Below the pieces are notes generated by a model that did not search any database, was not told where the DNA came from, and saw only the letters and a program-made list of their open reading frames with translations. Below, one piece after another: positions 1 to 64,000 of a stretch of 64,000 bases of DNA (position 1 is the stretch's first letter; each line of letters starts with the position of its first letter). The DNA comes from Trichoplax adhaerens (Eukaryota > Animalia > Placozoa), in assembly GCF_000150275.1 (NCBI RefSeq), contig NW_002060943.1:6316299-6380298 (forward strand), in the 5' to 3' direction. The position numbers and the translations under genes are program-made.

Positions 1-232
1 TTTTTTTCTCCTAAGAGAAATCGAAATTTGAAACACTTCTATTCCATATCCTCCTCAGCTATATTATAGTGTATTATTGTTTGCAGTCTTGCCAAAACCT
101 CAACCACAATAGTCATTACATTCAATATCATCATTACCTGTCTTATAAAATCATGTTTAAATATTCTATCGTTGTAGTATTATTCCGATAGCATTTTGCT
201 AACTCGTGTCCATCATTTCTCTTGACTGTTAG

Positions 233-3200
233 GGGCCATATATGAAAAATAAGAAAGCTGCCAAAATGGAAACGGCTTTCATCGTATGCAAAGAATTATA
301 TAAAATTGGGCAATTTAATGATCATCTTATTCCTGCAAATTATCTCGTAGCAGAGGTATCAAAAGATGATGAAGATATCAATAACGAAAATGAAGACTCT
401 AAAGTCAATATTCTTGAGTATGAACGCCACGTAAGTATAAGTAGATATTGCACTCTTCCTGCTAGATTTTCTTTCCAATCTATTCATGAAAGTGTACTTG
501 GGATATATAAATAGCTGCCAGAAATTTTACAAAATTGCCATCCTCAAGAAAATGAAGCGGTTTCTCTATACCTTTTTTCGCTCCATCCTTCTTATGAAGT
601 ATACGATAAAAGACAATTTGGTATCATCACGTCAAAGCTATTGCCTCAGGTTCGTCTAAATGATTTGTTACAATAATATTTACTTAAAAATTATTACCTA
701 AAGTTCTCAAGACCTTTAAATATTGATCGCAGCTTGAAATACTATGAAACTTTTTAAGATGTACTGTAGAGTTAGCCAATTCAATGGATTATTTACTCTC
801 TATCTCTCAATAAAAAATATATCGCACATAATGATTTGATGCAATTTATGGCTTGTTTACATATCAAAACTACGTACACCGACTATGCTAGCTACCTGAA
901 CAAATCTTAAGACACATAAAATAATTGAAATTTATTATTTAGCCTTCTATTTCATCCATCAGGCCTAGAAATCGAAATTTGACATTAGTGTGAAAATGGA
1001 TAATTTGAATTTTAACTGTGATAAATTGACTATCAAAGTAAATGATGATTGCTATATTGTATATCAACCACCTCAGAATCTACCGGAAGATAGCATATAG
1101 TGTAATTATAAATCCTTAGAGCTGTTCTTAAAGCATTTTCCTTAATTAATGGTTCATTCTAGATATATAAAATTCAATTTTAGCCATGTAAGAAATTTAG
1201 ATCAGGGAAATCATCTTCTAGATTGTTATCTATAAAAATAAAAATGATCGCAATTTTTAATTCATTTCAGCTGCCGTCCTTTTCTCTTTATACACCATAT
1301 GGCGAGACGAAGATATCGATAAGACTTTGTTCTTCGACGAAGTATATTAATCACCAAGACATGCTCAAAATCCATCGATTCAATCGTACTATGGCAAAGT
1401 CTGTCTTTGCTTTCCATAATGACTCCCTTCAATTCGAAGCTAGCAACAGTTATTCTGGATATTTAGTGGTACCGATTAGGAGCGAAACCAGCCCAATTGA
1501 GGATCGATGGTAAGTGTTGCTGAAGTTAGAGAATAATTTAACCCCTTGTTTTCTATTTAAGCTATTCGTTTTTATAATACCATGCCAATAAAAGATCTAA
1601 TGCACCTATTAGCAAATTTAGCTTTTAATTAATTTTACTCTAACTGTAAGTAAAAACGATGATATACGCGTGTAAGCTGTAATGATAGAGAAAATATACC
1701 ATATCTTATATCATGCTTCGAGGAATTATACTTAGTTCCTTCTATGGCAAACTAGATTACTAGGGTATATCGAATTTATTTTTCTAAAATTCTAATAAAT
1801 GTCTAGTTTAGTTTGTAACATCGAACCTAGTGCATAGTTGCTTAAAATATGGTAGAAATTCCTAGTTAAATAAGACTGGTAATCGTTGTCCGGACTCTGT
1901 CTAAGTACGTCAATTAATCAACTCGCAAATAGTTATTTTTTCGCTTAAATTGGCATTATTTTTTGCGCTTAGGGAAGGAGATATTGACTACGACTTTCTC
2001 AGCAGAATCGCAAGTTATAACAAAACTTTTATCCCAATCGATCTTGGGAATTTAGATATACTAAATGATGCGATTATAACTCGAAATTACGGAAATAATC
2101 CAAGTTACTACGAAGTAGCTCAAATTTGTAGACATCGTACACCTGTTGATAACTTGTGGGGAGAATCTAACCTGAATTTCATAACATATTATCAAGAAAA
2201 ATATGGTATCATGATCAAAAATACAACACAACCTTTACTTCGGCCTAAATATTTATCTAAAAAGCGTAACATGTTACGGTCTAATTCAGGGCAAAAGTCT
2301 CAATTTTCTGTAAAATCTTGCAATAAGAGTCAAACGCAATCTGTGGCAGATACTATAACTCATCATTCGAAGGGCAAATCGAAGGTTATCGAATTGATTC
2401 CAGAACTTTGTAAAAGGTCTATTTTTCCGGCTTCAGTTTGGAAAAGCTTAGCTTGTATTCGATCTATTTTATGGCGTATGGAAAGTATGCTTTCGGTAAA
2501 GGAATTTGAGAATAAAATGCAAGAGTCGTGGATAGTCGGTTCGTCACGAAACGAAAGACAGTTACAAAACAATTCCCTAACCATGACTATATTGAAGGCA
2601 TTAACATTAGCCAGGGCAAATGATGATTTTAACCTAGAAACATTGGAATTCCTGGGTGACTCTTACTTAAAATATGCAGTCTCCATCTCCTTCTTCCTGT
2701 CCTATTCTAAATTTCACGAAGGCCAACTCAGCTCACTTAAATCGAAAATTGTCAGTAACGAAAATTTATATCAAATTGGTATAAAAATGGGTTTACCAGG
2801 TTATATTATAGGCCATAATGTGGATCAAAACGATATATGGGTTCCTCCGGGATTTTCCATTGCCAAAAAAAGCGATAGCATTGGACTGGAGGAGCAACTA
2901 TCAACTCTCAATCTTAGTATGACCTCCCGAGTGCATCCAACCCAGAAATTAAAAAATAAATGCATCGCCGATGTTATGGAAGCTTTATTAGGTGGAATTC
3001 TTTTAGAACTTGGAGAGAATTCTGCCAATAACTTTATCACGAATAATTTGGGTATCAAAGTTGGCAGGCTATCTCATAATATTGCGAAACTCGATGATGA
3101 TGCAAGAAAGGAAATCAGCAAAATCTATAACGCACATAACCTAAAAGATTTAGAAGCAGTACTTGGATATAGTTTCAAAGATCGAAAACTATTAATTAGT

Positions 3201-4157
3201 GCTCTAACTCATGCAACTTACAACCATAATCGAATAGCTGAAGGTGTTGAATGCTATCAAAGGTTGGAATTTTTAGGCGATGCAATTTTACAGTATATTG
3301 TAGTGCGACATTGCTATCATGCGAATAACAACTACAAGCCTGCAGATCTACACGATTTTGTAGAGGCATCATTACAGAATGAAAGTCTTGCAGTTATGAC
3401 TATGGTTTATGGCATTCATAAATATTTCTTTTACAATTCACCATCCTTATTTAGCCAAATTAATCAACTTCTACAGATCGTCGATACGGTTAGTCTAAAA
3501 GCTTGTAATACTAGTAATACCTAGTCATTGGCTATTGTGAAGGTTAAACTCTTGTTTTTATTTAGAATGAAGAGTGTGAACAAAGATTATCTACAGAAGA
3601 GAAAGCTTTGGTCTATTCCAACAGTTTAAAAGACGGCGTAATGATTCCTAAACCATTAGGAGACCTGTTTGAATCTTTAATTGGAGCTATTTTTATTGAT
3701 TGTGGGCGATCTATAGAGGTAGTCAATGACCTAGTGCTGAGACTTCTTCAACCGCAACATGGTAAATTTAAATTATAGATAGTCGATGGATTGTAATGGA
3801 TCGAGAGTGTGCCGGTATTTATTAGTTCCATCTTTATGATTTTATCACAGCTATATTTGCACAGGGTGTTCCAAAATCTCCAATTCGAATACTCCATGAG
3901 AAATTTCCATCTGGCCTGCTTTTTAAGTAAATAGATTTTATTTAAAATGACATTAAGTTTAGCTAGGCTATGATGTACTAAGCTTAGATTTCTTTTTACG
4001 GATTAGGAAAGAGAAAACTGAGGATAATTCCTTGAGAAAGTTATCATTGCAAGTGCCAGACGGGAGTTACTTTACCGCAACCGGTATAAATTACAAGCAT
4101 TGCAAGAAAGTATTATGTATGATGGCATTGAGATGTTATGATGAAAACAGCAATTAG
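233..4157 (+). CDS. Dicer: Dicer endoribonuclease, 5'-truncated by the window edge (end of DUF283, platform, PAZ, RNase IIIa, RNase IIIb, dsRBD). Exons: 233-430, 515-649, 1271-1509, 1973-3488, 3566-3761, 3851-3926, 4007-4157
   Basis: GT-AG exons join in frame (2511 nt). Motifs: DUF283 end CKELYKIGQFNDHLIP; platform FGIITSKLLPQLPSFSLYTPYGE; PAZ FITYYQEKYG..QPLL..LIPELC; RNase IIIa ETLEFLGDSYLK and IADVMEALLG; RNase IIIb YQRLEFLGDAIL and PKPLGDLFESLIGAIFID; dsRBD VPKSPIRILHE..ATGINYKHCKK; TAG 4155-4157; AATAAA 4273-4278. Confidence 0.95.
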
Positions 4158-5122
4158 AAATTAGAGTATTTTAGGGTTTAAGTAAGTCACGTATGACGCG
4201 GAATAGAAATCATTGTGTAAAATGTTTAATTTGATACCTGTATGAACGAAGATGGCTATATGTGTAGACGTTAATAAAAAAGACTTTTCAGTTTTTACTC
4301 CATGCAATTAATTATAGATTATAATGCTAAACTGATTGTAGTTATTGAATATTTTTATATATATTATCTGTGGTGTAAGAGTATATTTCACATTTGGGTA
4401 TGAGGGTATTCAAACCATGCATTTATATGGGAAATTAGGATTAACATTAAATAACTAGTTAATATTTGGGCTACTTCTTTCTTCATGTAATGAATCTTTT
4501 ACTGTTCGGGACAACAGTCGTGATGCCGTATCAGTAACATATAACTTAATCAATTTTCATTACTTAATTTCAACATGTCCACCTAGTCAACAATCACGAA
4601 AACATTCACAGTAGAATATTTAATTCATGATCCTTGCCAAACACGAACTGGAACCAGATTAAAGGGTTAAGTAATGGTACAAGAAATATGTTTCATAACA
4701 ACATTAAAAATCATTTTATTAAAAGACTGATTTCAAGTTGTTGCCTGTTAACAAATCGTAAGATCTCAATATGACCAGCTATGATATAAGATTAAACCGA
4801 TTCAAAGCTAAAGTGTGTCACGTCGATGAAAATCTCACAACTTTGACAACATGTAATTTCTAGCATTTTATATTTAAAAGGTATCGTAGTTTCTTAAGCA
4901 AAAATAAATCGTTTTTTCTTACATGACTTCAGAGTAGAATCAGATGGTATATACAGTACTCTATAAAACTGCAAGAAACTAACAGCGTAAGGATCCATTT
5001 AAAGAAATTGCTAACATTTACAAAGCATAACTGACTTCGGGATAAATTAACGGAGAAGAAGCGAACTACATACAAATTAAAATATATTGAGTATATTGTA
5101 ATGTCTTTACTGGCAAAGTAAG

Positions 5123-8100
5123 CTATTGGCGTACATTCCATTTTCTCGGTTTCGGAAGTCTATTCAAATAAGCCCAAATGCGAACAGTGAGCAAAGCAAA
5201 ATTAAATTAATGGGAGTAGCTACTACTTACGGTTGTTCTGGAGAATATAGATAGACTACATCTGTCGATTCATTTGACGTTTGCTCCTTTATTGGTTGTT
5301 CTAAATTAAGATTTACCATATTAGAGTACTTACGAAATAGGGAATAATTATAACGATACTACAGTTTTGATGTCAATAGTAAATTCATACCTTTATTGTA
5401 CAATCTCAATGGAATTTTAGTAGGCATAGGGGATTTATTGGTTGCCATTGACGAAGACATTACTGTTCCGAAACTTACTTGAGAAACTTGTCCTAAGAGA
5501 GGATAATTTAATCAATTAAATTTTGTGGATTGATGTCAACGGCAGGATTAAATAACGCCTAACGATATATTAACTAACCGCATGGTGTACTAATTGCTCT
5601 TTCATTTTCTTTCGGTATGTCTACAGCATCGCTTGAATACTAATGATAATATTACGAGTTAACGTAAAAAATATGATGTAAAGTCCATCACACAATACTG
5701 TAGTCGTTCGTTACCTCTTGTGAACGTCGAGAAGTAACAGGTGTTTTTTGTAATTGATCCGAATTTGTATTATTCATTCTATTAATACATCTGACTCTAG
5801 CCGGAGTAAGAGCAGGCGTATTGAAACTATTATTATGCCGTCGGGCGCTTAATCGTGGGGTAGCATTTATGCTAGTATTTGGATGGTTAGTACGTTCGGG
5901 TGTTGATATGGAAGTATTCTGATAACAAATAATAAATTTAAAAATTTTTAATCGTAACGAGAAACTTCATTTGAAGACTGCTTAAATTGATGAAATATAT
6001 CACTTTTTGATCCTGAAGTACAAAAGACTCTGAAAGTCTTGTATGACTTCGTCTCCGTTCTTTCTCTTCTCTTTCAAATCTGTTCAAGTCGTATGTTAAT
6101 TCTTCGGCAAGTTGCTTATCGGCTACCAATATTTCTAGAGCAGACATTATAGTTTACATTTAATCTCATACAGTGAATATATTGTATTTTACGTGAAAAT
6201 ATTGTTACCGTTGAGTTCATTACGATAATCTTTGGTCAGTTCTTTCAAGTATAGCATCATGTCTCTCAATAACGGGGATCGAATAGTTTCAAGCTAGCAT
6301 TAATAAAAGACTCGTAAGTACTTTAAAATAATATTATCTGTACAGTATTAACTACCTGTTTTTTGACGGCTACAATGATAGGTACAATATTCTCGATCGT
6401 GTTTTTTCTTGTAACCTTTAATGTCCCAAATTAGAGCGATGAGTTAGAATAAAACTTATAGATACTACGGTTAACAATTACTGGTCTGGCATACTTGTGT
6501 TAAAATCTTAGACTTTGCAGTAGCGATTGCAGCGCCAGCTAAATCGCCTTCATCAAGGAGATCATTAACATCATTGTTTTTCATAGACGATAGTTTAATT
6601 TCCTGAACAAACATTGCTAAGTTATATAATGATTAAGTTAATAATAATGAAACAATATAATCGCTCTAACATACCTTGCTTCTCAGAATAGTAAATGTAT
6701 CCTTCAGGACATTAAATGTCATTTCATTCAATTGCATTGTTTCATCAACAAAAGCACCTAGAACCTGTAGCATCATAAGTTGCTTTTAACACCACTACAA
6801 TACGATATACGAATGCTTATTATAAAATCGTGCATGCAAGTTTATTTAATTCTAACGTCGATAATGTTGTAATTGTTGATATGAACCTCTTGGCAAATTT
6901 TCGCATTTAGATGAAATTTTTGTTCATCAGGCATATGGCTTAACAAAAATTCATAAATTCGTTGTCTTCGACTATAGTTGAATAGTGAACACACATACAA
7001 TATCATTACATTCTAAGTCAGGCATTTACGAGGGTATGAAATTACCTTCTTTGAGTACCATTGTCGCCTTTAATGGAGAATAACTTTCTTTCACGCTCTC
7101 TATACTGTATTCTATTGTAATCTAGGGAATGCAGGTCGAAGGTTAGTGATTGGTGTTGTACATGATTACATTTTTGATATAGATCTTGCTGATTGTAATT
7201 ATTAACCTGGATGAGATGCACAGTCATTGAGGCTAAAGATACATTCGATGAAGTTATTCATAAATATCGAAGGATTCCTCGACAATATTAAATTTGATAG
7301 GCAAAATTCAGCTAAAGAATGAAAATATTATCAGTAGCAAGCTAAATAAGCCTTATTGCAAACACTTAAAATTACCAATATTTCTGACATCAGAGTCATG
7401 ATCAACGAGTGCCACAACAATGCAATAGAATGTATTTCCACGCAATTTCAAGAAATCTTCCTATAAAAAATTGATAGAAATTCACTCGAATAAGATAGAC
7501 TTTTACAAGTATGACAAAACTGATAATGTCAGCGGAATAGCTAGTGAAAATGAACCTGTAACAATCGAGTAACTAGAGTAAGTGTCTGCTTTCTTATTAA
7601 CGATTCTGAATCCCTCAGACACGCAAGAATGTTCAATACATAGGCATCAATTAGAGTTGCATATCTAAAAGAAACAAAAACTTCTGCTTAGAGGGCATTT
7701 TTAATAGTCTGACCTCGCTTTAGTAATATTTTCTAGTTTATAATTTATAGTACCGTTTGCAAAGATCGCACATCACCACGATAATGTTGTTTCGTAACGC
7801 TCCGTCCTTTGAAGAATCCAGGCACTGAGCTAGCGTAGAAACGCAATTCTTTGCCAATTCTTCATTTTGTAAACACAATTTACCTGCAGAATGATGAATC
7901 ATTATAGACACTGGTTCAAGATTTTACTCGAATCTGAAATTATCATCATCGTAGACGTACCAAGGGTTATAACGGCATGTGCTCGAAGACAATGCGGTAC
8001 TGAAAATGAATTATCTACATGCAATATACAATTAAATGTGATAATGATATAAATTAATTTTTGATACATAGTATTGTAGTAAAGAAACGAATTACTATAT

Positions 8101-11100
8101 TATAACATTAACCTTGAACAATCTTCTGCAACACAGAAAAGATGGCACTAGGAACGGAGTCAGGTATAACCTACATATGAAGGTATAAATAAATTCTTAG
8201 TTTATGAGGTTACAATAATCTTACATTGTCAGGTAGCGGCTTACCATAGAGATTTCTCCAATTAAAAAGATTCGATTAATAGCATTATCCAGAGCCGATG
8301 CCTCTAGAAATGTTAGTAATTTTTAAAGATAAGGAAGAGAGATACTAAATGCAATATCAATATTAGGATATTTCAATGCTACTTACCTAAGGATCTAGTT
8401 TCAGAAATGCGACATATATGTTTACAGCACTCTTGCATAATGGCTTTACTCCATTGCTTAATTTCAATCTTAGAAATTCCCATTTCGGATTCGCTAAACT
8501 TATGGATTACTGTTATTCCAGCTGATATTAAATTAGGAGTCCAACGGCATTTTTGTAGTTCTCGCTGTAATTTGCTATATACAAGTTGATATTTTTCCAC
8601 GGGTAGACGGTTAGCAACGTTGCTAATCGTTTGCAACACATAGCAATGCAAAATATCGTCCCTACCTGTAAACATTAAAATGTGTTAGCAAGTAAACTCT
8701 TTTTGTGGATATATCAAATCCAATTAAAGGATCATTGGAAATGCAGCATGAGTACGTAAATTTCAACTGGCTAAAGTAACACTAACCAAAAAAGTCATCA
8801 TTATCTAGCCAAAAATCAGCAACCAAGGTTGGATTAAAGCTGGTGATATACGATGCTGTCACTGAAATTAACCACCAAGAAGTTTGTTTGAATTCGTCAA
8901 AATCTTGACGGAATAACCGATTAACATCATTTGCAGATATTTTGCCTCCAATGCACCATTGACTGCAAGCTCTCTCAAAGTAAAATCTATTAGGAAATGA
9001 AAGAGAAAATTATTAACATATGCATTTTATATTCAATTTTACGTAAGCTATTAATAGGCAAAGGTAAAGTGGCACTTGCTTTGCTTCTGCATTATCATGA
9101 TTTGCTATCAATGATAAAAGTTGCCAGCCTAGTTGAGATTCTTCAGGATCTAGTCTAACGATTTTATTCCACGTAAGATCATAGAGTACTTGTAAACATT
9201 TTTCTTGAATGCTACTTTCACGATCGCAAACAAGCGGTAAAATGCCATCCAGCCATAATCTATACAGTATTAAAACATTTTCTAATCAGTTTTATTACAG
9301 AATTCGAAATACTATTTTAATATTGACAACGACGAGTACAATACGTGTATACTACCTTCTGTAAATTTCATTGCCAAGGCATCTTTCGAGAAGACACGTC
9401 GATGATAACATCGCTTGTTTACGCACTGAGACAGATACATCTCGGCAACGATCGCAGATGGTGGAAAAATCCTGCTTGCAATTACAAATAAATCCGTGAT
9501 GTGTTAATATTCTTAATGAACAGATTTGATAGACTCGGAGTAACTACGAATTCTATTACCTCTGACCGCATTGATTGTAAATCAAGGCTCAATAAACTTT
9601 CCAGCGCTTGAATAGCACATTTACGCACTCCTGGCTTCTCATCACCCATTCGCCGTTTGACAACGTCTAGCAAATTTACTTTAGATGTTGGACCTCCAAA
9701 TCGAGCTACAATTAATGAATTCAATTTTTACTGCCTTTAGTACCATATCGAAATACACGATGTAATATCGTATATTAATAACATCGTTCATAAACCGGTA
9801 ATAAAGGCTTAACTTGTACCTGTTGTTCGTTCCGTTACTTCGTGGCTTTCATCCACAATTTTAGTGACAACGGTAATTTTACTAACCGCTGCTTCACATA
9901 TAGCTTCTGAAACAACTCGACACTCTAAACGCGCACAAGCAGCAACAGCAGATAAAGCTTTGGAACGAACTCTTTCATTGAAGTAAAAAGTTAGAAAATA
10001 TAAATTGTTAATGATCAGAGGCAGTAGTATATTCGAATGGAAATGCATCATAAATAATATAATTGCAATTATAAATAATTCTTTATTTACACTTACGATG
10101 ACGCTTTGTCAAGACAGCGGGATATTATTATTCGTAATAATGAACTTGCGGTAAAATCTTGCGGGTTGTCTTGTAGTCCGTCTGAAATATAACGATTTAG
10201 CATGATAAAATGGTATCTAGCTGTAGACAGCCGTGGATATGTTATAGTCTACTATGATCTTACCAACAATAACTGCGAACCGCTCCAGCATACACTGTAT
10301 CAAATCTAAACCAAAGATGCGGTTCGACACCTGAGATTGAAGCAAAAGTTCGATGAACGTTAGAATATGTAACTATTAGTGGCGATAGAAAGGTAGGTCA
10401 CTTGCCTTATGATTTCTACAATATTTTTCTAACCATGCAAGAATTCGAATAAACGTTGCATTACAAAGCTTTCCTATGATACGAACGATCGATGGAGTAA
10501 TTTTTTGTCTGTATTCTGCCTTGTCATGGACTTTCACGCATAAATGTTGAACGAAAATATATACACTGTCTTCAGTGCCTTCATTAGCCTCGTTGATTAA
10601 ATTACTATGGGTAAAAATAAAGAGTTGTGAAGTATAAGTTACGGTGCTAATGGAACTTGTATAAAGTACAGATTTGAAATTATCGTAGAATAGAATTAAT
10701 CAGCACGTCTAAAAGTAATCAAAAGTAATACCAAATGTAGTCAGTTGTATTTTCTTGGATAATTAATAATTCCTTTGGTATGGCAGATTGTCCTGACATG
10801 GCTGCTTTCTTGAGAGTAGTGTCTTCCCTCAAAAGTAAGTTAGGCAAAAGAGACTTCAAGATCTAAACACGATCATGAAATTATAGGATTAGTGTAACAA
10901 TTGCATCAATCATCATTTAAGATTGTCGATAACTTATTTTGGAATGAGTTACCTTATTTATATTTTCTTTGGGATCTCCATGTTGGGGCAAAATTAATCT
11001 ACTTAAGGCCTACAATTTGCAAGTAGATGTGTGTTATCTAGGCATTTTTCACTAATTCCGATAATGGCAGACTTTACCTTAAAAATGAGATTTGTAACAG

Positions 11101-13623
11101 TTTCTGTATGTGGAGAACTGCTTTATTAAAACAGATAAAATAGTCAAATCGTCAGGCAGGACTTTGATAAACTATGAAAGCGTGATGTAATTGATAGGTA
11201 CAGAAATAGTCATCGTTTCAGCTTACTTGTGCAGTATCCAGTCGAACGTTTTAGACATATTACGGTCAGGCAATCGAGTAAGTTCAATTAGTGAATGTAG
11301 AGTACCATTAAAGCATTCTTGAAAATCCTTAAGGGAGACATTAGTTCCAGCTAATGCTTTATCAATGGTCTAGTAATAGTAAATAACAATAAGAGATTGA
11401 GATATTACTACAATCTAGGCGAAAAATAGGCCTTTAATTTTTAACCTGCAACAAAGCAATCATTAGGTCTTGTGAAGAGTAAGAAAAGTGCACTACGGCG
11501 TCAGACTGAGCGTATTCTACATCTTGGCTATTGCTGTCCGTATCCATCAAATCATCATTGCCATCACTAAAGTCTTCATCAATTTTACGCTTTCTGCTTC
11601 CTTTAACTCGAGATTTCTTCTTAGATTTCTTAGCTGTTAGGTTTTTAAGGCCTGTAAGGTAATAATAATTCTATAAGAATAAATTGTGTACATTCTATGC
11701 CTTTATGACGTAGCAACAATAAATATTGCAATCAGTAATTTTATTACCGGGCCAGTATTTGAGCAAATTCATCGCACTTTGTATAAGAGCAGGTTGAAAT
11801 ACTTTGTAAGCTCTACTACCTATAAATATAGGGTATTATTTACTTGTTAAAAATATTCATCCATAGTAATTTAATAATCACTAACTGTCAGGTTGGTAAA
11901 GATAATTGATAATCTCTTGTAATTGTTGTACTGCCCTAAGCTACGAGATTATTGAATAAATCTCTTACAACTCGTAGTAAAATAGGGCATGTAAGGAATA
12001 AACTATAACGCTAAAGCAAGCTGTATGAGATTATAATATATTAATAATTATAATAGTAGGCTTGTGAATGTTGATGGTAACGTACCTAATCAAACTAGAT
12101 TTAGCCATTATTAACAACGAAACGGCTAATAGTAAATTACTTTGCTAAGTAGGTACAAGTAACGCCAGCTTACAGTAAGTGTACTCATTCCATCTCTATC
12201 AATACGTTGTAGCATAAACTATCGAGCAAGGCATGCTATCAAGAAATGACTAAAAATATACATGTAGTCTACCTATTAATTACATTGCGTGTCTATTTAC
12301 GACGATCAACAGTGGTATCTCCATAATGTACTTACCATGAACATTAATCAATGCAGAATAGATATTTGCTGCTAGCACGGCGGCCAAATTGTTCATGTTC
12401 TCAATATTTGTCTATAATTTATAAGACAGCCACTTTTAGAAGTTGATGATAAAATTATAGTAGATTTTTTCAATGATGATAACTCTTTGACGTCAAATCA
12501 ACAGTGTCCGTATTTTCTTTAAGTGGAAGATATGCCGGCTTGTGTAAAGGAATCATAGCGTAGTATCGGCATGTGAAATACGTATATACGCGTACTATAG
12601 TGTTATACAGTGCGCATATTTCTAGCGACGACGTCAGCTACCAGTACAAGTTACAATTCAGATAAGTCATAATCTATTTCAGTAATGCACATTAGTCAAT
12701 AAATATCGCATAACTGAAAAGTATGTGATATCATTTTTTTCGCTGTGATACTCGTCCTTTCATTTACGAACAGAGTACCGCAATGACGATGGAAATTGAA
12801 ATATCCATTCAATAACAATATCATCAAGCCAGCTGAATCATAGAAGGTGATAGCAGCATTAGTGAAGACAAATATGATAATCAACTTTACCTTGGAATGG
12901 AATCTGATGATGGTAGAAAGAAAAGTCAACAGGACTTTAACGGATATTCCACTATTTTTCAACACTATCCAGAAGTCTGTTTCATGTAGTCAGAGGACAA
13001 AATATTACAAATATTGAATTTAGTTTGAAGATGAAATAAAGAAGCTTTCTATGGTTTTTACGTATATTCTCGACGTATACAAGTAAGATAATATATATAT
13101 ATCTATAAGTATACTGTATATTTAGTAGGCCAGTCAGGCAGTATATATTAGTTCTCATTTCTCAAATAACGATAGCATTTGTAGAACGATTTAATTATTA
13201 TCATCAATAAAAGTGTTGATTTAGTGATTGAAAATCTGCGCCTAGACGTATCAATATTATCATTGGTGCAAAGGACACAACATGAAGCAGCTTCCTCATG
13301 ATGGCTTAATACTACTTATCATGTAAGCTTGGAAACTCTATTTTACACTATGCAGCGGTAAATACTCTCAGGCATGTTAACCTACCTATTCGTTCTTTTT
13401 GTCTGTCTTGATCATCGTTAATCCAACGATGGCAGCACTGAAGAAAATTCAACATAGCATTGAGATATGGCTTGACGTCTTGGATTGAAATTTCAGATTC
13501 GTCTCCATCCTCTTCGTAGAAGCCAGCTTGCCAAATCCTCTCTACCATTTCAGTAGTCATAAGAGAAAAAGGTAATTCCGCTAGGCATTCTTCTGTTTGA
13601 GAAACGAGTTCGTTTTCTGACAT
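5123..13623 (-). CDS. NCAPD3: Condensin-2 complex subunit D3 (HEAT-repeat protein), many small exons; not every internal exon boundary was checked
   Basis: Spliced peptides match CAP-D3: DKASSVRSKAL, KRRMGDEKPGVRKCAIQALE, DRCRDVSVSVRKQA, LWLDGILPLVCDRESSIQEKC, LRAHAVITLGKLCL, VRNNIIVVMCDLC, LEILVADKQLAEELTYDL, and C-terminal VYLYSPEQPLPKPRKWNVRQ* (last exon 5159-5123). ATG 13623 follows a splice acceptor at 13633-13632. Confidence 0.92.
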
Positions 13624-15040
13624 GATGCAATCTAAAGATACATATATTATTATAGTATTCGAGAAATATATTGTGTTGGTAATATTGCTGAAGGAATGAT
13701 GATGACATCATTATTCCCATATTTCAGTAAGATGTGTATCAACAATCCTATTTATGGTTATTAGAAAAGTGGTAAAAGAGATTGGAGTTACTACTTATCT
13801 GGTTTATCATTTGTTCTAGGAGAGTACAACGACTCTGACAAAAAATAACTTTGGATGTACTAGATTAAAGTATTAAACTAACAATTTTAACTTTTACAAT
13901 ATGAAGTTCTAGGTGATGGTGTAGTATATTTGGATGTGATTTACTGTTACTGTACTAACTCGTTCAAGCTCACGCTAGAGCTGTCAATAAGCTGTTTCCA
14001 TTTTAATTTTAGCATCATTTTTGAACAGATTTGGCGTTCATGATTCTGTACAGTAGGTCTGTTGACTTGACTACTATCATACCATCACAAGCAACAACAT
14101 TATGTGCTATAGCAAATTCGTTCTGTGATAGGCGTGTAAGTACTCGTACAGTAGTATACAAGTTTTATGATCAACAACAAATTGATGTCAATGGATGAAA
14201 TTGCTTGGTAAGTCATGTGGTAATGAAGAAAAATTAGTATCCAAGCGGCATCGGAAACGGTAGCAATTGTAATTGGATCGTATTTTCTATTTCGATTGCC
14301 ACCAAGTCACTATTTGCAATTTGATCACGCTGTAAGACATAAGATCAATGGCTTGGATGGTCAAGTCTTGGTGATGATCGTATTCGGTATTTTCTTGTGT
14401 GGCAAATCACTGTCTGCAACGTTATCATGCCGTCGTAGGATCAGCATGAATCCCTGAACGGTTTTTTAAGGTAGAATAGATTTTATTTAACTTGGGACAG
14501 AATCTGACGAGAGTATTACTGTAGGTTAGGGTTGGTTGCAGTTTGCGAGTATTCAAACTACTTTCTCTACTGTCAATCGTATTGGCTTGACTTCCAGTTG
14601 CTACAGGGTACTAAATTGGCTTACTACAAGATCGATTGCAGGAAAGAAATGGAATTTGTCTAATGCTGGTAAATAATCAAGTCGATAGCCATTCTTCGTT
14701 ACTGCCTAGACTTGGTCAAGTCCAAGTTTTCCTCTAGAAGGTCATATGCAATCAGCTAGTACTGACTTAGCTCTGTCTATATTATCCACTCTTACTACAG
14801 TGAATGAAGCAGTTTGATCCATTGAAGATGAAGGATAAATAAACCTCCTTCAGCCCATCTTGAAAATCATGACAACAGATTGATGTATCTCTTTGCCGTG
14901 GTCGTATACCTGTTATTCTAAGTTGATCCAAAGGGAATCTTGATTGGTAATTTCTTTGGTCAATTCTTTTCTTGTATTACTCTTTAAAGAGATGGCTGTA
15001 TCCGAGATCAATGGAAGTAAAAGAGCTAAGGAAAGTGCTG

Positions 15041-15141
15041 AGAATGGCGGCGCACCAATGGAGTAGAACACCGTTTGTGGTTGTGATACGTTGGCCCATT
15101 TGAAAGGAGAGTTCAATTCGCGCCGCTTAGGTGCGCATGCG
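15041..15141 (-). promoter_or_regulatory. Putative NCAPD3-facing promoter cluster (E2F, CHR, NRF1, CCAAT, YY1-like motifs)
   Basis: AATGGCGGC 15043-15051, CCAAT 15055-15059, TTTGAA 15099-15104, TTCGCGCC 15117-15124 overlapping TTCAAT by one base, TGCGCATGCG 15132-15141; minus-strand donor CAG|GTATAC at 14910/14909. Confidence 0.45.
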
Positions 15142-15190
15142 TGCTTTAGGTCACAGTCCCGATTACCCAGACATGGTCTCTGACCATGCC

Positions 15191-16240
15191 CAGTACAGTA
15201 CAGTACTGTACACTATAGTCCATTGCGTGTAGACGGTATTGTACTGTACTGTACATTGTACTGTACAGTACAAGCGAGTGGTCTCGGACGGATAGACTTT
15301 TCAAGATGGAAGAACTCAGGGCCGAAATGGTCCTGACTAGTATGAATTTTTCTGTGCCTGTTGTGCTTCGCAAAATGAACAGTATTAGTACAGTAGTGGA
15401 CGTCGAAATTTTAGGACATTCTACCGTCAAGTCCAGTATAGTACTTTACTGGACTTGAGTCCGGACAGTTCATGACTTGATGGCTAAGGTCAAATTGTGA
15501 ACCAAGTCACCACTTTATTATTGATTGTTTTATTACCGAATACAGCACTGTACAGTATACTCACTGAGTGCAGTAGACAGTACTCACAGTAGTGACCCTG
15601 TACAGTATGACAGCACTGCTCCATACAATCCTACAGTATAGTTGATTGTTTAATACTGTAGCTTTTAGTACAGTGCTGTAGCGTACAGTGTACAGTACAC
15701 GATGTCTCATGTACTGTACGTCTTTCCCGCTGATTGAAGTTACATCCAATTATTATTGCAAGTCCTTATTAGGCAAATTTGGTATCATTGGATTGGCAAT
15801 AAGACGCTTTATGCCAATGTGTACAGTAATTTCAATTGACATGAAATGGGTTCAAGTTACTAATATTACCCGTTAAAGTCCAAAATACTTGTACTGTACT
15901 GTACTGTATAAATTCTGGCGTTTTTCTACAGTACAGTACATTGTAAGAAGGGTTCTACAGTATAGTACAGTACTGTACAGTACACAGTAGTACTGTACAG
16001 TGTACAGTGTACAGTGTGTACTGTACTGTACTGTACAGTACATTGTCACTTCACATGTGAAATCGTGCTCCGATTCCATAGTACAGTACTGTACTGTACA
16101 GTGTACAGTGTACAGTATACTGCACTGGTACTTTATTGGTACTGTACCAGTACCGTACTGGTACTGTACTGGCACTGGACGGCGGCCTTTTCTTAGTCGA
16201 CGCGCATTGGCAAGTTTCTTTGGGACCTCCTGTACTGTAG
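15191..16240. repeat. Degenerate TACAG/CTGTA pentamer array in mixed orientations
   Basis: Runs such as cagtacagtacagtactgtac (15191), gtactgtactgtactgta (15891), tactgtacagtgtacagtgtacag (15991) and gtacagtactgtactgtacag (16081); the array yields several spurious Y/C/T/V-rich ORFs. Confidence 0.85.
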
Positions 16241-16449
16241 GTCAAACTCTACATAGTCTGTAGTCCACACCTTTTTACAGTGGTGGTAGGGGCCATTTGC
16301 TTGGTGAGATCGCATTCGTGTTCTTGTTAGTCAAAGACAGCTTTCAGTGAGGATTGGGCCAACTGTCTATGGATTAATGCATTCACTAAATTAGTGTAAA
16401 AGATTGCCAAGAGGAACCTACTTCAACAGTTAGACGCTTCTTCTCGCTT

Positions 16450-16712
16450 GGGCGTGGATGCATCGCGCCATTCTGATATCAACGTCAATCAGTGGCCAAG
16501 TTGTGCTATCACTGTGGTAGTAAAACTAGCAATTTGACAAGGAATTGAAAGACATTGGCATTGATTTCCCCGTCGATTGGACAGTGTAACTGCTCTAGCT
16601 TGTTGTCGACAACACAATCACCATTTAAAAAGACATTTTTTCTTGCATCTAGACATTATAAACCGTCAATCAATTAACTGCATCAATCTTGCAGCAAGGA
16701 AATACGGTAAGT
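16450..16712 (+). promoter_or_regulatory. Putative rightward promoter and non-coding first exon (possibly the ARF6 5' leader)
   Basis: GC-box GGGCGTGG 16450-16457, TCGCGCC 16463-16469, CGCCATTCT 16466-16474, strong donor ACG|GTAAGT at 16706/16707; acceptors before the ARF6 ATG at about 20088 and 20236. Confidence 0.35.
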
Positions 16713-18591
16713 CTTGACTCGCTTCACGACCCCATTCACCAGTGTAGGCCACTTGCAATCGCTTGCATTCAGTCACTGTCCCTTTTTCGTCTACTCTATC
16801 GTATATACTGTACACTATAGGATGCGCTTAGACCCATCGGTACACTTGCGACCGTAGTGGTGAAACTATTGTATCCAGCCAGACCAGACCTTACCTTGGG
16901 ATACCGCTTGAAGTGGGATAATGGCTCCAACATAGCCTAAAATCATCCTTATGATTAATTTATTAGCTATCTCTTTATTCGTTGCCTTTCTAATATCAGT
17001 TAGCCAAATCAGACAGTTGCTATTGGATGAGTCTAACTATTGCAGCATCGCCAACGCGCTCTTCAATACAATACATATTGCTTTGATGACTTTGACAACA
17101 GGTTCTGGAATAAGTGTCTTTCAATGACTATTGCCATTCAATGCCACCAAATGATGAACTTGAATGTCGAGTAACAGCTGCAACATGGCAAACTAAAAGC
17201 TCTCTTGCCAGTAGAAATATTGCAGGAATACTGCAATTCGACTCTACACAGTCTCTATTTTATGCCAAAGTCAATGCTTCCATTAGGCCCTAATCATATC
17301 GCAACTTGTATTTGTTGTACGTACAGTACATGTTGAAGTAATTATTTTACATTCCTTTCCAACTCGATATAAAGTAGGTCCACGGTCTACAAAGCAGACC
17401 ATCTCGCTACGGTAGTCCATGATAAAATCATCATGCATTTTTACAATAATTATTATTATCATCATCATAATACGCGTCTATTATCGTTTATGTCACACAT
17501 AGACACACTGATTTTCAAGGCGAGTTCATTTTCTTTTCCTCCAACGTCATAACGATGAATATGGTGCGGACACAGAGCCCTTACCGTCTTTACCACAGGT
17601 ACCAAAAAAACCTTCATGGTTGAAATGGCTCAACTCCTGCCTGTAGTTTAATAATAATATCACGCTAATCATGTCATCGTTCCAATCTCGCCATTGGTTA
17701 GGACTATATCCTAAATAATGCCTTAATATCCTGACGATCAAATTTAGTTTATTGATTAAAGTAGTAAAATCAGAAATGATTCATTTCTTCTGGAAAATTT
17801 TTCCTTCAATCCTATTGAAATCGGGAATAATACGCGTACAGTTCTGCCTTCCGTAACGTAATTAATTAATGGACGTAATTGACGTCAATGTCTTATATAC
17901 AGTATTAACATACGGGTAGGAAACATATTTTATCCTTGTCATTTTTAATCGTTCGCCTAAAATACTATTCTACGTGTCTTTAACAGCAATTTAAAAACAC
18001 TCGGATTGCATGTAGGTGCCTTGACTGAGTTTTGTTACAGGATTAAGAAGAGAGTATGAATTAGGATGTGGACTCAGTCAATTTTTCTTTCCAATTGAAA
18101 AAATGGACTAGAGTGAATGAATCGTACATTATACACTAATTAAATAACGCTAGCTTTGAAGACTGTTGAAAATGCCTCACAAATCAAGTTAAGCACGTTT
18201 TAAGAGTTGCAGCCTCCTTTCATATAATATCTATCCATACAGTGCGCCTACCATTTTACAGCGTAGTAGTATTATGAAAATGACACGTTGCTGTCTTGAT
18301 ACTAAATCTGTCGCTAGGAAAAACTAAATTCTTAGTCATAACAGCAGGCAGTTTTTTCAATTCTAATATGAACAATCTTGTTTTTTTTATCCATCCTACT
18401 GTCTTTCATGTTGTTCTACTCTCCATATCGGAAAAAAGTTCCATTGATGTCTCTTCCTTCAATGAATTTTCTCTATATATACACTTCTCTGATTGTAATA
18501 AGCCCTTCAGTAATACCATTTGATGAACCATTACCTAACCTTGTTTTAATGTTTGCAATTATTCGTATACTATATACAAACTTGCAAATGA

Positions 18592-18776
18592 AATACCGCT
18601 AAAAATATTGGTATACAAAAGTGTTCTGACTTCAATAAGCCGTTACGAAATGCCATTTCATTAATTAGCCATTAACCTTGTGCCTAGTTTTTCGTCATCA
18701 TACACGTATTACTAATATAATTTTTCAAAGTTATAAATACAATACCGCTGAAAATATTGGTATACCAAAAGTATTC
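18592..18776. repeat. Degenerate ~35-bp direct repeat, 2 copies
   Basis: aataccgctaaaaatattggtatacaaaagtgttc (18592) vs aataccgctgaaaatattggtataccaaaagtattc (18741). Confidence 0.7.
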
Positions 18777-20288
18777 ACAAGACTCAGTACAGTTTACTTA
18801 GTTGCTTCAAAATATTGAAAGTTATTGCCCGACGTTGTAGCGATAACTTACCTTCTAGTATACAATACAGTCAATATTGCACTTGTAGAACTAACAAAAG
18901 TAAAATATATATCTATATATACTGTAGTATTATATGATATCACTTCGAACTATTAGTTGGTAAAATGAAAATATGATACTGTATCGAGCGTGATAATAGT
19001 CATTCAAGATATACAGTACAATAACAAAGTTGAAAACGTTAAAATGAAAGTACGTATTGTGTAGTGCTTAGTTAGTACATGCACGCCACGCCGGTGGCCA
19101 CTTTTTTGCTAATTCCAAAGTGAAACTTTATAGTTAACTTCATTATTTGACAGTAGAAGTACTTACATTAACAGAAGAAATAGTAAATATTTTGCCGTTC
19201 AATGGACAGTATTTTAAAATTTTATTTTCTAGCTGACGAAATTTGTTAAATATTCGTCTATAAAATATGAAACCAACCTTCCTTATATGAATATTCGTAT
19301 TCATCGTTGGAATAACAGACACAGTCCACTATTACGATTGCTAACAAGTCAAGTACTGCAATTTTGTCCGTGTGTTATCTTAGAATAACTATGCTAACAA
19401 GTCCGTATGCACGTACTTACGCAACAGTTTCTTTCGATACCTTTCAAGAATACCATCATTAATAAGGATAAATGAAAGTGTCGAATATATGGTAGTACTG
19501 AACACAACTGATGCTTGGTTTCTACACTTGCCTACGGGGTTACTCCTAATCACTAATAAATCAAATCATTAAAATTTTAATCCATCGAACATGTGATATC
19601 ATGCCGAATTATAATTAAATGCGCTTTTAGAACACAGTACAATAAAAATTCAACTTTACAAATGCCTGTTACTGTATACTAATTAGGATACAAGCGTACA
19701 TTCAATTGAACAACCTTTACCTTGCCCCGAAAGCAAATTACTTGGATTAAGCAATTTATTCGTTCTAATGTGGAATTGAAAATCTTCTCTCTTTTTCCTT
19801 AGCACCCCTTGACAAACACTAACAATAAAGTCATATCATGATAATATGTACATATATACTGTACTGTATGTATAGGTAATTTAACGGTAGCACGTATAGG
19901 ATGCTTTACAGAATATTATCATTTTAAGTTCACTCCTTGTTTTAATACCGACTCGCAAAAATACTGTACAATAAAGTATCGATATAATTCAATATCATGG
20001 GTGCTAGAAATTGATTATTAACCTCGCTCGTTATGATGCATTATACTACCTTGATGTTTTTCAAAGTTTATCTTATTGATTCTCTGCAGCTGATTAAAAA
20101 TTTATTCAACACTTTGAATCTCTGATAGCCATCCAAAATATTCACACATTTAAAGTTATAGACATCATATGTCATCAACTTTACCTTGCTTTAAGTAATT
20201 TCAAATAAATAAGAATGTCCTTTTGCCTTCTTTTAGCTACTACTTTTTCATATAATTCCCCGAAAATTTCATATCTTCAAGCCAAAAC

Positions 20289-21300
<1,012 letters not shown>

Positions 21301-24300
21301 TTATGATCCTTTGATTATATAAGAATGGTCTTGCTGAACACATTGATAATAAATATATAATGATAAATTCGCCGTCGCTTCGTGAACTAGTGGAATGTGC
21401 TAGTAGCTGATGTCATGACTTTAGTATGGAAGTGGTTATTTTTCTTGTAAAATTTTAATATAATATTGCGCGCCTCTATTTTACCAGGCTACAGATGCTA
21501 TATCTTAGTTGGTATCTTATCCAAACATGCTCTTTCTTGTTGCGATAGTGTTGACAAAAACTAAATCTAGAGAATTGAACTAGTTTGTTTGGTGATTGTT
21601 ATAAATGAAACATATATCTTAGATATAACATGATATGCTGCATTGTGTCCTATAATTCTTTTCTTGTATTTAGATCTTCCTTGCAAGATTGAAATTTCAC
21701 AATGAAATCTTAATAATTTTATAATAATAATACAAGATTTCTACTGTTTCAGTAGATCTCTTTCCAATCAAATAGTTTATTTGTACTTGTCAGTTAATAT
21801 GTAATGGCTCCGCTAAAATATAACTACTGTTTATACTGTATCTAGCATTTATTCATTGTATGCTTCAGCACATCAAGTGTTTGCAATTTAGACCATATGG
21901 GTGTATTTGACTGATAAGTGATAGGAAGTTCTGTAATTGTGAAGATGGTACCAAAGCGATTAACTTAATCGAATTCACGTTGATAATAATTGTAAAACGA
22001 AGGATACAAAATTTATTCATGTTCATATATTTTATCAGATTTATAATTTCACGTTATGGATGTTGCCAATTGAAAAGTAGCATATATCAAATGCCTTGTG
22101 TAAACGGACAGTCAGTCTTTGATTAATAAAATTTTAAACTAGTATATCAAATGCATATTGGATATATCATAACGTGGTTACAGGTCTGTTTTTAATATGG
22201 CTACCGAAGATACGTAAATAAGGCGTGCTATAGAAATATTACATTTTAAGATGTGTTCTAAAAGAGTTCTTCATAAATTTACAATTACTTGGATGGCTTT
22301 TTCAACTTTTGAAATGATTGAAAGAGTTATTAGTGTGAGCGGATTATCACAAAATTTTTAAGAAGTTGCAGTAAGAGGATATGCCTTTCTAAAACTGGTC
22401 TGAAACTCAAACTCTTCAGGCGACGAAATTATGATACGGTATATCGTAGCGTAGGATAGAACATAAAGTAATGCTTATTTCATGTAATAAAAATTATTTA
22501 AAATGTCAAGCATAGCGAAAATTGCTGTATTTAGCTTTATTAAAGTCTAATTTGCACACAGTGGTATTAATCACTGTAAGACTGTATGACATGTAAGTAC
22601 CAGCAGATCCTGGGTCACTCATTAGGTTTTTACATCTGGAAGCTATGTTTGGGCTTTTACTGACTACAACACTAATATAATTTCAACTGAGAATATATTA
22701 CATCATACAATGATGTCTAAAACATATGAGAGCTAAACGATTTTGATACTCTGTCGATAAGAGCAGTAATTTTTTATATATTAGGTTACAAGTTTTACCG
22801 CCACCTTACTTAATATGTACCATATCACAAGTGCAATCAGGACCTGATAGCTAATCTTAGGCTTTCAAAGCTGGAAAACAGTTTAATAAAATACAATACC
22901 TACACAAATAGTATGATTGAAGGCTCTTGTTGCATTTATGTTTTACGAGATGGTTGAAAGCTGCCAAGTTATGCACCTGAACATCATATGTAGCTAAATA
23001 ACTCGGCGAGCTAATTTTGTAGAGCGTAAAATAATCATTTAGAAATTATTAAAATTACCTAGTCGTTAACTGGAAATAAGTAAATTACAATGATTGCTGA
23101 TAGCAAAAAGTCATAAAATACATGCTACTTCCATACTTTTAGCAAGAACGAATAATATATATAGATTGAATAGGATTGTTTCTCTGATATTAAAATGATT
23201 ATATGTGTGTCGGTAACGCATTTTCGGCAATCGCTGCGGCAGTATTACTGCTGTGCTCTTTAAATTGACCATTTGACACTATGCGTACTGTATTAGTGGT
23301 AGCAATAGTTGCGACGGTAGTAGCTGTATATTAAACATTTGGCGCAGCGCGGTATAGTAGTCGACAAATTGAAGAAACCCTTCGGCGCAATACGGTATGA
23401 GGCTTAAAAACTTAAAATCTTTGTAATTACAGCATCATCATTATAGAAGTGAGGAGAACTGTCTTTTATAATGATAGAAAGTCAAGAGATTCAAGCGAGC
23501 AAGAAAGCTATACAGCGCAACAAGAAAGGCGGCTGTACTGTAGTTGTTGTGTCGACGTTTCAGCGTAGTGTAGTATGGTACGAATATAAACTCCATTCCA
23601 AGCAATATGTCGGACCAAAATCGATATTGTAATAGCGTCAGCATTAAGGAAAGAGGAAAAAGCTTTTCCTCTTCCCTCTATGTAGTGTTAGTGTCAGTAT
23701 CGTTGTAGTACATGCTAATTTAACGACTTCTTGATCAATAAAAAATTTACTTTCAAAAGTATCATGGAGCTACAATGTCCTATTATAGTACTGTATTATG
23801 TCCTAGCTACCAAGAAACTCTGAGCTGTATCAATTAATTACAACAACGATAATTAAATATCATCTTACTATCTAGCTACTGTATTAACAAGACGCTAAAT
23901 ACTACGTTGTATCACTTTATCATTTTATGAAGTAATAATAAAACTAAACTCATCCATATCTAAATATAATTGAAAGACTGAAACTGACGCAGACGGACCG
24001 GCATATAGGTACAAAACTGTAACAAATGACTTGCTCTGGACACTATTTATACGCCTATGCGTCAAGGCTCACAGAGTAGACTGCAGTGCACTGTCGACTA
24101 TCGCAAAGCTTACCCGTGGCGTACAGTGATGTAATTTGATTCAATGTTACTTATGTAAACAGAAGTGTCAGTAAGCAGGTAGAGTACAGTGCTGTATATA
24201 AAATTGTTAATTTTATAGCATAAGCTTCTTCAACATGAACCGTAGAGGCACTGCCACCACTCAAGGAACAAGTACAAGAAAGGTCCATAAAAGATACGTC

Positions 24301-25269
24301 TTGAGAGTTCTATAATTAACTGTCATCTCAAAACGCTGTGACTTATACAGCGGGTTCATTTCGTCGTCTATTAGAAGAGAATTAGAGAGTTATTCTGCTG
24401 TTACACGATTGATTATCGGCTGTTTTTATGGAGAGAGGGGAAACAATTTAATAACTCACTTAATGCATTTTGTTGAAGTAATGAGAGCAAGAGCATTGCA
24501 TGTTTTGTTCATATCATATGTTAAATTAATCATTATTAGATTGGCAAATGAAACCAACGTTGGAAAGCATAGTATGAATGATGACATATGTTAAGTAAAC
24601 TTTCATTTTTTTATCATATTATAGAGAGGATTAAAATAATAGGACCAGATGACAAAGGACAAGATAACATGCAGATAATACCCGATGTAAATAAGAATCA
24701 AAATTGGCTATTATACCCGGGAATAATAACCCTACCGGTGGGACATCAACTATTACTTTATTTGTAAAAATATGCGTAAAATTAGGTTTGACAATGTATG
24801 GCTTCTTGAAATTAAATTTATTGATTATTTCAACCACCAACATAATTTCCAACTTACCTCAATTAAATCTGATCTTTTATTGCTAGATTTTTGAGAATTT
24901 GGCATCTCGATTGCTTGGTATATTTAAAGAACGGACTAGGGTTAGGGTTAGTTTTTGCAATGCATTTCTAATACATACGGCGAAATTTTACTTACGTCAT
25001 AAGATATTTGTTATCTACTTTGAAGTCTTCTTGAAAGTAGGAACTAACAATCAAGAAATATCACATATGGTCACTATTTTGAATCGCTAATTAAACAGCG
25101 AAGAGTCTGGTAATTAGATACTTTTAGTTAGAGCTTGAAATTCTTTATTTAATCAGCTCCATCAAACAACTATCAAAATGATTTAGTGATGTGGTTAACT
25201 AATTTGGGATTTTGAATTTTTTTATTTGTGATAATCTTAATATTAACTTATCCTACGTTAATCGCTGTA

Positions 25270-25283
25270 GTTTCCATAGTAAT
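25270..25283 (-). promoter_or_regulatory. Weaker RFX X-box-like site upstream of NWD paralog A
   Basis: GTTTCCATAGTAAT on + (ATTACTATGGAAAC on -) fits only the loose X-box consensus. Confidence 0.3.
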
Positions 25284-27502
25284 AATTTATTAATTTCTAC
25301 AAAGTTAGAGTAGGATCGACTCGATATAACTATAACAAACAGTAAATTACTAAAAATTGACCAGTATTGCATGAAAATGAATACAAACATTGATACTGAT
25401 CTTCTTGGTTATCAGTTCTTAATTATTGACAACAATATTATGTACGAGTATGTCACTTAAAATAGTTCCACCAATACGGAAACCGATACAGTGCAGAGTA
25501 GGCAAGTATTCCTTTGATTTATTAGCTAATTATTTTTTTGAAATCGATGTTTTATTTTCTGACAGTACTACACACTTCATTATTATTATCGTAGTTAAAT
25601 GAAAATCATTCACAATTTATTTTTATCAATAGTATATTTTTAATATAAAATATCTTGGGAATAAATTGTTGTTTTTATTATACGTAGCTGAAAATAAAAT
25701 AGGTATGGTATTTCGAACAATATACGCGTATAATTCACAAATGCATTATTAAATGATTTAATTCAATTTGACAAACAAAATACATTATCGGTGATAATAA
25801 TACCTACAAATTTCATATACACAAAGTTTATAATTTCTAATAACCCTTAAAATATTGTTTACTTTAGTTATTAACGCGTATCCAACGATATACGTTTTTG
25901 GCGCACTAAAGTAATCGTGTTGTGTTTCTAATATAGAGAGGATGAGAATATCGAAAGCCTATGCCAATAAACGGTAAGAAATTATTTTTACTATCCTTAA
26001 AAACTAGATTCTCGTTTAGGTATCGACTTATGCTAATTCAAATAAGAATTGTATCTCCTCATATTAAGAGTAAGTATGCACTTGCATCTACAGGTTTGCT
26101 CCATTTTTTGCCAAATCTAGTAGTTTAGTTACTATATAAGCGCATGTAAGGTCTTTGTAGCCTTCTATTTAGAATAAATTGTAGACAGCTACAACAGAAG
26201 GCTATCATAACCTTATAGAATTTATCCATTAATGAAGTATTAAGCACAAAATATTAATCCTTACCTGGTGCACTTATATAAAGTTCCCAGACGTTAACTT
26301 TCAACATATTAATACATGAGTTGTGATATAGTATTTATGATATAAATTACTTACTACGCGGAAATTGAATAGCCATCTATAAGAATAACCTCGTTTTCTT
26401 TTCGGGAGTTACAAAATTCTTAGCATTGCCTACAGCATGAATAGCTGCTACTAAGAGATAGATGCAGCTAGATTATGAATAATATTGGACAGTGGATCGC
26501 AGATATTATGTATATGACATTAGTAATATATATTTAGAGAAAACTGCAGGAAGAAGCTACATTTATTTTCACAAAGTAATAGTACTTCTGATATTGTTAT
26601 CATAGGCGAGAATTACTGAAATGTTGGTAATGTTGGTTGACACTGCATCTAGTAATTTATTGCAAGAAGAAGTTCTGTTCTCCTTTTAATAGTATAACAG
26701 CATGCTCGAGATTGCTTTAAAAAATTAACTGTTATTTCTATAATATCCTTGCTGTTAATCAGCACCAGCTATCTAGCAGCTAAGTGTAAAGAATTACCTC
26801 TATTTCTAAGAGAATATCCGATATGTTGTTAACAAGTATGAATATCTGACAACTGCAATACTTGCACATTGGCCAATTGCCGAAATTGGAGCAAACTATT
26901 ACGGCATTAAATTCTATTTCTGATTAGAGCCTCGGCTATGACCATAGTCTTCATGTTATTACATGATATTAACAAATTTGCTTGAATAACATTAGCACGT
27001 ATGTATAGCGGATATCAAGATGAGTATTACACTGTAGAAGTAGATATATATCTTCATAGAGTATAAGATGTGATATTAGTTTCGATGTTGCTATACGGCG
27101 CTACAATCATGACTCAAATATTACTGCTATTAATACGCACTTATATACAACCGATAATTACAATAAGTAGCTTATTACAGGAATAAGATAGATATCCTGA
27201 GTGCATCAAATATGATTCTAGTCTCCATGTTATTTCACAGCATACACAGATGTTACGATCCTATAGGAGAAATTAATGTCAAGTGTCAACGAGCTGCATA
27301 TACGTGCACACAAATTTAACTTTTTTTGAATATCTCCATAGTTAGTAAAGCTTCGTTGCTAATCTATCCGTATATTTTTACTTAATATGGATGCATGGCA
27401 ACATCGTAAAATTATGGAAGTTAAGAATTTCTTTTATGTATAATTTATTCCAGTTTAGATAGTAACCATATGTTAAAAAATACTTCAATGTGGTCGATCT
27501 TG

Positions 27503-27516
27503 GTTTCCATAGCAAC
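27503..27516. promoter_or_regulatory. RFX X-box upstream of NWD paralog A
   Basis: GTTTCCATAGCAAC matches GTTNCYATRGNAAC; about 1.6 kb upstream of ATG 29110; candidate 5'UTR donors at 27833 and 28709. Confidence 0.6.
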
Positions 27517-29109
27517 TAATTTAAATTAACAATCTCCCCTCAATTCCTATGGCTTTCTATCCCGTATTATGATACCCAATACTAAAATCATTCTATTGGC
27601 TGTTGTTAGATAAAGTTGAGCAGTTGAATTTGTATAGATTAATTAACGATCAATTGAAAAAGAATGAGTTAAAGGAAAATATATGTCAGGAAATATAATA
27701 CTAAAACCGAACAATAAATTTGGACAGTCAATTTCGGACACTTTTTCTACATTAGTACAGAAATATCCTGAATAGTTTAAAATTAGTTGCTTTTATAGTG
27801 GCTATTATGATGGGCTAAAAGTGTAAACAATAGGTACGCGGATACTTTCTTCACTCTTTTGCCTTTTATAAGTACCGCATAGTATATGTGTAACAGAAGG
27901 AACTACCAGATGAAAATGAACGTATAGTATGGACATTATTCTTCATGAATTTAGTATGAATAAAGAAATTTTCGATATTGTTCTTGCAGTAATTGTAATG
28001 AAGCAATTGGCTATAGACAAGAATTCATCATACAATCTATTGTTCTACTTAATATTGATTTGTCCCTATTTAAGAATATTATACACAGTACGAACAGATA
28101 TTAGTAGATTTACTCTTTAGTGATATTCAGACCAATATTTTTATTAAAATATTCTATTCAATTAAGGTTACACTGATCTGAATGTCAGTTTGGATGGAAA
28201 ATTAATCGTCGCTTATGCACTGAATTAAACTAGATACTGCGTCAAAGAAAATCACGAAAACATTACGGTAAAGAAGATCGATATATTTAATGCAACTATG
28301 TATGAAATGGGTATAATATTTTGGCTATTAACTATACTGAAGTAATGGATAATTCAAGCGAGAAATCGATGATAAATTTCGAATAAATTCTCACTATTTT
28401 GTTGACAATGTAATTGTATATTAATATTCTATTTACTGTATAATATTCTAGTTAGTAGTCTCAGTCAGTCGAGCTTTCATGATTAGACTTTATCAGCTTT
28501 TATTCCTGTCGATTATGATGATTGCTCCTCCTTCTGCTTATTCCTTGTTCTCATTCTTTTTTATCTTCAAGACATTTCATAACTAACTGTGTACAAGTGT
28601 AGAGAAGGCAAGATTTAGAAAATTCAATATTTTTATGATTTTTTTCATTTTCATCGACGATTCTTATTATCAATCTATGCTGATTTGTATTAGCATCATT
28701 CTAAACAAGTATGTAATATTAATTGGTCTGACTAACACACTTTTATTGAAAGTCTAAAATACCATTATTGGTCTTGATTTCAATGCGATCACACGTTTTT
28801 AAGTTGATATTTATAGTACAGTAATAACTTGCATTATTATCCATCGTTTTATAATCGTCATTCATGGTAATTTAGAAAAAAGATACTGAAGAAAAATGTT
28901 GCCGTTAATTTTATTAATGTGTAGGAAATAATCTTTAAAAAGAGCTATTTGGCGAATAATATAAAATGTGAGTAGATTAAGATTCAATTAATTGATTGAT
29001 CTAGAAAAAATTAAAATGATGAGAGTTTGAATGTTACTCAATTTTTAAGATTAGCAGTAGAATTTTGGAATTTGTGGAAAGTGTCCAGGCGTAAACAACG
29101 ATCTTACCA

Positions 29110-32100
29110 ATGGAGGAAGCAGAACAAAGACTACTTACTGGCAAATTGGTTAATTTACCAGTACAAAAGTCAAGAGTGATCCGAATTTATGTTGTTTCTA
29201 CATCGACAGGTAAATTATCATCTGATCGTCCATTTCACTTTTTTATGTTACAGCATTCACCCGTTCCTAGATCTATCATTCTTTCAATTTTTTTATTACT
29301 TTAATTATACACAAGTTCAATCCTAACAATCTTAACTATAGAACAGCTTCTATTTGCAGTTGTTAACAAAATTTCTATCCTTTACCCTTAGCACCTTTTG
29401 CTACCTTTTTGTTTGCGCATACTGACCACGAATCAAACTAATTTTAACTGGTTATTATGATACTGAAATTAGACAAGAGAGCATCTTTCCATGTAAACTG
29501 TACAGTATGTAAAAAGAGAGTTATAAATTGTATGCATCATGGACATTATCAATTTAAAGATAGCGATATACGGATAGGTAAAAAGCAAGTCACTCAAAGG
29601 AAGAAAGAAGTAGATGTAGATATTAATATATTGCTCAACCTTTATGCATACTGTAATGACGGTCTATAGAAACCAACCTTAGCAACACAGTAAAGTTATA
29701 GTCGGAAAAGAATGTTCAAGAAAACAAAGTCTGTTATCAACTATTCTGATCTTGTATGAAACTTAGTTGTAGTTATAGTTTATTAAAATAGGATAATTCC
29801 TAAATTGGTGACTTGTTTCCAATGTATTTTACAGATACTATCAAGGAACGGGAACAACTTGTGCAAGATATTTATCCTAAATTACGTAGTTATTGTCGCC
29901 ATCGTTATGATATTGATTTTCAAGCTATTGATACGAGGATGGATCATATCTACCATCGCTGCTATGATGATCATTATTTACAAGAATTATTACTCCATGA
30001 AATTCGATGCAGTCGACAATCCATGATAGGATCTTATTTTGTGGTAAGTTATCATTTGGTAACAATCCATCCCCTTAAGTCATTCCTTCCCTATCCAATT
30101 GATAATTTCCTTTTTATGTAATCGACTATAAAATAACCTTATGGTTTACCTAGCTTGACTATCACTATTTTATTCTTATCGGGTGGAAGTTAGTCAAAAT
30201 TATCATACATATTCCTGGTTCATTTTATTGACTGATCACAATTTTGGCACAAAATTGACACAATACATTCATATTTCGGGATGATATCTGATTGCATGAT
30301 TTTATTTTTTAAATAGTCCAACTTCATCGTTTTTGTTATCTTATAATCATGATAACTTGAAGTTCTATTATTATCCAAGTGGATTTTTATTAATCATGTA
30401 AATACCAGTTTGACTCTAATTATACTTGCCTTATTGGCAAAAAATCTTTCATCTTTCTTCCGCATCCTTATAAATCAATACCTTCTAAGATCAATTAGTC
30501 TACATCATTTATTATCATGCAGGCTTGTTTTCAGCATTTTACTTTTCAAATGCATGAGCTCCTATTACTATATTCTCTCTATAATAAATTCGTCATACTA
30601 GTGTGGGTAGATTTTCTTTCTTCAACTTCTAGACAAGACATTCTTAGAGCTATTGGTCATTTTTTTCTTAACTATTGTCCAAATATCCAAAGCTAGACAA
30701 TGTGCTATGAATGCTAAAGTATAAGTTTTCAATTATATTTTTATTTAAAATCAATTTTCTCATCAAAGTAAAAGATGATTACTATTAGTTATTTAATGTT
30801 TAATTTCTGTCCATTCCAATTTTTATTTATCCTTTTTATTTAAGGTATTTTGAATGCGTGAAAGGCAATCTAAGGGTACATGTCGTGATCGCCCATAAAT
30901 TATTTGAGGAGAGTTGCTTTAAGATTAGGGTACCTCTGGTTTATGTACTTATAAGCCAGTACTTTTTAAATTGATAGAATAAGAAAGAGAAACTAGTCGA
31001 ATCGAAAATTTTATCGTTAGTCAATAGAATTATAGTATTTTACGAGGTATTTAAGGTTAACAGAAATAAAGCATGTGGATAGTATTCAATGCGGATATTA
31101 TTGTATCCGTGCCATTACGAGTAAATAGCGCCTTTGGATGAGGTGATGAGATGGATAAACTGACAGGTTACTGAATATAAAAGGAATAAAATTATCGATT
31201 TGTTACAAGTATTTACGCAAAGTATTAAAATTTAGTGAATTTCTCTTTTACCTAAGACCATAAATATAACTCTATCTGACCTATCATTAATTAACATAAA
31301 GGGTCGCATGTTTTAGGTTATTTTATTAATTGAAAAAGCATACCGTATCTAACATTGTTTCAAGATTCAGTAGAAATCTGTATTTATTTATTAGTAGTTA
31401 GGAATTTAGCGCTATTACGGTAATACGATCCTGTAACTTACAGGTTTAAAAATTTGCTTACATTACAGCGTTTACTATTAGCTTTAGGGTTGACTTAGGA
31501 TCGAGTAAATATGCTACCGTAATCTTATTTATATTAATTATGCCATGTTTATATATATGACTTAAATCTTTAAATATTACAAGATTGCACTCGTGAAACA
31601 CAAAAATATTACATTAAGGAACGTAGTATTACTGTTATAACAAGATCCATTAATTTTAGAGATTGCAAGGATTATAAAGTTATGAAAGTAGTTAAGGGAC
31701 CATAAGTTTCTAACCGCATAGGGCATTAAATATGTTTCCTTTTATGGTACCACATTAGCATAGCAATAGACTAAGTAAGACCATAAATTTTCCGTATTCA
31801 ATGCCATAATTGATTTGTATATCTTCATATTGTGAAATCAAAGAAAGATTTTTCGAGTATGATTTTTTACTTAGAATCATCATATACCGTAGCTCGAGAG
31901 CTAAACGAGAAAAAACCAAAAAGGAAAATAAGTTTACAAATGTAAGAAAGAACTTATTTTCTCGAGTAAACGTATATGCCCAAATCGCGATATAAATTGC
32001 TGAATTGTTTAATTCAATATCGGACAGATGCACCAAGATATAAGTGACGGTAAATTAACAAAATCTCTACTAGCAAAATGTATAGATTTCGATAGCGCTA

Positions 32101-35100
32101 TTATCTCACTCTGACCATCAAACAATATTCGTTAGATATTGATGGACCCATGCCATGGAATTTTATAGGTATAGAGATATTTTAGCAGTATAGGGATAGT
32201 TCTAAATTTGTAACGAATAGATACACAAGTTATAGCTGGTAGTGTAGAAATATGTTAGATCGATTAAATGATCCATGCTTTCTACAATAATCATGAATTA
32301 CTTTGCACATTTGCAAATACAGCGAATCATGATTTGTATGGCGTATCAGGATTACAGCGATCAAAAACTAATATTGGCCAAACATCTAAATTATTTTCAT
32401 ATTATCAAATTTCTAACCTAAAAAATTTTTGATTGCTAATAGAAAAATAGCAAATAGATAAATAAACATTTCTAAAATATTGAAGATAGAAAATCGATTA
32501 AAACATGAAATATTAAATCATCTTAATAACTGTATTTAGGAGTATAAAATCAAATATTGGTAATACGAAGTATAGTAAATGAAAAACATACAATGACAAC
32601 TTTTCCATGGTTTGATTCATATATGAATTAGAAAATAAAAAGAGCTTCATTTATATTATTGATGAATACTGATCTACATATTCTAGAAGATCAAAAGATT
32701 GTTGTTACCGTAGCGGTAAAAATTATTATTATATAATGAACATGCATTACCGGACGCTGATCAGATCAACTAGATAGGAAATAATGAAAATTTATTTAGG
32801 ATTTCCAGAAGCTACTAGCTAATTTATTAATTTGCTTCGGTAACCTAATAGAAAGCCTTATACAGGCGATAAAAGAATATTGTTTTGCTTTAATAGACAA
32901 ATGCAGTAAAAATATGTTACGGTCAATATGTGTTTCCCCACAATAGCTGTATACAGTATCTCCAATATTTCAATTATTTACTAGCATGGCATACATCTAT
33001 GGAAGAGTCTGCAAATTATTGGGTTTTGCCAACATGCTGCCAATGTTTTAGCGGCCAATTACAGTAGTTAAACTTGCTGTCATGGCGACGGTCTATTCTT
33101 TTGCTACTTAGTGCTCGTATCATTGTTTTATCTGGAATATAACTCTAAGGACCTGTCATAAGAAGATTCATAATAATAAAATGCTGCTAGTCAGATATAC
33201 CCGTCAAGACGGCTGCGAACTGTGCCGTTGTAGCCATTTTCTCAATACAATAACTACAAATTATTAGTACCTTCCTTAATGATACCATCAGGACGATAAC
33301 CAGACAACTACTGTAAACATTATATTTTTGTCAACAATACGCATGTTAATTGAAATATCTTTGATACTGGCATATCGTGCTGAAGCCCTAATTTAGTATA
33401 AAATCATAATTTGTCGTTCTCGAAAGGCAACACAATGATTTTGGCTTATTTTAGCCATATTATCAAGCTAATATCTCCAATATTAGAGTATCGATAATTT
33501 TATGATATAGTCATGAAAATGATTGAATTATAATAGCCCAAGCTTTTAATGATTGGGAATCATACTCCATTGCATCCTTCAAACCGTTCGTTTATGTCAC
33601 CGTGTCTGCATATTGTTTTATATTTAGTAAGTTTCGGGCCATTACTATAAATTATGGCACTGCACAGATGAAAATTGAACCGACTTTTATAGATTTTAGC
33701 GTAGATCTATTGCTAGTTATGATTGCGCCTATCAAAAAGCCTATAAATGGTTATGCTGTGGTCATGAAATCGTTACATCTTAGAGTAGATTAAAGAATTG
33801 GTATCAGCTTTATTATAGATCTGAGGTGTAAAGGCATCGCAGGATCGAATAAAACTTTACTAAAAAAAATAAAGTAGATTAGAGCAATGTTAGCAGTTAT
33901 AAGTTTCAAAGCCTGCTCTCAGTTATTAATATTACGGAGCCTATCGCTAATAAAGTATCACCTATACGTCTAAATAATTCATTAAGGAAGTAGATTGATA
34001 CACACCCATATATATCAGAAAGATCAATTGATTGTAAGTCTACATCAAACTTTAAACTTGTGTCGTACCATAACAGGGTTAAGGCTACTGAAGATCTATC
34101 TGTCAGTATCCACAGAGCTTTTTTATTTCATAGGCAAGATCTAATGATATATTTAGTAATTCGAAGGTGATTCGTAAAAAACGTTCCTGCACGATTCCCA
34201 AAATTGTTGGAGACTGCTAGAAACCACGGTAGTTTCTTTTTTCTTTCTTGGTGTAGCGATACAGGTTAAAGTTATTCTGAAAAGTTAGGTGCCTTGATCC
34301 CCTGAAGTACGTTGAATTATTTGATAAGAAAGAATGACATTGCGCAATGATATGGCTAAAATATGTCTGCATAAATTTAAAATTCTTATTTTCCATTACT
34401 GATATTCATCTGATAAAGAACTTGTATATCATCCTATTTTAAATTCTGAGGATTTAAATTTAGCTATTCAGTTGTAAATATAGACTCAGCATTTGATCTA
34501 TTTATGATTTAAATCAGCTGTTGGGTTTCCATTTTTGTGAAAGTTTAATAATCTTTTTCAAACTGTATTTGCTTATGTAAGCAGAGATATTCAAAACTGT
34601 AAATAGCTTCGGATAAATAACATGAATTATAAATTTCCAATAATAGCTATAGATAGTCTTGATTTATGTGCATACATTATGATTAATCCTCTATCTGATG
34701 TTATATCCGCTAAGCAAATGATCTATGGTAGATTGCCTCCATTTTGTATTGCAGTCCATTGTAGTCAATAATAGTTTTGAGTAACTATTTTTTTCTATTT
34801 CAACTGATGAAGACATTTTAGTTATTATTTTATTCATATGATAAAAAGTCCAAAATTAGGCTTTCCTGCGAAATCTTAATCAAATTAGCAAGATTCTACT
34901 TAATTTAGACTAATAGATCATTGCTAGCTCTTTAATCGATATCAAAATTAATTAACCTCCATTTTTGTAAACCCAAAATTACTTTATTTTTGTAGGCTCT
35001 ATTAGGACAAAAATATGGCTATTCTCCATTACCAAACCAGATATCGGGCTTCTGCTTTAGATTAATACGTGAATGTTTAATAAATAATGATAAACCAGTA

Positions 35101-38100
35101 GAATCATTAGATCAATGGTTTAAAGAAGATACAAATGCAGTTCCATCGGTTTACGTTTTGCAATCTATATCATCTTGCTTAAAAAATTACAATAATTTGG
35201 AAGCAAAAGTAGAATTACAAGCTGAAGATGCGACTACCTGGTTGGAAATATGTCGGAAGCTTCAGAAGTTGTTATGGTTTGCAGTTGATCGACTAATAGC
35301 AACCGAAAAAATAACTCCTGAAGATGGACTTAAATTGAAAATATCAAGTAAGATTAACATTTTCTTGCTATTCCGCTATTTTATATAATAATTAAGAGCT
35401 ATGATGATTAGACTATGATATTTAGAGCTACTCGTTCCCCGAATAATATTCAGAGTTACTATCATCAATAGATGATATTTAGAAAGTATGATGAGTTAGA
35501 TCATCTTTCAGCTCCTTTAACATTGTTAGCTTTACATACGTTCCTATAAACATGCACATTTTTTCGCAATAATATGTATAATTAGGACTAGATCAAGAGA
35601 TTACTTGTGGGATTCTTGATGCAGATAAAGAGTTCATCAATGAAAATTGCCTAGGAATGATTAGGACATTTGCTAATGTAGAGTCTATTTCTAATGACGA
35701 TGCTATTATGGCTTATTTCGATATCGACAAAGAAAAGCAAGAAATTGATGAAAGAGCTAATCAGTTACTTTGCAAGTTACGTGATGATAAGCTACTTGAA
35801 AAGCTAGATCAACAACAAATATCACAATTTACGATCGATTGGCAAGCAGATGGTATCAATCCAGAACAGTATCAGCAACACTTTGATTATATACAGCAGT
35901 TTTGCTTGAAATTTTATAAAAGTATAAAAGGCATGATTGATAAAACGATGATGAACATTGGCGATCATGTCATTGATAGTAATCCATTATATCAAGAAAT
36001 TTTGCATCATTTACATTTCTGTCTAAAACAAACACGTACATTTTATGGCCGACAGAAAGAATTAGCTACTGTTCAAGATTATCTTCACCAAGTCTTAACG
36101 AAGCCATCGCCGTCATTACCGAAAAATAGGAGCAGCCCATTGGTTATTCTGGGTCCTGCTGGCTCTGGCAAGACAGCGCTAATTGCAAAATGTTTCGAAT
36201 GGTCCAGTAAAAATGTAACTGCAGCTGATATTATAGTACGATTTTTAGGACGCACCGTGGATAGCTTAACTGTATGCAAAACATTGACATCATTGTGCCA
36301 ACAAATTGGCCAATTATATGACCAATCACCGGATGATATACCTAAGCACAATGCAAAATTAGTCATCTATTTTCTCCGTCTATTAACCTTTGCCAATCGT
36401 CGTAAGCCATTAATTATACTGCTAGATGGACTTGATGAATTACCTTTTAACGAAACAGATGATCATCATTTATCCTGGCTACCGAAACAACTACCACCTT
36501 ATGTGGCTATGATAATCTCTGTTCAGGATGATGCCAATCATCATCAACAATTAAAAGCGATAAAGAATGCATTTCCTATTAATTCTTTTTATATTGAATT
36601 ACAGCCTTTAGCTATAGATACAGCTTTACAAATTGTTGATGATTGGCTATACGTTAAATCCAGGACGTTAACATCTCAACAGCGACAACTAATTTCCAGT
36701 GCTATTCTACGATGTAGCTTGCCTTTATTTATTAAATTAATTTTTAATCAAGCCATCCAGTGGCATTCTTATGACTCCATTTCTCAAGCTGATTTGCCCT
36801 TTGATACTGCATCAGCGATTCATAAATTATTTGATCGTCTCGAAATGATACATGGTAAAGCGTTATTTTCTCGTACAGCTATTTACATTACCTCAACACG
36901 ATATGGCTTAACTGAAAATGAAATACAAGACCTATTATCGTGTGATCACCAAGTTATGGAGGAGATCCATCGATATCAGCCTGATCAAGCTATTATAGCT
37001 GTTCCAGCATTGCTTTGGCTACGTTTAAAACATGATTTAAATGACTATGTTCTTGAACATGAAATTAACGGTTTAACAGTAATGCGTTGGTACCATCAAC
37101 AATTTATTGAAGTTGTTAGGCAGCGTTATCTAAGTAATGACCAAATACAGGAAGAAATCCACAGTCAATGTGCTAATTACTATATTGGTAAAGGATTAAT
37201 GAGCTTAACTAAAGGATCATACTATAGTATCGCAGATTATAATCAACATCATCAGCATTCTATTCTGTCACAGGATGCTAACGATGATTGCAGCTCTCAA
37301 AATCGCGGTATTAATAGTGATCGCTTACAACTACAACCTATGATTTATCATGTTCAAACCGAGTCCAAACAAAATCGCAAAATACGCTATAATTTACGCA
37401 AATTAAATGAATTACCATATCATTTAATTCATAGTAATCGACTTAGTGAAGTTAAAGAAAGGCTATTTTGCTTTTATCCATGGTTAATTACTAAATTACA
37501 GGCATTATCTTTACCCGCAGTATTAGGTGATTTTGAATTATTACTTAGTAAAACACACGATATTGAAATTAAAATAATTTATGATGCTATGCGATTATCC
37601 TATCAGACGCTTGATCAAGATGCATTTAGTTTGGCAGCTGAATTAATTGGTCAATTGTCAACATTAGCTAGTAATGAATATCAATATTTGCAATTATTGA
37701 TTGAATCGGCAGAAGAGATTGGAGCTCAACACTCACCCCTCTTACCAGTAACATCTTGCTTATTTCCACCTGGTGGTGTCCTACGTTATACATTACATGA
37801 TTGTAAAGGTGAAATATTATGCTTAGAAACAACATCGAATTTTCAGTATATTCTAGCTGGATCAACTGATCATCTAGTGCGTGTTTGGAATGTAACCACT
37901 GGTGAGCTTATCCATACGTTAGACAAGCATACCAGTGCAGTACACGGTGTTCATGTTACTTCTGATTGTCGAATTATCCTCTCCTATACCTATAATATTG
38001 ATGTAATTGCTAATCATGAAGTCTTAGCTTGGAATTTACAAACTGGCGAGTATCTATATAATTTACGTGGACATAGTGGTGGACCGTGCCCGATCATATC

Positions 38101-41100
38101 AACATATGATTCACATTTTGCTCTCTCTGGATGTCATAATAATTTAAAATTACAAGCATGGCTTGATCATGTTCAATTAGGTCAAGATATAACTAATCGT
38201 CAAATTGATGACGATAATGATATTATGGAATATTTGTTCGATTATGATGATGCTGAGTTTTATGCATTTCATATTATATTATGGAACCTAGATGATGGCC
38301 GTATTAACAATATATTAGAAGGTCATACTGGTGAAATATTGCAAGTTTGTGTAACTAGTAATGATCGTTATATTTTATCATGCTCACGAGATCAAACAAC
38401 ACGAATTTGGGATTTAGCTACAAAGCAAAGCATACGAGTTATACGTGAACCAAAATGCCATGATTATATGCTTCATTTAGCAGTTACACAAGATAGTCGA
38501 TTTGCAGTTATTCATGGGCGCCATTTAGGTGTATATTGTATTGATGATGGTCAACAAATCTATCAATTACAGGAAGATAATTGCTATCCCGATGTGACAA
38601 ATATCAAAATCAGTAATGATGATCAAAATGTTATTGTCAGTTACAGTGATAATTGTGCTGAAATATGGAATATTATGACCGGCGAATTAATATGCCATTT
38701 CCAAGATAAAACAACATCACAAGAATTCAATGCGTGCCATGTTAGCGGTGCCGATATAACCTTAGGCAATCATTTAGTTGTGGCATCAGGTTATAATGTA
38801 CCTAAAATTGTCGATTTTGAAAATGGCAGAATCGTTGGTCAATTAAATAGTCATACCAGTAAGGTCAATCAATTAATTGTTTCGACAGATAATCAGGAAC
38901 CGATAGCTTTTACAGCATCCGATGATCGTACTATTAAAACATGGAATCTTTCTAATCTTGATATTCCAAAATTAGAATTGCCGCGACATAAGAAAGATAT
39001 TACTTTTATCACTATATGCAAAGAGAAAAATTATTATGTTTCAGGGTCGATAGACAATACCTTGAAAAAATGGGATTTAGAGACGGGTGAATTATTAGAA
39101 ACATTAACTATATCATCGGGTTTCTTATATTCAGTCCATATTATGCCACATGGTCAAGTGGGTCATTGCTTTCCATTAGATACTGCTACTCGCGTTAAAA
39201 TTGACATGGTGAATTTTCTTGTCCTAGAAACTCATAGTCTTGATTCTATGGCTCTAATTGGAGCGCATATGACAACTTCAGGGGAATATCTGGTAGGGAT
39301 TACCATCAAGAATGATATAATTACATGGCAAATTAAGCATTTTCAGCAAAAAGCTAAATTTGCATTGAATGCCATGATTAAACATCTCGCATTAGTTAAA
39401 TCAAGATATATCTTAACTGTTGATAATAGTGAAGCTGAGGGTAAACGAATTTTTGATGCTAAAATTATCCATGTTTGGGACTTAAAGACGTTAAAACCTG
39501 TAGATCGTCTAATTGGACATACGCGTACTATTACCTGTATGATCAAGACACGAAATGAACGATATTTATTAACAGGAAGCAGTGATACAACAGTTATCAT
39601 TTGGGATATGGAAACGCGAAAAATACATGGTAAAATGGCTGCACATCAGAGCAGTATCAAATCGATAGCAGTAGCAATAACTGAGAATAAATTAATTGCT
39701 GCCAGTGGTAGTGATCGTGGTGTTGTTTGTTTATGGGACTTCCATCAACCTAATTGCAAAGTCATGCATCAATTGGAAGGACATCAATCATCGGTAGAAG
39801 GTTTAACCTTTGCCCTAGATGATAATTATTTGATTTCCATGTCAACTAAAGAGAGTGTCTTAAAGATATGGCATACTAAGAGAGGCTATCTCATTGCCAA
39901 CTATTATTTGCATGCAAATCCAACTAATTTTACTGAATGCGCTAAAAAAAACATCATCATTATTGGTCTGGAGGATGGTCGAGTCATGAGATTAAAAGTT
40001 AATCGATTAACTGATGAATATCTTAAGTTTGACGATGATCAAGCTACGGTATGTACCTGTTTGTAATATGTTTTTTTTCACAAATACTAATTGTATCTTT
40101 GAAAGCAATGAATTAATTCGAACACTATTATTTTCTTTACCTTAATTTGCTATATTAATTCAGATAATATGATTAGCTATCTATGTCTTACATGCTTCTG
40201 GAATCGAATTTTTACTGTGTATTAATGGTGGTATTAGCATTTACATTGTCGTTGACGCCAATTTATCTGCTTAAGTTAATCATTTATATTTTATTTTAAA
40301 GCTTACTAATACAATTATGAAGTTAGTCTGCTATAGAGTGTATATGTATCGTAGATCAGATGATGTCAAATTTTTATCTGATAGCATTGTATAGAAAACG
40401 AGAGATGGATTTCCTTTACTTGAACTTTGAGTTAAACTGACAGTGTTTTTCTCGTTTCATTAGGCGGTAAAAGATCTTCATATCAGCGCCATACCTGAAA
40501 ATGGTGCAGACGTAGATCGTAATAGTCTGGCTAGAGAACAGAATGTAAGCTAAAAGTTTTTCAGATGAAATTCGCAATCTTTTAATTGGTTTTAAGATTA
40601 ATTTAATGAGATGAAATCAATTTTATTTTATTGGATTATCATTAGTTCAATGAGGAAACTCCTCCATTGGTTAATGGTCACTCAACAACGGAGGAAATTG
40701 ACAGTTCTGAAGTTGTTAGTCGTAAAAGTGATGATATAAAGGTATACAAAGCAACTTTAATGTAACTCGTAAGGCATTTTTAGTAAACTTGGTAATGATA
40801 ATGATTATTTTAATTGCTATTTAAATCACTTAAGAGAAGAGACAGTCAAGCTAAAGAATTTAATAGAGATGTAAGTTAAATATAGGCTAAACGGAATTTG
40901 AAGTACAGCAAGCCTTTTCGCGAATATAATTTGATTTAGCGATATTTTAAACAATTTTAGTCAATCTTAATGCTTAAAAGTCAAATTTTGTAGCTGAAAA
41001 GGATGCACGTATCAATTGAATGTTAGTTGTAACGTTGCTTTCAATCATTTTTAAAACTGAATTAGGAGAAAATGCGTCGATTAAGCGCTCAGATGTCTGA

Positions 41101-42409
41101 TTTATTTAATACTGAAAGCGTTTCAGAAAATCAAGACGTAAGTCCAACATTGATTAGATTAATAGTATCAAGATCAGTTCAATTAATCTATTTTAGAAAG
41201 TGATCTTGGAATAAGCTATTAATATTAAGCATATTAAATGTTCAATGAGTTCCGGGAAAAATAGGATACGAGCATAATCTCTTTTACTAGTAATCGAATA
41301 GCTGATATTAGATGGGAGATGGGGTGATAAATTGTATTCGTATAGTTATAGTCAATAACTTCATCGATCTTTTTCCATTAGAATTAAAGTTAACTAATTT
41401 AGATCATTTAGTATTGAGTGAAGAATTGAAAACATCGTCAGTGATGATAAAATTAATAAGAAAGGTTTTAGCCGATAAGATGTTCAGATTTACTATTCTC
41501 TTGTTTATATAGGTTATATCTCTGCGGCGAAATAGTGGTACCAGCGGAAGAGAAAATCTAGCTCCTGCCGGAATGAGAATAAGCCACGATCATGGTCAAG
41601 ATCAGCATAAATTTTTAGCTAAGCTAGAAGCTGCAAAAACTTCCGTCAATTCCCCACTTCCAGCTTCGAATGCAAACCAATTGGATGCTAATGGTGCAAA
41701 TACCGGCGATGTTGTACAGGCAGAAACATTAACTATTCCTCAAGTAGATGGTCATAATGGTGTTATCACCGAAGAACATGGTTTTAATAATTTGAGTACA
41801 GCGACATCAAGTCAACAAATTTCCGAAGAGAAATTAGTACCCAATTTATCAAATCCAAATAAGGTCAGATATGAAGTTATTGGCCATCTGTTATGTGAGA
41901 ATAGGCTAATTTTAACTTAAAATGAGTTGGAATTAAATGACTTTCCTTATTTTCATTTTACATTACTGTATTTGAAGAAGATTAAATATGTTATTACTTC
42001 ACTGTTTTGAAAATTTTAATAATTGCGTACATATAATTAACTATAGAGTTTACATTTAAATATATTATATAGAGTTGAATAAGTTCAGTATACTAAATAG
42101 AGAAGCTTATTTGTAAAATTTGTCTCTACATATACTTTTTCGTGCAGATTTTAAGTTAGAACTACAAAGTACTTTTCAATTTTAGTAATTTATCGATGAT
42201 GAAGTTTCTAATATTTCATAGTAATTGAAGCCTAAATGATATGATAGCTTCAAGTTTTAATTATTATCTATTAGGATTGCAACATATTATTCCGAGGCAT
42301 TAAATCAATATTTATTTTGCAGTCTGTTTCAGAAACTGCTAAACCTAACAGCTCTGCTAGAGACAATCATTTACGTGCACCGACATCTTCATGCTGTATA
42401 ATATTTTAA
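29110..42409 (+). CDS. NWD2-like: NACHT and WD40-repeat protein, paralog A (~1948 aa): divergent DUF4062-like domain, NACHT, WD40 propellers, disordered tail, CaaX. Exons: 29110-29209, 29835-30043, 34996-35347, 35586-40048, 40464-40544, 40646-40741, 40835-40870, 41066-41137, 41513-41863, 42323-42409
   Basis: In-frame GT-AG joins (5847 nt); LLGQKYGY; Walker A GPAGSGKT (36152-36175); Walker B IILLDGLDEL; RKLNELPYHL; many GH..WD repeats; ends TSSCCIIF*. Tail exons rest on splice signals and frame only. Confidence 0.9.
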
Positions 42410-45400
42410 AAGCTATGACAGGAAAAGCTAGAGCCAAAGAAGTATATATTATTTTACCCTTCATTTTTAACAAGGCGCGTGATCGTAACATTAAAAATCT
42501 GCCGAGAGTTAATATCAAGATCATTAATTATCTAATTAACTCCTAAAAGGGTAATCTCTGGTACTTCTAAATTTAACCCATTAACCTCCTAATAAAAAAT
42601 ACACAACAGCATCATATGATATCAAAATGTAGAAAATGAGATGTACATGATGAAGATCATTTCTTTTTTATGTCTCTATATTATAAACTGGAATAAACTG
42701 CTACACTCACGACAGTCAAAGATTAGAACAAAATTAATCCGCAACTACGCCGTTATAAAATGTTCGAGTCTTTATTGTGGTGGTAAATATAGAATGAAGA
42801 AATATCTTTATTAACTCTTTATCATTTCTTTATGATATAAATTTGATGAAATTGCAGCAATGCAGGTTTACAGCTGGAAAATTAATGATTGCGGTTTCAG
42901 AATAGATCTTAATTGCCTTTATTTCTACTTAAACTTCAATCATAAAACCGCTAAATAACTGTATAAAACTGCATAACTGAAATCTATGATTACCACTGTT
43001 AGATGCCGGTACTATTGTTATTATTGGTAAATATCAAGGATTAAATAGAGCTAGGCACGAAAGCTATTATTGTTGCATCCCCTATATCATAATCAGGGTT
43101 AGATGTATACTTCAAGCTTATAAGAAGTATATCAATATTTCTTTCTGCGTCTTTTATGCTTGATAATTTTTAAGCATTAAGATTCAAGGTTACTTTCGTT
43201 ATAACAGTAATTTTTTCATTTTCCATCTCTATTCTTACAAGTAAAGTAAATTCTATCCAGAATTCAGCAATACCAGCAGAAATATGGATACAATGATGAC
43301 GTTGCCTATAATAAAATAGGACAAGATTATTAACAAGTGATCTACAATGAAGAGATCTCTAGACATCAAATCTATAGTATTTGGTGTTATTATTGATGTC
43401 GTACTTTGAAAGTTAAGACTTAGACTGGGTTTGTTATTCTTTCTTATTCTTGGTCTATTATTCCTTAAATTTACAATGAAAAGCTAGAAAATCGTCTTAT
43501 TTAATCTGTAAATATAGCATTTTAAGTCTGTTTTGCCTCAATTTTAAATAATTCATAAGATATTAACAAATTGATAGGTAAAAAATATTTACCTAGAAAG
43601 TGTTCACGAATATTCCATTCATCGACTTTAAAACAAGGGATACTGGCTCATATCCTCCAATCTTACAGATTTATCATCGATCGAATTACACTAAAGCAAA
43701 AGGATGTTTTAGCAACTACTTGATTACTTCTTTTCTGCATTTTTTCATTTGTAATGATTTATACGGATATGATAGAAATTAATATATGATAATATCAAAG
43801 ATTATTAGCAGCTAAATATGGCAAATTCTATTGCTGATCTAATTAATCAAATATAATTTACGATCACCAAGCAAATAGATGCTATAAGCCTTCGTCTACA
43901 ATTATGATGAATATAGTTTCTAAAATTGTAGGATAGCTTTGTACTTTTTCTCTATGTATTTAAGAATTGTCTATAGGTGAGGAAAGGATTTGATTATCTA
44001 CCATCTGGATTGTAAATACTTTAAATGTTGATATTAATATGGTTTAAGTTTAACTTTCAATTCACTCGACGCAATTATGAAGTTGGTGTGGAGTAAAAAA
44101 TTGGTCTCCAATGTCATTCATCTACTAATGGTTGTATAACTTTGATAATTTTTATCTGAAATAACTTATTAAACATTTTACTGCTGCGATTAAATTGGTT
44201 ATTAGCTGTCGTTATATAATCGGAATTAAAGCAAAAATTCTTAGTTGTAGCATCATTAGGAAAGGCAGAAGAGTAAGATATTTTGTTGTGAGAGAAGCGG
44301 GATGGCTTAGAAAATTCAGTTTATTATTTCTGAAGATAATCGTTTTAGTTAAATTTGCATTAGTTTATAAATTTCAAATTTACAGATAACTCCTTAGACT
44401 ATTTAAACTAGAATTAGTATAGAACAAATTCCCTCTAGATTTAGCTTATGTAAAAAGTTAGAGAGGATAAATAAAAGAATGTGCAATTATATTGGCAGAG
44501 AATTCTGATTAGAAATTCTTGACTTTAATCTATATTTCATTACTGATTGAATTGAAATAAATCTGAAATAGAATATTCAGAAAATCATCCTTCAGCTTGG
44601 CAAATCTGGAAATAAAATGTCATCCAATGTGCGATATTGAGTAAAATCTAAAAATATCTTCCTCCATCCTGTTGATTTCGATCTAACATAAGTTCAAGCT
44701 GATTTAAAGGACAATATTGTTGTAGAATGCTCCATTAAGTGTAATGATATAATTATCGGGTATTCTAAGTGCTATACTTCTCTCACCCTTTGGGATATAG
44801 ATTTCTTACAAACCCCAGCTTTTACTCCCAGCAACATAATGCGTAAATCTTAGAACTTTGAGCAGTTCATAGCTATATGTAGACTGTAATTGAAAATTCT
44901 GTGTTGGAATATGGGTAACTATATACAGGAGGGTGTTGAATCACTATTGATACTAGAGGTCAAAATAGATACGTAACTCAGATTAAGATATATTTAGTTT
45001 ATAGTATGGCTACTGGTAGAAATAATATCTACTTGAATGTTGTAGCTGTTATCATATTGGATTATAGACGGTCCGCTGTAAAATTTTGTTTTTAATAACA
45101 GATTGTAAAGGTAGAATGAGATAGAATAAGGTATAAGGTATAAAATAGAATATTGCTGTGCTGATTATTACTGCAAATACTACGAAGAGCATTTAAGCAG
45201 GGAATTTTAGATTATTTAGTAGTTCTATCTAGATGTCTTTCTAGTAGTCATATTCGGCTATAGTAGAATTGTGTGAAGATTATCTTTGTATAGAGGTCCA
45301 ATAAAGTTCTATTCCTATGAATTTTAGAATTTCGTGATCTATTATATCACATGACAGGAGGGAACATTTACTAACTTTCAGAAAATTCTGGAAGATATCT

Positions 45401-48400
45401 CACAACAGCATTATAAGATATTGCATTCGCCTTTTACTTTGTATTAACTACGTGATCAAGAATTAATTGCTTAGCAAAATCCCCGATTGGTCCCTAAAGA
45501 ACCACGATATGAAAATTGCCTTGAACACGAATTTTCTTCGAATCACTAGATCAAAGAACGAAATTTAATCCTAACTTAAATCGACCCACCATTCGTCTCA
45601 ACGAGCCTCACATTAATGATACAAATTTGCACTGATAACAATAAAAATAAGCTTGATTTATTTATAGGAGAATAAATAAACACAATCTTTGCTCGGATAG
45701 AGTTATGCAAATCCGAAATTAGTGGAAGCATTCATATCTACAGATATGGAATAATACTAAAATAAAATTAGAGTTACATTATACTATGATCGCCTAGTTT
45801 ACTAAATGAGAAAAGGTAAGATATTTTTATTATGGAATTTAATTAAATTGCGAATCATTGATAAGGTGAATGAGATGACTAGATGTAGTATCATGAATTA
45901 TGCTGATAATTCTCGTACAGGATATAAATTGAGAAGCATAAGCAAAGTGTACGAGTTCAGTACAGTCAAGATCATTTGTCCTTACAGGAAATATTGAGAA
46001 CAGTTTTGTCATAATCTCTTTTTTTCAGATTCAAACAGCTGGCATGTAAGATGCTCTAAGCTACAAGAATATCTTTTAAAAGTATTTAGATTTTGACTTT
46101 GTCTTTATTAGCTAATATTTACTGTTTCGGTGTATAGGTAACAAAGGGTATAGCTATGTTTACTAACCTTAGTTAAAATTAGTTCAGAAAGCTGAACAAT
46201 AGACTGATATGATGACGATATAGCAAGGATATACTCATTTATCAATCTGCTATTAAACAGCAAGCTTGGGAATTTTTATTTCTGATCGATAAATAATGGA
46301 TAAGTTTAATATGACGCAAAATTCTTGCTGGATATTATTAAATTATGCTGTTGCTATGGTACTCGTTTTAATTAAGAGCTGTTAATGTCAATAAAACAGA
46401 AAGTAATGACCTTAGATATAATATAAATAATTAATAGTTTCTTGATTAAAGTATTTAGCAATGATAGATTAGAACTCAAAAAGTTTCTGTTATAAATAAT
46501 AATCAATAAGATTTAGCAATATGTTTCTTATTGTAGTATTATTTAGCTAAATCACACAAATCAATTTGGGTATCTTTCTCTCTAAAAATATTCAATCTAA
46601 TAACTTGGCAATATTTTAGTAATTACTACGATGAACAGATGTTGTGAATGGCAAAGAGCTAATGTTATTTCTAACTTGGTAAGTTATTTTTTCAATGCTA
46701 AGAACGCCAATTCTAGCCTAGATAATCATTATGATAGAAAATAATGATAAAACTAAATAAATTGGAATGGCAATAATAGCATTAATAGGTTGTTTCTTCA
46801 TATTGCCATGTGTGATATATACCAATCGCGAGATTCCAAATTTTAGAAAAATAAGGGCTTTATTGAATCTTATACAAAGATCAACTACACACAGCTCTAC
46901 TTTAGCCGAATACTACTACTAAAGCCTTCTACAACGAACTCACAGAATAATCTAAAGTTGCATGCTTTTATACTTTCCGTAGCATTCGCAGCTACAATTC
47001 GCATGGCAACCTTTTACTTTATTTTACACATAGTTAAATTATTCTTAGTAAGACTATTCTACTGCGGACCATCATTAATCCAATATGGATACGACTACAG
47101 TACTTACGTAGACATTATTCACACCAGCCAAAGTACAATGAATTAACCATATCCTAATATATGATTTACAGTTCTATTTTTACCTATAGCCTTATTAGTA
47201 ACTCAACAGCTTACTGTATATAGTCATCTGTACTCTAGCATAGAGTCTCTACCACTACAGTCTATAGTTATAGCTACCAAACATCTCTTAGGATAAATAT
47301 CTACCGTACATTATACTACACATGGCTAACAGTCTACAATCACAATACTAAGTTACGTTACACCATGATAGGAAAGGATGGAATGGTATCGATAAAATAG
47401 TAAGTAGTCAATTGATATGGTAACTTGGTTTTTACGTAAATAATAGCTTTATAAAAATCTGTCTTGATATAGCTGATAGTATCGTTATGATTAGATGTAA
47501 TTCATCTATATTTATTATAATTGAACGGGCTGATTGAGTTTCTAGTAGTGTATTGATATAATACACTAATAATCCGCGTCAAAAATGAACTATAATACTT
47601 ACGATTGAGAAGTTTTAACTTAATATAGGAATGGACTCATTCTTATCTTATATTTTACTTTCATATACTGAAAAAGCCTACAGTATAAGAGCATATACTT
47701 GTTTATTCAAATATGGATAGCGTAATCAAATTAGATATTTTTTACGTTTCAACGATATTGAGAAACCATTAAGGCTATCAATTGAATAGCAAATGGTAAC
47801 CTGATAGACTAAATTAAAACAATCATGATAGGTGATTGTTAAAGTCTTAATAACGTCCGTAATGTTCATCGTTACTTTCATTTACGGGTATCATAATTCA
47901 TTAATTGTAAGTAGGATGCTTTGCCTAAACATAAGGTATCCTCACATTGTTATCTTTAATTTATGAGATGCAAGGCTGCATTATCACTTAGCACATTACG
48001 ATTGTACTATTTAAATAACGATCAATTGTTGTAACTATCGTGCTATTAATATTATTTTATGACCATTATTTAATTTCGTTAGAGATATTATGATAACAAC
48101 AGATGAAATGATTGTCTCTATCATTGGTATTATAAGTAGTTAGTATGACTGAATAAAGAATAAGACCAATTCTATGCAGTAATTAAAACTTAATTACAAC
48201 AGTATTCATTCTCATTGCAACAAATTTAAGTGGAGCCTGAAGGTATCTTTTGTCGAATAATATTTTCATCAACATAGGCAAAATGAGTCCTAGTAGAAAT
48301 GAGTATTGACGATGCAATGATATCATAGTATCAACGCATAAGTCTATTTTGAGAATAAGTAACCATTTTATGGATCATCAGTACAGTAGATATCTATTGA

Positions 48401-49482
48401 TTTGTATATTAGAACAATAAACAATAATATATGAATAGCTATCTCGCATAGGCTGAATTTATAAACAAGATTGATCTAGGCTAGTATTGAAATATTATGG
48501 TCATTATCTTAATCATAAACTTTTCAAGATTATAAAGATGAAATCTAGGGCGAGAAAAGGGTTAATTAAATCTCTTTTTAGTTACTATATTGACATTATT
48601 AATTTAGATATAAACTTATTTCTAGTTTATTACTATATTTTATCTTATTTTTTCTTTTACTAACTACACCGAATTAGCTAAATTAGGTAAGGCCAGTTTT
48701 GCACTAGTCTTACGCATATTGGCAAATGTTGTTTTATTTATTATACGTGGTATAGCTTTATATTCTGTTGAATCTAATGCTTACTGTGGAGGAGGTATCA
48801 ATGCAGCTGAGATTTTCCCTTCTAGTCTAGGGTATTATACTGACCTTCAACACGGAAAGGGTGTGCAGCGGTTTCATATTTTGATTAGATCGCTTGGAAT
48901 GCTCCAATTTCATAATTAGTAATACCTTACTATAACAATAGCAAATAACAAAAATTTAATTTCCATGGATAAGATATATAAATCAAACATAACTATCGAG
49001 ATGGATAAGTTTAGAAATAGCCATTTACTGAAGCAATATAATATAGGTATTGAAATGAGTATTAATCATCTGTCAAGATTGATCGAATTAATAGTCATGG
49101 TGAAGTTGCATCGATAAAAGTATTTCATTATTCTACATGAAAATAAGCTGTTATAATAACAATTTTATACAGATGAGGTTTTTCTTCTTTTCCATCATCA
49201 TTTAAATGACTATTGATAGAAGGAAAACAATAGCTTCAAGAATAACATCATCATCGTAATCATTAATGTTAACGAGGAAGATGAAATTATTGATCGGTTT
49301 TAATTTGGACAGGTCTCAACCACGAATAGACACTATTATCGACTTGAATAAGCCAAAGAAACATCGATTAGATGTCACTTGTATAAATTCGAGATTTAAT
49401 AATTCTAACTCTACCTCAAAAGAGTCAGAAGTTGTCTTTTTATCCTCCCATCATAGCTGCTTGCCCAGTTTCTGTATTGTCT

Positions 49483-49500
49483 TGGTTACTATAGTAACCA
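49483..49500. promoter_or_regulatory. Palindromic RFX X-box upstream of NWD paralog B
   Basis: Perfect 18-bp palindrome TGGTTACTATAGTAACCA with core GTTACTATAGTAAC; 1.5 kb upstream of ATG 50998; candidate 5'UTR donor TAG|GTAAAG near 49770 and acceptor at 50850. Confidence 0.6.
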
Positions 49501-50419
49501 TATCCGGTCATGACTAGGCAAGGCGGACTTGATAACCAATTCTATTGCAATATTCTGCTGCTATGCTCTAGTATAGAATGCTAACATGTGAAAGAGTAGT
49601 TCGATTATGTCGCTTCGTCGATCTTATTGACAAATACGAGTCTTTTCCATAGTTGATGAAATATCTTACAACCTATTAAGAATGTACAGTAATTGCTAGT
49701 TTAAAAATTGATTTATATTCTTGTGAAGGCTAAGAAATTCATCTGTCGCATCGGAGAAATTATGACTAGGTAAAGACTATTTGGATGATACAAGTCAAGC
49801 AATATTTGTGGAAAAGTTTGATGACCAATATTGTTTAAGATTATCAGACTTATTTACTGATCTTAATTTTATAAATAAGTAAGAGAGGAGGAGTAAATCG
49901 TATTTTTCTTTCTAAACAGCATCTTTTACGTTAAGTGATTGCGTCGAACTAACTGTCCACAATAGGTATTAGCATTAACACGATTAGTATTGATACGCTA
50001 GAGTATTCTGGAAGGGAAAAATTGGATTTCATGGAGATTTAATTCAGGTGATTATCGACGGCGAAATTGGAAAGAAATATCAAGGTGAAATAAATTGAGT
50101 TATAATCGCAATAAGTCACATTATGATTGGTAATGATTGTTCCTAACCATACAAGAGATATCCAACTGTGATACAGTACATGTTGACTAATGGAAGTTTA
50201 TTTACGTTCCGATTTTAGTTGTGACTTTTTGACTTGACAAAATAGGACAGTATCATTTTAAAATGTTATCCTAATTATGGAGAATGATCCATTTCCTTCA
50301 AAATACATTTAAATAAGCATAAGTTGTGCAAGATCTTATCACGTTTTTTCTTAATAGAATTTTTACTCACATTGATAAATAGACCAAAACACCTTTAAAT
50401 AGACACACGTATAGATATG

Positions 50420-50441
50420 GAGAGAGAGAGAGAGAGAGAGA
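50420..50441. repeat. (GA)11 microsatellite
   Basis: gagagagagagagagagagaga read directly, in the probable 5'UTR intron of paralog B. Confidence 0.9.
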
Positions 50442-50997
50442 TTGAAGGATGCAATGTTTTTTTAAATGACGATTGTTTTGCTCGTGTAAATTATAACGAT
50501 TTTGCTTGTAATTGTCAACTTTTTCTTGTTGATTTTATTTAATTTTCTATGCTAGAATCCAATTTATTAACATATTCAACTTCCTTAGCTTATACTGTTA
50601 CATTAGAAATAGAAAGGTAGAATCTATTACATTTGATTGCTTTTTCTCTCTAATCTGATGTCTTCATGTCCTTATATTTATTGTTATCTGTATCAAACAA
50701 CAAAATCTAGTAGCATCATTTTGTCTGCTCTATAGCTATTACCGTTAGTGATTAGTAGCCTATTAAATTCTCTCCTTGACTTTCTTTTATATTTTTAATC
50801 TAATATGTGATCTGGTTATAGCTTAATCATATTTTAAAAATTCGATTTAGGTCAATTGTGCCAATCATTGATCAATTTTAAGAACAATTTTAAGGGATTT
50901 GCCGTGGATTGGCTACTTATTGGCAATCTATTCTTGCTACAGCAATCATTCAAGTCATTTTGATTGGGCTATTGATCGATTCTCATCATTAATAACT

Positions 50998-53900
50998 ATG
51001 GAATCTAATGATGATATTATTCAGTCTATTCTATCCGGTAATATGATCAATCTCCCATCCAAAAGATCTCAAACTGTACGAGCGTTTATTAGCTCTACTT
51101 TTACTGGTAAGGTAGAATTTTGCTGCTATCAATCATCGATTTTAGCATTAACTGTATCCAATTCTAGAGTATGTTACAAAAAAACTTCATTGAAATTTCA
51201 ACGTCAAGTTGAATTGCTGTGATATTTTAACTTCAAAAAGTTAGTTGCTTTCGTATATTTTTCGGTCTGATTAAATTAAGAATTTTTGCATTAATACTCT
51301 AATTTAAGTTTAAGTTACGTACACTATAAAAAATCATAACAAAGATGAATTGATGCAATAGGGGATTCCTTGACACATTTAGTTGAAAAGTATATTTTCA
51401 TTGTCGTATTAATTGCTCGTAGAGTATTCCATCAACTCCCACTCAGTGGTTTGATTTTTTTTATCCCCAGTGGTTGATAAAAGATTTCTGAAGCTATAAT
51501 TTGGCTCTAGATTGCATCTAAATAGTAATATTTCTGTTCTTATGATACCTGAGATATTCATAATATCAAGACTAAAAAATTATCCAAAGTAGATTTTAAA
51601 TTACACTAATTTCATACAAATCTATTTCTTGAACTCTCGCATTCAGTCCGTTACCATCATGAAATTTTGTTAATGAAACTCAACATTCGTCAAACTTTAC
51701 TAATGCTCGATTCTGAATTTATTTTGATCTATATTTGCCATTTGATGTCATAAATAATTTTTCTTTCATTATTGATCAATGCAGACATGACTTTAACAGT
51801 TGTTTTTCAAAGTATTTCTAACAGATTGATGCTCTTCTTGCATCTATAGTAGTTTTATTTCAACTGTTTAAATCTCATTCCCAATACCTTTTCAATAAAT
51901 TCTTACTCATAGTCTACGAATACAATAAATTCTATTATTTAAATTAAAATTTAGACACAAAACTAGAACGCAATGCCATCATGAAGGATATCTACTCAAG
52001 ACTTAAAGAATACTGTCGAAGTCGTCATGGATTAGATTTTCAATTAGTTGATATGAGATGGGGAGTTCGTGATGAAGCAACCGATGATCATATTACAACC
52101 GAATTATGCCTAAAAGAAATTGAACTATGCCAGAAGATCTCTATTGGGCCTAATTTTGTGGTAAGTCAAGGATTTGTATTGCAGTACGGTATCTGACAGA
52201 TACGCTTTTATGCTATTACAATTCAATATGGCGCATAGTTCCTCAACCACAGACTGAAAAAGTATTCTCATCCACTATTATCAAAGTCGCAGTGTCGATT
52301 AGAATGAGGATCGATTAACACAGCTATTAATCTTCCACAGATAGCAATATAATGTACTACTATCTTCGTTCACATGACGATGTCAACTTTTCTTGACCTT
52401 CTTCTTACTACTTCCGCTTCGAGAATAATACGTACAAAGACAAGTAAGACAGTTTAACTATATCGCTGTGCTTTCAAATTGAACAAGCCCCCAAGCAGTT
52501 CTTGAGTATTAATATTAAAGTAGCAAGATAAGTATCATCAATGTTAGTGATTTACTTTACATAGAATTTATAAGAAAATTATTTACTAATTACGTTTTGC
52601 ATTTTTGGCATGATTTTTATACAATTTAAGTTGCAATAACGACAGGGTTAATTTTAGGTAGTTTTATTCATTTAAATCGCTCTGTGTACTCCCTTTAGCC
52701 TAATTTTAATGAATATTGCAAGAATTGGTTGATATATTCGCTACTACATTTTCATGTTTAATTAAACTTTATTTATTTACGAGAACGCTTAGCCTAGTAG
52801 TTATAATGTCGTGGATAGGTGGATAAAAGAGAGATAGAGACCTTCACTAAGTTATTTTTAATTGGATCAACTAAGCATAAGTACCGTACCCTATAATTTC
52901 ATCGATGCATTGAATTAGTCTAGACCATTTTTTAGTTCTTGAATCTTTCTTTAGCCATGTTTACCTTAACAGAAATTATTATAATTTGTCGACAGTTAGG
53001 GTAGGGTTAGGCGAAAATTGTCGATCAAAAATGTTTTAGCCAGAATCGTTCTAATACCAGCGATATATAAACAGTTCTTTTGGCTTTTAGTCTTCGTTTT
53101 TATACGACTATTCTAGCATCAGTAATTATAATTTTTGTTGATATGTAGAATTGAGTTCGATCACATTCTTCGCTATGAAATAATTTAAATAGGCTGGAAC
53201 TTCTACTGAGGGTATAATTACATTTCTTTGGTAAAAGTTGCTTAAGGTTAACCTTCATTTTCGATTATTATTATTGGAAATTGGGCACTTATTTTAAGAT
53301 TTATAGGCATCATCAACGCATTTCGGCAATTTTATTTCATTTTTAGTCTTGGATAAATTTTACCAACTAATCTTAATTGTATGGATTTTGTGACTCGTAA
53401 TCTTCAGCTATCATCTTTTTTACGGCAATCTTTTCCCTGGATATAAATAATATTAAGTTCAGTGGTAGCTGTAATTTCACATAACGGAATTCATGAATAC
53501 ATCTAGCAACTGCAGATAGTAACCTTCCCTTCATTATTAATCTAGTTAGCGTCTGTTTAGCCTAGTGTTTCCAATTTTAATGATTTAGAGAATATACTTA
53601 GACACTACCTTTCGTTTGAAGCCTTCCTTTGAGCTTTGATATTTTGCCGTCATGACGATATCGTAATCCTTGTAGTGAACATGTAGAAAGATATTGTGGT
53701 TACTAATTTTTTTCTTTTCATGCGTATTTTTATATCTCGGGCTCGGGTTAGTCATTACAATTTTATTAATGCAAATGTACATTTCGACTGTTTGCCTTAG
53801 TTTTAATTTTTTCTTTTTTAGTATGTATTCAAAATCATATCTATATATTAAATGAATTAAGACACAAAATCATTGCTGAATTATCGTTGGATATATTTTA

Positions 53901-56900
53901 GTTGATTGAGTTAGCAATGGTTTTAATTTTATTGGTGCATCGAAATTATTTAGTCAGTTGGATGCCTTTTAAGTCGTTATTAAAATTTTGATAGACGATT
54001 AATTAGTGGAATGTACTAGTCATTTTATTGATTTTTACGATCTTGTAATTTCATCTATACATACATTGATAATTTATAAACCCTGAACGCGACTGGATGC
54101 AGAATAGAGTTAGTAAGTTTATTTCTTTTCTGATTGTATTTATAAAGAATTTTGGCACAGTAGATATATTTATATCTGCCAATTCTCTTAGAATTCATAT
54201 AGTTCAGGAAGTACTATATATGGTGAGATTTATTATTGTAAAGTGTAAAGTGCTTCCTGTTTATTGGGTAGACAGTGGTTGGTCTACCATTTTGATTTCT
54301 TGAATAGATCGTATAGTTTAATTCCGACAGTTGTAATAATATTAAGTTGCTGTTAGCCTTCTAAGATAGGAAGGAATGACTTTAAAGAATTATTTGTATA
54401 ACTGAAGGATGGGTAAAATGTACCTCGTAAGTTCTTTAGAACGCTCATGAATAATATTTGCACCGTTGTATAAGTTAAAATTGCTGAAATAGCAAACTAG
54501 ACTGCAGTTTATATACCTTCTGTGATATGATCGTCATTTTCTGCAATTTCTGTAACCATTGTATACCTCTCATTAAAAAAGCAACAATTTAATGATGGGT
54601 GTGATTGTAACATGCACATGGTTAGAATTAAATGATCGGGTGGGATTATAATAGATAGCAGATTTATTTTTATTTCTTATACTCGTAGGGTTGCTGCATT
54701 GTATGCTGTATTAGTTTAGCATTAATAGCTACTAAAAATTTACGTAGTTAGTTACGCAAATTAAAAGTTAACTTAGATATATAAGATTTCAATAGCGAAA
54801 ATAAAAGCTACCGCGGAAGACTATTTCATTTCAATTGCATCACGTTGTAAATTCCATGCGTGTTCATTAACAATTTAAGATCTACTATAGACAATAGGGT
54901 AAAGGAAAAATTTTCTTTAATAGATTTTATTTGTTTTAAATATTACTAGCCATAGTGGCTATTATTTCATCGAAAAGTTATCGCGCATTTATACAATTTG
55001 ACAACTACGACTTTATAAGTACGCGCAGAAGGAAATAAGTGTTTGATAATGTTCGCCAATGATAAATACTTTTGATTTATTACGATAATCAAGCTAAAGT
55101 AAATGTAACTTAGTTTATTTCAAGATTTTTACATTACCTACTGTATTTAATCCTAGGCCATCAATTAATCAGAAACTAGTAACCAGAAGTAGTTCCCGTC
55201 TAACTAAGCTTACAAAATTGATATTTTAACCTACAGTAAAGACTAAATAACATAATCTTAAAAAGTTAAATTTATAGATCAATTGTATCATTTAAAGAGG
55301 GTGCTATTTCCGATTTATGAATAAAAACTATCTATTACTTTGTAGGTTACCCTGATCTTGAGATATTACTAGAATTAGCTTGGTTAGCCTTTATATTCAA
55401 TATCTATATTTGATATACAGTAAGAAGGAAGTAAATTTCCTTTTTTATGCAGCAACCAAGAGCGTTTACTAGTGTGACAGTGTTATACACTGTATTAGAG
55501 TAGAAATATCTATGTTAGGATAATTCTGTTAGCCTATCCTTATTTAGTTAACTTCTAATTTGGATATACTGTGTTTTAATATAGCACTGACTTTTAATGA
55601 CAGTGACACCTATACACATACTTAAATTAATAGCCATAATAGGGAAAGCAAATTATTTACTTACAACTCGAATCATTGTGATTGTAACTTACTTATGGTA
55701 GATTGTAAATTATCTTGGAAATGTTCTGTGATAGGACATATCGTAATCTGACTATTCTGTATTAGTCATCAGATGTCTATGTTCGTAAATACTATTGTAT
55801 ACACTAAGGAAGCAGGAGCTAAATTAATATCTAATTCAGTAAATGATTCCAAAGTTAATCGTACTAACTATGACTCCTGAACTATTGAGGAAGAGTATAT
55901 AAATGCAGTATATCGTGTAATAAAGTCGATTCTTAAACTTAGTATTTAACGTAAAATACGAAGCGTCTAAGTCATTGTGTAGTCTGCTAGTAGAGTAAAA
56001 GTGTTTTTGATAGTGCAGATATCGTTCCTTGATACGTCGTTCAAAGAATTAACTTATTGATCGTACATTACATTATCTAGTTGCAAAGCTGTTTTGTGAC
56101 AACTAGTAACTAAACTTCAAAGGCCAAATTAAAATATGCTGACGAGTTTGATGCCTCAAAATTATTTCCTGCTTCATTACTATGCAAATTCTGATTTATT
56201 TAATACTAAGTCAGCTTTCTTTATAATTTATAGTAGTCGACATGATAAATATTCGTGTTTTCGGTCCTTTAAAGGCAACATCGAGTCTCTAATTTTTAAA
56301 TTGCTTTACTTTCACCGAATCGATTAATTTGAGGAATAATCAGGTTTTCAACCTTGATAGCCAACATTTAATGATTAATTACTATTCTAGCTGATTATTT
56401 TTACGAATACGTAAGTGATAATTAAAATTTTACACTTTAACACGAAAATAATATATTAACGTAAATTCATTTTGAAGAGAGAAACGCTTGATTTTATTTT
56501 ACCCGAAAAAATAACCCAGTTTTCCCGATTTAATTAAGAAAAGCAACACATATAAACTAAAAATCGATTTTACACAAAAATTAGCAAGGAATAGAACCTT
56601 AATACTTGATCAAAAATAAGTACTATATTCAAACTATTTTTCTATTTTCTATTACATAATCTAAATGATGTTAAACTCATCCTGGATTAATATATCTGAA
56701 AATATTGAAAGTTACCGAAAATAATCTCAAGTATTTTCTTCTTTATGATATACGAGTATATGAGGATATTGTGGAATTAATTGGCACGGGCGCCATTTTG
56801 TTGTTTTAATACGGCTTATGATATATTTAGTAACAATGCCTCTTTATTAGTGATTAATTATCATTTATAAGAAGTTATGATAGTTCACTAAAATCAACAA

Positions 56901-59900
56901 TTTTGCTTAAAAATAGACATTAATAGGACAAAAATATGGTTATCGTCCATTTCCTACTCGTGTATTATTAGAACATTTTGACTGTCTTCGCCAATCTATG
57001 TTACTACATCAAGAATCCGTCCAGCTTCTCGATGAATGGTTTAAGAAGGATGATAATGCAGTACCACCAGTTTATATTTTGCAACCTATTTCAAGTCAAT
57101 TACTTCATTATAATGACCCTTCAGAGCCGGAATTACAAGCTAATGATCGAAAAGCATGGTGGAATATCTATTCTCAGTTGCAATCATCCTTAAATAGAGC
57201 AGCTAAAAAATTGAAATTGATAGGAAAAATGGATCAAAGAGTTGCTGAACAGTTTGAAATATCAGGTGAGCCATAACTAGTTATATGGCATATCTTCATT
57301 AAAATTTATATTCTCTGACTAAAAATCTATATCCATATTGATGCTAGAATAATTAATTGCCGAAAATCACAGAATACCTTAATTTCTAATATAAGAAAGC
57401 TAGTCATTACGCCAATTTCTATATTTTAAATCATTTACAAGCTATAGCTACACGAAGATTTGAGATATTGATGAGATAAAATGGCATTTAGTTATGATAT
57501 CGAATTATATGAGGTATAACGATTTGATTATACAGTATTAAAGAGTTTGCTAAATTTGAGCTTCTAAATTATCTATTGTAATGCTTCTAAATTTTTCGAG
57601 ATTCACAACAGTTAAATAATTGTTTACATCCCTTTTAATTTAAGCAATTGAGAATACTTTAGTTACATTGTTGATTCAAATTTATAATATGATTTTTAAG
57701 CTATTACTGAATCTGCATTTGCCTGATAGTATATATTTCTTCTGTGTTCAAATTGCTGCCTGAATTTGGTTACTTTAACACATTAGTTGCATGAATGTTG
57801 GGCCATATTAAATTCATTATCGTAAATTTATGCTAATTTTCAAAATTACTTCTTATTCGTTTATTCCATAGTAGTTTATAATATTAAAGATAAAATAATG
57901 TAATCCCATTTGTTTATGAAACCATTGCGTAAAATCAATTAATTATTGCGGTAACTCTAGGTTATAGCAAGAATCATAAAGAACTAATCTCCACTAATAT
58001 AAATAAATACAGATATAAATAAATATTAAATTGGATATTACAGTATATTAAAATTCGCTCTTTGATATCACTTAGCTCATTTAGTATAACTAATTTATAT
58101 GAAATCATTTTGATTATTGCAGTTACGCATCGAGAAATTAGGCAAGGTATTTTAGATGTGGAAAATTGCACAAATGATCAATGTATTTGTTTTGTCCGCA
58201 AAATTTCAAATCTTGAAGAAGATTTATCGAACGATAATGTCCCTGCATATATTGATTTAATACATGGGGAAAACGAGATTAATACAGAAGCTACCGATTT
58301 ACTTTCATCACTTTTAAATGATCAAATTAAAGAGAAATTAAATGAATCACAAATATTTTATTTTCAGTTGGATTGGAGTCCAACTGGTATTGATCCTGAT
58401 AATAATGAAGATCATGAAGATTATATACGAGAATTTTGTGAAAAATTTTATTTAGTCATGATCAGAATGATTGACAAAGGCATAGAGAAAAATCAGCAAT
58501 TGCCATTTGACGATTCATTATATGAAGAAGTATTAGGACATTTATCATTTTGCCAACAACAATGTCAATCCTTTCACGGTCGCCGCGATATTTTACAAGT
58601 TGTTGAAAGTTATATTGACAAGGGCTGTAGAGACCATGATGAATCTAATGAAACATTAAAGAAATCTCCATTGGTTGTTTATGGTGAATCTGGCAGTGGA
58701 AAAACATCTATTATGGCTAAATGTGCCCAATATACTAAAAATAAATATCCCAGTGCAAATTTACTGCTACGTTTTCTAGGTACATCGCCCGATAGCTCAT
58801 CTATCCGTAAATTATTAGCATCACTATGCATTCAACTAAGTCGGTTATATGATCAAGATTTAAATTGCATTCCTAACGAGTTTAGCCAATTAATTGGTTA
58901 TTTTTCCACTTTAGTTAATCGAATACCTAAGGATAAACCGCTTGTAATCATATTAGATTCGTTGGATCAATTGCTACCTTCAGACGGTGCCCATCGAATG
59001 TCATGGATTCCAAGAATATTGCCACATCATGTTTCTATTTTATTATCTACTTTACCTTCAGAATATAACTGCTTGAATATTTTAAAGAAAGTATTGCCTC
59101 ATGATAGTCAATACCTTGAAATTCAATCCTTACCCGTTGATGTTAGCCAAGAAATTTTAACGGATTGGTTAGCGTCTAATTCAAGAAAAATAAACGATCA
59201 CCAAATGGATGTTGTCAGACGAGCAATCCAGAGTTGCAGTCTACCATTATATTTAAAGTTGGTTTTCGATCAAACAGTAGCCTGGCATTCATATGATAAA
59301 ATTAGTAGTAAACATCTTCCGTCTACAATTCCATTAATGATTGATGCCTTACTAGATCGACTAGAACGGATGCATGGAAAAGTGTTAGTATCGCGAGCCT
59401 TAGCGTACATTACTGCTACTAAATCAGGCTTAACTGAGCCTGAATTAGAAGACTTACTGTCTTGCGACGATCTTGTCTTACAAGATGTCTACCAATATTG
59501 GTTGCCGCCTGTACGCCGTATTCCACCTTTACTGTGGACTAGAATTAGGAATGATATTAATGAATATCTTGTCGAGCGAGAAGCCGATGGCAGTCAAGTT
59601 ATATATTGGTATCATAGGCAATTTACTGAAGTTGTACGTCGACGTTACTTAGATAATGATAGAATCAAGAAAGAAATTCATAGTTTGTGCGCTGATTACT
59701 ACATAGGTAAATGGGCTAACGTTAATAAACCTTTCGAATATACACCTCAACAAGTTGAATTATTCCGATTAGATAGTCATTATGGTGAAGCGGATCGTAA
59801 AGTACCTAAACAACCATTACTATTTGAATTTGAAGGCGATGTCAATGCTAGTAAAAAGAAATATAATAGAAGAAAATTAAGTGAATTGCCCTACCATTTA

Positions 59901-62900
59901 ATTTATGCAAATAGGCTAGTAGAAGCCAAAAGAATCGTATTTTGCTCATATAACTGGCTATTGACTAAATTGAAAGCCACGTCGATCCAAGAAGTATTAA
60001 ATGATTTTGTTCTTGCCATGGAAATTCAACAAGATGTCGAACTGAAAACTGTTTATGATATGATTCGCATGTCAGCATCCACTATTATTCATGATCCTCG
60101 CGATCTTGCGCCAGAAATTGTTGGCCAACTTTGCGATTTAACAAGTAGCCAATTTCCATGTATACAAGAATTGGTGAATACCGCGCGAACTGAGGGTATT
60201 AAATCAGCGCCATTAATGCCCGTTCGGGGTTGCCTACCCTTACCTGGTGGTCCATTAAGATCGACATTAGAAGGCCATACTGATCAGGTTATCAGCCTAG
60301 CTGTATCTAGTAATGGCATTTTTCTTGCTACTGGTTCAGTTGATAAAAATATTCGCATATGGGATTTAAATAGTGGTAGTTTAGTTCATGTTCTAATTGG
60401 CCATTCAGAACCTATCCATCGTGTACATATTTCACCGGATAATCGTATGGTTATCGGCTATTCCTATATAGGTGAATTTATGAAAGTTAAATCTATCGTT
60501 GTATGGAATTTAGAATCAGGTAAACGCTTATATAATTTAAAAGGGCATACTGGCGGCCATTGCCCATTAGTATTAACTCATGATAGTCGTTATGCATTAT
60601 CAGCATGCCTTTATCGTTGGAAATTATGTAAGATGCTATCCATTCAAGCGCTTACAAATGCCGACAATTCCGGCGATGAAGACGAAGTAATTGATGAAAT
60701 TAGTGAAAATGAACAAACTCAAATGACAAATGATGATAGAGAGAGTAAAGATACGGAATTAAACGATCATACAACTCAAGATGATTCAGAAGGTAGTAAT
60801 CATGGCAGCATTAAAAATAGTAGTCATGAAACGATTAATCAATTAGATGATGATGATTATACGCAGCCTGATGATCAGGAAAAGCGCTACTATGAAAAGA
60901 AAAATTTTATTCTCTTGAAATGGGATTTAGAAACTGGTCATTTAGTTTATTGGATGGAAGCCCATACCGATGATGTCGAAGATATGGCCATTGCTACTGA
61001 CGATAGTTTTATTGTTACTTGTAGTCGTGATAAAACAGCAAAAGTATGGAGTTTAGAGACGCATGCTTGCTTAGTAACTATTATTGAGCCGCACTTAAAG
61101 GGAATTATGTCACGTTTATGCTTAACATCAGACAATCGCAATGTTCTTATAGAGGCATTACATCTTGGTGTTTATTCCATTGAAACTGGTGAACGATTAT
61201 GCGAGCTTGAAGATCCTAAATTTTCGGCAACTATTGAAAGCTTCTCCTTGTCCGAAGATAATCGATTATTATTATTAACCGACGTTGGCAATCATATCAA
61301 ATGTTTTAATGTCCAAACTGGTGAATTTATCAGTCGCATTGATGAGCAAGATGGTAAAAGTAAAATGCGACATGGTGGAATCATCCCAGGTACAACATAT
61401 GCCGCTGTAACCTTAGGAACGAAAGTGGCTAAAGTTTGGGATATGATCAGTGGTGATTTGGTAGCTACGTTAACTGGTCACACTAATCGTATTACAACCA
61501 GTCTTGTACTGGGCGATTTAGGGGAACCTTTACTAGTGACAGCATCAGAAGATCATACTGCTAAAATTTGGAATTTGTCCAATTTAAATTCATTACAGGA
61601 GGATAAGAAAACTGATTTCCATGAATCGAATGTTAATTTTGTACAAATTTCTAAAGATGGCTCTTATGTTGTCACAGGTTCACAGGATAAAAAGTTCAAG
61701 AAATGGGATATCGAAACAGGCAAATTAATTCAAGAAATGGAAGTATCTGTTGGTGTAATATATCAGTTGTACTTGATGCCTGATGGTAAGACAGCCTACG
61801 CATTTCCATTTCAAAAGTCGACAAGATTAACTTTTGATTTAGAAGAATTTAAATTAATTGAGACAAGTCTATTAAAAATGACACAAATTATGACAGCATG
61901 TCTATCTTATGATGGTCGCCATTTAATGGGAATAACTTATGATCAAGTTTTAAAAGTGTGGAATACACATGATTTTTCAATTGTATCTGAAATTAAAAAA
62001 TCGCATGTTACACATATTAAGTCGCTTAAATCCAATTACTTTTTGACCATGTATCGCTCTCAATTTTATGATGAAAGTGGTGATACTAAAGTTATTAAAG
62101 CCTGGAATTTTGATAAAAATGGTCAGACAATTAAATTATCAGGCCATGCTGGTCGTATCCAGTGCTTTACATTAACCGATGATGAACGCTATTTACTGAC
62201 TGGCGCAAATGACAACAGCGTCATCATTTGGGATTTATCCAATTTAACCATCTATGGCAAGCTATTAGGACATACTGAATCTGTTCAGTCCGTTGTAGTA
62301 ACATCGAAAGCACGCCTTGCTGCGAGTGGATCAAAGGATGCTACAGTTCGATTATGGGATTTCAGCTCAAATATATGCCGCTTAATACATACTTATCAGG
62401 GACATCAACATGTCGTTGATCATGTTTCATTTTCACCTAATAATACGTATATCATCTCCTTTTCATCAGAGGAGACTGTAGTAAAAGTGTGGAGTGTTGC
62501 AACAGAAAATTTAATTGGCGATTTCCACATGCATGCTAAAATGCATACTTATGACATTAATGATATGAATCGTAAATTGATAATTGGAACTAATGATGGC
62601 AGAGTAATCTTACTAAATATCTACGATTTATTTCGTAAGCGAGCTGGAACTAAGGTAGTAGGATGGAAAGATTTAAAGGTAAGAATAGGGAATGTAGAGC
62701 GAAAATATATCGTACTTTACAAGCAAAATACGTATTGGATTACATGTTTAATAACGAGACCTGGCAAAATAATCTTCTGTACATAAACTAATATCATTAT
62801 AGATCGTAAACAATTTTATTTTAAAGGTAGTCATGCTTGATGTTCCAATAATATCATTTATCAGATTACTAAATTTATCACAAACTTCTAAAATATGTCA

Positions 62901-63362
62901 TCATCTAAGTTTTGCTATTGGAAGTAATTGATGAGAATGCAATTTTTGTTTAAAGCGTAAGCGTTAACTAATTAAATAATTAAAAAAATTCATCATTACT
63001 CGTTATAAGTCAGTAAATTATCGGCATTACTAGCTTTTATTCAAATAATGCAATTACAGGTGAATATGATGTGATTAATGATTTAAATTTTGTACTCTCA
63101 ATAGGCTAAATCTAGACCTAAATTCAAATTGAGTAATCCTGAGAAGGAAAATGGAAATATTAAAGACTCAAATCACATTAATAATAATTTGGAAAATTCT
63201 AATGAAAACCTAGAAACTTCTGAAAGGCCTAGACTTGACTCTAAGTCTTCAACGAATAGTAGTAAAGGTATTTTACGCAACTCTATTACGACTCCACCGC
63301 CTGAAATTTTGCAGTACAATCCTCCAGAAGTTCGCGCATCTGCTTGCTGTGTAATTTCTTAA
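50998..63362 (+). CDS. NWD2-like: NACHT and WD40-repeat protein, paralog B (~1825 aa): DUF4062/TIR-like domain, NACHT, WD40 propellers, tail, CaaX. Exons: 50998-51106, 51955-52160, 56917-57265, 58123-62678, 63105-63362
   Basis: In-frame joins (5478 nt); VRAFISSTFTD..ERN..VDMRWG..CLKEI..LIGQKYGYRP; Walker A GESGSGKT (58683-58706); Walker B IILDSLDQL; RRIPPLLWTRIR; RKLSELPYHL; WD40 repeats; ends ASACCVIS*. Confidence 0.93.
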
Positions 63363-64000
63363 TTTAAATTCTACGTCGGCTTCATTGTCACAAAAATAAT
63401 AGACTTCAGTTTATTATTTAAATCTCATAACTTTCATAATGTAGATAATTCCATTTCATTGTAAATAATTTTCAACCATAGTTAATCCGATAGGAAAAAT
63501 GGTTTTAGATACTAATTTGTAAGGAAAATTAAGCTAACAATGTAGATATGATTTAACTTATTCGGTGATCAATTTTACATTTTCGAAATTGCAATTTTAT
63601 TCCATTGTAATGCGACAGATTTTAATAATTTGTACCATTGATCTTGTTTATCTGCTTAGTAATTGAGACTAATTTAGACTCAGGACATTACTTTTATGCA
63701 GTATGGCATTGTGCATTTTTCTTTCCAATTTTATAAATTATAGTGAAATAGCATCTAAATTTTCAAAGATAAACAATGCGGCACTACATCTTTATGAAAT
63801 GAAATTTAAAAATACACACCTACTTCACGTCACCAGCAAATACTTTGAATGCAGTTTTTATTATACTTTACAATCGTAATCATCAATCGAAATTATTTTA
63901 AGTAAATTTGAATAGTATGGTATTAGTTGAATGTTTTTCTATGCTCATTGAAGAAATAGTAAGTATTATTTTAATGAACTAATAGGAAAGATATTGAGGT

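Follow-up and report, generated by a model that had tools for sequence, protein, structure and literature searches.

A tandem array of NWD1/NWD2-type STAND genes in Trichoplax, with predicted CaaX tails and an X-box upstream of each copy

What do two large neighbouring genes in a 64-kb stretch of Trichoplax DNA (the window, meaning the whole stretch that was analysed) encode, and what do the tails of their products and the X-boxes upstream of them suggest about where such proteins act? An earlier note had described the genes as a tandem pair working together in ciliated cells. The reading we favour, and consider probable, is that they belong to an array of lipid-anchored STAND switches of the NWD1/NWD2 type, in which an X-box has been kept upstream of each copy.

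Genes A (29110–42409) and B (50998–63362) both belong to the NWD1/NWD2 family and are intact, with several exons each. They lie head-to-tail, as the earlier note had recognised, on the + strand, and a third tandem paralog, gene C, starts approximately 3 kb beyond the window end. Each of A and B contains a giant exon within a long open reading frame (35657–40066 and 58062–62786, respectively), and the smaller exons were placed by tblastn with full-length homologs. The exon junctions of both genes are all GT-AG with the same intron phases (1, 0, 1), and the splice junctions of C are likewise canonical and phase-matched. In gene A, exon 1 (29110–29209) provides the ATG and the start of DUF4062 and ends in phase 1, exon 2 (29835–30043) encodes the DUF4062 core (tblastn to four homologs, E 1e-10 to 6e-12), and exon 3 (34996–35347) encodes the end of the domain and a linker, with an LLGQKYGY motif. 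Exon 4 (35586–40048) then carries the NACHT domain (Walker A GPAGSGKT), HTH_NWD1, a helical domain and WD40 propellers. Gene B comprises exon 1 (50998–51106; ATG to RAFISSTFT, phase 1), exon 2 (51955–52160; DUF4062/TIR-like core with VDMRWGV, tblastn about E 1e-29), exon 3 (56917–57265; DUF4062 end and linker) and exon 4 (58123–62654), which encodes NACHT (GESGSGKT), HTH_NWD1, APAF1_C-like helices and WD40 propellers. An alternative phase-0 donor for exon 4 of B is present after 62678. No further gene is visible in the interval that separates gene A from an ARF-like exon at 21.3 kb. Besides A, B and C the genome holds at least three unlinked family members, giving at least six family loci altogether. 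A and B are 41% identical at the amino-acid level, and the copies overall 41–60%.

The proteins encoded by A, B and C share a layout of DUF4062, NACHT, an NWD1-type winged helix, helical domains, at least two WD40 propellers and a disordered linker of 60–145 residues before the tail. The NACHT model PF05729 matches past its cut-off in all three (E 2e-13, 1.3e-10 and 3.3e-10 for A, B and C, respectively), and the GxxGSGKT and hhhhLD motifs are readable in the translations. HTH_NWD1 (PF25469) is found in each at E about 1e-15 and NWD2_C (PF23586) at E 9e-23 in A and 6e-21 in B, with matches to many further propeller models including those of the TEP1 propellers. The Pfam model NPHP3_N is hit by all three as well, and that of the APAF1_C helices gives a weak match. 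No single exon is long enough for DUF4062 to be detected with Pfam, and the domain was placed by homolog alignment: exons 1–3 of A and B align with the N-termini of PF13271-bearing homologs, and the solved structure of the TIR-like domain of TEP1 (PDB 11gz_A) is matched by exon 2 of B at E 6e-4. In a search for the counterpart of the catalytic glutamate of TEP1 (E1008), the profile of exon 3 matched nothing in the TEP1 chain. Purified human NWD1 and NWD2 displayed no NADase activity in vitro. The domain matches bear out the tripartite TIR-like/NACHT/WD40 architecture that had been read from the sequence; it is the published architecture of NWD1 and NWD2, and DUF4062 is the TIR-like NADase domain of NWD1, NWD2, NPHP3 and TEP1 (bioRxiv 10.64898/2026.05.01.722283; 2026 preprints).

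The best homologs are NWD1-like and NWD2-like proteins (30–45% identity, query coverage up to 100%). In a FastTree phylogeny of 44 sequences, sampled without vertebrate NWD2, A, B and C form a single placozoan-specific clade (support 100) within the NWD2-side group; its sister is an echinoderm and hemichordate clade, and the two are jointly sister to the protostome NWD2 clade. Judged by its sequences, the array is a lineage-specific triplication of animal NWD1/NWD2 family STAND ATPases on the NWD2 side. Gene A has the longest branch in the tree (0.96; that of B is 0.47), and exon 2 of A reads DTRMDH in place of the family D-x-RWG motif. With the RWG motif lost and the longest branch, A is possibly a copy that has diverged or serves in regulation.

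The C-termini of these proteins are encoded downstream of the giant exons. In gene A the path runs from a GTATGT donor at 40049 through exon 5 (41513–41863), a low-complexity linker of 117 open codons with phase 0 at both ends, to a last exon (42323–42409) that ends with SSCCIIF and a stop; in gene B the last exon (63105–63362) encodes a polar linker of 85 residues and ends with SACCVIS and a stop. On the inferred splicing, A, B and C are all predicted to terminate in Ser-x-Cys-Cys-aliphatic-aliphatic-X (CCIIF, CCVIS and CCVVM), and CIIF, CVIS and CVVM each have the fourth-last Cys, aliphatic a2 and permissive X (Phe in A, Ser in B) of a CaaX box. The double-cysteine endings noted previously for A and B are present in the gene models, but CaaX tails are not particular to that pair: gene C has one, and 109/190 homologs, ranging from cnidarians to platypus NWD1, end in C-x-x-x. 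Among those 109, Ser is found at -3 in 97 and I, L or V at a2 in 105, so that the typical family tail is Ser(-3)-x-x-Cys-a-[ILV]-X; several homologs without a CaaX tail begin Met-Gly. No link between NWD proteins and prenylation was found in the literature consulted, and the CaaX tail appears to be an old family-wide hallmark that is apparently undiscussed.

High affinity for the prenyl-binding carrier PDE6delta is set by two positions counted from the farnesylated Cys, -3 with Ser and -1 with the hydrophobic Ile (PMC5512577). Vertebrate NWD1 tails (S-Q-I-C-x-I-V) carry both, and A, B and C have the Ser at -3 with Cys at -1. The Trichoplax genome encodes a PDE6D/UNC119 family. The Cys just before the predicted prenylated Cys suggests palmitoylation, for which reason a stable membrane anchor would fit A, B and C better than shuttling as PDE6D cargo.

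X-box A (GTTTCCATAGCAAC) lies at 27503–27516, 1607 bp before the gene A ATG at 29110, and X-box B (GTTACTATAGTAAC), a perfect palindrome, at 49485–49498, 1513 bp before the gene B ATG at 50998 and followed, 51 bp from its first base, by a CCAAT box. At gene C a palindromic X-box is found 335 bp upstream of the ATG. The distances at A and B are far for a proximal promoter, barring a 5' non-coding exon. The two sites are the only matches to GTHNYYATRRNAAC within the 64 kb, and under the tight pattern GTTNCYATRGNAAC they compare with 0.01 expected (0/100 shuffles reach 2). For three sites in 39 kb the Poisson probability P(>=3) is 2e-5, or 7e-8 counting only the three 2-kb upstream regions. The X-boxes 1.5–1.6 kb upstream that the earlier note called strict are indeed present and non-random; they are strict only by a nematode-style consensus, and neither A nor B matches GTNRCC-NN-RGYAAC. 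Upstream of gene A there is also a degenerate second X-box-like element (GTTTAGATAGTAAC, 27453–27466; two mismatches to the tight pattern), which has an exact 13-nt block, ATAGTAACCATAT, in common with X-box B and its flank. When the upstream regions of A and B are compared, this block is the top match (13 nt, E 0.05), the remaining matches being short and at chance level, and the flanks of the X-boxes are otherwise unalignable. Since the X-box is kept while its flanks are unalignable and A and B have diverged to 41% identity, the motif appears to have been retained since old duplications. X-boxes upstream of NWD family genes have not previously been reported.

The X-boxes could still be matches that have no regulatory role at A, B and C, whether left over by chance, bound by another factor or serving an unannotated transcript, with the genes themselves ordinary NWD paralogs, an explanation that we regard as somewhat unlikely. 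It would accord with the distance of the A and B sites from their ATGs and with the loose consensus, which is not enriched genome-wide (1346 matches against 1753 for the control). In contrast, the tight class is enriched threefold (134 genome sites versus 45 for the control) and the canonical form GTTGCYATRGCAAC occurs 15 times versus none in the control. All three exact 14-mers are many times over-represented; among the first 50 matches listed there are at least four genome copies of the X-box A 14-mer and at least six of that of X-box B, where 0.64 and 1.4, respectively, would be expected genome-wide. Moreover, three of three tandem paralogs keep the site amid diverged surroundings. The ciliary-gene controls are weak and lean towards the absence of a role: the B9 genes, IFT46 and BBS5 lack an exact X-box over about 1.5 kb, and IFT57 has just a loose match, roughly 1 kb upstream. 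Tandem TPR genes on a different contig have tight X-boxes upstream too, and the motif is therefore not restricted to recognisable ciliary genes. Several genes with an RFX DNA-binding domain are encoded in the genome, and a ciliary link for A, B and C is plausible.

The absence of the motif from most homologs examined in other phyla also speaks for matches without a role. The Ptychodera, Lingula and Patella homologs and a Patiria NWD1-type gene yielded no X-box at their 5' ends, and neither did the DNA examined for the unlinked Trichoplax NWD paralogs. The Saccoglossus locus has a single palindrome; it falls within a gene, some 3 kb before the next paralog. The NWD cluster of the sea star Patiria, an ambiguous case, contains five palindromes (0.33 expected), three of them within the codons for LP[KR]Q. 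Fly CG10185 and worm qui-1 and T05C3.2 are absent from published X-box target lists.

Taking the array to consist of lipid-anchored switches, a working scheme can be proposed. The Cys four from the end would be prenylated, with farnesyl in B (CVIS) and C (CVVM) and with either farnesyl or geranylgeranyl in A (CIIF), while the adjoining Cys would probably carry a palmitoyl group, like that of yeast Ras2 (CCIIS). The lipid tail and flexible tether would hold the switch on a membrane. By analogy with APAF-1, a ligand on the propellers would release NACHT-driven oligomerisation, bringing the N-terminal TIR-like domains together. Expression would probably be under the palindromic X-box of each copy, bound by an RFX factor.

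A bolder version, which we consider improbable, holds that acting as a lipid-anchored switch at the ciliary or sensory membrane is the ancestral state of NWD STAND proteins. The Ser-x-hydrophobic-Cys-a-a-X tail would then be a PDE6delta-type sorting signal, of which vertebrate NWD1 has the exact INPP5E signature; a sister clade would have traded the tail for N-terminal myristoylation, NPHP3-like; the placozoan genes would belong to an RFX regulon; and the TIR-like domain would provide an NAD+-based signalling or cell-death output in cilia. Such an ancestry would explain why QUI-1, described as the worm ortholog of NWD1, works in chemosensory neurons that bear cilia (PMC8871372) and why CG10185, an Nwd1/2 ortholog, is listed as a gene of Johnston's organ, the fly ear (PMC7198581). 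Both observations also speak for the reading favoured here.

We also think it unlikely that the array is a diversifying set of innate-immune, non-self sensors, expanded under pathogen pressure, anchored at an entry surface and depleting NAD+ through their TIR-like domains, with cilia irrelevant. Lineage-specific tandem expansion within the family, the combination of STAND and TIR-like NADase architecture and the number of family loci in a small genome would all suit such sensors, as would the antiphage effector role of bacterial DUF4062 proteins and the proposal of TEP1 as an immune executioner by its authors. Yet the copies are old, given their divergence, unlike those of a young array with fast turnover, animal genetics points to sensory neurons for QUI-1 and neural progenitors for NWD1, and the inactivity of NWD1 and NWD2 as NADases in vitro runs counter to the proposed output.

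It is very unlikely that the CaaX endings are artefacts of exon choice and that the proteins stop where the giant exons read through to a stop codon (40066 and 62786): the modelled tail exons are short and of low complexity, but all three genes have canonical splice sites that agree in phase, an open frame of 117 codons is improbable by chance in DNA of 32% GC, and Ser-x-Cys-Cys-a-a-X recurs in A, B and C in agreement with the family-wide tail. The two-gene sensor/partner module of ciliated cells put forward in the earlier note has similarly little probability and was not upheld, for although A and B are adjacent on the same strand and the divergence of A is reminiscent of sensor/helper NLR pairs, there are three array members in one placozoan-specific clade, tandem NWD clusters in sea stars and Saccoglossus too mark tandem duplication as the family's growth mode, signs of co-regulation are limited to similar motifs and nothing points to an A–B partnership.

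NWD1, NWD2 and QUI-1 are conserved and linked to disease or behaviour, and the NADase fold of their N-terminal TIR-like domain was shown only in 2026. A conserved lipid anchor, be it CaaX or, in one clade, Met-Gly, would imply that NWD switches act on a membrane; the conserved Ser at -3 leads to a concrete PDE6delta carrier hypothesis and the placozoan X-boxes are a regulatory lead. If the link to cilia fails, the annotation of a three-gene NWD array and a family-level lipidation motif relevant to human NWD1 remain.

Among known systems, the NWD1/NWD2 family is the closest, sharing the DUF4062-NACHT-HTH_NWD1-WD40 order, the Ser-x-x-Cys-a-a-X tail and alignment at up to full coverage. A, B and C are nevertheless a placozoan-specific triplication and not one-to-one orthologs, with a second Cys directly before the CaaX Cys and with upstream X-boxes not found at most homologs examined. 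NPHP3 (nephrocystin-3) also places a DUF4062-type N-terminal domain beside a NACHT-type ATPase and is a lipid-anchored, ciliary protein, but it has TPR repeats where A, B and C have WD40, and its lipid is an N-terminal myristoyl group, with UNC119 as carrier, instead of a C-terminal prenyl group. TEP1 resembles the array in its TIR-like DUF4062, alignable with exon 2 of B, and in NACHT and propeller models; it differs in having TROVE and vWA modules, in sitting inside vaults and in being an active NADase, whereas NWD1 and NWD2 are inactive in vitro. INPP5E-type farnesylated PDE6delta cargo shares the CaaX tail with Ser at -3 but has Ile rather than Cys at -1, and a palmitoylated neighbouring Cys is expected to block carrier binding. 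Finally, APAF-1 and the fungal HET-E-type NACHT-WD40 proteins likewise combine a STAND ATPase with a C-terminal WD40 sensor and an N-terminal effector domain; their effector is CARD or HET instead of DUF4062, APAF-1 uses NB-ARC in place of NACHT, and neither type is known to have a lipid anchor.

The window lies in an assembly of 105.6 Mb in 1414 contigs at about 32% GC. The cores of A and B, two head-to-tail + strand genes, are giant open frames (35657–40066 and 58062–62786), and the smaller 5' exons of each were placed by tblastn with four full-length homologs. Together with a reading of the junctions, this gave + strand models for gene A (exons 29110–29209, 29835–30043, 34996–35347, 35586–40048, 41513–41863 and 42323–42409) and gene B (50998–51106, 51955–52160, 56917–57265, 58123–62654 and 63105–63362), the fourth exon of B having an alternative donor after 62678. 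Every intron of both models is bounded by GT-AG, the first three introns have the same phases (1, 0, 1) in A and B, and the tail exons are joined in phase 0. The exons were searched one by one and never merged into a full-length protein for search or fold. The second introns (30044–34995 in A and 52161–56916 in B) each measure around 4.8–5 kb, which is long for the compact Trichoplax genome.

In Pfam searches, A and B matched NACHT, HTH_NWD1, NPHP3_N, a helical domain like that of APAF-1 and many models of WD40 propellers, those of NWD2_C and TEP1 among them. Their closest database relatives, from echinoderms, hemichordates, molluscs, rotifers and cnidarians, are named NWD1-like or NWD2-like and align at 30–45% identity with coverage of up to the full query. 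Exon 2 of gene B gives a direct alignment to the TIR-like domain of TEP1 as solved in PDB 11gz_A (E 6e-4); an exon 3 profile compared with solved structures gave no TEP1 match and no placement for the catalytic residue column. The conserved D-x-RWG motif is replaced in A (DTRMDH) and kept as VDMRWGV in B and in a third paralog, C. The earlier note had read the two proteins as TIR-like/NACHT/WD40 receptors, and this is correct because DUF4062 is a TIR-like NADase fold common to human TEP1, NWD1, NWD2 and NPHP3 (2026 preprints); the arrangement is the published architecture of NWD1 and NWD2. Among the human DUF4062 proteins only TEP1 displayed NADase activity in vitro (2026 preprints). A and B are new members of the known NWD family.

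A whole-assembly search revealed that paralog C begins about 3 kb beyond the window end (L009:7018–9780 and L010:153–5158 in two stretches examined there; G000:C1414:6382968–6391456 on the same contig when its X-box is included). C has the same exon pattern as A and B and is approximately 60% identical to B, compared with 41% between A and B. There are at least three further, unlinked NWD-family loci (on contigs C1384 and C1410, and at 220 kb on C1414, where the matches contain stop codons). A midpoint-rooted FastTree of 44 sequences, with vertebrate NWD2 not among them, unites A, B and C with support of 100 in a single clade, whose sister is an echinoderm and hemichordate clade; the protostome NWD2 clade is sister to these two together, and NWD1 of vertebrates and amphioxus falls in a clade of its own. 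Tandem NWD clusters also occur in sea stars and Saccoglossus, such that tandem duplication is a habit of the family. The proposal that A and B work as a two-gene module is not supported given paralog C, the unlinked loci and the clusters in other phyla, and nothing marks the pair out as a functional unit. Between B and C there is a run of CTAACCCTAGCT-type repeats resembling telomere repeats (L009:4760–5030, equivalent to window positions of about 64.8–65.0 kb).

Gene A ends in SSCCIIF-stop, gene B in SACCVIS-stop and gene C in STCCVVM-stop, each preceded by a polar linker of 60–145 residues. Counting from the CaaX cysteine as 0, all three display Ser at -3, any residue at -2, Cys at -1, Cys at 0, two aliphatic residues and a variable final residue (X). 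Under established CaaX rules, Ser or Met at X points to farnesylation and Phe accepts either prenyl group; a Cys adjoining the prenylated one is a classic palmitoylation site, and yeast Ras2 ends similarly in CCIIS. Should gene A not be spliced at its GTATGT donor, the read-through frame (40049–40066) would end VCTCL-stop, itself CaaX-like, with nothing similar in B or C.

In a survey of 190 homologs recovered by homology searches, 109 have a C-x-x-x ending, from cnidarians to platypus NWD1, with Ser(-3) in 97/109 and Ile, Leu or Val at the second aliphatic position in 105/109. The family-wide C-terminal motif is Ser(-3)-x-x-Cys-a-[ILV]-X, as seen in NWD2 of molluscs, brachiopods and nemerteans (KSRACVIS), sea stars (KSKTCQVL), amphioxus NWD1 (KSHFCQIL), Caenorhabditis (KSHVCLVM), amphibians (S-Q-I-C-H-I-V) and platypus NWD1 (S-Q-I-C-M-I-V). 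The tail is missing from insect and rotifer homologs. Seven long tail-less homologs among the 190 start with Met-Gly-x-x-x-Ser, a myristoylation-type sequence; six of these are in the tree, all within a third clade, and include three cnidarian sequences, one hemichordate and one mussel. CaaX-like ORF ends near the unlinked Trichoplax paralogs could not be told apart from chance. The lipid tail that had been proposed for A and B is real at the level of sequence, ancient and, as judged from these endings, a hallmark of the NWD family rather than a peculiarity of A, B and C. Our literature search found no relevant paper pairing either NWD1 or NWD2 with prenylation or farnesylation, and the tail is apparently undiscussed in the searchable literature.

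The earlier note also placed a strict X-box, a palindromic RFX-type motif, upstream of each gene. Both sites were recovered by pattern scan (GTTTCCATAGCAAC at 27503 and GTTACTATAGTAAC at 49485; 1607 and 1513 bp before the ATG of A and B, respectively) and are the sole GTHNYYATRRNAAC matches within the window; both fail the GTNRCC-type consensus, and the description as strict applies only to the nematode-style one. Gene C has its own site, GTTGCTATAGTAAC, 335 bp before the ATG (L009:6670–6683). The mammalian-style pattern GTNRCCNNRGYAAC has zero matches in the window, and looser X-box patterns there occur at chance level. Genome-wide, with the same pattern read backwards as the control, loose GTHNYYATRRNAAC gave 1346 strand hits against 1753, tight palindromic GTTNCYATRGNAAC gave 134 sites against 45, and canonical GTTGCYATRGCAAC gave 15 against 0. 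For the exact 14-mers of A, B and C, the matches listed include at least 4, 6 and 9 copies, compared with genome-wide expectations of about 0.6, 1.4 and 1.35. The window holds 2 tight sites where 0.01 would be expected, and the Poisson probability of three within 39 kb is 2e-5.

The flanks of the three X-boxes are unrelated to one another, and the top match between the upstream regions of A and B is a 13-nt block (E 0.05) connecting a degenerate second A site (27453) with the B X-box. The motif has therefore persisted across old duplications, evidence in favour of a function. A CCAAT/ATTGG pentamer lies 14–92 bp downstream of each X-box, an arrangement noticed after the fact, with an estimated chance of about 0.01 for all three together. 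We regard the X-boxes as statistically credible candidate regulatory elements. A transposon or repeat origin was rejected on account of the unrelated flanks, as was service to another gene, since no other gene is visible in the intergenic stretches.

By eye, the window also contains Dicer-like gene fragments (242–3524, +; a 524-codon frame with two RNase III-type signatures), exons of a HEAT/ARM-like repeat protein (5900–13650, -) and the last exon of an ARF-type small GTPase (21103–21300, +, ending at 21300), with no convincing exon in the 7.8 kb from there to gene A. A GC-richer segment at 15238–16177 carries short tandem repeats of GTACTGTACAG-type units with periods of 7, 11, 17 and 20, and gene B has a (GA)n microsatellite upstream (50420–50445).

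In other phyla, the homologs of Ptychodera, Lingula and Patella, like the Patiria NWD1-type gene, lack the palindromic X-box at their 5' ends, and palindrome counts at these loci equal the shuffled expectation. At the Saccoglossus locus there is one palindrome, which falls within a gene and precedes the next paralog by about 3 kb. In the three-gene NWD cluster of Patiria there are 5 against 0.33 expected: two are intergenic (L055:8424 and L055:22118), and the other three (GTTRCCAARGCAAC; L055:6001, 10081 and 22837) sit inside exon 1, within codons for a conserved LP[KR]Q peptide, as does one in Acanthaster (L059:6075). Protein constraint may explain these exon 1 palindromes. The X-box is lacking at most of the homologous loci examined, and the X-boxes of A, B and C are probably lineage-specific.

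The Trichoplax genome has at least four loci encoding RFX DNA-binding domains. One such exon (G000:C1414:6422055–6422183) shares its strand with the NWD array and is found about 30 kb downstream of it, a nearness that is probably coincidence. The ciliary-gene positive controls were weak: within roughly 1.5 kb, three B9 (B9-C2) genes, IFT46 and BBS5 lack an exact X-box, and IFT57 supplied the only match among the controls, a loose X-box some 1 kb upstream of it. A Tektin model search found nothing, and ORFs beside the 15 canonical X-boxes gave a single weak SAXO5-like match, with the site 130 bp before the ORF. Tandem TPR genes on contig C1404 are preceded by tight X-boxes with a conserved flank, so the motif is not confined to recognisable ciliary genes. 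Four tight sites fall within 30 kb there (G000:C1404:943902–972668; L037:2903, L038:3548, L038:6279 and L039:6669); the L038 pair is identical over the flanks shown, the L037 site has a partly similar 3' flank, and one L038 site precedes a TPR-repeat gene by about 0.9 kb, in sequence that is duplicated across assembly gaps. The unlinked NWD paralogs lack an X-box in the stretches examined, and fly CG10185 and worm qui-1 and T05C3.2 are absent from published X-box lists. Most placozoan epithelial cells are ciliated, making expression in ciliated cells a poor discriminator in these animals. A ciliary role for A, B and C is a reasonable hypothesis. Supporting context comes from QUI-1, which functions in chemosensory neurons that are ciliated (PMC8871372), and from fly CG10185, a Johnston's-organ gene (PMC7198581).

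Ciliary delivery by PDE6delta offers a further comparison. The PDE6D/UNC119-type family has two loci in Trichoplax, and carriage of A, B and C by PDE6D would be a testable idea; the Cys at -1, if palmitoylated, would instead point to a stable membrane anchor. In INPP5E, Ser(-3) together with Ile(-1) produces a high-affinity PDE6delta cargo that is sorted to the cilium (Fansa et al. 2016; PMC5512577). Vertebrate NWD1 tails carry this exact pair, whereas the placozoan tails share the Ser(-3) of INPP5E but have Cys at -1.
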